Positions 1 through 64,000 of a stretch of DNA of 64,000 nt are shown here, one piece after another (the stretch's first letter is position 1; each line of letters begins with the position of its first letter). The translations under genes and the position numbers were made by a program. Origin of the DNA: Basidiobolus meristosporus CBS 931.73. Its lineage: Eukaryota > Fungi > Basidiobolomycota. The stretch lies in assembly GCA_002104905.1 (NCBI GenBank), contig MCFE01000018.1, forward strand, positions 182,066 to 246,065, in the 5' to 3' direction. The notes beneath the pieces were generated by a model that saw nothing but the letters and a program-made list of their open reading frames with translations, ran no database searches and was not told the DNA's origin.

Positions 1-350
1 AATCGTACTTGCACCTCATCATTCACCTAATTTAGTCACTTGGACCATTACCTACAAATCTTAGAGAATTCTGACTAAATTCCTTCTCGGGATTTAATAA
101 GATTATTTTCGCCAAGATACCAGGTACCCATAACATGAAACTTGATAAGTTGTCCAAACAGCCCCAAACCTTGCACACATGTTCTAGGAAGATTCCTAAA
201 CATATTACACATGTTTATTTTTGAAGACCATATAAAGGTATAAATACTACTTTTACATTCAATGAATCAATAAGTGAAAACCACATATTCTACTTATTCT
301 CCCAATCACTCCCAACATCTTCAAAACTCTTTCAACACAAACAGGAGCAG
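1..350 (+). mobile_element. Degenerate copia LTR remnant
   Basis: Similar to the LTR family (cacctaatttagtcact...aaaccttgcacacatgttc...aaaaccacat). Confidence 0.8.
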
Positions 351-3300
351 CTTGTGGTTCACTGCCTGTTAGTTTGTTTTTAATAACTGTAGTCCACCTT
401 TTTACTCCAAGCTTTCATATCCGCTCCCATATTCACATGGTTGACCCATAATACCATCTGTTTGCTTTGTAGAACCAAATGTGAACTGATACCAATTAGG
501 TGTACTGTCAATCTAGATCTACCGATTAGCTAGTTAAATGTGTCAGTCGATCCACCTAATTCCGGTATTGTTCATTGTCAATTTCTAACCAAATGCAGTT
601 TACACCAATAAAACCTCATTTATTAACACTCTCCACCCATGTGTGAGGAAAATACCATTAATCGGTAAGCGCTCTAAATAATGTGACTAATTGATTGTCA
701 AGATGAGGGTAAATTATTTTTGCATCGTGTTTCCTATGTGACCTATAAAACGATTCGTAGCCATATAGTAGCTGATTTGTTAATCGACAGGTTTCGACGC
801 TAGTATCTTAATAAAGTTACGCTTTATGATAATGACCACAAGTAAGGGTAGCATAATTGGGATAGTGTTAATGCTTCAACTATTAACAACTATGTAACAT
901 TGTCCGGTTCCTACTCAGCATGCGTGTAGACTCTCTTATCATCAATTGCTATTTGGGGATGAAGTATAAATTTAAATACATCTAACTCCGGTATTTCTCA
1001 GTCAAGAGCATCTACGAATTGTCAAGTAATCAAAAACCTGTGGATGGGGATGAAACCATTGCCATCTAATTTAATAACTACCCCTACTCAGGGTGGAGTT
1101 TTATCTCCTTTCGGCAAGTGGCGCACATATCATACCAATTTTGTCAGTAACATGAACTATATAATTCCGAGATCTTTTATATTATGCATTATTATTCTAA
1201 ACAGAAATGTGATCTGATAAAACTGCCTTTTTCAGTGAGCAGTACATTGATTGGCACTACCTTGCTATGGGTATGAAATATTAAACAAATAATATGGATT
1301 GAATCAACTAGCGGAATTAATATACCAATCCAAATATTCTACAATATTGACAAGGTACCGCTTACAATTCTTCATGCCATCATCTGTTGACATATGATCA
1401 TAGTATTAAGTTAGATACAAGGGTGCGTACTTGATCGCGTTTTAGCGGACTAGCCAGTTAATAGGCAAAGTCAAGACAGCCAGGACCCACTTATCGTGAT
1501 GCGATATGTAATATCATCAACAGTTATGCATTTTGCTTTCAAGTATAACGTAGTGCATAATTAATCGATTTTTTATTTTACATTTCTGTGGCCATTTGCG
1601 AAATGGCTTTCCATCTATGCTACTGACCGGAGCATCGGCACTTTCACAATCACACTACCACCGGCAGTGATCATGTGCATTGAAAGACATAAGCAACTCA
1701 AGATATTAGCGATGAGTTCTGCCAATCAACTAGTCAGACTGCTAGTATTGCATACCAAATTAAGGTGTTAGTATCTCAGATGGTTGGTGAGAGTTATTAA
1801 ACAGGCTCTACAAGGATCTATCGGTTGAATCAGTAATCAGATAGCAACTGACGATTTGTGGACATATGATCAGATATACTTGAATTGGGTGGATTCTCTC
1901 ATGTACATAACTGGCTTATTTCAGTGAAGTATCTACTCGGTGGCTCTAGACTGATGAAGCATTGGATTAGTGCTGTTCACATCGATATCTACGTAGGGAA
2001 CAAATGACATGTGAAGCCTAGCAATGTGAATATGGGAATTGGTAAAGAGGCCTGGAAGAAAGTGGCTGACTCTGTATTACTACCAATGACTTTCGATCAT
2101 GACCCTGTGAAAAAAATGCCATACAGAAGGAGTGGATAAATCATTACCAAAGATGCAGCATAAAAGGCTGACTAGGGCTTGACAAACATCAAGCCTAGTT
2201 TCACTCTACAAAAAGCCCGCTGTTAGACTGAATATTCCGTTTGCAGCGTCTCTGCTTGGCAGCCTTCCATCTGGAGGTCATTACGGTACCAGTACCGGAG
2301 AAGTTCGCATGAATTTTCAAGCGTGTCATGTTATATCCGAACCGCAGGTCGCACAAGACAAAGTTTATTTGTTGTCACGTCTAGAGTACTTGTAAAGAAT
2401 AAAACATCTATCGAGGGTAATTCTTAGTTGTATATATTGTATAGTTTAGGTTTGATATTTATGAATGGATACTATCTTCTATGGGGGAATAGGAAGTATT
2501 AGAGCTTGAAAGTTGGAGGTATAGTAGTTTTGCATGGATTTAACGTTGCGCTATATAATTCTGGATTCTAAAGATAAAAAATTAATTAAACCCTAACCCC
2601 GCTACCAAAGCTGGGCATGTTCGGTTCCGCACTTAATAGGTTTCTGAGAATATCGAAAAAATTATGGTATTTATTCGGCGTACAGGTGTCGTCAAATATC
2701 CCAGAGAGCCTTGCTTTTGACTAAATTCAACAATAATGTAGTGAAAGAGTCTACCGATGTCAGGAAACCTGTTGGGATCATATCTCCCAATGTTTCACCT
2801 ATCCAGTTTAAATGGTAGTGAAGAGCATTAGACTTTTGAACCTGTGCTTGGGCGTTCATGATTTGATCGGTCATGTATCGATGATCATCTTTTAAATGCA
2901 TAAATATGTTATTGTAAACCAATATACTGAAGAGCAATGCAATTATGAGTCGATTTAGAGAAGCTTACAGAAATTCGGCAGTTCAGAGGGCCTCCGAGTC
3001 GACGCGTTCAGAACTGAGTATTCATTGGCTTTGGCATAATTGAATACGTCTTCCGCCCATCCCAACGTCAGATACGGCAATCAGAACGCCCTTATGTCCA
3101 CCAAAGCAGCACTGAAATACACCGAGTATAATCAGTCCTATGGCTTTTATTAGAGATTCCTGCAGCGAATACCATAGCAATTTGACTGATCCCATTTGCA
3201 TTTAATTTACCACTGTACATGGTATTCATGATTCCCTTCACTACATTGTTGCTCAGGGTTTTACCTGCTCATTTACTGGAAAGACAGAGGTCAATACTTG

Positions 3301-4793
3301 TGGTACGATGGGTAACGCAGCAGGAATTACTTCAATGACTCATCCACTTGCATATAAAATCTACATATTTCACTAGCCTTAAATATATAACCCTTCTACG
3401 GTGGAGAATCATTCATGCTAGGCTTCTGCTGTTTGAAATACATAATTTCAGCGGAGGCAGAGCTTTTGGATACTAGTGAACATTATGTTTCAAGGTTGCT
3501 GGTTGAAATAACCCGCTGCGCATTGTTGATTGGCACTACGAAATATTATACAACCGTATGTGTATGTGGCTTGTATCAAATCACTGTAATGTGGATCTGT
3601 TTCCAAATTCGTAGTTCAGTGCTATGAAGAAATACATGAAATCTAGATCTTTTATTTTTTACACTATTGTTCCAAAATGCAATGTGATCTGAGACTCTTG
3701 CTGTTTTCAGTAAGCGGTACAATGATTAGCAGCACCATGCCGTAGATATGAGATATGTATCACATGTTGAATGGTTGGAATCAACTAATGGATTTGATAA
3801 ATCATTCCAAATATTCTACACTGTATTCATGGTGCCGCTCACGACTCTTCGTGCCGTCAGGTGTTGACACTTAGCCATACTACCAAGTAGATATTGTTGT
3901 TCAGACTTCACCACGTTTTAGCGGACTACCCAATTTGTAGATGTAACCATGAGGGCCAGGAATATACATGTCGAGATGCGCTATATAATGTTATCAACAT
4001 TAATGTAGTGGACATTCAGGTATGATGTAAAGCATTATTAATCTGCGATTTAGGAAACGTTTCTGTGGCTGGTTGGGATAATACTAGGTATAATACTATT
4101 CATCAGGTCCATTATTGCAATATTACATCAACGCTACCGCCGTGGAATCAGCATTATCCCAATCACGTTGCCATCAGCGATATGCATAAGCATATTGGCA
4201 CACATGTAAACCTATCACATTGTTAACTTTGCGACTTGCCAATCAGCCGGTCACATTGTTGGCATAGCGTGCCGATTCAAGGCATTACCTTTTCGAGATG
4301 TGTGGTGAAAGTTATTAAATGGATCTGTACGTTTCTATCGGCACAAACAGTATTCAGATAGAAATTGACGATACGAAATTGAATAAATGCTCAGATATAC
4401 CTGAATAAGGTGGATTTCCTCATGTTCATAGCTGGCTTATCTCAGTGAATCGGCCACTTGGTAGATCGAGATTGCTGAAGGTTCCGATTAGTGCTGATTC
4501 GCGTTGACCTCTACATTGGGAACGTATAACATGTGAAGCCCAGTGATGTGAATATGGAAATGGATGTTGAGGCCTGGAGCAAAGTGGCTGACTTTGCATT
4601 ATTACCAATAACTTTCGATCATGACCCCGGAAGAATGTACCATACGCAAGGAGTGGATAAATCATTACCAAAGATGCAGCATAAAAGGCAGGCTATGAGA
4701 AGTCAAACAGCAAGCCTAGTTTCACTCTACAAAAAGCCCTCCGTTTGACTGAATATTCCGTTTGCAGCATCTCTGCTTGGCACTCTTCCATTT

Positions 4794-5842
4794 GGAGGTC
4801 ATTACTGTACCAGTACCGGTGTTATTCACATGAACTTCCAAGCGTGTCATGTTGAATCCGAGCCGCAGGTTACCAGCGTGAAGTCAATGTATATTTGTTG
4901 TCACGTTTAGAGTACTTGTAAAGAATAAAACGTCTATCGAGGGTGAATCTTAGTTGCTTGTATGATATGGTTTAGGTTCAGTAGTTATGAATGGGCACTA
5001 TCTTTCCTGTAGGTGAGTAGGAAATGTTAGCGTTTGTATGTTGCAAGTTTAGTAGTTTAACATGGAATCAATGTTCCGCTATATATATAATGGGATTGGA
5101 GTGATTAAAAGCAAGCAAATATATGGAGGTGAAGAAGTGCTTTGAACAGGCAGCGCTTGCCGATTATAGAAGGTCGTTTGAAGATATGAAAGGGGAACAT
5201 AGATTTGGATTTAGTTCGGTGCATTTGCATCTTCAAATACCCCGGAGAATCTTGCTTCCGACTGAATCCAGCAGTAAATTGATTAATGAATCTATTGAGT
5301 TTAAGAAACAAGCTGTGACCATGATTGTTTACTACATTACAAGGAAGTTAGAGTCCCATACTTGGGGTATGGTGGGCTATGAAGCAAATATTACTAAAAT
5401 GACTTAACACTTGCGAATTAAATCGACACACGTAACTCGCCTTAAAGTTGAATCCGTCCAAGGTTTCATATTGTTTATGCCGGACCATTGCTGATTTAGA
5501 GTACGCATCCACCATATTTGCTTGCTTTTAATCACTCCAATCCCATTATATATATAGCGGAACATTGATTCCATGTTAAACTACTAAACTTGCAACATAC
5601 AAACGCTAACATTTCCTACTCACCTACAGGAAAGATAGTGCCCATTCATAACTACTGAACCTAAACCATATCATACAAGCAACTAAGATTCACCCTCGAT
5701 AGACGTTTTATTCTTTACAAGTACTCTAAACGTGACAACAAATATACATTGACTTCACGCTGGTAACCTGCGGCTCGGCTTCAACATGACACGCTTGGAA
5801 GTTCATGTGAATTACACCGGTACTGGTCCAGTATTGACCTCC
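4794..5842. repeat. Inverted repeat, arms ~4794-5123 and ~5513-5842, loop ~390 bp
   Basis: Arms are near-perfect reverse complements. Confidence 0.93.
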
Positions 5843-6779
5843 GGATAAATGGCTGCCAAGCAGAGATGCTGCAAACGGAATATTCAGTCAAACGGCGGGC
5901 TTTTTGTAGAGTGAAACTAGGCTTGCTGGTTGATACACCGTAGCCAGCTTTTTATGCAGCATCCTTGGTAATAATTTATCCCCTCATTTCGTATGAGATT
6001 ATTATTCCAGGGTCATGATCGCATGTTATTGGTAATAGAACAGAGTCAGTCACTTTGCTCCAGGCCTCTATTCCCATTTCCACATTTACACCGTTGGGCT
6101 GCACATGTCATTTGTTCCCAGTATAGATGCTGATACGAATCGTTACTAATCGGTTCCTTTAGGAATCTCGATCCTCCGAGTGTCCGATTCCCTGAGATAG
6201 GAAAGTGACGAGCATAAGTGAATCCACGCAATTTAGGTAAATCCAGTCATATATTACCTGCACCTCATCGATTTCTCCATGATTGCTGCTTTTATCAATC
6301 AAACCGTACTGTTTTCATTTAATAACTTGCACCATCTATTCGTAAGGATAAGACCTCATTTCGTTATGCAATGCAAACGAGCTATTGATTGATCGCCGAT
6401 TCGTTGAGCTAATACCTCGACAGTGATGCTACAAATTTAGTTAATAATCATTTTATTGAATTGGATCAAGGTCAAGCTATTTATAATAGGTATATAGCGT
6501 CAAATTTATAGAGTGCAATTCAAAATACTTCTGGGCTAGTGATTATATTCAATTAGCATGAATAAAGGATGCGCAATGAATTAATTCAACATATTTCGAT
6601 TTCATTTTAGCTGAGTCGACAGTATTCTGTGTGGATACCAGATTTCTGGTAACAGTATAAATCATTAGTTAAGTTTTGTTTGCGATATGCTAGTGCATGG
6701 TGTACTAATCAATCAACCACAATAACCTTATACTCAAATTTATCCCTTAATATTCTTTAGTGCGGCATGAAATGAGGCA

Positions 6780-7710
6780 ATTACTGAAAGAATGATTGGG
6801 ACCAGTAGTGTGTTACCTAAGCACCGAGGTGGAAATCGACTTGGATACCAAAATCCACCCATTACTTGATTATTTACCGGTGCCAATATCCATGGATTAC
6901 TGGGTTTAAAGCCTGGACCCTATGTGCCGACTAGATTAGGATACCCAGGGTGCTTTCTTCCAGCCACACTCAACGGGAAGCTAATGTACACCATGTGATT
7001 TTGGTTTTCAGCTGCAGCACCCTACAACGCTGCAGATCCCGCAGTTCAATAATGATGGCGAATAAACACTATCGCTGAGTAATGAAAACCCGCAATATAT
7101 TTGATACGTGCTAACCGTAAGTAGCCCTGGCAATCGTAGCGTCCCATTGTCAGAAGACCTATCACAAAAATGATCATCAACACCATAATAGTTGATAAAA
7201 GGAGTCATGAATTCTCTGAAAAGCCTTTATTCGTTAATTTACTCAGGTCAACATTAGAACACCGATGACTTTCTGGCAACTTTCATACCCAACTAACTGC
7301 AATGGTACTGGATTTGCGGACTTGCTTCATCCAACAGCTGGAAACGGAAAACGGTAGACAACGCGGAGGCCCAAGAGTAATCACCGAATCGGCTGAACAG
7401 AGATATTATAAAGAGTGGAGAAATACTTGATTATTGACCAAGCGGTAGCCTTGGATTTATAGTCTCTGCTGACCCCTGGTCTGTATCCACTATACCCCGG
7501 AGTATTTTGATGGATATTGTATACTCTTCATTGGCTTTCCTGGATTAAACAGAATATTCTCCAAAGCACTGAGGCATGAAGCTCGGGATCCAATGAACTC
7601 TCCTGCGAAGTCATCAAATGAGTATTTCCGATATATATGGTGACAGGATGATAATCATCCCACCAATGATGACTGGCAGAACAATACGCGTCTCAGGACT
7701 ATAATCAAGG
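6780..7710 (+). pseudogene. Degenerate C-terminal half of a more distant RdRP paralog (copies at ~31440-31950, 45600-46530; inverted arms 8316-8850 and 47134-47710)
   Basis: LCADQIRIPGVLSS..VAYVH resembles AWADQ...LS..C..LA.LH; TKR.PWIY..C.P...FIGFP resembles KASAWYYVTCHP...ISFPW. Confidence 0.55.
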
Positions 7711-8850
7711 GGTGATCAGCATTGCACTGACTTGAAACACTTTTGCACATCTACTTTGAGAAACGAGCAACTTAATATCTATGCGTGAGTCATTGTCACT
7801 GTATTGTGTATTTAGAATTGGTTGCCTGACAATCTGGACCCTGTGTCAACAAGCCGATTTGCTGAGCTATCTGGTGGCAAAATTTTCATATTGACCTGTA
7901 GGATTCGAAGGTAGTCGATTTATTCGTATGCACCTTCTTAACATAAGAATATCAATAAAATTGGCTAACAAAGGTCTGTACCGAGGAGCTATGCACAATA
8001 TGGTGCCAACAATTGGGTCTAGTTGCTATGAATATTTTATTGAGTGGTAGTGTTATTAGCACTGTGATTACACCTGAATATTCCATCAACTTGCTCACTA
8101 AAATCATATTGCATGCACTACCCTAACCCTGAGAAGTCTCAAAGATGTCCAAACAGCACCAAACTTTGCACACATGTTCTTGGGACCTCCCCAGCATATT
8201 TTATGTGTTTGTTTTGCCATGATGATGTAAAAGTATATATACTACCTTTACATTCAATTAATCATAAAGTAAAAAAAACATAATAGTCATTTTCTACTAA
8301 TCACTCCTTCATTTTAGTCCTGAAACACGTATTGTTCTGCCAGTCATCATTGGTGGGATGATTATCATCCTGTCACCATATATATCGGAAATACTCATTT
8401 GATGACTTCTCAGGAGAGTTCATTGGATCCCGAGCTTCATGCCTCAGTGCTTTGGAGAATATTCTGTTTAATCCAGGAAAGCCAATGAAGAGTATACAAT
8501 ATCCATCAAAATACTCCGGGGTATAGTGGATACAGACCAGGGGTCAGCAGAGACTATAAATCCAAGGCTACCGCTTGGTCAATAATCAAGTATTTCTCCA
8601 CTCTTTATAATATCTCTGTTCAGCCGATTCGGTGATTACTCTTGGGCCTCCGCGTTGTCTACCGTTTTCCGTTTCCAGCTGTTGGATGAAGCAAGTCCGC
8701 AAATCCAGTACCATTGCAGTTAGTTGGGTATGAAAGTTGCCAGAAAGTCATCGGTGTTCTAATGTTGACCTGAGTAAATTAACGAATAAAGGCTTTTCAG
8801 AGAATTCATGACTCCTTTTATCAACTATTATGGTGTTGATGATCATTTTT
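7166..8850. repeat. Inverted repeat, arms 7166-7700 and 8316-8850
   Basis: ~535-bp arms nearly identical in reverse complement. Confidence 0.95.
8040..8310 (+). mobile_element. PPT plus LTR remnant with an internal telomere motif (inverted copy at ~46530-46800)
   Basis: gagtggtagtgtt start, caaactttgcacacatgttcttgggacc LTR core, CCCTAACCCT at ~8121. Confidence 0.7.
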
Positions 8851-11800
8851 ATGATATTGACTACTGACAAATATAAGCAGAGAGTGATTAATGGGGTCTG
8901 TACGGTTTAATGCACAAACGCAGTCTCGTTACAGATCTGGATATCATGCCGGTGGATATAGGACCAGATCCGGTTCAATTGGGTGGATTTTCCTTTTCCT
9001 TTCTTTTTGCTTATCTCAGTAAATTGGCTTTTCGGTGGATCGAGATTGATTAAGGATCCGATTAGTAAAGATTTGTATTGGATCTACGCTGGGAACCAAT
9101 GACATATGAACCCCAGCAATGTGAATATGGGAATGGGAATAGTGGCTTGGAGCACAGTGGCTGACTTTGCATTATTACCAATAACTTTCAATCATGACCC
9201 CGGAAGAATGTACCATACGCAAGGAGTGGATAAATCCTTACCAAAGATGCAGCATAAAAGGCAGGCTATGGTACGACAAACATCAAGCCTAGTTTCACTC
9301 TACAAAAAAGCCCGCAGTTAGACCAAATATTCCGTTTGCAGCGTCTCCGCTTGGCAGCCTTCCATCCGGAGGTCACTAATGTACTAGTGCCATTGTAGTT
9401 CACATGCACTTCCAAGCGTCTCTTGTTGAATTCGAACCTCAGGTCAAAAGTGTCAAGTTGCAGTTTGTTTGTTGTAACGAATAGAGTGCTTGTAAAGAAT
9501 AAAACGTCTTTCGAGGGTGAAATTTAGTTGCATGTATAGTATGGTTTAGGTTTAATATATATGAATGGGCCCTATTTCTCCTGTAAGGGAGTAGACAATA
9601 TTCTCATATGAATGATGCGAGTTTGGTAGCTTATCCGGAATCAATGTTGCGCCATGTTTGTATAATCGAATTGCAACGATAAAAATGAAGTAGATTTTGG
9701 GTCTTCAAACGTATTTCAACTACTAAACCAGGCATGCTTGATTTCGAACCGTCGAAGGTTTCTGAGCATATGTGTTTATCACAATGATCTGGTTTTCATT
9801 CAGCGCATTGGTGTCGTGAAATATCCTGGGAGCCTTACTTTCGTCTGAACCTAACAGTAAACCAGTAAAGTATACAGCAGTACGTTATTAGTAGATTCAG
9901 AAGAGCTAATGGAAATTCGGCAGTTCGGACGATCCTCGAGTTTGACACGTTCTGAGCTGAGACTTCTTTGGCTTTAGTGTGAAATAAGCCAGACTTCCAC
10001 CAATCCTAATGTTAGATACGACCACAAGAATGCTCTTGTGTCCACCAAATCTTTGGATTGAATGAATAAGTCTTCTACCCATTCGAACGTCAGATACGAC
10101 CACCAGAACGCTGTTGTGTCCACCAAAGCAGAACTGGACTGTACCGGGTATTACCAATCCTATGGCATTTACTAGGGACCTCTGCCTGGATTGCCACAGT
10201 AATGTGACCAACACCTTTTTCATAAAAATTGCCAGTGTATATGCTATCCATGATTTCTTTCACTACATCGTTGCCCAGGGTTTTACCTGCTCGTATCCTG
10301 GAAAGACGGGCCAATACTTATGATATGATGGGTAACGTAGCAGAACGTAGCAGAAATTACTTAAATGACTCGTCCACTTGCATATAAAATCTACATATTT
10401 CACTAGCCTTAAAATATAACCCTTCTACGGTGGAGAATCATTCATGCTAGGCTTTTGCTGTTTGAAATACATAATTTGAGCGGAGGTAGAACTTGTGGAT
10501 ACTAGTGAACATTATGTTTCAAGGTTGCTGGTTGAAATAACCCGCTGTGCATTGTTGATTGGCACTACGAAATATTATACAACCGTATGTGTATGTGGCT
10601 TGTATCAAATCACTGTAATGTGGATCTGTATCCAAATTCGTAGTTCAGTGCTATGAAGAAATACATGAAATCTAGATCTTTTATTTTTTGCACTATTGTT
10701 CCAAAATGCAATGTGATCTGAGACTCTTGCTGTTTTCAGTAAGCGGTACAATGATTAGCAGCACCATGCCGTAGATATGAGATATGTATCACATGTTGAA
10801 TGGTTGGAATCAACTAATGGATTTGATAAATCATTCCAAATATTCTACACTGTATTCATGGTGCCGCTCACGACTCTTCGTGCCGTCAGGTGTTGACACT
10901 TAGCCATACTACCAAGTAGATATTGTTGTTCAAACTTCACCACGTTTTATCGGACTACCCAATTTGTAAATATAACCAAGAGGGCCAAGAATATACATGT
11001 CGAGATGCGCTATGTAATGTCATCAACAGTAATGTACTGGGCATTCAGATATGGTGTAAAGAACAATTAGTCAGCGATTTAGGATCCGTTTCTGTGGCTA
11101 GTTAAAAATACACTTCATCAGGTTCATTTTTGCAATATTACATCTATGCTACTGCCGTGGAATTAGCACTATCCTAATCACGTTGCCATCAGCGATATGC
11201 ATAAGCATATTGGCAATATGTCAAGTTTGCACCCTTACAACCATTCCTTCGCATTGTTAGGATTGCATGCCGATTCAAGTCATTACCTTTCTCAGATGTG
11301 TGATGAGAGTTATCAAAGAATCTGTACGGTTCTATCGGTACAAATAGTATTCAGATAGAAATTAACGATACGAAAGTGCATAAATACTCAGATACACCTG
11401 AATTGGGTGGATTCTCTCATGTTCATAACTGGCTTATCTCAGTGAATTGGCCACTCGGTGGATCGATATTGCAGCAGATTCCGATTAGTGATGATTCGCG
11501 TTGACCTCTACATTGGGAACAAATGTCGTGTAAGGCCCAGTGATTCCAATGTGGGAATGGATATAGAGGCTTGCAGCAAAGTGGCTGACTCTGCATTATT
11601 ACCAATAGCTGTCGACCATGACCCCGGAACAATAATGCCATACGCAAGGAGGGGATAAATCATTACCGAAGATGCAGCATAAAAGGCTGACTAGGGTTTG
11701 ACAAACAGCAAGCCTAGTTTCACTCTACAAAAAGCCCGCCGTTCGACTGAATGTTCCGTTTGCAGCGTCTCTGCTTGGCAGCCTTCCATCCGCAGGTCGC

Positions 11801-14800
11801 TAATGTACTAGTGCCGGTGTAGTTGACATGAACTTCCCAGCGTGTCATGTTTTATCCGAATCTTAGGTCACCAGCGTCAAGTCAAAGAATGTTTGGTGTA
11901 ACGACTTGAGTACTTGTAAAGAATAAAACGTCGATCGAGGGTTAATCTTAGTTGAATGTATGATATTGGTTGTGTTGAATAGTAATGAATTGACACTTAC
12001 TCCTATGAAGAGTAGGAAACGTTTTGATCGGATAAGTTAAGTTTGGTATCTTAGCATGAGTTTGACCTTGCGCTCTATATATAATTGAATCTCATTGATA
12101 GAAACGAAGTAAATGCAATATTACCTCCGTACTTCTGACAGGGCAATTGGCACTCTCCCAATCACCCCACCATCAGCAGTATACACCAGCATGTGGTGAC
12201 ATAAACAATCATTTCAAAATGTTAACTCTGTGACCTGCCAACCAGTAAGTGGTATTGTTGGCAATGCATCAAGATTAAAGGCATTACCTTTCGCAGATGT
12301 GTAGTCAAGAGTTATTAAAGAGATCTGTACGTTTCTATTGGTACAAGCATTATTCATATAGAAATTGACGATATGCGGATGGAATAAATGCTCAGATATA
12401 CCTAAATTGGGTGGATACTACCATGTTCATAACTTGCTTACCCTAATGTATCGGCCACTCGGTGGATCGAGATTGCTGAAGGAACCGATTAGTTCTGATT
12501 CCAGTTGGACTCTACATTAGGAACATAGGACATGTGAAGCCCAGCGATGTAAATGTGGAAATGGGAATAGAGGCCTGGTGCAAAGTGGCTGACTGCATTA
12601 CTACCAATAGCTGTCGATCATAACCCCGGAACAATAATGTCAGACGCAAGGAGTGGACAAATCATTCCTCAAGATGCAGCATAAAATCCTGACTAGGGTA
12701 CGGCAAACAGCAAGCCTAGTTTCACTCTACAGAAAGCCCGGCGTTCGACCGAACATTCCATTTGCAGCGTCTCTGCTTGGCTGCCTTCCATCCGAGGGTT
12801 ACTACTGTACAAGTACCGGTGTAGTTCGCATGATTTTCCAAGCATATCGTGTTATATCAGGAACGCAGGTCAAAAGCGTCAATTCGAAATTTATTTGTTG
12901 TTCTGATTAGAGTGCTTGTAAGGAATGAAACGACTATTGTGGGTGAATGTATGATATGGTGTAGGTTTCGTAGTTACGAATGAAAATTATTTCTCCTGTC
13001 AGGGAGTATGAAATATTCTGCTCGTATAATGCAAGTTTATTAGTTTAAATTTGAATCAACGTGGTGCAGTGTATATAATTTCATTGTAATCATAGGACTC
13101 GAGTCAATTTCTGGCCCTGAATACGAATCTCAAACGGGCAGAACGCGGTCTACATAATTCTGAACTATGAAAGGGTAGTGTTTTTAGGCCAGTAACATGG
13201 GTGGATTTCATTTCCACATTGATGAGTTATTTTAGCAAAATGACAACGTCGCCCATCATACCAGGAGTATTGGTCTCTGGATATCCAATCAACGAATAGC
13301 TTAAATTACCATGGCTTTAGCTACAGAAATCACTAGTAAGCGCCATAGAAAGGTCATATGCGGTACGTTTCAGTTCAGCTTTGTTACACACAAGAGTATT
13401 CATGAGGTCGTACCTGACGGTTGGGTCGCCGGAAGACTTGTTCATTTACGCCAAAGCCAGAGAAGTTCAGTTCAGAAAGTTCCGACTTGTAGATCGTGCG
13501 AACCGCCGTGTTATTGCAAACCAATCTGAATTGAAAAATCATCTTGAGCTGTCCATAATGTAGGTTACCGATAATGCTTGATTCATTTGCAAGATGATCA
13601 CCTATACACAACGGATTAAATCTTGAACGACCAATCTCTGGCTTGAAAGTAACAGGCCCTTTACTACCACTGAAGCTGGGTAGGCGACACATTGGGAAAT
13701 ATGGTAAGAGTATATTCCCAAATGTCCGCAGATTATTTCAACAAATTACCGCTGGATTGAGTCGGAAGCCATGCTATCTGAGATATTTGACGATACAAGT
13801 ACGCTGAACGAAAACCATATAAACATTTAACTAAGATTCACCATCAATAGACGTTTTATTCCTTACAACTACTCTGGTCATCATAACAAATAATTTTGAT
13901 TTGACTTTTGACCGGCGTTTCTGATATAACATGACCTGCTTAGAATTTCATGTGAACTACACCGGTACTTGTACAGTAGTAACCTCCGGATGGAAGGCAG
14001 CCAAGTAGAGACGCTGCAAACGGAATATTCGGTCGAACGGCGGGCTTTCTGTAGAGTGAAACTAGGCTTGCTGTTTGTCAAACCCTAGTCAGCCTTTTAT
14101 GCTGCATCTTTGGTAATGTTTTATTCCCTCATTGCGTATGGCATTATTGTTCCGGGGTGATGATCGACAGTTATTGGTTGATATACAGAATCAGCCACTT
14201 TGCTTCAAGCCTCTATATTCATTCCCACATTCACATTGCTGGGCTACACATGTCATTTTTTCCCTGCGTAGAGGTCAATGCGAATCTGTACTAATCGGAT
14301 CCTTCAGCTACCAAGATCCACGGAGTTGTTAATTCATGGAGATAAGCCATAGGTATGATGTACTAGTTCATGCTTATCTGAATGTAAATTCACCTGCACA
14401 TCATATATTGGTAGCTGATTACTGATAGTACTGATAGACCCGTATAGAACCCTTTAATAACTCTGACCACCAATCTGCGAAAGATCATGCCTTAAATCAA
14501 TATGCAATACAAACACTACAACTTTGATTGATAGGTCTTAAAGATGACATCTTGACTGGGTATCCTGTGTCAACATAATCCAACATTTATGGCTAATTCC
14601 CCGATCAGTAGTATGGGTGTAACATTGCAATGATGGCATTGGAGATCATTTTCTCAACCTGCCACGAAAATATATTTTCAATCAGCCGATTTATTATTCA
14701 TTACACTGTGCATCAAGATGGATGTATTCCTAGACGGCTTCGTCATAAATATAAACTGTTAGTCCGCTTAATCGTAGTGTAGTCTGAACAATAAGATCTA

Positions 14801-15439
14801 CTGAGTTGTATGGTCATATATCAACAGAAGCTGACGTAGAGAGTTCTGAACGGCACGATGACAACAGTGTAGGATATTTGGAATGATTTTTCAGTTCCAT
14901 CAGTTGATTGAAACCATCCCACAAGTGATGCGCATCCCATATCTACGGCACGGTGCTGCTAATCATTGTACCGCTTTCTTTAAACAGCAGGAATCAGATC
15001 ACAATTCTCTTTGGAACAACAACGCAAAAATAGCTCGTTGTGCTGACTTGCCAATTGGGAATTAGATCTATATCTTAGTAATAAGTTACAAGGCACATAC
15101 AGCTGAAAAATATCTTGTGTCAATCAGCAACCTTGAAATCACAATATTCACTCAACTAATATCATAAGTTCTATCACCACAGAAATTTTGAAATTTGTTG
15201 GAAAACATCCCATATAAATGTTAAGCAAATGTCACAATTGACCGACACCAAACATAACTCAAATCTACAAATGCAAGACCATAATCAATAAACAGTTTGT
15301 TCAGTACATATTTTCTAATCTGTGCAATAAATGAACATGACTGACACTTGTGACCTTTGGTAGGATTTACTACGACATGTTTGGAAAATTAGGGTGAAAA
15401 TCGCGGTCAATTGTAGAGTGGTAATTTCCGGGTGGAAGA

Positions 15440-15602
15440 GAATTTTCATGTTCTGGGTACCTGATGTTTTGGTGGAAATATTTTAAGTAAATTGCAACAA
15501 GGAATTTGGCCAGTATTCTCTAAGATTTGTAGGTAATAATGTAAGTGACCAAGTTAGGTGAATATTTAGCTGGAATAAGGGATTTTTACAACACTCCCAC
15601 TC
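15440..15602 (-). mobile_element. PPT plus partial 3' LTR of an older minus-strand copia
   Basis: Minus strand reads GAGTGGGAG-TGTTGTAAAA followed by LTR-like sequence. Confidence 0.8.
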
Positions 15603-15619
15603 AACTAAATGCTCATACT

Positions 15620-15952
15620 TGTTGTAAAAATTTGTAATTTCCACCTAAATATTCACCTAACTTAGTCACTTAGATCATTACCTTCAAATCCTAGAGAATA
15701 CTGACCAAATTCCTTGTTGGGATTTACTTGGAATATTTACCCAGAACCTGAAAATTAGATAAGTTGTCCAAACAGCCCCAAACTTTGCACACATGCTCTT
15801 GGGACCTTCCTTAACCTATTCTACATGTTTCTTATGCCAAGACCATGTAAAAGTATAAATACTACTTTTACATTCAATAAATCATCAGCTGAAAACCACA
15901 TAATCTACCTGTTCTCCCAATCACTTCCAATATCTCCAAGACTCTTACAACA
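15620..15952 (+). repeat. 5' LTR of copia A
   Basis: Begins TGTTGTAAAA, ends TTACAACA, followed by PBS. Confidence 0.95.
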
Positions 15953-15964
15953 GGTTATGAGCCC
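15953..15964 (+). promoter_or_regulatory. Primer-binding site GGTTATGAGCCC (anticodon arm of initiator tRNA-Met)
   Basis: Directly follows the LTR; reverse complement of GGGCUCAUAACC; also present at 25156-25167 on the minus strand. Confidence 0.85.
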
Positions 15965-18900
15965 CAAGCTGTCACTCTCTGCAATGTCTACTACTGCTAT
16001 TACTGGAACTTTTCCCTCTGCTGAAAAGTTGGATGGATCTAACCACCAAGTGTGGAAGGTGAAGATGAAGATGCTGCTACAAGAAAGAGACCTTTGGGAT
16101 ATTGTCATGGGAGAAGAATGCCCTCCTAAAAACGTGGGAGAGGAAGCCTTAAAGTACCAGAAGAAAGAAGAAAGTGCCTTTAACTGCATTTGCCTTAATG
16201 TCAAGGACAAATTGCTAATTCAATGCTCAAGAGCAAAAACAGCAAAGAATGCCTGGAAAGCATTAAAAGACACCTACCAGTCATGTTCAGCTACCAAGAA
16301 AATGTATCTGAGATGAAAATTTTTTACTACAAAGATGCAGCCAGGAGAAGAAATGAAAAATCTAATTGATAGAATTACCCTGCTGGTAGATGAGATGGAA
16401 CCAGTGGGCATACCAACTACTGATGAGGATGTGATAGTAACCATCCTGATTAGCCTGACAGACAAGTTTCAGGGCCTTGTATCAGCCCTAGAGTCCCAAA
16501 CTGAAGATTTGACTTTAAATTATGTATATGGAAGACTCCTGGATGAAGAATTAAGAAAATCAAGCGCCAATAAGAAGGAAGAAGAAAATGCTTTAATAAG
16601 CAATGATAACCAACAAAGGAGGTACCCAAGACCCTACAAAGGCAATAGCAACCTGTTTTGCAACTACTGCAAAAGGAAAGGACACACATCAGACTGGTGT
16701 CTCAAAAAGATATGATATGCTCTGACAATGGTGGAGAATTTACCTCAAAACTCTTCATCCACTTCTGCAAAGTTCATGGGATCAAGCAAGAGACTACTGT
16801 ACCATACTCCCCACAGCAAAATGGAGTAGCAGAATGTGCTAACAGATCAATAATTGATATGGCAAGATCTATGATCCATGATCAAAAATTATCCTATGAT
16901 TTTTGGGTGGAATCAGTTGCCACTGCTGTATACCTTAAAAATAGGAGTTATAACAGAATACTTCGTGATTCTACTCCATTTGAAGCATGGCATGGATACA
17001 GACCAAGTGCAGAACATCTAAGAATATTTGGGTGTACAGCATATGCCAAAAACTGCCTGGAAATCAGTCAAAATTTGAGCCAAAAAGTGTAAATGCATAT
17101 TTTTGGGCTACTGCAATGAGAGTAAGGCATACAGACTCTACAATACCAAAGCAAAGAAGCTGATCAAGTCCAGGGATGTGTTGTTTTATGAAAATTCAAA
17201 ATTTTCACAAAAAATGACATCAGATGATGACAAAAACTTGATCTCAAATCCTCCAATTGTAAGGATTGAATCAGAGCAAAACAATGAAATTTTTTTCACT
17301 CCAGAGGACTCTACAACCATGATTCAGCCAGAATCAGTGCCTAGGAATATCCCAGAAGTGATCATTCCACTATTAAATGCCCGGAGATCAAATTGGACAA
17401 GAAATAGCCCAAATTACTATATCAATGAAGGTACAAACTTAGCCTAAGCCTATTCAGTCCATATTGATGAACCCCAGACTGTAAAAGAGGGCCTAAATAG
17501 CCCTCAGATGAAGTTTTGGAGATCTGCAATGACTGAGGAATATCAGACCCTGATGGAGAATCAAACTTGGGACTTGGTCATATTACCAGTCAACCAGAAA
17601 TCAGTTGGATGCAGATGGGTCTTTAAGACAAATACAAAGCTGATGGTACAATTGAAAGATATAAAGCAAGACTTGTGGCCAAAGGATACTCTCAAACAAA
17701 AGGACTTGACTATACTGAGACCTTTGCACTGGTAGCCAAGTTTAATTCCATCAGATTGATATTGGCTGTTACAGCCAAATACAGCTTTTTATACATCAAA
17801 TGGATGTAAAAACTGCATTTTGAATGGAGAACTTGATGAGGACATGTATATGGACCAGCCTGATGGGTTTGCTGACCAAGATAACCCCCATTTGGTCTGC
17901 AAGCTTAAAAAGTCACTATATGGTCTCAAACAATCACCAAGAGCCTGGAATTGCAAGATAGATTCTTATTTGGAATCTTTGAGTTTCAAAAGGAGTAATG
18001 CTGACTATAGTAATACTATGAGCCAGATAGAGCAAGTCCAGTTCTATTAGCCCTATATGTGGATGATCTTATTATAGCCGCCAATAACCTAGCAACATTG
18101 GAAGAGATTAAATCCAGCCTATCTAAAGAGTTCAAGATGTCCAATCTAGGAGAACTCAGTTACTACTTGGGGATTAGGGTCTCCATAGACAGAAGTACCC
18201 AGACTATCACCCTAAGCCAATCCAACTATATTCAAGATATACTAAAGAAGTACCAAATGGAAGACTGTAAACCGGCAGCTACCCCAATGGAGACAAACCT
18301 TAACTTGGTCAAAACTCAACCAAATCAAGAGAGCTTGGTGCCATCTGAAAGCCCTGACTTTCCTTATCAATCTATGGTCAGCAGTCTGATGTATATCATG
18401 CTTGGAACACAACCAGATATCTCATATTCAGTGGGAGTTGTCAGCCAACATAATCAGAACTATGGATCTGATCATATTGCAGCAGTTAAGTGGATTTTTA
18501 GATACCTAAAAGGAACTGCTGATATCTGCTTAAGATACACTTATAAGAACTCAGAACAGAATTGTGTGGGATCCTCTGATGCAGATTGGGGACAAAACTT
18601 AGAATACAGAAGATCCACCACAGGATACACCTTTCTTTACTGTCAAGGAGCAATTTTATGGAATTTAAGAAAGCAACCAACCATAGCACTTTCTACCACA
18701 GAGGCAGAGTAAATGGCAGCCTGTGAAGCTACAAAAGAAGCAATGTGTGCAAGAAAGCTTTTTATAGATTTAGGCCATTGTCAAAAAATGCCTATTACTT
18801 TATTTCAAGATAAACAAGGATGTATACAATTAGGTAGAAATCCAACTTTTCATGCTAGAACCAAGCACATAGATATTAGACATCATTTCATATGTGAAGC

Positions 18901-19038
18901 TATAGAGAATAACTTAGTTAGCTTAGCCTACTGTCCTACAGATGAAATGATTGCAGAGATATTTACCAAACCATTAGCTAGAGACAAGTTTGAATATCTT
19001 AGGTCAGAATTAGGACTAGTCAGTGTGAACATTTAGCT

Positions 19039-19047
19039 GAGTGGGAG
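19039..19047 (+). promoter_or_regulatory. Polypurine tract GAGTGGGAG of copia A
   Basis: Immediately precedes the 3' LTR. Confidence 0.85.
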
Positions 19048-19396
19048 TGTTGTAAAATTCATAATTTCCACCTAAATACTCACCTAACTTAGTCACTTCA
19101 ATCATTACCCTGAAATCTTAGAGAATACTGACCAAATTCCTTGTTGGGATTTACTTGGAATATTTTCACCAAAATACCAGGTACCCAGAACATGAAAATT
19201 CTCAAAGTTGTCCAAACAGCCCCAAGCCTTGCACACATGTTCTTGGGACCTTCCTTAACCTACTCTATGTGTTTGTTATGCCAAGACCAGGTAAAAGTAT
19301 AAATACTACTTTTAAATTCAATAAATCATTAAGTGAAAACCACATAATCTACTTGTCCTCCCAATCACTTCCAATATCTCCAAGACTCTTACAACA
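19048..19396 (+). repeat. 3' LTR of copia A
   Basis: TGTTGTAAAA...TTACAACA. Confidence 0.95.
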
Positions 19397-19413
19397 TATT
19401 GGAGCTTCTGAAC

Positions 19414-19704
19414 CTAGTATTCCCAAGCTTGCTCAATGTCATTCATACCCTCTGTAAGGTGGTTCTCCATTGCTGTCAGCTGGGAATGAAAGCTTCTAGG
19501 ACTTTTGTTGCTGTAGATGGTGGGATGAGACCTTGTAGTGCAGTAGTTCTTGTAATAGCAGAGAAGCTTAACAAGAGTTCTCCTTGAGTAGATTGGGGTT
19601 GGTGGTGCACAGTACTTGCTATAGATCTCCTCTAATGTGTCAAAAGGAAGTCCAGTGATAGTGATGGGATTGATGAGAAAAGACCATTCAGATGAGTAAG
19701 TCAT
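19414..19704 (-). pseudogene. Possible DNA-transposase (Harbinger/IS5-like) N-terminal fragment
   Basis: TGLPFDTLEEIY...LVKLLCYYKNY.T.R pattern, CpG-poor; weak resemblance only. Confidence 0.3.
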
Positions 19705-19989
19705 ATTTTATTGGTAGGTGATTGGGCTGAGGTGATGTGAATTGATTTGGTGCAATCAGCTTTACTTAACTGATTTTCCATGCATTATGATTAAATCTCC
19801 ATCAATTGCCATGTGTCCCATCAATATGTTGCAAAAATTATCCGCAAACAACAACTTGGTATTTTTATTGATGCTTTACTCAAAGTCTACAATCAAATAG
19901 GAAATATGCAATTGATATGATCTGATCAGTGTCAATGCAATCCAAGATGTGTCATGCATAATATATGGAAAATGTTGTAATTATCAAGT

Positions 19990-20335
19990 TGTCACCAAAA
20001 TATTCATGCTAACTTAGTCACATAGATCTTGTTCTTTGATTAGCATTCTGTCCTGACCAAATTTCTTGTTGGGATTTAGTTAGAATATTTTCACCAAATA
20101 ATCAGGTACCCAGACTATGATCTTTCTCAAAGTTGTCCAAAAAGCCCCCAAACTTTGCACACATACTCTTAGGACCTTCCTTAACAAACTTTACACATAT
20201 GTTTGCTCTACTTTATCAAAAGTACAAATACCATACTTTTGATCAATAAATCTACAAGTGAGTAACATGTAAATCCTCTAGCTCTCTACATCACTTCCAA
20301 TACTCCTCAGAATATTGCAACCAAAAATTCAACAA
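19990..20335 (+). mobile_element. Degenerate copia LTR remnant
   Basis: ctaacttagtcac...gaccaaatt...cccaaactttgcacac similarity to the LTR family. Confidence 0.75.
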
Positions 20336-21170
20336 TCACATTAGTTTTCATACATATTCTATATAAGACCAGGTTGATGCCAATATACTACTGTATAAGT
20401 ATCCAAATCTGTCATTATGGTCCCTATACCAAGTCACAACTCATCCATAGTACAACACAGACAAAACACATCCCCCAGCTCATAAGTATGGTCCGGACCA
20501 GAAAAAGCAATGTTAGATCTGTTTGAGTTCTTGCCAAATGATTTTAGTATTGCCCAAGTGTCTATGATGAGCCTTCATACAGATATTTGGAACCACTCAT
20601 TAATTTAGCAAAACTAGATACCTCACAGAGTTGACAGAGATGGAAGTATCTGAGTAGAAAGCGGTGGCATGAGTCCTACATCAAGATGCAAGCAGATGTA
20701 TGTAAGTAGATATATAACAAGATAGGTATTGAAATCAAGAATGAGCTGAGAGTGAGGGGATTTGATGAGGAAGCCATGTGGGAACAATTTTGCATGCAAT
20801 TTGCCCAGTATGGGCTGGATGCACCTGTTTGTGCCCCAACTTTGGGAACCAAAGAGATTTTGAATGAGATTTTGCCTCAAGTGACTAATGTACTACGTGA
20901 TATATTAGTTGAGCCAAGTGGCTTCCAAGAGCAATGTACACAGGACTCATCCAGGCAACAGTTTCAAAGTATCAGACAGAAGGTAAGTGAATACCATGAG
21001 GAATCAGAAGGTGAGCCTCAAGAAGAAGAATACAGACCGCAAGCAACAGCATCCAGATTGTGCAAGCATGCCTTGCTGGATTCCTTACCATCCCTTGCAA
21101 ATTCAGCATGCTGGTGCATGTCAGTCCAAACTATACCAACACCCTTCACAAGAGCATCCCACATTAAGTC

Positions 21171-21519
21171 TGTTGTAAGAGTCTTGGAGATATTGGAAGT
21201 GATTGGGAGAACAAGTAGATTATGTGGTTTTCACTTAATGATTTATTGAATGTAAACGTGGTATTTATACTTTTACCTGGTCTTGGCATTACAAACACGT
21301 AGAATAGGTTAAGGAAGGTCCCAAGAACATGTGTGCAAAGTTTGGGGCTGTTTGGACAACTTTGAGAATTTTCATGTTCTGGGTACCTGGTATTTTGGTG
21401 AAAATATTCTAAGTAAATCCTGACAAGGAATTTGGTCAGTATTCTCTAGGATTTGAAGGTGATGATCTAAGTGACTAAGTTAGGTGAATATTTAGGTGGA
21501 AATACAAATTTTTACAACA
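21171..21519 (-). mobile_element. Solo copia LTR with TSD AAGTC
   Basis: Full LTR with AAGTC on both sides. Confidence 0.95.
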
Positions 21520-21624
21520 AAGTCAACTACCTTGGGTCAACATATGTGCTTCAGAGCAAACCTACAAGAGCTTGCCAAACAGCTCATATAGACACAAGTC
21601 CATTGGAGTGGGCCAAGTTGTGTT

Positions 21625-24600
21625 TGTTGTAAGAGTCTTGGAGATATTGGAAGTGATTGGGAGGACAAGTAGATTATGTGGCTTTCACTTAATGATTTAT
21701 TGAATGTAAAGTAGTATTTATACTTTTACCTGGTCTTGGCATAACAAACACATAGAGTAGGTTAAGGAAGGTCCCAAGAACATGTGTGCAAGGCTTGGGG
21801 CTGTTTGGACAACTTTGAGAATTTTCATGTTCTGGGTACCTGGTATTTTGGTGAAAATATTCCAAGTAAATCCCAACAAGGAATTTGGTCAGTATTCTCT
21901 AAGATTTCAGGGTAATGATTGAAGTGACTAAGTTAGGTGAGTATTTAGGTGGAAATTATGAATTTTACAACACTCCCACTCAGCTAAATGTTCATACCAC
22001 TTGATCCTAGTTTTGACCTAAGATATTCAAACTTGTCCCTAGCTAATGATTGGGTAAATATATCTGCAATCATTTCATCTGTAGGACAATAGGCTAAGCT
22101 AACTAAGTTATTCTCTATAGCTTCACATATGAAATGATGTCTAATATCTATGTGCTTGGTTCTAGCATGAAAAGTTGGATTTCTACCTAATTGTGTACAT
22201 CCTTGATTATCTTGAAATAAAGTAATAGGCTTTATTTGACATAGGCCTAAATCTGTAAAAAGCTTTCTTAACCACATTGCTTCTTTTGTAGCTTCACAAG
22301 CTGCCATATACTCTGCCTCTGTGGTAGAGAGTGATATGGTTGGTTGCTTTCTTGAATTCCATAAAATTGCTCCTTGACAGTAAAGAAAGGTGTATCCTGT
22401 GGTGGATCTTCTGTCTTCTAAGTTTTGTCCCCAATCAGCATCAGAATATGCCATAAGATCCTGTTCTGAATTCTTATAAATGTATCTTAAGCAGATATCA
22501 GCAGTTCCTTTTAGGTATCTAAAAATTTGCTTAACTGCTGCAATATGATCAGATCCATAGTTCTGATTATGTTGGCTGACAACTCATATATATAGTGACT
22601 TTTAAAGCTTGCAGACCAAATCAGGGTTATCTTGGTCAGGAAACCCATCAGGCTGGTCCATATACACGTCCTCATCAAGTTCTCCATTCAAAAATGCAGT
22701 TTTTACATCCATTTGATGTATAAAAAGCTGTATTTGGCTGTAACAGCCAATATCAATCTGATGGAATTAAACTTGGCTACCGGTGCAAAGGTCTCAGTAT
22801 AGTCAATTCCTTTTGTTTGAGAGTATACTTTGGCCACAAGTCTTGCTTTATATCTTTGAATTGTACCATCAGCCTTGTATTTTGTCTTAAAGACCCATCT
22901 GCATCCAATTGATTTCCAGTTGACTGGTAAATTGACTAAGTCCCAAGTTTGATTCTCTATCAAGGCCTGATATTCCTCAGTCATTGCAAATCTCCAAAAC
23001 TTTGTCTGAGGGCTATTTAGGGCCTCTTTTACAGTCTAGGGCTCATCAATATGGACTGAATAGGCAAAGGCTAAGTTTGTACCCTCATTGATATAGTAAT
23101 TTGGGCTATTTCTTGTCCAATTTGATCTCCGGGCATTTGATACTGGAATGATCACTTCTGTGATATTCCTGGGCACTGATTCTAACTGAACCATGGTTGT
23201 AAGTCTTCTGGAGTGAAAAAAATTTCATTGTTTTGCTTTGATTCAATCCTTACAATTGGTGGACTTGAGATCAAATTTTTGTCATCATCTGATGTCATTT
23301 TTTGTGAAAATTTTGAATTTTTATCAGACAACATATCCCTGGACTTGATCAGCTTCTTTGCTTTGGTATTGTAGAGTCTGTATGCTTTACTCTCATTGCA
23401 GTAGCCCAAAAATATGCATTTTACACTTTTTGGCTCAAATTTTGACTGATTTCCGGCCAGTTTTTTGGCATATGCTGTACACCCAAATATTCTTTGATGT
23501 TCTGCACTTGGTCTGTATCCATACCATGCTTCAAATGGAGTAGAATCACAAAGTATTCTGTTATAACTCCTATTTTTAAGGTATACAGCATTGGCAGCTG
23601 ATTCCGCTCAAAAATCATAGGATAATTTTTGATCATGGATCATAGATCTTGCCATATCAATTATTGATCTGTTAGCACATTCTGCTACTCCTTTTCACTG
23701 TAGGGAGTATGGTACAGTAGTCTCTTGCTTTATCCCATGAATTTTGCAGAAGTGGATGAAGAGTTTTGATGTATATTCTCCACCATTGTCAGAGCATATT
23801 TTCTTGATTTTTTCACCAGTTTCTCTCTCTGCCATGGCTTTGAACTCCCTGAACTTAGACAGAGCTTCTGCCTTTCTCTCCATGAAGTAGACCCATGTGT
23901 ATCTTGTATAATCATCAATAAAAGTGATTAAGTACTTCATCCCACCTAAGGATAAATTTTGCATAGGTCCACACAGATCTGAGTGAATTAGATCTATTTT
24001 TTTCTTAGTTTTGATTAGCCCAGGGCTCTGGAACAATTGTCTGGCTTGTTTCCCATATATGCAGGCTTCACAGTGCTCCAAATTTGCTGGGGGATTAATT
24101 TTTACTTCAGAAATTAGCTGATCTTTGATCATTTTGTGCAAGTAATCAAAATTGATGTGCCCAAATCTCCTGTGCCAAAGCATTGGTGTTTCTTCATTTA
24201 AGTTACTTATATTGGCTTCCAGATATGATGGTCTATAAGTCAACCTGTTTAGATTCTGATCTCTGATGCCCAAAGCAATATTGGCACCATTTTGATCAGT
24301 GATCCTGCATCCAGAATTGTCAAAACTGAAACTGAGTCCATCTGCTATGGCCTTGCTTACAGATAGTAGGTTCTTGGCTATTTCTGGTACATAGAGTACT
24401 TCTATAAAGGTCAGTGTGTAGCTTCCTTCACTGCTTCTAAGGTTAACTTGGTTAGTTCCTTCTCCCACTGCATCAAGTGTTCTATTGTCAACCATGAAAA
24501 CCTTCTTAATTGGAATTTCTTGATATTGGGTAAAAAGTTATTTTTGGTGTGTAAAGTGTTGAGATGTTCCAGAGTCAATATTCCATGTCTGAGAATCCTT

Positions 24601-25515
24601 GTTTGTGGTCATATTTAGTGCAGATATGAATAGCCTATCTTCAGTTGTTGCAGCATTTCCATATTTAGTCTTCTTTTGCTGATATCTCTCTTTATGAGAC
24701 ACCGGTCTGATGTGTGTCCTTTCCTTTTGCAGTAGTGACAAAACAGGTTGCTGTTGCCTTTGAAGGGTCTTGGGTACCTCCTTTGTTGGTTATCATTGCT
24801 TATTAAAGAATTTTCTTCTTCCTTAGCAACTGAACATGACTGGTAGGTGTCTTCTAATGCCTTCCAGGCATTCTCTGCTGTTTTTGTTCTTGAGCATTGA
24901 ATCAACAATTTGTCCTTGACATTAAGGCAAATGCAGTTGAAGGCACTTTGTTCCTTCTTCTGGTACATTAAGGCTTCCTCTCCCACATTTTTAGGAGGGC
25001 ACTCTTCTCCCATGACAATATCCCAAAGGCCTCTTTCTTGTGGCAGTATCTTCATCTTCACTTTCTACACTTGGTAGTTAGATCCATCCAACTTTTCAGC
25101 AGAGGGAAAAATTCCAGTAATAGCAGTGGTAGACTTTGCAGAGAGTGACAGCTTGGGGCTCATAACCTGTTGTAAGAGTCTTGGAGATGTTGGAAGTGAT
25201 TGGGAGGACAAGTAGATTATGTGGTTTTCACTTAATGATTTATTGAATGTAAAGTAGTATTTATACTTTTACCTGATCTTGGCATAACAAATACAAAGAA
25301 TAGGCTAAGGAAGGTCCCAAGTGCATGTGTGCAAAGTTTGGGGCTGTTTGGACAACTGTGAGAATTTCATGTTCTGGGTACCTGGTATTTTGGTGAAAAT
25401 ATTCCAAGTAAATACCAACAAGGAATTTGGTCAGTATTCTCTAGGATTTGAAGGTAATGATCTATGTGACTAAGTCAGGTGAGTATCAAGGTGGAAATCA
25501 CAAATTTTTACTACA
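21625..25515 (-). mobile_element. Ty1/copia LTR retrotransposon B, decayed, deletions in gag and RT; 5-bp TSD GTGTT
   Basis: LTRs 21625-21972 and 25168-25515; GTGTT on both flanks; protease WNIDSGTSQH, integrase HRRFGH/CEAC/HSDLCGP/SDNGGEY, RT and RNase H fragments. Confidence 0.97.
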
Positions 25516-26084
25516 GTGTTCACATTTAGCATTGCATTGGACTCAGCCAAGGGCCATATCAATGCATCATGTTGTGCCTGTACTTGCCATACCCCCTGAC
25601 CACTAGCAAGTTTCCCCTGGTGGACTGACTGACAAAGACCCGCTGCAAGTGCCCCCATTATAGGAACCTAAGGCAAGTAAAAGAACAAGTCAGTGTACAA
25701 CACTTCAGGCTGGTTCTGTAACATCATCTGGAGCAATTCAGTGCAGCCAAGCTGCAGTACTGCACTCATCAACTAGTATGTGGTGTGGTAGTAATATTGG
25801 AACTAGCTGGATGCCACTGTACTGCCAGAATAATTCCAACAAAAGTCTGCATAGAGGATGTCAAAACAACATCAGGTTTCTAGCCATATAAGGCAATTGG
25901 ATGTATTGCTGGTTAGGTTGTCTCAAATCAATGCAGAATGTATTTAGACTGTCAAAATACCATGCAATTCTTGCCAAATGACAATTTGAACTCTGTCAGG
26001 TTTTTGACTTTATTTGGCTCTAAAATCAGCAAAACACCACCACAATCCCACAATAAGATTGTGTTGAATACTAATACTGTAAAT

Positions 26085-26905
26085 TGGCAGCTACCCCAAT
26101 GGAGACAAACCTAAACTTGGTCAACAGTCAATCAAATCAACCAAGCTTGGTGCAATCTGCATGCCCAGAGTTACCTTATCAATTTACGGTAGGAAGTAAG
26201 GTGTAAATTATGCTTGGAACATGTTTAGATACCTCATATTTGATAAGTGTATTCCAATGCCATGTATTCTTGCCATTTTTGCTCTTGAGGATTGAACTAG
26301 CCATTTGTCTATAACACTAAGGCAAATACAGTTCTAGGTGCTTTACTCTATCTTCTGAATCTATAAAGCATCTTCTCCTATATTCTTAGGAGGGCATTCT
26401 TCTTCTGTAATGATATTCCAAGGGCCCTTTTCTATCATAGCATCTTCATCTTCACCTTTCAGACTTGGTAGGTAGATCCATCCTGCTTTTAAGCAGAGGG
26501 AATGTTCAGTAATAGTGCAGTAGCCATTCCAGAGGGTGGCAGCTTGCAGCTTATAGCAGTTGTAATAGTCTTGAAGATATTGGAAGTAATTGGGGGAACA
26601 ATGGATTATTTGATTTTCACTTAATGATCTATTCAATGTAGAAGTAGTATTTATACTTTTACATGGTTTTGGCAAGACAAATACGTAGAATAGGTTAGAA
26701 GGGTCCTAAGAGCATGTGTGCAAGGTTTGGGGCAGTTTCAGCAACTTTGAAAATTCTCTTGTCTTTAGGTACCTGATATTTAATGAAACGACTCGAAGTA
26801 AATCCCGAAAAGGAATTTTGGTCAGAATTCTCCAAGATTTGTAGGTAATAATTTAATTGATCAAGTTGGGTGAATATTTGGGTGCAATTACGAATTTACA
26901 CAACA
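26085..26905. mobile_element. Old copia remnants: RT fragment (+, ~26085-26230) and 5' LTR plus gag start (-, ~26360-26905)
   Basis: gcagctaccccaatggagacaaacct matches 18275; EECPPKNIGEDAL matches gag; LTR-like sequence 26560-26905. Confidence 0.8.
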
Positions 26906-26914
26906 TAAGCAACT

Positions 26915-29900
26915 AATGGATTTGATAAATCATTCCAAATATTCTACACTCTGGTCATAGTGACGCTCACGACCCATCATGCCGTCATCTGTTGACACGT
27001 AGCCATACTACCAAGTAGATATTGTTGTTCAGACTTCACGTTTTAGCGGACTACCCAATTTGTAGATATAACCAAGAGGGCCAGGAATATACATGTCGAG
27101 ATGCGTGATATAATGTCACCAACAGTAATGTAATTGGCATTCAGATATGGTGTAAAGCATAATTAATCAGCGATTTAGGGTACGTTTCTGTGGCTAGTTG
27201 AAAAAATACTCTTGATCAGTTCCATTATTGCAATATTACATCTATGCTACTGCCGTGGAATTAGCACTATCCTAATCACGTTGCCATCAGCGATATGCAT
27301 AAGTATATTGGCACTCACGAAAACCTAGCAATATGTCAAGTGTGCACCCTTCCAACCATTCCTTCGCATTGTTAGGACTGCATGCCGATTCAAGTCGTTA
27401 CCTTTCTCAGATGTGTGATGAGAGTTATTAGAGGGATCTGTACGGTTCTATCAGTGCTATCAATAATCAGATAGGAATTGACGATATGCAGATGGAATAT
27501 ATGCTCGGATGTACCTGAATTGGGTGGATTCTCTCATGTTCATAACTGGCTTATCGCAGTAAATCGGCCACTCAGTGGATCGAGATTGATGAAGCATCCG
27601 ATTAGTGATGATTCGCGTTGACCTCTACATTGGGAACAAATGACATGTGATGCTCAGTGATGTGAATGCGGGAATGGGCATAGAGGCTTGGAGCAAAGTG
27701 GCTAACTCTGGACTATTACCAATAACTGTCGATTATGACCCTGGAACAATAATGCTATACGCAAGGAGGGGATAAATCATTACCGAAGATGCAGCATAAA
27801 AGGCAGACTATGGTATGACAAACCGCACGCCTAGTTTCACTCTACAAAAAGCCCGCCGTTAGACTGAATATTCCGTGTGCAGCTATTCTGCTTGGCAAAC
27901 CTCCATCCGGAGGTAACTCCTGTACAAGTGCCGGTGTTGTTCACATGAAATCCCAAGCGTGTCATGTTGAATTCGAACCTGAGGTCACCTGCGTCAAGGC
28001 GAAGTATATTTCTTGTCACGTTTAGAGTACATGTAAAGAATAAAACGTTTATCGAGGGTGAATATTATTTGATTGTATGATTTGTTTTTAGTTTAATAGT
28101 TATGAATGGGCACTATCTCTCCAGGAAGGCAGACGGAAATGTTAGCGTAATTATGTTGCTAGTATAGTAGCTTAACATGGATTTGATGTTGCACTATATA
28201 TAATTGAATAGCATTGAAAAATGAAGTAAATATTACTAAAATGAGTTATCAACTTGCGAATAAAATCTACACATGTCACTCACCTTAAAATTGAAGCCGC
28301 CCATGGTTTGGCATTATGTATGCCAGACTTTTGCTGATTTAAGTACATATCAGGTCCAAGTAGTTGTGACAAATCACCCCAGATGTCAAGTACTTCATAT
28401 CCACAGCAAGGTAGTGCGAATTATTGTATTTGGAGTATCACAACAAATTTATCCCGAGAACAATGCAAAAATAAAAGTTCCAGGTATCACACAATTCATG
28501 TACTTGTCTAACTACTGTATGTGTGCTACTTATGAAGAGAGGTTCATCACACTCAAATTTGGCCTAACTGGATACATAATCAACTCCGATCTCGGTAACC
28601 ACTAAAATATCTGATTGGTTGGGAATGACAATTCTGGATTTCTGTTCAAAACTGCTAACCACGACCCAGAACCATAATATCACAGCGCATGATCCAAAAG
28701 ACGACAAATGAAAATTCGATACCGAACTTGCTAGCCCCTGAGTAAAGATTCTAGTCAGCGACAACCCTGAAATAATAGGTCTGCGCTACATAAATCTATT
28801 GCCAGGAGGGGATAAATCATTACCAAAGATGCAGTATAAAAGGCAGGCTATTGCATGACAAACATCAAGCCTAGTTTCACTCTACAAAAAGCCCGCCGTT
28901 AGACTGAATATTCCGTTTGCAGCTATTCTGCTTGGTAGCCTTCCATCCGTAGTTCATTACTGAACCAGTGCCGGTGTAGCTCGCATGAACTTCCAAGCGT
29001 GTCATGTTGAGTCCGAACCTCAGGTTTCCAGCATCAAGAGGAAGTATGTTTGGTGTAACGACTAGAGTACCTGTAAAGAATAAAACGTTTTTCGAGGGTG
29101 AATCTTATTTGGATGAATGATATGGGTTGGGTTGAATAGTAACGAATTGACACTTACTCCTATAGAGAGTAGGAATCATTTTTATCGGTTAAGTCTAGTT
29201 TGTTATCTTGTTATGAGTTTTACCTTGGGCTATATATATAATGGATCCTATTGATAGAAATGAAGTGAATTTTGGATCTTTATACGTATTTTTAAGCTAC
29301 TAAATCCACAAATCTTTAGTCTGTCCAGCAGACCTGATAGCAGTTGGGCAGTTCGGACCTCCTCCAAGTCAATGCGTGCTGAACTGAGACCTCTTTGGCC
29401 TTTGGCGTCAGCGAAAAAGTGACGCTCTTGTATCCACCAAAGCACAACTGAAATGCACCGGGTACAATCAATGCTATTACATTTAATGGTGATTTCTGTA
29501 GGGAACGCCATCACAATCTGACTGGCTCCAGTTCCAATCCCATTGCGACTATATGAAATGTCCATGAGATCTTCCACTTCAACGTTGTGCAGTATTTTAA
29601 ATATTCGTTGGCTGGATATACAAAGGCCCATATTTATGGTATAATAGATGCCGTAGTCGATATTGCTAAAATCACTCATTAATGCAGGAATGAAAAATAC
29701 ATTGGTCATCTCCTACAATAAAACCTCTCCGGAATTCAGAATTACGAATGACTTGTCCCGACCATTAGAAATTCGTATCTACATCCTGCAACTGACTAAG
29801 TTTCATTATATCAACCAAATTATACTTACTGCGTAACGTCAAACCAATGCAATAAACATATGCTATGCTACTATACTTGAGTTGTCTGAGCTAAACGTTT

Positions 29901-31950
29901 CCTACTCTCTATAGGAGTGAGTGTCAATTCATTAATATTCAACCCAACCCATATCATTCATCCAAATAAGATTCACCCTCGAAAAACGTTTTATTCTTTA
30001 CAGGTACTCTAGTCGTTACACCAAACATAGTTGAACTAGACGCTGGAAACCTGAGGTTCGGATTCAACATGACATGCTTGGAAGTTCGTGTGAGCTGCAC
30101 CGGCACTGGTTCAGTAATGAACTACGGATGGAAGGCTACCAAGCAGAATAGCTGCAAACGGAATATTCAGTCTAACGGCGGGCTTTTTGTAGAGTGAAAC
30201 TAGGCGTGCGGTTTGTCATGCAATAGACTACCTTTTATACTGCATCTTTGGTAATGATTTATCCCCTCCTTGCGTATGGCATTATTGTTCCGGGGTCATG
30301 ATCGATAGTTATTGGTAACAATGCAGAGTCAGTCACTTTTCTCCAAGCCTCTATATCCATTCCCACATTGGCATCACTGGGCCTTACATGACATTTGTTC
30401 CCTACTTAGAAGTCAATTGGAATCGGTACCAATCGGATGCTTCATCAATCTAGATCCACCATGTGGCTAAATCTGGGAGATAAGTCATTTTTGAAAATAA
30501 GATCCACCTTGTTCAGGTATATCTGAGCATATATTCGCCTGCACACGCCGTAATCGGCCTTTTATGCTGTATCTTTGGCTATGATTTACCCACGTCTTGC
30601 ATATAGCATTATCAACCCGATAGCTTATGGCCAACAGCCATTGATAGTAATGCAGAGTCAGCCACTTTGCTCCAGGCCTCTATATCTATTGCAACATTCA
30701 CATCGTTGAACCTCACATGTTATTTGCTCCCAACATAGAGGTCAATGTGAATCAGCACCAATCGGATCCTTAGGCAATCTCGATCTACCGAGTGGCTGAT
30801 CCATTGAGATAAGCAAATGATCAAAAGAGTATTCACCCAATTCAGGTATATCCGGGCATATATTTACTTGCACCTCATCTATTTCCATCTGAATACATCT
30901 TTTACCGACAAAACCGTACTTATCCCTTTAAGGCTTTATCCTCACACATGGGTAATGAGGGTTATTAAAGAACTCCCAATCAATCAGTCGTATTGTTTGT
31001 ATTACGTAGGGGATAAAGTTTATATTTTGACCGTGATACTAGAATTCAGTTGGTAATTATTTTATTGAATCCGATCAAGGTCAAGTTATTCTTAATAGGT
31101 ATGAAGCGTAAAATCTATGCAGTGCAATTCCGAAGTACCTCTGGGCTAGTGATTATTTTTTATTGGCATTAATAAAAGATGCGCAATGGATTCACTGATG
31201 ACATTTCGATTTCATTCTGGCTCAGGCGACAGCATTTCATGAAGGTATAGTAATTCAGGTAACAGTATAAGCCATTGCTTGAGTTTTGTTTGCGATATTC
31301 TAGTACCTAGTATACCAGTTACGCATCTCATTGACCTTGTACCTAAATTCATGCCTAAACATCCCTTAAATGGAAAGTACATATGGTCAAAGAATCCGTA
31401 TCAAGCAGAAATTACTGAGTCTCACATGATGATGATGAATATGGATTCTCTGAAAAGCTTTTATTCGTTCTATACTTGATCCAACAGCGATAAGTCAATA
31501 ACACTCTGGATACCTGCGTGTCCTTAGATCAGAGGAGCGATGATAAAAGGATTGCGGCCCTGAATTGTGCGACAGCTTGAAGCGGAGTGTGATAGACATC
31601 ACGCAGATGAACGGTAAGCAACGGATTCAGCCATTCGGAGATGTTATGAAGAGAGGTGAAATGCTTGGTCAACTAGAAAGCGGCAGCCTTCTACTTATAA
31701 TCTCTCCTGATCCCTGACCAGCTTCCATCCCTGCCCCAGAGTTCTCTGATTGACTCGAGATACTCTTCATTGGCTATCATAGGATACACAGAGTGTTCTA
31801 CGATGCACTGCGGTATCGAGCTATGGATCCAATGCACTGTCCTGAGAAGTCATCAGGTCGCCACTTCCGGTATATATGGTGACAGGATGAAATGACTCTG
31901 CCAATGATACCTACCCAAGCAGGACATGCCTCAGGATTAAAATCAAGGAG
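26915..31950. pseudogene. Array of degenerate RdRP copies, cluster 2
   Basis: N-terminal pieces + ~27320-28210 and 28800-29250, - ~29900-30540 and 30640-30970; core piece - ~29330-29720 (RNGIGTGASQIVMAFPTEIT). Confidence 0.8.
28805..30270. repeat. Inverted repeat, arms ~28805-29175 and ~29918-30270
   Basis: Arms share diagnostic variants (gctattctgcttggtagcc, gttgggttgaata). Confidence 0.9.
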
Positions 31951-32448
31951 TGATCAGCATTGTACCAGCTTGAAACACTTTCAATCATCAACATTGCAGA
32001 AACGAGCAACCCATTGTCTATGTGTGAGTCATTGCCACTCTATTGCGTGTAAAGAATCAGTTGCCTGAGAATCGGGACCCTGTGTAAACATGCCGATTTG
32101 CTGAGCTATCTGGTGGTGTAAATATCTTGTTGGACTGTAGGATTCAAAGGTAGTCGATTTATTCTTATGTACCTTTGAATGCCAAGTATATTTATAAATT
32201 TGGATATCAATTGTACGTGCCGAGGAGCTGAGCACAACATAGTTCCAACAATTAGGTATAGTTAATATAGATACCTAATTGAGTGGGAGTATTGCTAACA
32301 TTGTGATTACACCTAAATATTCCATTAAACTGTTGACTAATATCATTAAATGTAAAATTCTATTTAGCCTATTGCTTGCATCCACAAGCATATTATGATT
32401 ATGGTTTTATTTGCTATCACAGTTTGAGTCGAGGAATTCTCATTTTGA

Positions 32449-33474
32449 TCAAGAAGCTTCAGCTGATTCATTTGCTTCTTGCTGTGAAATCTTTGCATAA
32501 ATCGAGTTATAGCATTTGTTATAGTCGTTATCCTTCAACAGCGTATAATTCACTGCAACATGTTTCATCTTCTCGCATAACTGAGAGCAGGAGTTCCCTT
32601 CCTGGAATGGCTTAAATGCAGAGCGATATGCTGTGTTGACTTCCTGAGCAAGTGTTAGGTTGAGCCTACAAAGGGATGCCAGCGGTTTCTTTATGTTGTG
32701 GTCACTCTTTTGCTTTAGAGCTAGACCAATCTGAGTTAGGCAAACAAACAAGGATGTCGCTACTTGATGTAGTATAGAAATAAGCTCTGCTGTGGTTCTG
32801 TGCGGAAAGAGTACTCCGAATAATTTGTGGGTAAAGGAGTTTTGGGGATTAAAGAGCAGAAGGAGTTCTATTGAGCCCATTATAGTCCAGGCCATATATC
32901 GCCAATATGTGCCAAATTGGTTGAGTCCTAGTATTTGAAGCGCTACAAGTACTACACCAGTCCCGAAATAAGTCGCGGTTAATGAAGGGAAGGTCGTGCT
33001 CAAGTAATCCCGGATAGTGACGCATTTGTTGCATTTGACGTATGATTTACCCAGGTTGTTATATGCAACACGTTTGATAGGATCGTTCAATGTTTCAAAT
33101 GCTTGTCGTAACGTAATAAACATCTCCTGGGCCTCCTCGGTAGCATTCTTGTCTGGGTGATACTTCAAAGACAGAAGGCGAAAGTTGCGTTTAAGCACCT
33201 TTGGTTGAAAATTGTACTGATCAACATCAAGTAGTTGATAGTAATTTTGCGGAACACTTCTCTCAGCGTCCCAAACAGTATAGAGAAAGTACATGGTGGT
33301 AATGAGAACGAATATCCTTTTGTAATCACGTCCATGCTTTTCGTTGCCGTGTGTAGGTATATGTGTCGTGTCATGAAAATAACGGAATTTGTAATACAGA
33401 AATTGAACTACACTAGTACTTAACCCTGGAATAAATGCCCAATAGACTACCTTGGCCAAGTAATGGTATAACAT
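32449..33474 (-). CDS. Membrane-associated DnaJ/Hsp40 J-domain protein, 341 aa
   Basis: NYYQLL...LSLKYHPDKN...AFETLNDP..R..Y J-domain with intact HPD, flanked by hydrophobic segments; CxxC after the J-domain. Confidence 0.93.
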   Translation of the reverse strand: MLYHYLAKVVYWAFIPGLSTSVVQFLYYKFRYFHDTTHIPTHGNEKHGRDYKRIFVLITTMYFLYTVWDAERSVPQNYYQLLDVDQYNFQPKVLKRNFRLLSLKYHPDKNATEEAQEMFITLRQAFETLNDPIKRVAYNNLGKSYVKCNKCVTIRDYLSTTFPSLTATYFGTGVVLVALQILGLNQFGTYWRYMAWTIMGSIELLLLFNPQNSFTHKLFGVLFPHRTTAELISILHQVATSLFVCLTQIGLALKQKSDHNIKKPLASLCRLNLTLAQEVNTAYRSAFKPFQEGNSCSQLCEKMKHVAVNYTLLKDNDYNKCYNSIYAKISQQEANESAEAS

Positions 33475-34116
33475 GAAAATTAAGTAACAAGAGAACAGAG
33501 AATGATCGAAGAACCCACTTCGACTTTTTACTATTGCTATTGAGTATCTACTTTATAATAATTGAAGAGGTGCCCAACTAATCAACAATGGTCATTTTTG
33601 CCACATTTTACCCGTATCTAGATTTGATATTGTTGTAAAGATAGATGAGAATCTGGACCTTCGAGAGCTTTCAACTTATACAAATGGTAGGTTCTTTTGC
33701 ACGTGTATTATTGATAAACAAGTTACTAGCGCTGACACTATCTCAATAGAATTCGGAAAAGTCAATTCTATCAAGGTTATGGTAATCAGATACCAGTTGG
33801 CAATTTGCCCAGCTAATAGTCGCCTGATATATTTTATCGCTACTTAAATGGCGATTTTTGATAAGTACTATACTTACATATATACAAACCCCGTAAAAAA
33901 AATGCAACTTTTCCGAATGGCCTATGAAATTGACGTGGCATATTTTGCTTCATAACAAATCTGATCAGAGAAAATATAACCAGAGTTGCCTGGTAGAGAG
34001 ATTTAGTTTATTCTGTGATTGGATCAAGACTTCAAACAATGATCATTTGAATCCTACTTGTAGCATACACACTCAATGCAGATAAAACGGTCTATATGAA
34101 AAATCACTAAACATTC

Positions 34117-35220
34117 TTATACATCCTTCTTGCTACTCGGTGAGGCAGGTTGCGTGGTTGCGTCTGTTATTATCCTTGAAACGATAGCTTCCGAGTCTTT
34201 CGTCAGTTTTTGGAGATCGTGTTTTTCGAGTACTCGACTATGCGCCTCTTGGTACACAGGTTGCAACTTTACAGCCTCTGTTATTTGCTCTTTGCTCTTG
34301 TGATATTCGTCAAGCAAAGCTCTGAGATCTGAATCACCAAATACAGCAGCGTGCTGTATTTTCAAGGCTTGCACTTGGTAGAGCATTACTTCGTTCATAG
34401 CTAGAGCACGCTGAACCAGAACTATTGGAGCAATATCTTCTGAATTGTTAAATAAATACACCAAACTCAACAAAAAGGCAAACGAAACTCGGCGAAAAAT
34501 TTGGACTACTTCATGAAAGTTTCCGAACTGTAACATAAAATCCTCTAAATGAAATTGCTGTTGATCGATGAGCAATGAAGTCTCAACAATTCCAAGTGCG
34601 AGTAAAAAGGTGACTCCATATGTCCTCCTGGGCTCCTTTCGCTTGAATATTGTGGCGAAACCTAAAGTTATGCCTACCAGTATGTAGCTCCCTAGGATTT
34701 CGGGAAGGTTGAAGATGATATAATCGTTGGGGTTCTGGCACCAAATGCAGTTCAAAAACGCGAACTCCCCGAATTTGTTATAAGTCAGCCGATTGTCCTT
34801 TATGTACAAGAGCTGCACTAAACCGTACATTCGGTTGAAGGAGCTAGGGTCCTGGACTAGCTCATAGCGATTCTTATAGTCCGACAGCTTGAAATTCGAG
34901 TTGAGCTCAAAATCGTAATCAACAGAAGATCTGTTTGCAGCATAATCTCTAAAGCGATTACGAAGCTGATAATTTGGTACATTTGGGTGAACTCCAAGTG
35001 TTCGGAAAATATCATTGCTGGAGTAATAGAGGCTACAGCTGTAGTACAACTGATAAGCGACAACAGCTAAAACCAGATAGTTTGCTACAACCTCGGCTCT
35101 AGTAACAGGGCGCTTTGGATAGCCAATGCTTCTCTTTTGCTCCACAAGAGAAATTGCTCTCTTAAATGCCCAGATGAGGATAGGAAAGAATATGCAGGTG
35201 ATACAAATCTGAATATACAT
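34117..35220 (-). CDS. Conserved-type fungal multi-pass membrane protein with degenerate J-like domain, 367 aa
   Basis: Clean 367-aa ORF with TM segments and YNKFG...CIWC...DY motif parallel to the neighbouring J protein; no HPD. Confidence 0.85.
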   Translation of the reverse strand: MYIQICITCIFFPILIWAFKRAISLVEQKRSIGYPKRPVTRAEVVANYLVLAVVAYQLYYSCSLYYSSNDIFRTLGVHPNVPNYQLRNRFRDYAANRSSVDYDFELNSNFKLSDYKNRYELVQDPSSFNRMYGLVQLLYIKDNRLTYNKFGEFAFLNCIWCQNPNDYIIFNLPEILGSYILVGITLGFATIFKRKEPRRTYGVTFLLALGIVETSLLIDQQQFHLEDFMLQFGNFHEVVQIFRRVSFAFLLSLVYLFNNSEDIAPIVLVQRALAMNEVMLYQVQALKIQHAAVFGDSDLRALLDEYHKSKEQITEAVKLQPVYQEAHSRVLEKHDLQKLTKDSEAIVSRIITDATTQPASPSSKKDV

Positions 35221-36503
35221 AAGCTTCTTTGAAAAGTCAACTATACACAGGGGTTGGTGAAGTTATGTTTCATCTACTGCGATACGATTTATGTATTCTT
35301 GGCCAGCTAGGTCAGGCGAATGCTATTTACCAATCATTACAACTTACGGCCTATAATGTAAGTGAGTACTTCGAAGAGGCTTGACTGTACTAAAATTGGT
35401 ATGAGTTTGTCAAGACATGCTACAGGGGGTAGCCCCGCAAACTGTAGTCTAGAGTATTCCAAAACAAGATGTTTTGCGAAATGGCAGTTGGACCTTCCTT
35501 GTCTGCACTTCCATTTTAGCGGTTGGCCATACTAATATAATTCTCAAACTCAGTGTTTGGTCATACTACCACGTAAAAAAATTATTACCAAATCATAGTT
35601 ATAATTATGTTTCGAGATGCAGGTGGTGTTTTATTGTTGGGGTTCATAAGCAGGAGAATGATGCTGCTGGAGAAATATGTACCTTACCATCCACATGTTT
35701 TGTGTGCAAACCAATACCAATAGAAACTAGCTCACTCATGCATGGGTGCTGAGTTCTTAAATGGGATTCACATGTATCGCCCAGCTTTTCTAGATAGCAC
35801 TCGACGATGTATGTTTTACTTGTACTATTGATATATTTGTATACGGTAGATACTACAATGTTCACAAATAGCTTATCTAATTAGACTAACTACTCGTTCG
35901 ATTCGCAAAACCATAAAAATCTCAGATCGACACGGATTCACATATCGATTTCTGTATTAGTAAGAAAAAAACATGTATGATCTCATGTATGGATATGGAT
36001 CTAGTATCTTCGATGCTGCTGGCCTAGCCTACTTTAATACTAGGAACTATCTATTACAATATTGTGCATACATTATTATTATAAGTAATCAGGTGTGAAA
36101 TTTACCATATTGTTGGTACATAGATAGTGCCAATAGAATTGGATATCCCGTCCATGTCTTCCAAATCTATTTTGACAAACTATCAAATCTATTGGTATTA
36201 TATTTAGAGCCAGAAGAGGGGTTATTGATCGCCAGCAGGTGAAATCTTTCTTTCAAAAGTTCAAAATAGAGAAGCAAGGTGCTATAGAGGTATATTTTTC
36301 ACAAGTAAATAGGGGGGTCAACTTGAGAAGGCTAATGAGAATGATCCTTGAGCTTGTAAGAAGTCAAAACTGCTGTAAACCTTAAAAATTTTCCTAAATG
36401 AATTTTCAATAAACTTGGTCACTTATATTGCAGTCTACAGATCCTTGAGATTTCTTGACAAACTCCTTGTTGCAATTCACTTGGTGAATGTGTACCAAGA
36501 TAT

Positions 36504-37005
36504 TGTTGTAAATTTCGTAATTACACCATAATACTCACCTAACTTGTTCACTTAGAACATTGTCTACAAATCTTGGATAATTCTGACTAAATCCCTTGTC
36601 AAAGTTTATTTTGGCATTTCCCCAATCATGAGATTTCTCAGAGCTTTCCCAACAGCCCCAAACTTGGCACATATGCTCTCGCGCCCTGTACAGACATATT
36701 CTATATAAAATTATAAATACTACTTTTACATTAAATAAATCATTAAGTGAAAACTACATAATCTACTTGTTCACTTGCAATATCTCCAAAACTCTTATAA
36801 CAGCTATTACAGCTGAATGTAAGCTTTTCATCCATCAAATGGATGTAAAACTTCATTTTTGATTAGAGAACCTTATGAGGAAATGAATATGATCCAGCCT
36901 GATAGGCTTATTGGGCAGAATAGCCCCCATTTGGTTTTCACGCTAAAAAACTCCATAAGGTCTCAAGTAATCATGAGAGCTCTGAGTTGCAAGATAGATT
37001 CATAT
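36504..37005 (+). mobile_element. Degenerate copia LTR (36504-36802) plus RT fragment
   Basis: TGTTGTAAAT...TTATAACA, then catcaaatggatgtaaaact (HQMDVK) through gcaagatagattc (KIDS). Confidence 0.85.
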
Positions 37006-37018
37006 GTATATTAACAGA

Positions 37019-37497
37019 ACTGAAGTCTTTGGCTTGGGCGTAGGTGAACAAGGCTTCCGCCCATCCTATCATCAGGTACGACCGCAAGAACGCCCTTGTA
37101 TCCGCCAAAGCGAATCTGAAATGCACCAGGTGTCAGCTTCTGGTTGGAGATTTCCGCAGCTAATGACAATGCGATTTGCCCGACTCCATTAGAATATGAA
37201 TGGCCGTTGCGCATGATATGGCAAAGAACCAACAGCTATGCTCCCGAAGCTGGGTGGATGAAAAAGCCAGGAAGCGATAATGTCGCTTGCCAATATGAAA
37301 TCCTTCAGTCAATGTTTCCTCAAAACTGTCGAAAACGGCTTGATTCAGCTGGCTGTTCGGGCCTATCTTCTCAAATCGCTCTTCTGAGAAGGTGACCTGG
37401 ATGAAGTACTCTCGGTATTGATGAAAGTGCCTCAACACTCGGTTTGAGGGCTCCAAAGATGGTGGTAAGAGGTGGATCTTGCTGGGAGTAACGAATG
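37019..37497 (-). pseudogene. Recent near-identical fragment of the intact RdRP with an internal ~160-bp deletion
   Basis: 37221-37497 is the reverse complement of 55534-55810 and 37019-37219 of ~55972-56175; only a few substitutions seen. Confidence 0.97.
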
Positions 37498-40400
37498 TCT
37501 AGACTTCAATTCCCGGATAGTCTCCAAACACTCAAAAATTCGTAGTTGTCGACAAATACTCATGTTACTTCTGATTGGAAAAATACTTTGGCGTATTCTT
37601 CTGTTTCTTGATTTTGAGGGCGCCTTTTTACTCCAAGCTTTCATATCCGCTCCCATATTCACATGGTTGGACCACACATACCATCTGTTTGCTTTGTAGA
37701 ACCAAATGTGAACTGATACCAATTAGGTGTACTGTCAATCTAGATCTACCGATTAGCTAATCCATTGCGATTAGCTAGTTAAATGCGTCAGTCGATCCAC
37801 CTAATTCCGGTATTGTACATTGTCAATTTCTAACCAAATGCAATTTGCACCAATGAAAACCTCATTTATTAACACTCTCCACCCATGTGAGAGGAAAATA
37901 CCTTAATTCGGTAAGCGCTCCAAATAATGCGACTAATGGATTGTCAAGACGAGTATCGCGATCTTATAATTTTTGCATCGTGTTTTCGATGTGAACTATA
38001 AAACGATTCATTGCCATATAGTAGCCGATTTGTTAATTGGCAGGTTTCAAAGCTAGTATCTTGATAAAGTTGCGCTTTACGATAATGACCACAACTGAGG
38101 GTAGCATAATTGGGATATTGTCAATGCTTCAACCATTAACACCTATGTAATATTGTCCAGCTCCTATTCAGCATGCATGCGGACTCTCTTATCATCAATT
38201 GCTTTTTGGGGATGAAGTATAAATTTAAACCCAACTCTGGTATTTCTCAGTCAACAGCATCTACAAGTCGTCAAGTAATCAAAAACCTGGGGATGGGGAT
38301 GAAACCATTGCCATCGAATTTAATAACTACCCCTACTCAGGGTGGAGTTTTATCTCCTTTCGGCAAGTGGCGCACATATCATACCAATTTTGTCAGTAAC
38401 ATGAACTATATAATTCCGAGATCTTTTATATTATGCATTGTTATTCTAAAGAGAAATGTGATCTGATAAAATTGCCTTTTTCAGTGAGCAGTACATTGAT
38501 TGGCACTACCTTGCTATGGGTATGGAATATTAAACAAATAATATGGATTGAATCAACTAGCGGAATTAATATACCAATCCAAATATTCTACAATATTGAC
38601 AAGGTACCGCTTACAATTCTTCATGCCATCATCTGTTGACATATGATCATAGTATTAAGTTAGATACAAGGGTGCGTACTTGATCGCGTTTGAGCGGACT
38701 AGCCAGTTAATAGGCAAAGTCAAGACAGCCAGGACACACTTATCGTGATGCGCTATGTAATATCATCAACAGCTATGCATTTGGCTTTCAAGTATAACGT
38801 AGTGCATAATTAATCGACTACTTGTTTTACATTTCCGTGGCCATTTGCGAAATGGCTTTCCATCAATGCTATGATTGCAATGTTCCATCTATGCTACTGA
38901 CCGGAGCATCGGCACTATCACAATCACACTACCATCGGCAGTGATCATGTGCATTGAAAGACATAAGTAACTCACGATATTAGCGATGAGTTCTGCCAAT
39001 CAACTAGTCAGACTGCTAGTATTGCATACCAGATTAAGGTGTTAGTATCTCAGATGGTTGGTGAGGGTTATTAAACAGGCTCTTTAAGGATCTATCGGTT
39101 GAATCAGTAATCAGATAGCAACCGACGATTTGTAGGAGGAATATATGATCAGATATACTTGAATTGGGTGGATTCTCTCATGTTCATAACTGGCTTATTT
39201 CAGTGAAATATCTACTCGGTGGATCTAGACTGATGAAGCATTTGATTAGTGCTGTTCACATCGATATCTACGTAGGGAACAAATGACATGTGAAGCCCAG
39301 CAATGTGAATATGGGAATGGGTAAAGAGGCCTGGAAGAAAGTGGCTGACTCTGTATTACTACCAATGACTTTCGATCATGACCCTGTGAAAAAAATGCCA
39401 TACAGAAGGAGTGGATAAATCATTACCAAAGATGCAGCATAAAAGGCTGACTAGGGCTTGACAAACATCAAGCCTAGTTTCACTCTACAAAAAGCCCGCC
39501 GTTAGACTGAATATTCCGTTTGCAGCGTCTCTGCTTGGCAGTCTTCCATCTGGAGGTCATTACTGTACCAGTACCGGAGAAGTTCGCATGAATTTTCAAG
39601 CGTGTCATGTTATATCCGAACCGCAGGTCACACAAGACAAAGTTTCTTTGTTGTCACGTCTAGAGTACTTGTAAAGAATAAAACATCTATCGAGGGTAAT
39701 TCTTAGTTGAATATATGGTATAGTTTAGGTTTGATATTTAAGAATGGATACTATCTTCTATGGGGGAATAGAAAGTATTAGAGCTTGAAAGTTGGAGGTA
39801 TAGTAGTTTTGCATGGATTTAACGTTGCGCTATATAATTCTGGATTCTAAAGATAAAAAATTAATTAAACCCTAACCGCGATACCAAAGCTGGGCACGTT
39901 CGGTTCCGAACTTAATAGGTTTCTGAGAATATCGAAAAAATTATGGTATTTATTCGGCGTACAGGTGTCGTCAAATATCCCAGAGCCTTGCTTTTGACTA
40001 AATCCAACAATAATGTAGTGAAAGAGTCTACCGATTTCAGGAAACCTGTTGGGATCATATTTCCCAATGTTTCATCTATCCAGTTTGAATGGTAGTGAAG
40101 AACATTAGACTTTTGAACCTGTGCTTGGGCGTTCATGATTTGATCGGTCATACATCGGTGATCATCTTTTAAATGCATAAATATGCTATTGTAAACCAAT
40201 ATACTGAACAGCAGTACAATTATGAGTCGATTCAGAGAAGCTTACAGAAATTCGGCAGTTCAGAGGGCCTCCGAGTCGATGCGTTCAGAACTGAGTATTC
40301 ATTGACTTTGGCATAATTGAATGCGTCTTCCGTCCATGCCAACGTCAGATACGGCAACCAGAACGCTCTTGAGTCCACCAAAGCAGCACTGAAATACACC

Positions 40401-41459
40401 GAGTATAATCAGTCCTATGGCTTTTACTAGAGATTCCTGCAGCGAATACCATAGCAATTTGACTGATCCCATTTGCATTTAATTTACCACTGTACATGGT
40501 ATTCATGATTCCTTTCACTACATTGTTGCTCAGGGTTTTACCTGCTCATTTACAGGAAAGACAAAGGTCAATACTTGTGGTATGATGGGTAACGCAGCAG
40601 AAATTACTTAAATGACTCATCCACTTGCAAATGAAATCTACATATTTCACTAGCCTTAAAATATAACCCTTCTACGGCTGAGAATTATGCATGCTAGGCT
40701 TCTGCTGTTTAAAATACATAATTTCAGCGGAGGTAGAACTTTTGGATACTAGTGAACATTATGTTTTAAGGTTGCTGATTGAAATAACCCGCTGCGCATT
40801 GTTGATTGGCACTACAAAATATTATACAACCGTATGTGGCTTGTATCTAATCACTGTAATGTGGATCTGTTTCCAAATTCGTAGTTCAGTGCTATGAAGA
40901 ACTACATGATATCTAGATCTTTTATTTTTTACACTATTGTTCCAAAATGCAATGTGATCTGAGACTCCTGCTGTTTTCAGTAAGCGGTACAATGATTAGC
41001 AGCACCATGCCGTAGATATGAGATATGTATCACATGTTGTATGGTTGGAATCAACCGATGGATTTGATAAATCATTCCAAATATTCTACACTGTGGTCAT
41101 GGTGCCGCTCACGACTCTTCGTGCCGTCAGGTGTTGATACATAGCCATACTACCAAGTAGATATTGTTGTTCAGACTTCACCACGTTTTAGCGGACTACC
41201 CAATTTGTAGATGTAACCAAGAGGGCCAGGAATATACATGTCGAGATGCGTTATATAATGTCATCAACAGTAATGTACTGGGCATTCAGATATGATGTAA
41301 AGCATTATTAATCTGCGATTTAGGAAACGTTTCTTTGGCTGGTTGGGATAATACTCTTCATCAGGTCCATTATTGCAATATTACATCAACACTACCGCCG
41401 TGGAATCAGCACTATCCTAATCACGTTGCCATCAGCGATATGCATAAGCATATTGGCAC

Positions 41460-43745
41460 ACATGTAAACCTATCACATTGTTAACTTTGCGACTTGCCAA
41501 TCAGCCGGTCGCATTGTTGGCATAGCGTGCCGATTCAAGGCATTACCTTTCTGAGATGTATGGTGAAAGTTATTAAAGGGATCTGTACGTTTCTATCGGT
41601 ACAAGCAGTATTCAGATAGAAATTGACGATACGAAATTGAATAAATGCTCAGATATACCTGAATAGGGTGGATTTCCACATGTTCATAACTGGCTTATCT
41701 CAGTGAATCAGCCACTCGGTAGATCGAGATTGCTGAAGGTTCCGATTAGTGCTGATTCGCGTTGACCTCTACATTGGGAACGAATAACATCTGAAGCCCA
41801 GCAATGCGAATATGGAAATGGATGTTGAGGCCTGGAGCAAAGTGACTGACTTTGCATTATTGCCAATAACTTTCGATCATGACCCCGGAAGTATGTACCA
41901 TACGCAAGGAGTGGATAAATCATTACCAAAGATGCAGTATAAAAGGCAAGCTGTGAGATGACGAACAGCAAGCATAGTTTCACTCTACAAAAAGCCCGCC
42001 GTTAGACTGAATATTCCGTTTGCAGCTATTCTGCTTGGTAGCCTTCCATCCGTAGTTCATTTACTGAACCAGTGCCGGTGTAACTCACATGAACTTCCAT
42101 CAATGACATGTTGAATCCGAACCTCAGGTTTCCAGCGTCTAGTTGAAGTATGTTTGGTGTAACGACTAGAGTACCTGTAAAGAATAAAACGTTTTTCGAG
42201 GGTGAATCTTATTTGGATGAATGATATGGGTTGGGTTGAATAGTAACGAATTGACACTTACTCCTATAGAGAGTAGCAATCATTTTGACCGGGTAAGTCT
42301 ACTTTGTTATCTTGGCATGAGTTTGACCTTGCGCTATGTCAGAAATTGGGCAGTTCGGACGTTCTCCAGGTCAATGCTTGCTGAACTGGGACTTCTTTGG
42401 CCTTTGGCGTCAGTGAATAAGTCTACCGCCCATTCTAACGTCAGATACGACCGAGAGAACGCTCTTGTGCAACTGAAATGCACCGGGTACAATCAATGCT
42501 ATTACATTTAATGGTGATTTCTTTAGGGAACGCCATCGCAATCTGACAGACTCCGGTTCCAATCCAATGGCGACTATATGAAATGTCCATGAGATCTTCC
42601 AATTCAACGTTGCGCAGTATTTTAAATATTCGTTGGCTGGATATACAAAGGCCCATACTCAAGGTATGATAGGCGCCGTAGTCGACATTCCTAAAATCAA
42701 TCATTAATGCGAGAATGAAAAATACGTGTGTCAACCGTCTTAAAATAAAACCTCTTCGGAATTGAGAATACGAATGACGTGTCCCGGCCGTTAGTAATTC
42801 ATATCTACATCCGACAACTAACCAAGTTTCATCATATCAACCGAATTATAAATATTACGTAATGTCAAAACAAAACAATAAACATATGCTACGCTACTAT
42901 ACTTGAATTGTCTGATCTAAACCATTCCTACTCTCTATATGAGAAAGTGTCAATTCGTTACTATTCAACCCAACCCATATCATTCATCCAAATAAGATTC
43001 ACCCTCGAAAAACGTTTTATTCTTTACAGGTACTCTAGTCGTTACACCAAACATACTTCAACTAGACGCTGGAAACCTGAGGTTCGGATTCAACATGTCA
43101 TTGATGGAAGTTCATGTGAGTTACACCGGCACTGGTTCAGTAAATGAACTACGGATGGAAGGCTACCAAGCAGAATAGCTGCAAACGGAATATTCAGTCT
43201 AACGGCGGGCTTTTTGTAGAGTGAAACTATGCTTGCTGTTCGTCATCTCACAGCTTGCCTTTTATACTGCATCTTTGGTAATGATTTATCCACTCCTTGC
43301 GTATGGTACATACTTCCGGGGTCATGATCGAAAGTTATTGGCAATAATGCAAAGTCAGTCACTTTGCTCCAGGCCTCAACATCCATTTCCATATTCGCAT
43401 TGCTGGGCTTCAGATGTTATTCGTTCCCAATGTAGAGGTCAACGCGAATCAGCACTAATCGGAACCTTCAGCAATCTCGATCTACCGAGTGGCTGATTCA
43501 CTGAGATAAGCCAGTTATGAACATGTGGAAATCCACCCTATTCAGGTATATCTGAGCATTTATTCAATTTCGTATCGTCAATTTCTATCTGAATACTGCT
43601 TGTACCGATAGAAACGTACAGATCCCTTTAATAACTTTCACCATACATCTCAGAAAGGTAATGCCTTGAATCGGCACGCTATGCCAACAATGCGACCGGC
43701 TGATTGGCAAGTCGCAAATTTAACAATGTGATAGGTTTACATGTG
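41460..43745. repeat. Inverted repeat, arms ~41460-42280 and ~42925-43745
   Basis: ORFs 41708-41983(-) and 43221-43496(+) give identical 91-aa translations. Confidence 0.96.
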
Positions 43746-45944
43746 CCACATTATGCTGGTGCTTACTGCGGATGGTCACGTAATTGGGATAGTACTAATA
43801 CCCTGGCCTGTGGCATTGAAATATTTGCGTTTGAATAATGCAAGTTTACTACAATAAAAATGAAGTAAATTACTGGACGTAGATACCTATTTCAAACAGC
43901 CTGAACCCGGCATACATAATTATGAACTGTAATAGGGTTATATTTTAAGGCGAGTGATATACTTCGATTTCGTTGGCAAGTTGATAAGACATTTTAGTAA
44001 TATCTATTACGTTGCCCACACTACCCCAAGTATGGCCTCAGTCTTTCCGGAACACGAGTATTCAATACCCTGATCAGCGTTGTAGTGAGAGAAATTATAG
44101 ATGCCATATAGTGGCAATTTGTATGCAAATGAAGTCAGCTATGTTGCCACGGTATTCGCTGCGGGAATCTTTAGTATATGACATAGGATTTCTAATACCG
44201 GATGCAGTCAAGTTCTGCTTTGGTGGAGACAACAGCGTACTTACGGTCCTGTCTAATATTACCAATGCCGGAAATCTGGTTTACTCACACCAATGCCTAA
44301 GTAATCTCCGCTCGGAACGTATCAACTTAAAGTACGTTCGATATATCATTCAATCTGTCATAGTAATTCAATTATATACATATCTAAACGTTACACCCAT
44401 GCCAATCTACTATTCATGCTAGGTTCAAAAACAAATTTTCCATGCTTTCTACAGGCGAGATACGGGTATATACACAAATATCAAACTTAAACCATAAAAT
44501 ACTTCCACCTTCGATAGACTTTTTATTCCTAACAAGTACTCTAGTGGCTACAACATATATACTCTGACTTGATGCTCGTGACTTGCGTTACGGATATAAC
44601 ACGACACGCTTGGAAATAGACGTGAGCACCCGTACTGGTACAGGAGTGACCTTCAGATCAAAGGCTGCCAAGCGGAGAAGCTGCAAACGGAATATTCAGT
44701 CAAACGGCGGACTTTTTGTAGAGTGAAACTAGGCTTGCTGTTTGATACACCGTAGCCAGCTTTTTATGCTGCATCCTTGGTAATAATTTATCCCCACATT
44801 TCGTATGAGATTATTATTCCAGGGTCATGATAGCATGTTATTGGTAGTAGAACAGAGTCAGCCACTTTGCTCCAGGCCTCTATTCACATTTCCACATTTA
44901 CACCGTTGGGCTGCACATGTCATTTGTTCCCAGTGTCGATGCTGATACGAATCGTTACTAATCGGCTCCTTTAGGAATCTCGATCCTCCGAGTGTCCGAT
45001 TCACTGAGATAGAAAAGCGATGAGCATAAGTGAATCCACGCAATTTAGGTAAATCCAGCCATATATTACCTGCACCTCATCGATATCTCCATGATTGCTG
45101 CTTTTATCAATCAAACCGTACTGTTTTCATTTAATAACTTTCACCATCTATTCGTAAGGATAAGACCTCATTTCGTTATGCAATGCAAACGAGCTACTGA
45201 TTGATCGCCGATTCGTTAAGCCAATACCTCGACAGTGATGCTACAAATTTAGTATATATAATCATTTTATTGAATTGGATCAAGGTGAAGCTATTTATAA
45301 TAGGTATATAGCGTCAAATTTATAGAGTGCAATTCAAAAATACTTCTGGGCTAGTGATTATTTTCAATTAGCATGAATAAAGGATGCGCAATGAATTAAT
45401 TCAACATATTTCGATTTCACTTTAGCTCAGTCGACAGTATTCTGTGTGGATACAAGATTTCAGGTAACAGTATAAAGCATTAGTTAAGTTTTGTTTGCGA
45501 TATGCTTGTGCGTGGTATACTAATCAATCACCGCAATAACCTTATACTCAAATTTATCCCTTAACATTCTCTGGTACGGCATGAAATGAGGTAATTACTG
45601 AAAGCATGATTGGGACCAGTAGTGTGTTACCTAAGTACCGAGGTGGAAATCGACTTGGAGATCAAAATCCACCCATTACTTGATTATTTACCGTACCAAT
45701 ATCCATGGATTACTGGGTTTGAAGCCTGGAACCTATGTGCCGACCAGATTAGAATACCCGGGGTGCTTTCTTCCAGCCACACTCAACATGTAGCTTATGT
45801 ACACCATATGATTTTGGTTCTGAGCTGCAGTGCCCGATAACACTACGGAACTGGCAGTTCAAAATAATGGTGAATCAACATTACCGCCGAGTAACGATAA
45901 CCCACAATATATATGCCACGTACTAACCGTATCTCCCCACCTAT

Positions 45945-47710
45945 TAATCACTCTCTACTTTCATTTGTAGGTACTCAATACCATAAAAATCATCAGTGAC
46001 ACTATAATAGTTGATAAAAGGAGTCATGAATTCTCTACAAAGCTTTTATTCCTTGATTTACTCAGGTCAACATAAGAACACCGATGACTTTCTGGCAACT
46101 TTCATACCCGACTATCTCCAATGGTAATGGATTTGCGGACTTGCTTCATCCAACAGCTGGAAACGGAAAACGGTAGACAACACGGAGACCAAAGGCTAAT
46201 CACCGAATCGGCTGAGCAGAGACATTATAAAGAGTGGAGAAATACTTGATTAATAACCAAGCGGTAGCCATGGATTTATAGTCTCTGCTGACCCCTGGTC
46301 TGCATCCACTATACCCCGGAGTATTCTGATGGATATGATATACTCTTCATTGGTTTTCCTGGATTAAACAGAATATTCTCCAAAGCACTGAGGCATGAAG
46401 CTCGGGATCCAATGAACTCTCCTGAGAAGTCATCAAATGAGTATTTCCGATATATATGGTGACAGGATGATAATCATCCTACCAATGATGACTGGCGGAT
46501 CAATACGCGTTTCAGGACTAAAATGAAGGAGTGATTAGTAGAAAATGACTATTATGTTTTTTTTACTTTATGATTAATTGAATGTAAAGGTAGTATATAT
46601 ACTTTTACATAATCATGGCAAAACAAACACATAAAATATGCTGGGGAGGTCCCAAGAACATGTGTGCAAAGTTTGGTGCTGTTTGGACGACTCTGAGACT
46701 TCTTAGGGTTAGGGTAGTGCATGCAATATGATTTTAGTGAGCAAGTTGATGGAATATTTAGGTGTAATCACAGTGCTAATAACACTCCCACTCAATTAAA
46801 TATTCATAGTAACTAGACCCAATTGTTGGCACCATATTGTGCATAGCTCCTCGGTACAGACTTTTGTTAGCCAATTTTATTGATATTCTTATGTTAAGAA
46901 GGTGCATACGAATATACCGACTACCTTCGAACCCTACAGTTCAATATGAAATTTTGCCACCAGATAGCTCAACAAATCGGCTTGTTGACACAGGGTCCAG
47001 ATTGTCAGGCAACCAATTCTAAATACACAATACAGTGACAATGACTCACGCATAGATAATAAGTTGCTCGTTTCTAAAAGTAGATGTGCAAAAGTGTTTC
47101 AAGTCAGTGCTATGCTGATCACCCCTTGATTATAGTCCTGAAACGCGTATTGATCCGCCAGTCATCATTGGTAGGATGATTATCATCCTGTCACCATATA
47201 TATCGGAAATACTCATTTGATGACTTCTCAGGAGAGTTCATTGGATCCCGAGCTTCATGCCTCAGTGCTTTGGAGAATATTCTGTTTAATCCAGGAAAAC
47301 CAATGAAGAGTATATCATATCCATCAGAATACTCCGGGGTATAGTGGATGCAGACCAGGGGTCAGCAGAGACTATAAATCCATGGCTACCGCTTGGTTAT
47401 TAATCAAGTATTTCTCCACTCTTTATAATGTCTCTGCTCAGCCGATTCGGTGATTAGCCTTTGGTCTCCGTGTTGTCTACCGTTTTCCGTTTCCAGCTGT
47501 TGGATGAAGCAAGTCCGCAAATCCATTACCATTGGAGATAGTCGGGTATGAAAGTTGCCAGAAAGTCATCGGTGTTCTTATGTTGACCTGAGTAAATCAA
47601 GGAATAAAAGCTTTGCAGAGAATTCATGACTCCTTTTATCAACTATTATAGTGTCACTGATGATTTTTATGATATTGAATACCTACAAATGGAAGTAGAG
47701 AGTGATTAAT
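45945..47710. repeat. Inverted repeat, arms ~45945-46519 and ~47134-47710
   Basis: Arms nearly identical to each other; paralogous to 7166-8850. Confidence 0.95.
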
Positions 47711-50700
47711 GGGTCTGTACGGTTTAATGCACAAAAGCAGTCACATCATAGATCTGGATGTGATGCCAGTAGATATAGGACCATATCCGGTTCAATTGGG
47801 TGGATTTTCCTTTGCCTTTCTTTTTGCTTATCTCAGTAAATTGGCTTTTCAGTGGATCGAGATTGATTAGGTATTCGATTAGTAAAGATTTGTATTGGAA
47901 TCTACATTGGGAACCAATGACATGTGAAGCCCAACAATGTCAATATGGGAATGCGAATAGTGGCTTGGAGCACAGTGACTGTCGTTGCATTACTTACAAT
48001 CACCTTCGATCTTGACTCCGGACCAATGTACCATACGCAAGGAGTGGATAAATCCTTAGTACTTCCAAGCGTGTTTTGTTGAATTCGAACCTCAGGTCAA
48101 AAGCGTCAAGTTGCAGTTTGTTTGTTGTAACGACTAGAGTGCTTGTAAAGAATAAAACGTCTATCGAGGGTGAATCTTAGTTTCATGTATAATATGGTTT
48201 AGGTTTAATATATATGAATGGGCCCTATTTCTCCTGTAAGGGAGTAGACAATGTTCTCATATGAATGATGCAAGTTTGGTAGCTTAGCCGGATTCAATGT
48301 TGCGCCATGTTTATATAATCGGATTGCAACCATAAAAACGAAGTAGATGTTGGATCTTCAAACGTATTTCAAACTAGTTAACCGGGCATACTTGATTTCG
48401 AACTGTCGAAGGTTTCTGAGCATATGTGTTTATCACAATGATCTGGTTTTCATTCAGCGCATTGGTGTCATGAAATATCCCTGGGAGCCTTACTTTCGAC
48501 TGAACCCAACAGTAAACCAGTATAGTAAACAGCAGTACGTTATTAATAGATTCAGAAGAGATAATGGAAATTCAGCAGTTCGGACGATCCTCGAGTTTGA
48601 TACGTTCTGAGCTGAGACTTCTTTGGCTTTAGTGTGAAATAAACCAGACTTCCGCCAATCCTAAGGTTAGATACGACCACAAGACCGCTCTAGTGTCCAC
48701 CAAATCTTTGGATTGAATGAATAAGTCTTCTGCCCATTCGAACGGCAGATACGACCATCAGAACGCTTTTGTCTTCACCAAAGCAGAACTGGACTGCACC
48801 GGGTATTACCAATCCTATAGCATTTACTAGGGACCTCCGCCTGGATTGCCACAGTAATGTGACCAACACCTTTTTCATAAAAATTGCCAGTGTATATGCT
48901 ATCCATGATTTCTTTCACTATATCGTTGCTCAGGGTTTTACCTGCTCGTATCCTGGAAAGACAAGCCAATACTTATGATATGATGGGTAACGTAGCAGAA
49001 ATTACTTGAATGGCTCATCCACTTGCAAATGAAATCTACATATTTCACTAGCCTTAAAATATAACCTTTTTACGGTTAAGAATCATGCATGCTAGGCTTT
49101 TGCTGTTTGAAATACATAATTTCAGCGGAGGTAGAACTTGTGGATACTAGTGAACATTATGTTTCAAGGTTGCTGATTGAAATAACCCGCTGCGCATTGT
49201 TGATTGGCACTACAAAATATTATACAACCGTATGTGGCTTGTATCTAATCACTGTAATGTGGATCTGTTTCCAAATTCGTAGTTCAGTGCTATGAAGAAC
49301 TACATGATATCTAGATCTTTTATTTTTTTCGCTATTGTTCCAAAATGCAATGTGATCTGAGACTCCTGCTGTTTTCAGTAAGCGGTACAATGATTAGCAG
49401 CACCATGCCGTAGATATGAGATATGTATCACATGTTGTATGGTTGGAATCAACCGATGGATTTGATAAATCATTCCAAATATTCTACACTGTGGTCATGG
49501 TGCCGCTCACGACTCTTCATGCCGTCATCTGTTGACACATAGCCATACTACCAAATAGATATTATAGCTCAGACTTCACTAAGTTTTAGTGGACTACCCA
49601 ATTTGTAGATGTAACCAAGAGGGCCAGGAATATACATGTCGAGATGTGTTATATAATGTCATCAACAGTAATGTAATTGGCATTCAGATATGGTGTAAAG
49701 CATAATCAATCAGCGATTTAGGGTACGTTTCTCTGGCTGGTTGGGATAATACTCTTCATCAGGTCCATTATTGCAATGTTACATCTATGTTACTGCCGTG
49801 GAATTAGCACTATTCTAATCACGTTGCCATCGGCGATATATATAAGCATATTGCCAATATGTCAAGTTTACACCCTTGCAACCATTCATTGTTAGGATTG
49901 CATGCCGATTCAAGGCATTACCTTTCTTCGATGTGTGATGAGAGTTATTAAAGGGATCTGTACGGTTCTATCGGTACAAATAGTATTCAGATAGAAATTA
50001 ACGATACGAAAGTGTATAAATACTCAGATATACCTGAATAGGGTGGATTTCCTCATGTTCATAACTGCCTTATCTCAGGGAATCGGCCACTCGGTGGATC
50101 GATATTGCTGCAGGTTCCGATAAGTGATGATTCGCGTTGACCTCTACATTGGGAACAAATGTCATGTAAGGCCCAGTGATTCCAATGTGGGAATGAACAT
50201 TGAGGCTTGGAGCAAAGTGGCTGACTCTGCATTATTACCAATAACTGTCGATCATGACCCCGGAACAATAATGCCATACGCAAGGAGGGGATAAATCATT
50301 ACCGAAGATGCAGCATAAAAGGCAGGCTATGGTACGACAAGCATCAAGCCTAGTTTCACTCTACAAAAAGCCCGCCGTTAGACTGAATATTCCGTTTGCA
50401 GCGTCTCCGCTTGGCTGCCTTCCATTCGGAGGTAACTCCTGTACCAGTGCCGGTGTAGTTGACATGAACTTCCAAGCGTGTCATGTTTAATCCGAATCTC
50501 AGGTCACCAGCGTCAAGTCAAAGAATGTTTGGTGTAATGACTAGAGTACTTGTAAGGAATAAAACGTCTATCGAGGGTTAATCTTAGTTGAATGTATGAT
50601 ATTGGTTGTGTTGAATAGTAATGAATTGACACTTACTCAGAGAGTCGGAAACGTTTTTATCGGATAAGTCAAGTTTGGTGTCTTGGCATGAGTTTGACCT

Positions 50701-53700
50701 TGTGCTATATATATAATTATATCTCATTGGTAGAAACGAAGTAAATGCAATATCACCTCCACACTTCTGACAGAGCAATCGTTTCAAAGTGTTAACTCTG
50801 TGACCTGCCAATCACTAAGTCGTATTGTTGGCATTGCATGAAGATTTAAGGCATTACATTTCGCAGATGTGTGGTTAAGAGTTATTCAAGGGATCTGTAC
50901 GTTTCTATCGGTACAAGCAGTATTCATGTAGAAATTGACGATATGCGGATGGAATAAATGCTCAGATATACCTAAATTGGGTGGATACTATCATGTTCAT
51001 AATTTGCTTACCCCAATGTATCGGCCACTCGGTGGATCGAGATTGCTGAAGGAACCGATTAGTTCTGATTCCCGTTGGACTCTACATTAGGAACATAGGG
51101 CATGTGAAGCTCAGCGATGTAAATGTGGAAATGGGAATAGAGGCCTGGTGCAAAGTGGCTGACTGCATTAGTACCAATAGCTGTCGATCATAACCCCGGA
51201 ACAATAATGTCAGACGCAAGGAGTGGACAAATCATTCCTAAAGATGTAGCATAAAATGCAGACTAGGTACGGCAAACAGCAAGCCTAGTTTCACTCTACA
51301 GAAAGCCTGCCGTTCGACTGCACATTTCATTTGCAGCGTCTCTGCTTGGCTGCCTTCCATCCGAGGGTTACTACTGTACAAGTACCGGTGTAGTTCGCAT
51401 GATTTTCCAAGCATATCGTGCTATATCAGGAACGCAGGTCAAAAGCGTCAATTCGAAATTTATTTGTTGTTCCGATTAGAGTGCTTGTAAGGAATAAAAC
51501 GACTATTATGGGTGAATGTATGATATGGTGTAGGTTTCGTAGTTACGAATGAAAATTATTTCTCCTGTCAGGGAGTATGAAATATTCTGCTCGTATAATG
51601 CAAGTTTATTAGTTTAAATTTGATTCAACGTGGTGCAGTATATATAATTTCATTGTAATCATAGGAATCGAGTCAATTTCTGGCCTTGAATACGAATCTC
51701 GAACGGGCAGAACGCGGTCCACATAATTCTGAACTATGAAAGGGTAGTGTTTTTAGGCCAGTGGCATGGGTGGATTTCATTTCCACATTGATGAGTTATT
51801 TTAGCAAAATGACAACGTCGCCCATCATACCAGCAGTATTGGTCTCTGGATATCCAATCAACGAATAGCTAAAATTACCATGGCTTTAGCTACAGAAATC
51901 ACTAGTAAACGCCATAGAAATGTCATATGCGGTACGTTTCAGTTCAGCTTTGTTGCGCACAAGAGTATTCATGAGGTCGTACCTGACGGTTGGGTCGCCG
52001 GAAGACTTGTTCATTTACGCCCAAGCCAGAGAAGTTCAGTTCAGAAAGTTCCGACTTGTAGATCGTGCGAACCGCCGTATTATTGCAAACCAATCTGAAT
52101 TGAAAAATCATCTTAAGCTGTCTGAAATGTAGGTTACCGATAATGCTTGATTCATTTGCGAGATGATCACCTATACATAACGGATTAAATCTTGAACGAC
52201 CAATCACTGGCTTGAAAGTCACTGGCCCTTTACTACCACTGAGGCTGGGTAGGCGACACATTGGCAAATATGGTAAGAGTATATTCCCAAATGTCCGCAG
52301 ATTATTTCAACAAATTACCGCTGGATTGAGTCGGAAGCCATGCTATCTAAGATATTTGACGATACAAGTACGCTGAACGAAAACCATATAAACATTTAAC
52401 TAAGATTCACCCTCAATAGACGTTTTATTCCTTACAACTACTCTGGTCATCATAACAAATAATTTTGATTTGACGTTTGACCGGCGTTTCTGATATAACA
52501 TGACCTGCTTAGAATTTCATGTGAACTACACCGGTACTTGTACAGTAGTAACCTCCGGATGGAAGGCAGCCAAGCAGAGACGCTGCAAACGGAATATTCA
52601 GTCAAACGGCGGGCTTTTTGTAGAGTGGAACTAGGCTTGATGTTTGTCTTCTCATAGCCCGCCTTTTATGCTGCATCTTTGGTAATGATTTATCCACTCC
52701 TTGCGTATGGTACATTCTTCCGGGGTCATGATCGAAAGTTATTGGTAATAATGCAAAGTCAGCCACTTTGCTCACCAGTTCATTGGCTACTCTTAATGCT
52801 GATGTTTTGATAGGGTTGCATATTCCACTTTATGCAAATGACCATTGCTGATGATAGCGTAATCGAGATGGTGATAATGCCTCAGTCAGAAATATAGATG
52901 CAATATTGCCATCATGGCCTTGATGGAAAGCCATTCCTAAACCGACCACAAACACGTATTGTTGATTGTCCATTTATTATGCATTGGCCTTATCTGAATG
53001 CAAAATACATCAATGTAGATGACATTACATAGTGCATCACGATAAGTATATTCCCGGTAGCGTTAGGTATACATATGAAATGGAGAGTTCACTATACCGC
53101 GGTGAAGTAGGATCCTAAGTATCACATTTATATCTATGATCAATGTCAACAGATAATGAAGATTTGAGAGTGGCACCTTGACCAGTGTAAAATATTCATC
53201 ATAATTTTTCATTTCTAATGCAGGAATATAAAATCTCATCTCACTTCAATTCCGAATTTCTGTTCAGAACTCCTTGTCATGACCCCAGAATCTAGATATA
53301 CGTGCACATGATGCAATTTACGACAAATGGATAAATCGTTACCGAAGTTGCCAGCCCCTGCATGATGTTTTTTGTCGGTCTTGTTGAAACATATTACGTA
53401 AACACATCCAGTACAAATTCCATAGGCAGTGCAATTAATGAATATGAATAGTCACTTGCGACCTGTGGTTCGGATATACCACGATATGCTTGGAAATTCA
53501 AGTGATCATCAAATGAACTGGTACAGAAGTGATCGCTAGATACAAGGCTGACAAGCAAAGAATGCTGAATACGGAATATTCGGTCTAACGGCGGTCTTCT
53601 GTAGAGTAAAACTAGGCTTGCTGTTTGTTATGCCATACACTGCCTTTTATGCTAAGCCTCTATATCCATTCCCGGTGGTTAATGCCTATCTGTACCAATC

Positions 53701-54267
53701 TACTACTTCAGCAATCTCGATACACCGAGTGGGCGAATTAATTGAGATAAGCCTGTTACGAACTTGGGAGGATCGAAGGTCACGCGATTGAGATAGTGCC
53801 AGGTCAATAGCAAGGATGGAACAATGCAATCATGGTGTTGATGGTTGTGTCAAGTAATACTGGTAACGGTGAATAATTCCAATTCAAAATCATGTTCACT
53901 AGCTATTGTATAGACTTACAATGCATTGAGATTTATAATAATTCACAAAGTAAAAGTCAATTGTGAAAATGCTTGCAGTCTGATGCTTTTTGGATTCTAG
54001 ACACATGCTCTTCTAGAATATGGGTTGTTAAATTGAGCGAAGGATGCCAATTTGGCCCTTTCGCCTTCTGTCGGTTGTATATGTACCCGTTATGTTCTGT
54101 ATGATTCCCCATTATATACAATGGGCTTCGATTACAGGTCAGAAATGTGTTACTGAATCTGCATTCCAAATTTGATTCCTTCACTAAGGTGTATAAATTG
54201 TGGCGAATATGAAACCATAATCAGTTATAAATATCAACCGCTTCGCCAACGCCTTATTTATCGCATA

Positions 54268-57200
54268 ATGTACAGAGCAAGTGATAAGGTAAGAGCTATT
54301 AATCATTTGTCATGTATTACGTAGCTCTAAAACTTCTAAAATAATAGTCGAGGTTAGGAGAAAAGCAGAATCAAGAATTGAGGAGTACTGGCATTGGCCC
54401 TCACTTACTCAATACACACGGTCTCCACGAGTTGGGTATCTATGTCAAAGGTCTGCCAATTAGTATGAAAGCCGATGAAATCCGAAAGTATTTTTCTACA
54501 TGGGGACATGTTAGCAGATGTAACGTGATAAACGTTAGGACACAGAGCAGAAACAAAGCCGCTGTAGTTGTATTTAGCCCACCGCCACCTTCTCTAGACT
54601 TTATGAATGAGGGTCTCCAGCCTGCCAACATGGGCAAAGAAAATAGATTTCTCGACATAGATTTTACTACCAAAACTTCAACGCGCATTCAAAGTCAAGA
54701 AAGAGGAGAATACGCGAAAGAATTTTTTCAGTCTGAAGTAACTTGCATCGACATGGGAATATTGATAAACAGCAACAAATTTCTGAGTGTTTGGAGGCCA
54801 TCTGGCAGTTGTACTCTTGAGGTGAATGTGGAGAGACAGCTTATATTTTTCAAATTTAACCACACGAGCGACTATTACAGAATTGGAGTAAGATTCGAAG
54901 ACGTCCGTAACGGTATAATACTGAACCGAGGTGATGAAGATGCGTATTTACTGCACTTCAAAATCGCCCATTGCCCTTACTTGTGGCGGAAACAGGAAAT
55001 GGTTTCTCCATCTTCGGATAGTTGGAGTGAGGAGGATTCGTGGATGCGTGTCCCTTATATTATCGATCAACGGGTCGAAGATAATAACAGAGTTCACTTT
55101 GGTAACTTTTCCGTCTATCGAGTCAATGTTCCAAGCCATAACCAATCGGGTGAATCTTTCCAAGAGGCTCTTGACAATATGACGTGTTGCGGGCTTATAT
55201 TTACCGCTTCCAACTCCACTAGCCCCATCGAAATGAATCAATCGAAACACTCGGTAATTGATATTCACGCATCACTTCCGTTTGAGTTGGCTTACCTGAT
55301 CGAATGCTTAGTCAGTGCGCAGAAACTAACCATGTACAGTTTAACGCAAGAATGGATCACATTTTTGAGTGATCTTGATGTACGGATTGGTAGGAATGTA
55401 CTGATGAGCATGATGATGGCCAAATGCTTTATTGAAGACCCCTTGGCCTACACTCAATCAATTCTACCAGTGCTCGGAATTGATCTCATCGATCTCGCGG
55501 AAACCCCCATGCAAAAATTGTGGATCAACCGGGCATTCGTTACTCCCAGCAAGATCCACCTCTTACCACCATCTTTGGAGCCCTCAAACCGAGTGTTGAG
55601 GCACTTTCATCAATACCGAGAGTACTTCATCCAGGTCACCTTCTCAGAAGAGCGATTTGAGAAGATAGGCCCGAACAGCCAGCTGAATCAAGCCGTTTTC
55701 GACAGTTTTGAGGAAACATTGACTGAAGGATTTCATATTGGCAAGCGACATTATCGCTTCCTAGCTTTTTCATCCACCCAGCTTCGGGAGCATAGCTGTT
55801 GGTTCTTTGCTGATACATCTGAGGGTGTAGATGTAGATTTCATTCGCAAGTGGATGGGCGATTTCAGTGATATTGGTAATATTGCCAAGCGCGCAACAAC
55901 CATGGGCCTGTGCCTTTCCAGCACACGAGCAGTAAAAAGCCTGAGCAAGCAGCAAGTGAAAGAAATTCCGGATATCATGCGCAACGGCCATTCATATTCT
56001 AATGGAGTCGGGCAAATCGCATTGTCATTAGCTGCGGAAATCTCCAACCAGAAGCTGACACCTGGTGCATTTCAGATTCGCTTTGGTGGATACAAGGGCG
56101 TTCTTACGGTCGTACCTGATGATAGGATGGGCGGAAGCCTTGTTCACCTACGCCCAAGCCAAAGATGTTTCAGTTCAGAACATTCCGACTTGGAGATCGT
56201 CCGAACCGCCGAATTTCTTCCAGCTTATCTGAATCGACAAATCATCGCACTGCTGTCTACCATGTGGGTTTCAGATGATGTATTTTTGCAATTGCAAGAT
56301 GATCACTTACGCATAACAGATCAAATCATGAACGACCAAGCACTGGCTTTGAAGTTTTTGGCCCTTCACTACCGTTCGAGCTGGATAGGTGACACATTAG
56401 GAGATATGATCGCTGCAGGTTTCCTAGAGTCTGGTGACACTTTTACCAAATTGCTTCTGGGCTCAATTAGAAGTCAGGCTCTTCGGGATATCAAAGAGCG
56501 CGCCAGAGTTCCTGTCGAACAGGGTGCCAACTTGATTGGTGTCATTGACGACACGAATACTCTGAAGGAAAACCAGATCTTTGTTCGATACACAGATCCC
56601 CAAAACCCTTCTACGGTTCGGAGTTATATAGGCCCGGCGTTGGTTGCTAGAAATCCATATTTGCATCCAGGGGATATGCATATGGTTGAAGCTGTTGATT
56701 GTCCGAAGCTTCATGGACTTGTGAATTGTGTTGCATTCTCTACACGCGGTGCCTATAGCTTACCAAGTCAATGTAATGGTGGCGACCTGGATGGCGACAC
56801 ATATGTGGTTATCTGGGATAAGCGACTATTTCCATACCACAAGGAGTCCCCATTGAGCTACTGCAAACAGGAGGGTGAAACTGTCAAGCCTATCACTACT
56901 AAGGATACCGTGGACTTTTTCCTCAACTTTGTAAAATCCAATAATTTGCCCCAGATTGCCAACGCTCATTTGGCCTGGGCTGACCAGTCTGAAGATATCA
57001 CATTGTCCCCCAGGTGTGTCACCCTGGCTAAACTCCATGCCAAAGCAGTGGATTTCATGAAAACAGGGATTCCGGTTAAGCTGCAGCCAAGCGTGATTCC
57101 GAAGCACTGGCCTGACTATATGAACAAATTACCAAGAAAATCGTACCCTTCCTCGAATGTTCTGGGCCAGATGTTCCGGAGTGATGCCTTAAAACATCAA

Positions 57201-57740
57201 ATATCCGAGTACTCCCTGTCCAATTGCACAGGGGAGATTCACTTTGATGAGAGAATGATGGTGTCGGGATACGAAGAATACTTGGCAGAAGCCAGAAAAC
57301 TGAAGCAGGAATATGACATGACGATCGCCAATATCATGAGTCAGCATGAAATCCAAACAGAAGCTGAATTAATCTCAGGGTGTATTCAATGTATTCCTTC
57401 CTTAGCTAGCCGCAGAAAGGAGAGGTATTTGCTTAAAGAAACTCTCAGTAGTGTCATTGGTGCAGTTTGGAGAGTCTTTCGTGAACGGTTTAATAATGAC
57501 TCTCCAGCAGCACCAGCTGAAGATTATGAGATTAAGGCCACCTTGAATCGAAAAAGAAAGGCCAGCGCTTGGTACTATGTGACGTGTCATCCAACTGAAA
57601 TATTACTACAAAGGAACCAAGAACTTTGCAGTGCTCTGATATGCAATGGTCTCAATGAAGTGACAAGACCAGTTTACATATCTTTCCCTTGGATAGTTCA
57701 CGATATCCTGACGTTGATCTTACAAGAGTCAGTGTTGTGA
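54268..57740 (+). CDS. Eukaryotic RNAi-type RNA-dependent RNA polymerase (alpha-type, N-terminal RRM-like domain; SAD-1/RDR-like), about 1137 aa, probably 2 exons (54268-54288, 54348-57740)
   Basis: 1120-codon ORF with RdRP motifs FLAFSSTQLR, FQIRFGGYKG, RNPYLHPGD, catalytic GGDLDGD, AVDFMKTG, ASAWY, SFPW. The tracked ORF starts at TTG; an upstream ATG micro-exon splices in frame. Confidence 0.96.
54289..54347 (+). other. Predicted 59-bp spliceosomal intron of the RdRP gene
   Basis: GTAAGA donor after ATGTACAGAGCAAGTGATAAG, CTAA branch-like sites, TAATAG acceptor; removal joins the ATG in frame with the long ORF. Confidence 0.75.
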
Positions 57741-58084
57741 GGTATTATACAATTCTGTCTTCATGTGTATAACAATCAATAAATTCGCCTATTAAGAACT
57801 ATTACCCAGTATTAGAAAACCACTTTTCGGAAATTTAGGGGTGCCAATCACAATGAGGAAAAAAATCTGTATTGCAATAAAATTTAATTAAAAGTCAAGC
57901 GCTACAAGGGTAGGTTTATGCAAGTGAATAAAGGGAAATATCAAATTGTGATAGCTTACAAGAAAGGCCACCAAGTCCAAGAGGAGTTAAACAGGGTAAA
58001 GTGGCACTGGAGGGAAAAATAAGGGTTAGGGGGGGGAGACAGTCACCAACAGGTGAGATCTTTATTTCAGTTGAAACAAAGAAG

Positions 58085-59450
58085 CCAGCGCTACTGCAGT
58101 AGCTTTGATACAAGAGTGTGTAGTTGAGGGGAATTTGTAGGTAAGTTAATAAGGAGAGATGATAGCTCTTCAGTGCTTAAGACACTTTTCAGTGGGAAGG
58201 GGGGTAGCAAGAGGGGTAGCAATGATATGTGAGCAACATTGATAAGTGGAATATAATAAGGATTGATGTTCATTATAATGGGAGTGTGCTGTTTCAGGTA
58301 TTGCTGCCAGAGGTCTGTCAAGTACTTCAGGTAGGCCAGCTTGGGTTTTTCTGACTGCAGTATATAATGAGCAAACTTCTTGACTTCAGGATCTCCAAGT
58401 ATAGTTCTCCAGCAGGAGCCAGGTGTAGTGTGGTGTGTTCTCTTCCATGCCTTGATCAGTGGGTTGTTGCAGTGGTGAAGCCTGAGATATAATTGTTGTA
58501 AAAATTTGTAATTCCACCTAAATATTCACCTAACTTAGTCACTTAGATCATTTCCCTCAAATCCTAGAGAATACTGACCAAATTCCTTGTCGGGATTTAC
58601 TTAGAATATTTACCCAGAACATGAAAATTCTCAAAGTTGTTCAAACATCCCCAAACTTTGCACACATGTTCTTAGGACCTTCCTTAACCTATTCTACGTG
58701 TTTGTTATGCCAAGACCATGTAGAAGTATAAATACTACTTTTACATTCAATAAATTATTAAGTGAAAACCACATAATCTACTTGTCCTCCCAATCACTTC
58801 CAATATCTCCAAGACTCTTACAACAATAATCTGGTTCTAAGGTAGAGAAGTCTGATCCTGTAGGGCACAAACCCAAAAGCACCAAGAATAGCATGTCTGT
58901 AGGGGCAATCAGGCAGATGAGGCACCAAGGAGGTAATGCACCAGACTGCAAACTTGTCAAGCTTAGTGCAGTCTCTATAAGTAAGAGAGAGAAGTGGTAA
59001 GCCAAATTCCAGGACAGGAAAGACAAACTGCTTGAGTAGAAGGAGGCAGCTGGGAGCTGAAGTTGTAGGAGGAGTAACAGCCAGTAACTTATGGAGTGCC
59101 TGTCTTGCCAGGATAATTCTCTTCTTCAGGTGAGCTCCAGAGTACAGTCCAGTAGGAAGGAAAGGAAAGCCAAGATATGCAGCAGAGACCTGAGCAGGTA
59201 GAGTGCAGTTCTTTAAGTTGATAGGACAACTCAAAGGAACTGTCTTTGCAATGGAAAGCTTGAGATTATTCTTCTGCAGATACTGATGGATGGTCTGGGA
59301 GTCTTGCAGCACTTTGGAGGAGGATATTCTGATGTCATCAGCAAAGAGGGTAACCAGACAGTCTGCTCAGAGTCTTAGGAAGTCATTCAGGAAGACGGCA
59401 AACAGTATAGGACCAAGCACAGAGCCTTGAACTACTCCATTAGGGACAAC
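58085..59450 (-). mobile_element. 5'-truncated non-LTR retrotransposon ORF2 (RT plus C-terminal region), interrupted by a solo LTR
   Basis: Minus-strand translation GVVQGSVLGPILFAVFLND...LFADDI...KLSIAKT...YLGFPF (LINE-type RT motifs); one in-frame stop. Confidence 0.9.
58494..58825 (+). mobile_element. Solo copia LTR with TSD ATAAT inserted in a non-LTR RT
   Basis: ATAAT on both flanks; empty site with a single ATAAT in the paralogous copy near 63100. Confidence 0.96.
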
Positions 59451-59559
59451 CCCTATTTACTCCTCATCTGTTATCTTGTCAACCTCCTCTTCATCTTTGT
59501 GCATTAGAGATCCACTGCCTTGCACTTCATGTAATTGGCTCAAGTACCAATCATCTTGC

Positions 59560-60110
59560 TCTTGAAGTTGTAATGAAATTTGTACTTTGGATGCTTCATC
59601 TACCAATGTATGCATCTTCTTGCCAAATAAGCCAATCTTACAAGTTTGACTGTCAATTACACCCTGAGCTTCAATGGAATCTTGCATGACAAACTGGTTA
59701 CTAGAAATATTATTTGGCTGATTCACCCTCCAAACTCTGGCCTTTGCTCAGATTTCTACATAGGGATTCCACCAATTGTTGGCAATGATCACCGCCAATG
59801 CTATCTGCAAATTTAATCCAAATGCCACTTTTTATGTTGATCAGTAACACACAAATCTTGCCCTCCAGAACTGGCAATGCAAATGTATCTATACTGCTCT
59901 TTTGCATCCAAACTGGGGTGGAGCTGGTAATCTTCAGATGCTCAATGATCTGCTCCCTCAAATGGTAAGCCATTATATCAAGCATCAGATTAAACCCAGA
60001 AATAATAATAACATGTGCATGCTCCTTATTTTCTTGGATTTCAAGCAGGATTTCCAAGATTTTCCAAGTTTTGCCACTATGCTTGTTCACAGTGTTGCTG
60101 CTTACACCAG
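59560..60110 (-). pseudogene. SNF2-family helicase C-terminal (HELICc) fragment
   Basis: SGK...LEILLEI...VIIISGFNLMLDIM...IDTF...VLLINIKSG, then FVMQDSIE..V.D.Q..K; frameshifted. Confidence 0.75.
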
Positions 60111-60409
60111 TGAGGAAATCTTGGATCAATAGCCTGTTGGAGTCCTCTAATGCAAGCCCTCTTTGGGCAATTGCAGGGGCATCTTTGGTGCATATGGCAG
60201 TTGGTGAAGAAGTAGATGGAACATTGGATCAACTGTCAACCTCTTTGCTATTAATCTCATGAAGTTGCTCCTCAACCTCCACCTCCACCTCAACCACAAC
60301 CACCCCAAGATCCTCATCAATCTCAGGTAGAAAATCATCCTCTATCATCTTGACATCTTGGACAATGCTAACACTTAGGGTTATGGGACAGAAAGTCACC
60401 AAGTTGGTG

Positions 60410-60900
60410 AAATCTTTATTAGAGTCAAGAACTGATCTAAGTACAAATAAAGACACCAGTTGAGAAGTCAAGAACCTCTTTAATAAGTATTCTAATTTTT
60501 GTTTTGTTTCATCTCTAATGTTTGCTTCAAAAAAGTAAAGCTCATCAGGGGTAAATATAAAATTCAAGGGTTTTGGGGGAAGTACAAATTGTAGATGTTT
60601 CTGATCAATATAATCCAAGACTGGAACCCAGCCTAGGATTAGGTGTAGTAGCAAAGGTGTGGGGACTTGTAAGTAGCTCTGCCACATAGATCTTAAATGG
60701 TCCTTGGGCAGTAGTCCTGGTTTCTCAGATTTTTAAAGTTTTGAAGCAAGCTCTGTTACTACAGCAGAGCCAACTAAGGTGTGCCAGCAAGAAGATTTCA
60801 GGGAGGAGTTAGATTTAAGCCATTGTTTGATAGAGGGGTTATATGATTTCTGAAGCTTCACTAGGAAGGAAGCATGGAGATAGACCATTCAGATTTGGTA
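60410..60900 (-). mobile_element. Third, more diverged non-LTR ORF2 3' fragment
   Basis: NPSIKQW..SCWHTLVG..SEKP..MWQSYLQVPTP aligns with NPLIKAW..SCWRTILG..SEKP..LWQQYLQQHTP. Confidence 0.75.
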
Positions 60901-61039
60901 TAGGTAGAACCCAAAGGCTATATTAGTTGGGCTATGGTTAGGGTTTTGAGTCAGTCACTAACAGGCAAAATCTTTATTTCAGTTGAATCAAAGAAGCCAG
61001 CACTACTTAGGGAGGGAAAGTCACCAAGTTGGTGAAATC

Positions 61040-61510
61040 TTAGGGGGAGGAAAGTCACCAAGTGGTGAAATCTTTATTCACTTATGACAACTATTTAAAG
61101 AAGCCAAGTTAATCTGAAGTTGTTCCTAGAAAGCTAAGTCTGAGAGATATCTTCCTGGTAAGCCAGGTCTGAGAGTTGAGAAGCTGAGTGGTACTGTATT
61201 TCCTAGTTAGCTAGGTCTGAGAGAGGTTTCCTGGAAAGCCAGGCCTGAGAAGTGAGAATCTGAATATATCTGAGCTAAGTTATACTGGTTTGCGGTAGCT
61301 GAATTTTGGCTGGAATGGCCAGTAGACTGGGGGAACTGAGAGGAATTTCTGAGCAATCACTGGCCAAATTTACTATGCAAATCTGACCAATTAGCATTTC
61401 AAGGATTTCAGCCAATCAGAGCCTTTACTTTGCCCAATGGCTGATCAAGCCATCTCTCAATGAGCACACATCAATTTATTGATCAAATTTTGCTGGATCC
61501 AGGATTTGAA
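61040..61510. repeat. ~470-bp telomere-associated repeat, copy 1 (copy 2 at ~63280-63750)
   Basis: Direct repeat, highly similar by eye, with internal GCTAGGTCTGAGAG-like subrepeats. Confidence 0.92.
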
Positions 61511-61608
61511 GGGTTAGGGGGGATGATAATCACCAGAGGGTGAAATCTTTATTTAATTCATAAATAAAGAAGCCAAGTTGGAATATGGATATCTGGAATG
61601 CAGAGAGC

Positions 61609-62409
61609 CTACAAGATAAACTTGGACTTTGCTGTTTCCCAAATATCCTCAATATCAAAGTCTAGAGGAGAATGTAGCAATACTGCTTGTTCACTGTAGT
61701 GTTTCTTGAGAAAGTTTGTGACTTGAAGGGAAGGAGAGTTTTTCAACAAGCTGGTAAATCTTTTGAGGAGTTCTTTTTCCAGAGAGAATGGCACAAAGAG
61801 TGGAATGTCTAAATGATGTCTGAATATGTGCTCTGAGAGCTCCCAATCCAGCATATTCTTGACTTCTTCTGTAAAATCTTCAACAATATCCTTGTCAAGA
61901 ATAACTTCTAAGAGATCCCTGGCAATGTACTGAATGTTAATAATCTTGGGCATATGAATACCTAGGTCCTTGAGATAGTTTCTTTGTTCTGAAATTGGGA
62001 GATAACCAGCATTTCTGAAATAGCAAACAGTCCAGTTGGCAGTGGGAGGAGTATCAGGGCTGACTGGAAATCTTCTTCTGGCTTTAGAGTGTACTGGCTT
62101 AGGAGACTGTCTTGATGGAAGGGCAGCTGGCTTTGCATGAGCTTGAAGTGCTTGGGAGTAGGTTTGGGTATGGGGAGCAGGAGTTGCTGGTTGCTGAGAG
62201 TGTTCAGAATGACTGGAAGAAGAGCTGGGTGAGGAGCTGCAAGGTAAAGAAGAAGCTGAAAGAGAAGTAGAGAGTGCTGGGTGAAGTTCAGAAAGAGTTT
62301 TGAAAAGAACTTGGATCTGAGATTTCAACATGGAGTTTTCAGCTTCAAGAAGAGAAACTCTTTGTTCAAGGTAAGAAGTCTGTAAAGAGTGAAAGTTGGG
62401 TAAAGACAT
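61609..62409 (-). CDS. ORF1/gag-like protein of a telomeric non-LTR element, 266 aa
   Basis: N-terminal coiled coil, Ser/Pro linker, TYSQA motif, YFRN..PISE.R..L..LGI...IINIQY segment resembling fungal LINE ORF1; same strand and same 3' module as the RT pieces. Confidence 0.65.
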   Translation of the reverse strand: MSLPNFHSLQTSYLEQRVSLLEAENSMLKSQIQVLFKTLSELHPALSTSLSASSLPCSSSPSSSSSHSEHSQQPATPAPHTQTYSQALQAHAKPAALPSRQSPKPVHSKARRRFPVSPDTPPTANWTVCYFRNAGYLPISEQRNYLKDLGIHMPKIINIQYIARDLLEVILDKDIVEDFTEEVKNMLDWELSEHIFRHHLDIPLFVPFSLEKELLKRFTSLLKNSPSLQVTNFLKKHYSEQAVLLHSPLDFDIEDIWETAKSKFIL

Positions 62410-62699
62410 AGAGGATGTAGATAATAAGAAGAAAGGAGTAGTTGGGGTGGGAGGGTGGGAAAATAGTTAAGAAGAAAAGAGAAGAAAGATCTGAAATTGA
62501 AAATCTCAGAATTTATAGATGGATGGACAAGGGTAGAGGAGAGATTAATCCAGGGTTAGGGAAAAATAGTTAAGAAGAAAAGAGAGGAAAGATCTGAAAT
62601 TGAAAATCTCAGAATTTATAGATGGATGGACAAGGTTAGGGTTAGGGGGGAGACAGTCACCAACAGGTGAAATCTTTATTTCAGTTGAAACAAAGAAGC

Positions 62700-63255
62700 C
62701 AGCGCTACTGTTGTAGCTTTGATACAAGAGTGTGTAGCTGAGGGGAATTTGTAGGTAAATTAACAAGAAGTGATGATAGTTCTTCAGTGCTCAAGACACT
62801 GTTCAGAGGAAAGGGGGGTAGCAAGAGAGGTAAGAATGACTTGTGAACAACATTAATGAGGGGAATGTGATAAGGATTGATATTCATCATAAAGGGAGTG
62901 TGCTGCTGCAGATATTGCTGCCAAAGGTCTGTCAAGTACTTCAGGTAGGCCAGCTTGGGTTTTTCTGATTGCAGTATATAATGAGCAAACCTCTTGACTT
63001 CAGGATCTCCAAGTATAGTTCTCCAGCAGGAGCCAGGTGTAGTGTGGTGTGTTCTCTTCCATGCCTTGATCAGTGGGTTGTTGCAGTGGTGAAGTCTGAG
63101 ATATAATCTGGTTCTAAGGTAGAGAAGTCTGATCTTGTAGGGCATAAACCCAAAAGCACCAAGAATAGCATGCCTGTAGGGGCATTCAGGCAAATGAGGC
63201 ACCAAGGAGGTAATGCACCATACTGCAAACTTGTCAAGTTTAGTGCAGTCTTTAG
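62700..63255 (-). mobile_element. Second copy of the non-LTR ORF2 3' end, 5'-truncated at telomeric repeats
   Basis: Highly similar to 58085-58493 plus 58826-58980; joined to GTTAGGGTTAGGG at ~63256. Confidence 0.9.
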
Positions 63256-63279
63256 AAGTTAGGGTTAGGGTTAGGGTTA

Positions 63280-63750
63280 GGGGGGAGGAAAGTCACCAAG
63301 TGGTGAAATCTTTATTTACTTATGACAAGTATCTAAAGAAGCCAAGTTAATCTTAAGTAATTCCTAGAAAGCTAGGTCTGAGAGATATCTTCCTGGTAAG
63401 CTAGGTCTGAGAGTTGAGAAGCTGTGTGGTACTACATTTCCTAGTTAGCTAGGTCTGAGAGAGGTTTCCTGGAAAGCCAGGCCTGAGAAGTGAGAATCTG
63501 AATATATCTGAGCTAAGGAATACTGGTTTGCGGTAGCTGAATTGTGGCCGGAATGGCCAGTAGACTGGGGGAACTAAGATGAATTTCTGGGCAATCACTG
63601 GCCAAATTTACTAGGCAAATCTGGCCAATCAGCATTTCAAGGATTTCAGCCAATCAGAGCCTTTACTTTGCCCGATGGTTGATCAAGCCATCTCCCAATG
63701 AGCACACACCAATTTATTAATCAAATTTTTGCTGGATCCAGGATTTGAAC
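63280..63750. repeat. ~470-bp telomere-associated repeat, copy 2
   Basis: Matches 61040-61510; lies between internal and terminal telomeric tracts. Confidence 0.92.
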
Positions 63751-63803
63751 CCACAACCATGGGTATGGAAGGGTTAGGGATAACCACAAGGCTAAGTGTT
63801 CTT

Positions 63804-63805
63804 GG

Positions 63806-63846
<41 letters not shown>

Positions 63847-64000
63847 GGTTAGGGTTAGGGTTAGGGTTAGGGTTAGGGTTAGGGTTAGGGTTAGGGTTAG
63901 GGTTAGGGTTAGGGTTAGGGTTAGGGTTAGGGTTAGGGTTAGGGTTAGGGTTAGGGTTAGGGTTAGGGTTAGGGTTAGGGTTAGGGTTAGGGTTAGGGTT
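63804..64000 (+). repeat. Telomeric repeat tract (TTAGGG)n, chromosome end
   Basis: Uninterrupted GGTTAG/TTAGGG hexamer array to the window end; one TTTAGGG variant near 63824. Confidence 0.99.

Follow-up and report, generated by a model that had tools for sequence, protein, structure and literature searches.

Segmental-duplication blocks that carry gene fragments are known from subtelomeres, e.g. the Y'/X elements of yeast and the telomere-linked RecQ helicase gene families of fungi. Large palindromes are kept alike by arm-to-arm gene conversion, or are made by fold-back repair or breakage-fusion-bridge cycles. Pseudogenes can also be loci of endogenous siRNAs, as in mouse oocytes and trypanosomes, where antisense or inverted copies pair with the mRNA of the parent gene.

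How does a chromosome end of Basidiobolus meristosporus CBS 931.73 compare with these systems? The window analysed here (the whole stretch of 64,000 nucleotides, from contig MCFE01000018.1) resembles the yeast and RecQ subtelomeres in that a multi-copy gene family adjoins the telomere, in its mosaic of duplicated blocks in both orientations with decayed partial copies, and in its apparent sequence exchange between copies and its retroelement insertions. The gene, however, is an RNAi-type RdRP and not a helicase, a single internal 0.8-kb piece tied to a non-coding repeat was amplified, and most of the RdRP pieces sit in palindrome spacers. The palindromes are like the large ones described elsewhere in that the two arms agree at 94-98.5% but duplicated palindromes differ by 6-10%, and in their short spacers, a perfect 87-nt stretch beside one spacer and a position near the chromosome end, but they are small (arms of 0.4-0.9 kb), numerous and non-coding, with pseudogene scrap in the spacer. 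As at the pseudogene siRNA loci, an active gene has nearby an antisense fragment almost identical to it (the fragment termed R5), and inverted duplicates could give hairpin RNA; in contrast to those loci, all copies but R5 are too diverged, and the parent gene belongs to the silencing machinery itself. A literature search found nothing on RdRP fragments or subtelomeres in Basidiobolus.

The intact RdRP gene

The gene and the telomere lie as follows, in coordinates of the window.

54268..57740, plus strand: intact RRM+RdRP gene (evidence: reading frame and translation, Pfam, paralog-conserved start, dN/dS, unitigs)
63806..64000, plus strand: terminal TTAGGG telomere repeat

A preliminary description of this DNA had proposed one intact RdRP copy about 6 kb from the telomere, and both points hold. 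A single uninterrupted RdRP reading frame occupies 54378-57740 (+), and the TTAGGG run starts, at 63806, 6.1 kb past the stop codon. The proposed gene structure consists of a 7-codon exon 1 (54268-54288), a short intron and a long exon ending at 57740; the ATG and the GTAAG donor of exon 1 are also conserved at the paralogous loci L001 and L003. The Pfam RdRP match (PF05183; 1.6e-171, 572 bits against a cutoff of 23.8) covers profile positions 1-580 of 582, i.e. a full-length domain, and the translation carries the catalytic DxDGD loop as DLDGD. An RRM_1 match (4.7e-06) lies in the N-terminal part, as in relatives from Entomophthora, Rhizophagus and rotifers. Set against the cellular RdRP family (QDE-1/RDR type), with which it shares the full-length domain and the DLDGD loop, the protein itself is ordinary. 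The public gene model, of 743 aa, omits the predicted RRM part, which is supported by the reading frame and the paralogs.

The closest RdRPs belong to B. meristosporus (77%) and B. ranarum (69%). With dN/dS values of 0.19-0.21 against L001 and L003, the gene is, judged by this ratio of about 0.2 to two paralogs, under purifying selection. The subfamily is multi-copy, and at least one other paralog (L001) is also near telomere-type repeats. The element adjacent to the telomere matches a contig of B. meristosporus CBS 931.73 at 96% identity.

RdRP fragments

Outside the intact gene, RdRP-derived DNA is present at 11 loci totalling 6.2 kb, plus one 49-bp scrap. Their share is about 10% for the window and 17% for the repeat blocks (37 kb). 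The same 11 loci were recovered by tblastn with six Basidiobolus RdRPs, by a 43-sequence protein HMM run against the six-frame translation, by nhmmer with the gene and by a profile of the fragments (R), with E-values of 1e-12 to 1e-244 for nhmmer and down to 1e-48 for tblastn. Ten are listed here and the eleventh, R5, is described below; P1 to P7 denote palindromes.

2600..3368, minus strand: R1, corresponding to gene nucleotides 55828-56649, with stops and frameshifts
5167..5428, minus strand: R1b, short RdRP scraps in the spacer of P1
9718..10398, minus strand: R2, internally rearranged RdRP fragment
13201..13820, plus strand: R3, in the spacer of P3; sequence of this copy is present in sequencing run X3
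29312..29702, minus strand: R4, in the spacer of P4
39882..40645, minus strand: R6, duplicate of R1, 95.5% identical
42337..42728, minus strand: R7, in the spacer of P5, 90% identical to R4
43959..44341, plus strand: R8, a lineage of its own
48373..49043, minus strand: R9, duplicate of R2, 93.9% identical
51770..52389, plus strand: R10, duplicate of R3, 96.1% identical, in the spacer of P7

Both strands carry such fragments, from 2.6 kb to 52.4 kb. Thus, what had been described as an RdRP graveyard does contain an intact subtelomeric gene and degenerate pieces in both orientations; the estimate of about 20 copies making up some 30 kb was too high, as the abundant repeat, termed X, is not RdRP.

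Ten of the 11 pieces are old. All of these lie within gene nucleotides 55828-56665 (aa ~484-760, ~0.84 kb), and seven of the ten start at the same nucleotide, 55828/9. In a maximum likelihood tree of nine of the ten old fragments, the local gene and the paralogs L001 and L003, the nine fragments form one clade (100% support) that is sister to the local gene, with both paralogs outside the group of fragments and window gene (100% support). The single clade, the shared breakpoint and the common region of ~0.84 kb point to the copying of one fragment, not to the dying of many genes. Apart from a 141-bp piece in R5, neither HMM nor nhmmer found remnants of the N-terminal or catalytic region anywhere in the window.

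Every copy has stops or frameshifts (indels of 1-2 nt). The dN/dS values between fragments are 0.3-1.4, vs 0.18-0.19 for the same gene segment compared with the paralogs; the pieces evolve nearly neutrally and have lost coding constraint. The longest exact match of the ten old pieces to the gene is 9-17 nt, in agreement with the earlier judgement that most old copies look too diverged to silence it directly.

Repeats, blocks and palindromes

Besides the fragments there are two further repeats, X and Y, arranged with them in blocks. Blocks and palindromes carry no strand.

3450..5122, plus strand: reference copy of repeat X, non-coding
389..15200: block A, consisting of X, R and Y units, duplicate of block B
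26900..32350: block C, the same units as A and B in an older and shorter version
37617..53775: block B, aligning with block A in four segments (~11.3 kb in total) at 91-95% identity
4303-6334: palindrome P1, R1b in spacer
7147-8870: palindrome P2, Y-type, without R
12214-14555: palindrome P3, R3 in spacer
28801-30273: palindrome P4, R4 in spacer
41402..43802: palindrome P5, X arms of 887 bp at 97.3% identity, R7 in a 627-bp spacer
45939-47714: palindrome P6, Y-type, without R
51145-52778: palindrome P7, R10 in spacer

Repeat X gives 25 nhmmer matches in the window (21.7 kb; a family of 22-25 copies). The junction with R is fixed, the right end of X invariably meeting the gene-3' side of R, and the ends of the X copies are variable. 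The repeated unit had been expected to align to RdRP: the 11 R loci do so, whereas X and Y (21.7 and 6.2 kb) give no RdRP signal by protein HMM, tblastn or nhmmer. That X is a diverged RdRP was rejected, as a 43-homolog HMM (six-frame pieces of at least 50 aa), tblastn with ten RdRPs and nhmmer with the gene and its flanks were empty outside the 11 loci. X is likewise not a coding remnant (a conserved-looking 71-aa frame is broken by stops or frameshifts in most copies and has no Pfam hit) nor an LTR with sharp ends, the apparent sharp left end being an artefact of the query start. Rfam and tRNA scans of X and R were empty, and known RNAs were thus rejected as well.

Two partial X copies (52359-53775) lie 0.5-1.9 kb upstream of the start codon of the intact gene. 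The nhmmer match at 53411-53775 belongs to an X copy and lies outside the gene, as this stretch is not conserved upstream of the paralogs. X-like cores of 0.2 kb also flank paralogous RdRP genes in CBS 931.73; with other RdRP loci found in inverted repeats, this recurrence could be more than chance.

Blocks A and B are 5-9% diverged and represent a block duplication of ~15 kb, with the partners of the pairs R1/R6, R2/R9 and R3/R10 (94-96% identical) distributed between them. The transition/transversion ratio over the 11.3-kb alignment of A and B is 1.18-1.55, which argues against RIP-like hypermutation; RIP-type mutation was rejected, there being no strong C-to-T/G-to-A excess between duplicates.

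The seven palindromes have arms of 370-890 bp at 77-98.5% identity, and the spacer carries R in five of them. Among them are arms of 380-890 bp that are 94-98.5% identical, separated by spacers of 0.6-0.7 kb. The two arms of a palindrome agree at 94-98%, against 90-94% for the matching segments of A and B, i.e. the arms are homogenised. A palindrome of 85% identity has an 87-nt perfect inverted repeat at its inner ends. All seven are inverted repeats able to form long dsRNA.

The mosaic fragment R5

37014..37626, minus strand: R5, mosaic fragment

R5 is collinear with the gene but of uneven similarity, matching 54680-54820 at 71%, 55534-55810 at 99.6% and 55972-56176 at 97.6%. Long exact matches to the gene (199 nt) are confined to it. 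The junction 55810/55972 was seen in independent short-read unitigs at ~85x, which is single-copy depth. R5 is best explained as an older fragment that was partly overwritten by recent gene conversion from the intact gene, and its old 141-bp remnant from 54680-54820 implies that at least one longer RdRP copy once existed. In run X3 a unitig spans 55330-56257 without a break, a hint that the sample behind that run lacks R5. Could the array also serve as a donor archive for the active gene? The part of the gene homologous to R shows no extra divergence or mosaic, and this idea was rejected.

Perfect complementarity to the gene of at least 21 nt is found in R5 alone, the ten older pieces not exceeding 17 nt, and siRNAs matching the gene could come from R5 only. 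R5 adjoins a decayed Copia LTR with an RT scrap (36503-37005). The age of this LTR, which shares 68-71% identity with the intact element, and the RT scrap behind it make promoter activity doubtful.

Origin of the array

Homology to the gene, the shared breakpoint, monophyly, decay and the block duplication are directly observed. The zone is probably the product of ordinary duplication at a chromosome end, in which one gene fragment was amplified with X, blocks were duplicated and R5 was gene-converted. A copy of the local RdRP gene would have been cut down to one rearranged 0.8-kb piece (gene nucleotides 55828-56650), without the catalytic loop and with 64 bp of 56602-56665 attached in opposite orientation. 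This founder would then have joined the non-coding repeat X, and the resulting X+R unit (~2.5 kb) may have given rise to five sublineages through tandem and fold-back (inverted) duplication. Copia elements would have inserted before the duplication of the ~15-kb block, and the conversion that overwrote part of R5 would be the latest event. We infer this order, as well as fold-back or unequal recombination as the mechanism; the fragments are presumed to be by-products without function of their own.

Assembly errors are common where repeats and palindromes of high similarity lie at a contig end, and the read check, made with short-read unitigs of the probable source sample, covered 51800-57790 (6 kb) and the R5 junction. 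That the repeat structure is an assembly artefact is nevertheless scarcely credible: the unitigs of two runs reproduce 52738-57790, gene included, with 0 differences, as well as the R5 junction, and letters diagnostic of copy A were recovered in a third run. In addition, the divergence among copies (5-35%) follows a consistent phylogeny, which neither collapses nor misjoins would yield. Almost as improbable, and largely refuted, is one of the two readings offered in the preliminary description, an arms-race turnover in which whole-gene duplication gave rise to many RdRP paralogs, each decaying on its own. The multi-copy subfamily, with L001 near telomere-type repeats, and the 141-bp remnant of R5, from a different part of the gene, would fit such a history, but the old fragments share a breakpoint and a single clade (100%), the N-terminal and catalytic regions left no other remnants detectable by HMM or nhmmer, and RdRP-derived DNA amounts to just 6.2 kb. 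The many copies of a single gene piece, always joined in the same way to a non-coding repeat, also recall transposition of a non-autonomous mobile element (Helitron-like or Pack-type) after capture of an RdRP fragment. DNA transposons are reported to be abundant in Basidiobolus genomes (PMC5751038). Read depth over part of X is 12-17x single-copy, compared with seven window copies at least 90% alike, and suggests copies outside the window, but these may simply belong to the part of the array to the left of it. Transposition is improbable, as X has variable ends, a search of its copies for terminal inverted repeats, LTR-type ends and target duplications found none, no transposase or Rep/helicase remnants were found, and the copies abut in tandem or palindromic order within one locus and not in unrelated flanks.

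Does the array instead work as a source of dsRNA and small RNAs? Transcripts of the X palindromes would fold back and be diced, antisense R5 would pair with the RdRP mRNA, and the gene would be held under RNAi or heterochromatin feedback through R5 and the upstream X copies. Consistent with this are the long, highly similar palindrome arms with their short spacers, the antisense orientation of R5 to the gene on the chromosome with its 199-nt exact matches, and the X copies at 52359-53775 that adjoin the gene. Elsewhere, 0.57 kb downstream of a B. ranarum RdRP gene (L005) lies a pseudo-fragment of that gene, inverted tail to tail (88% identical, 38-nt exact match), and a B. meristosporus paralog is bracketed by inverted repeats of 0.72 kb and 2.1 kb. 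Run X3 covers only the gene body, within the gene region, and R3-type sequence; this transcriptome-like pattern looks like transcription of one fragment, but the library type is not on record and is a guess. Such a role is unlikely, since the old R pieces, with exact matches of at most 17 nt, are unable to direct cleavage of the gene, R is mainly found in the loops of palindromes and not in stems, R evolves nearly neutrally, and the LTR beside R5 is a doubtful promoter. Moreover, among five other Basidiobolus RdRP genes examined for a self-fragment within 10 kb, one was found only at B. ranarum L005, and three of the five loci had none. A wider version, in which Basidiobolus RdRP genes are wired into self-targeting feedback, is somewhat less likely still: antisense or inverted self-fragments (R5, the B. 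ranarum tail-to-tail copy) and flanking palindromes would give dsRNA, the siRNAs would tune expression of the very polymerase by which they are amplified, and gene conversion from the active gene would from time to time refresh the match of a fragment.

Significance

With chromosome-end duplication as the probable origin, an attractive over-reading is corrected: the locus is no archive of RNAi genes arising and dying time after time. It is a clean, datable example of a chromosome end multiplying one gene scrap by tandem, fold-back and block duplication, and it suggests that an active gene still passes sequence to a dead copy. In this fungus RdRP genes recur at chromosome ends or within inverted repeats, a pattern to which the locus adds a further case. 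The long, near-perfect palindromes would form dsRNA if transcribed, and should small RNAs arise from R5 or the palindromes, the debris of a silencing gene would be regulating that very gene, a rare situation.

The RdRP gene and the chromosome end

The sole long reading frame in the window (54378-57740, +) encodes a full-length Pfam RdRP domain (1.6e-171) preceded by an RRM at the N terminus, and includes a DLDGD loop; the RdRPs closest to it come from Basidiobolus meristosporus (77%) and B. ranarum (69%). Each of three RdRP paralogs retains a frame of about 1130 codons, with dN/dS of 0.19-0.21 among them; by these measures the window gene is intact and constrained, and it has no sign of sequence transfer from the array. 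The public model (743 aa) begins at an internal Met, without the RRM part. A 7-codon exon 1 (54268-54288, with ATG and a GTAAG donor), kept in two paralog loci, together with a short intron (54268-54432 for both) would extend the protein to about 1110-1137 aa.

Across 52738-57790, two runs from the probable source sample agree with the window at every position. Among runs recorded as RNA, none contains the gene. A third sequencing run, X3, of unrecorded type, covers only 54393-57665 and R3-type fragment sequence, with zero on 52800-54392, and its variant letters match copy A at 20 of 20 sites; the pattern would fit a transcriptome. At 51800-52160, the sole unitig in runs X1 and X2 agrees with copy A at four sites and with copy B beyond them; this points either to a difference between assembly and reads or to a third, recombinant copy. 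Unitig depth at 54400-54599 is about 2.7 times single-copy though the window has one copy, and one contig links 54454 to 54547, omitting 92 nt; related RRM-region sequence must be present elsewhere in the genome.

A TTAGGG run closes the window from 63806. Between gene and telomere (58020-63800) lie stacked modules that resemble one another, interrupted by internal TTAGGG runs (62636-62647, 63259-63282). The telomere-adjacent element is 96% identical to a contig of B. meristosporus CBS 931.73, which, with the RdRP matches, assigns the genome to B. meristosporus or a near neighbour of it. Parts of the 58020-63800 stretch also occur, at 96% identity, close to another RdRP paralog of CBS 931.73, L001, itself about 8.6 kb from telomere-type repeats.

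Composition of the array

Features of the window
389-15200, repeat block A
26900-32350, repeat block C
37014-53775, repeat block B
37014-37626 (-), R5, RdRP fragment collinear with the gene
15600-19400 (+), Copia-type LTR retrotransposon 1
21625-25530 (-), Copia-type LTR retrotransposon 2
3-337, 21171-21505, 26559-26893, 36503-36803, 58508-58825, solo/partial LTRs of about 335 bp
32449-33474 (-), DnaJ-domain ORF, 341 aa (Pfam 1.8e-15)
34117-35220 (-), ORF of 367 aa, no family match
61609-62409 (-), coiled-coil ORF, 266 aa

How much of the array is RdRP? Four independent searches agree on 11 loci and one 49-bp scrap outside the gene, 6.2 kb in total: tblastn using ten queries (the local protein plus nine relatives), an HMM of 43 sequences against the six-frame translation, nhmmer with the gene plus flanks, and a DNA profile built from the fragments. 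The RdRP array of the preliminary description is real, but its count of about 20 copies and its amount of about 30 kb were overstated. Blocks A, B and C make up 37 kb, of which X, a non-coding repeat, accounts for 21.7 kb, the second non-coding unit, Y, for 6.2 kb, the RdRP fragments (R) for 6.2 kb and an unassigned remainder for 3 kb. X is present as 22-25 partial copies with variable ends, and these are probably what was counted as "about 20". A conserved reading frame was looked for among the X copies and none was found; Pfam, Rfam and tRNA scans gave no match.

The two Copia-type elements face each other head-to-head and share 94-95% identity; their gag, integrase and RT frames are broken. 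Between the array blocks, unique sequence is confined to one stretch, which houses the two ORFs at 32449-33474 and 34117-35220.

Origin of the fragments

Did the fragments originate by many gene deaths, or from one scrap? All old fragments lie within gene nt 55828-56665, seven of them starting at 55828/9, and the catalytic loop is absent in every copy. Directly after R is a reversed 64-bp copy of gene 56602-56665 (profile E 3.6e-7), which supports an earlier suggestion of an inverted piece. The ML tree groups R1-R4 with R6-R10 in a single clade (100% support) whose sister is the window gene, and the L001 and L003 paralogs (80% nt identity) fall outside it, also at 100%. Judged from sequence, the R copies are one founder fragment, not many gene deaths.

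All copies have stops or small frameshifting indels, and R-to-R dN/dS is 0.3-1.4. There are five sublineages, 23-41% apart; the pairs R1/R6, R2/R9 and R3/R10 (94-96% identical) come from the duplication that gave blocks A and B, which differ by 5-9%. RIP-like mutation of the duplicated blocks is excluded, because ts/tv in the A/B duplicates is only 1.2-1.5. The locus is a subtelomeric amplification in which a single gene scrap and a non-coding repeat multiplied jointly.

Palindromes and other RdRP loci

In every case the right end of X joins the gene-3' side of R. There are seven short-spacer palindromes, five with X arms and an R piece in the spacer. Arm identity is 94-98.5% in four, against 90-94% for corresponding A and B segments, and a perfect 87-nt stretch adjoins the spacer of an 85% palindrome. 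On this evidence the arms are homogenised arm-to-arm, in agreement with what had been proposed at the first stage.

Inverted structures accompany other Basidiobolus RdRPs. One B. meristosporus paralog (L004, MCFE01000363.1, 2101-16111) sits inside nested inverted repeats of 0.72 kb (7384-8106 with 13165-13856, 93%) and 2.1 kb (2101-4173 with 14029-16111, 91%), unrelated in sequence to X. In B. ranarum (JASJQH010008822.1, 3232-3831), a stop-containing, inverted pseudo-fragment of the adjacent RdRP gene (aa ~280-474) lies 0.57 kb beyond that gene's stop codon; its identity to the gene is 88%, and the two share an exact match of 38 nt. X-like cores of 0.2 kb flank L001 and L003.

The mosaic fragment R5

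R5 is 71% identical to gene 54680-54820, 99.6% to 55534-55810 and 97.6% to 55972-56176, and its old part is nearer to the local gene than to any paralog. The 55810/55972 junction is present in short-read unitigs, with the shared parts at twofold depth. R5 can be read as an old copy with an internal deletion, part of which was later converted by the active gene; a decayed Copia LTR and RT scrap adjoin it. Long exact matches to the gene are found in R5 only (199 nt; 9-17 nt in other copies). If the array does have a part in small-RNA production, R5 and the palindromes would be its most plausible basis, rather than the old fragments.

Follow-up and report, generated by a model that had tools for sequence, protein, structure and literature searches.

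What has been amplified beside the cellular RdRP gene at this chromosome end, a rearranged copy of the polymerase gene itself or a repeat that has taken up a part of it? The window analysed is a 64 kb stretch of Basidiobolus meristosporus DNA which closes on a TTAGGG telomere array at 63806-64000 on the plus strand; as this array is terminal, the whole locus lies in a subtelomere and the window covers the final 64 kb of the chromosome. Interstitial TTAGGG remnants are also present within it, and a segmental duplication of ~14 kb relates 397-14204 to 37623-52772 at 90-95% identity. On sequence comparisons, the amplified module is probably a composite subtelomeric repeat, in which a single RdRP piece was captured, multiplied locally and has since decayed, rather than a rearranged polymerase gene. 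The coordinates of its parts are collected in the table.

Table. Features of the subtelomeric array and the adjacent RdRP gene (R, RdRP-derived piece; X, flanking repeat)
Feature	Position	Strand	Description
X1 (copy of repeat X)	1170-2598	+	Non-coding; 72.7% identical to 3645-5085; no RdRP similarity
Telomere-like 13-mer at end of R_A	2587-2599		Read from junction sequences
R_A	2610-3366	-	Spans codons ~485-757; contains stops and frameshifts; identity by tblastn 56%/47% (E 1.8e-48); blastn 69.4% to 55831-56491; nhmmer
Leader/spacer, non-gene	3367-3644	-	Joined to the R 5' break; 92-97% identical in A, B, A', B'
X2 (reference copy of X)	3645-5122	+	X ~1.5 kb; no Pfam family
R_H	5161-5428	-	Internal deletion; X2(+) on one side, inverted X3(-) on the other; two nhmmer matches, E 3e-21 and 3.5e-12
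R_B	9727-10396	-	Internal deletion of gene 56272-56544; reaches HPGD codons; tblastn, blastn, nhmmer
R_C	13201-13828	+	In sense; X6(+) on one side, X7(-) on the other; tblastn, blastn, nhmmer
R 5'-end remnant, 49 bp	28223-28271	-	Fused to 3' terminus of X8; nhmmer E 4e-5; junction sequence
R_D	29251-29712	-	Most diverged R fragment; chance open 153-codon ORF
G	37017-37626	-	Young patchwork, separate from the old R family
R_A'	39889-40643	-	Segmental-duplicate copy of R_A, 95.4%
R_E	42338-42727	-	Centre of X palindrome, arms 41402-42288 / 42916-43802, 97.3%
R_F	43963-44342	+	Sense; preceded by X 3' terminus and shared leader
R_B'	48381-49041	-	Duplicate of R_B, 94.7%
R_C'	51770-52403	+	Duplicate of R_C, 96.6%
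Intact cellular RdRP ORF	54378-57740	+	1120 codons including stop; RRM aa 21-66; RdRP domain aa 388-934

By its domain and structure matches the intact open-reading frame is a full member of the cellular RdRP family with the DbDGD loop: Pfam matches RdRP (PF05183) at E 1.6e-171 (572 bits against a cut-off of 23.8) over profile positions 1-580 of 582 and also finds RRM_1, and RDR1/RDR2-type polymerases in the PDB match it at E 1e-118. The GGDLDGD motif lies at aa 801-807 (56778-56798), with the catalytic DLDGD at aa 803-807 (56784-56798). Outside the gene the window holds 12 RdRP-derived pieces, 11 of them old and one (G) young; nine of the 12 lie antisense to the gene and three in sense. The old pieces are homologous to the RdRP domain, with tblastn E-values down to 1.8e-48 and profile matches of E 5e-14, and for the minus-strand pieces R_A, R_B, R_A' and R_B' tblastn gives E 1e-48 to 1e-10, backed by nhmmer. 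With Pfam alone the best R piece reached 13.4 bits, under the cut-off.

All 11 old pieces derive from codons ~485-766 and none extends to the catalytic loop at 803-807. A profile of 30 full-length RdRP sequences, run against 2835 six-frame pieces of the window, matched at positions 476-742 in the old copies and 377-587 in G, and beyond codon ~766 there was no DNA, protein or profile match outside the gene anywhere in the window. The earlier note had claimed that the catalytic segment is missing from every copy, and this stands: across six frames of the whole window D.DGD occurs once, at 56784-56798 in the intact gene, and in no R copy. The old copies share 58-70% identity with the gene and the R lineages 58-77% with one another, and every R copy carries stops and frameshifts, the sole exception being the chance frame in R_D; codon-position bias is absent from the old copies. 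We rejected that frame as a functional mini-protein, as its differences from R_E show no codon-position bias (19/11/11), Pfam is negative and a protein search found no short relatives, a weak test given the length of the frame and word limits. RIP-like mutation was likewise rejected as the source of the divergence, as no C-to-T excess was found (Ts/Tv among R copies ~1.2). The old R copies probably no longer encode anything.

The earlier note read each module as a whole RdRP gene with its core inverted, its N-terminal part on the plus strand, its core on the minus strand and its C-terminal part on the plus strand again, so that a read-through transcript would be sense and antisense at once. 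In favour of this reading, the core is indeed antisense to the gene at all four sites named and the catalytic loop is absent from every copy, but the sense N- and C-terminal flanks do not exist. What had been taken for the N-terminal part (1760-2598) is the 3' half of X1, and the supposed C-terminal part (3367-4230) is the spacer followed by the 5' end of X2. By tblastn at E limits of 50-100, with the intact protein and seven Basidiobolus/Entomophthorales paralogues and orthologues, no RdRP similarity was found in these flanks, nor in a consensus built by majority from 18 copies of X; Pfam scans of stop-free pieces (10 and 92) found no family in those within X or the spacer, and the 30-sequence profile found no N- or C-terminal remnants in the flanks in any of the six frames. 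The flanks are repeat X, which is frequent elsewhere in the window without any R, and they match the rest of the gene at the level of shuffled sequence. Likewise the four modules recur, as had been said, but they amount to two modules multiplied by the one 14 kb segmental duplication, and the core said to run from FLAFS to DDT..ENQI contains motifs that exist but is a composite and not one continuous core, with FLAFS found only in the gene and G (37259-37273) and ENQI/DDT only in B, B', C and C'. Only codons ~485-766 were captured in the old copies and the DNA on either side is unrelated repeat, so the picture of an inverted-core, sense-plus-antisense RdRP template, attractive as it is, is almost certainly wrong.

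Around 20 copies of X lie in the window in both orientations, many of them without any R. From the comparison of these copies X is a non-coding fungal repeat: its open frames vary between copies with no consistent frame, which led us to reject it as a coding gene; similarity to the telomeric LINE stack was not found; and as a tRNA-derived or known RNA element it was rejected because the tRNA and Rfam scans found no tRNA and no Rfam family anywhere in the window. The leader at the 5' break of R has its first ~75-95 bp in common between all the R lineages, and in the alignment lineages A, B, D, E and F each show it abutting gene position 55831. Against the remaining gene sequence its similarity was no better than that of shuffled sequence in a shuffle test, on which ground we rejected the idea that the leader or spacer continues the gene in diverged form, for instance as an intron or exon since lost.

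Because the modules alone cannot test a single origin, protein paralogues were added as outgroups to an iqtree tree in which the pseudogenes were read through and stops and partial codons were entered as the residue symbol X. The pseudogene branches in this tree are long, and long-branch attraction could inflate the monophyly of the old copies. The old copies form one clade (UFboot 100) which is sister to the gene plus G (support 94) within the Basidiobolus paralogue set, and by tblastn they are nearer to the gene in the window than to paralogues P0002 and P0003. At the other break, B, B', D and the flank of X6 have the same junction between the R 3' end and the X 3' terminus; A and A' deviate, ending at codon 757 with the telomere-like 13-mer. 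The shared leader at the 5' break, the shared 3' junction and the single clade together indicate that the old pieces come from one founder, so that the earlier claim of a single, pre-broken and catalytically dead founder holds.

Later copying has left its own traces. X1 and X2 are in tandem at an offset of 2475 bp, the X palindromes in the array have arms 97-98.5% identical, and A and B, which are ~72% identical in R, reach 96-100% over 3380-3980 in each of the duplicated blocks, a stretch in which A and A' share 94-98%. These observations indicate the following course. An internal piece of ~0.84 kb (codons ~485-766) was excised once from the neighbouring RdRP gene, ending 37 codons short of the catalytic DLDGD, and joined to a non-gene leader of ~95 bp at its 5' break and to the 3' terminus of X at its 3' break. 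The X-R unit then multiplied locally by tandem duplication with a period of ~2.47 kb, inversion produced X(+)-R-X(-) palindromes, the ~14 kb segmental duplication copied the units further, and gene conversion continues to homogenise parts of adjacent units. The R copies presumably then decayed neutrally into pseudogene fragments, too diverged by now, it seems, for small RNAs matching the intact gene. Break repair and ectopic recombination of the kind usual at chromosome ends are the likely mechanism, without selection for a product. On this reading the array is largely ordinary subtelomere decay, and the RdRP piece is one gene fragment, captured without its catalytic loop, that was carried along as a subtelomeric repeat multiplied.

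The same arrangement could be read as a non-autonomous foldback-type or Pack-MULE-type DNA transposon, with X as long terminal inverted repeats carrying inward-facing promoters, the RdRP piece as a host capture and the copies made by transposition. In C, D/E, F and H the R piece does have an inverted pair of X copies around it with their 3' termini turned towards R, the two members of one X pair share 97% identity, and an alignment of the 3' ends shows a conserved, TATA-like motif, TATATATAA, ~40 bp before the 3' (inner) end of X. There is also a precedent for the capture of silencing-gene fragments in rice, where a CACTA transposon carries miR820, which targets the host silencing gene OsDRM2 (PMC3459959). 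However, the X arms end at differing X positions (472, 475, 630 and 659), the units abut each other directly with no clean outer ends seen, the A and B units are tandem rather than inverted, no transposase domain was found in the scanned ORFs and stop-free array pieces, and all copies seen lie in the single array of the 64 kb window. We therefore regard transposition as an unlikely origin of the copies.

A functional reading would make the array a working source of small RNA, in which the X palindromes and the antisense R copies, chiefly G, would be transcribed into double-stranded RNA and the neighbouring RdRP gene tuned or silenced by it. The palindromes are long and near-perfect, and R copies occur in both orientations. 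The young part of G, 37017-37497, combines gene 55534-55810 at 99.6% with gene 55972-56176 at 97.6% and adjoins an old N-terminal RdRP piece (codons ~103-148, 71%); G is antisense and has 370 exact 21-mers in common with the gene. Immediately to its left are a copia LTR (36503-36803) and an internal copia piece (36803-37005), so that G is downstream of this LTR, which has the same sense. Against this, the LTR too is old, with 71% identity to the reference LTR, R partners in inverted arrangement (E and F, for example) are only ~62% identical, and the old R copies have no 21-mer in common with the gene, their longest exact match being 11-17 nt. Being stop-ridden, 58-70% identical to the gene and without a shared 21-mer, the old copies are unlikely to act on it through RNA, and G is the only RdRP piece that could; if G is transcribed, it would give a retroelement-linked antisense RNA aimed at a host silencing gene. 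Overall, a working small-RNA source appears very unlikely. A survey of rice described pseudogene-derived endogenous siRNA loci that arise from inverted or antisense duplicates (PMC2708354), and the array resembles these in that pseudogene pieces, antisense and inverted, lie in cis to their parent gene. Such loci, however, depend on a close match to the parent or to the partner arm, and identity here is 58-70% and ~62% respectively. Highly improbable, in our judgement, is the broader proposal that this chromosome end serves as an antisense trap for the silencing polymerase it encodes, pieces of the gene being copied backwards repeatedly into the adjacent repeat and retroelement array, with old R as the fossil of an earlier round, G as the current one, and antisense or double-stranded RNA from copia LTR or X-palindrome transcripts down-tuning this RdRP paralogue. 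If true, it would be a fungal counterpart of the transposon-borne miR820 acting on OsDRM2; the likeness is that part of a host gene of the silencing pathway sits in a repeated element, in antisense for some of the copies, whereas the rice case (PMC3459959) comprises a transposon and a small RNA, both of which would be putative in the array, where only G is similar enough to the gene.

Two further known systems come close to the locus. In the cellular RdRP family (PF05183; plant RDR1/RDR2 structures 7w82 and 7eu0; Neurospora QDE-1, 2j7n) the intact gene is a full member, loop included, and the R fragments derive from the middle of the RdRP domain, but they have neither loop nor open-reading frame and individually fall below the Pfam threshold. 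The array around them is telomere-proximal, built of repeated kilobase units and carries a 96-100% conversion patch, and on these grounds belongs with subtelomeric duplications or macrosatellites. The Y' elements of yeast and the human D4Z4/DUX4 arrays are subtelomeric segmental duplications or macrosatellites with gene fragments. The array differs from them in that what it embeds is no open-reading frame but an internal piece of an RNA-silencing polymerase, truncated and decayed, and in that its units are very heterogeneous (58-85% identical) and truly tandem over short stretches only. It is like them in lying within ~60 kb of the telomere, in its kilobase units each with a gene piece, in its tandem and inverted copies, in homogenisation by gene conversion and in its interstitial telomere repeats, and it offers a clear, datable record of a fungal chromosome end duplicating, inverting and homogenising DNA, from founder capture through tandem and palindromic copies and the 14 kb duplication to recent conversion patches.

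RdRP-derived DNA was found at ten sites besides the intact gene using tblastn with the intact protein as query, and a DNA profile built on these pieces returned two further short remnants (see table). The old fragments of the gene (R copies A-F and H, with primes for segmental-duplicate partners) derive from codons ~485-766, and G is a separate, young fragment. The minus-strand core reported in four modules by the earlier note is real and far beyond chance (E-values down to 1.8e-48), but the four amount to two modules, A and B, and their copies A' and B' from one segmental duplication (397-14204 and 37623-52772, 90-95% identical). The landmarks said to run through the core, FLAFS to DDT..ENQI, are likewise present but drawn from different copies, with FLAFS only in the gene and G, and DDT/ENQI only in B, B', C, C' and the gene. 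The catalytic segment is, as proposed, missing from all copies: a six-frame search for D.DGD gave a single occurrence, in the intact gene (0.1 in shuffles), and elsewhere in the window no DNA match extends past gene position 56637, no protein match past codon ~764 and no profile match past profile position 742.

RdRP-derived pieces outside the intact gene, in window coordinates; pieces on the minus strand are antisense to the gene
Piece	Position	Strand
A	2610-3366	-
H	5161-5428	-
B	9727-10396	-
C	13201-13828	+
remnant	28223-28271	-
D	29251-29712	-
G	37017-37626	-
A'	39889-40643	-
E	42338-42727	-
F	43963-44342	+
B'	48381-49041	-
C'	51770-52403	+

The plus-strand N- and C-terminal RdRP parts thought to flank the core are absent, and the flanks consist of a ~1.5-kb non-coding repeat, X, and a spacer. 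X (reference copy 3645-5122) occurs in about 20 copies in both orientations; 1760-2598 is the 3' half of one copy, whilst 3367-4230 is a 278-bp spacer together with the 5' end of the X copy that follows. Neither the individual flanks nor a majority consensus of 18 X copies exhibited RdRP similarity anywhere at E-values up to 50-100, seven paralogues and orthologues with full N- and C-termini matched the core only, and the flanks, when aligned locally with the rest of the gene, scored at shuffle level. Pfam returned no family in stop-free pieces within X or the spacer (10 + 92 pieces scanned across the array). In a search with a profile of 30 full-length RdRPs against 2835 six-frame pieces, every filter off, all old copies fell in profile positions 476-742. 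A conserved X motif (TATATATAA / GCGCTATATATATAAT) lies ~40 bp from the 3' terminus, the inner end of the repeat, at ~5085-5100 and the equivalent site in most X copies; GCGCTATATATATAAT points into the adjoining R fragment, and does so from both sides in palindromic units.

The gene itself is a plain cellular RdRP family member, an uninterrupted 1120-codon open-reading frame (54378-57740, +) in which residues 388-934 match Pfam RdRP (572 bits), residues 21-66 match RRM_1 and the catalytic GGDLDGD occupies residues 801-807 (56778-56798). Solved RDR1/RDR2-type polymerases match it at E 1e-118, and among named proteins its nearest relatives are paralogues from B. meristosporus CBS 931.73, at 77% identity, and proteins from B. 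ranarum. The public protein model (743 aa) begins at codon 378, upstream of which the frame stays open for 377 further codons (54378-55508) that include the RRM. As the first Met falls within the RRM, an additional 5' exon is likely and the public model looks truncated.

Amplification of a single broken template, as proposed, is borne out: old copies share 5' and 3' junctions, and all of them group together in a tree. At the 5' break, gene homology begins at 55831 in A, A', B and B' and at 55836 in F, D and E begin at the same profile position, and ~75-95 bp of non-gene sequence upstream of the break is common to A, B, D, E and F. The 3' break falls in the HPGD codons (~56670) in B, B', D and a remnant next to X6 (one of the X copies), all of which pass directly into the X 3' terminus in antisense reading, whilst A and A' stop a little before this, at codon 757, where a telomere-like 13-mer comes next. 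Subsequent damage was unequal among copies: B lacks gene 56272-56544, and truncations or internal deletions affect C, E, F and H. For the tree, the copies were read through on the codon grid of the gene, an X replacing each stop or partial codon, and RdRPs of Basidiobolus and other fungi served as outgroups. All old copies fall in a single clade (UFboot 100), sister to the gene plus G (94), and that group lies beside paralogues P0002 and P0003. This topology places the founder in the lineage of the window gene itself. Clade support could be inflated by long pseudogene branches, and the shared junctions are stronger evidence for a single founder than the tree.

The 13-mer (GGGGTTAGGGTTT, gene-sense strand) lies at 2587-2599 and 39867-39880, exactly where the 3' end of A or A' meets the X terminus, and is missing from the other lineages. 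It has the polarity that healing of a break would produce in a gene directed at the chromosome end, and its 11-nt core, GGGTTAGGGTT, is expected by chance 0.01 times per window.

The old copies comprise five lineages ({A,A'}, {B,B'}, {C,C'}, {D,E} and F) sharing 58-77% identity among themselves and 58-70% with the gene, and their substitutions have an ordinary spectrum that lacks a RIP-like excess. All but D carry stops or frameshifts; the 153-codon open-reading frame of D shows no codon-position bias against E (19/11/11), no Pfam match and no short protein relatives. The gene and the old copies have no exact 21-mer in common (longest exact match 17 nt), and the inverted partners E and F are only ~62% identical; present-day sequence-specific silencing of the gene guided by the old copies thus appears unlikely. 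G (37017-37497, -) stands outside this family and has 370 exact 21-mers in common with the gene. It joins gene 55534-55810 (99.6%) to 55972-56176 (97.6%) with clean deletions at the joins, adjoins an old segment derived from the N-terminal region (codons ~103-148, 37498-37626, 71% identical), and is absent from the sister block, which has 60 bp (337-397) instead of 820 bp. G has the appearance of a recent patchwork, made by repair or by conversion. Immediately upstream of it on the + strand are a copia LTR in the same sense (36503-36803) and a piece of copia internal sequence (36803-37005).

Two arrangements recur in the array: a tandem one, X(+) R(-) spacer X(+), in A and B (X1-X2 offset 2475 bp), and a palindromic one, X(+) R X(-) with both X 3' termini toward R, in C, D/E, F and H, where the X pair around E shares 97.3% identity over 887 bp. 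The A and B units resemble each other unevenly, at ~72% identity in R versus 96-100% across 3380-3980, and the same is seen independently in both duplicated blocks. This spacer and X 5' end (3380-3980 vs. 10410-11010; 40660-41250 vs. 49060-49650) is 96-100% identical within a block, whilst A and A' share 94-98% over it. Higher identity within than between blocks shows that conversion has proceeded independently in each block since the 14-kb duplication, so gene conversion between neighbouring units has been ongoing after it. Fold-back palindromes at 7147-8870 and 45939-47714 have arms 97.9% and 98.5% identical, and their central spacers, inverted between the two duplicates, contain a TTAGGG dimer (8121-8132, -; 46703-46714, +) and a copia LTR piece.

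A TTAGGG array (63806-64000) forms the end of the window, and the RdRP gene is the last ordinary gene before the telomeric retroelement stack. Proximal to it, the repeat-rich block (1-53850) is broken up by nested copia-type LTR retrotransposons (15605-26905; gag, integrase and RT domains; LTRs ~335 bp) and by a small unique island (31.4-36.5 kb) with two intact open-reading frames, 34120-35220 (-) and 32452-33474 (-), one encoding a DnaJ-domain protein and the other 367 aa without Pfam match. Solo LTRs of the same copia family (9-337, 36503-36803, 58494-58825) flank the duplicated blocks.

The best-supported reading of the array is ordinary subtelomere biology, in which an internal gene fragment would have been captured once into a local repeat, the unit then duplicated in tandem, inverted and segmental fashion, and the copies left to conversion and neutral decay. 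Less probably, the X-R-X units may represent a present or former mobile foldback or Pack-MULE-like element, and only G and the X palindromes could conceivably have a regulatory role through small RNAs. The array bears a superficial likeness to pseudogene siRNA loci (PMC2708354) and to the transposon-borne miR820, which targets OsDRM2 (PMC3459959), but sequence identity to the target is the key requirement in both and the array lacks it. It is similar to subtelomeric segmental duplications and gene-fragment-bearing macrosatellites.
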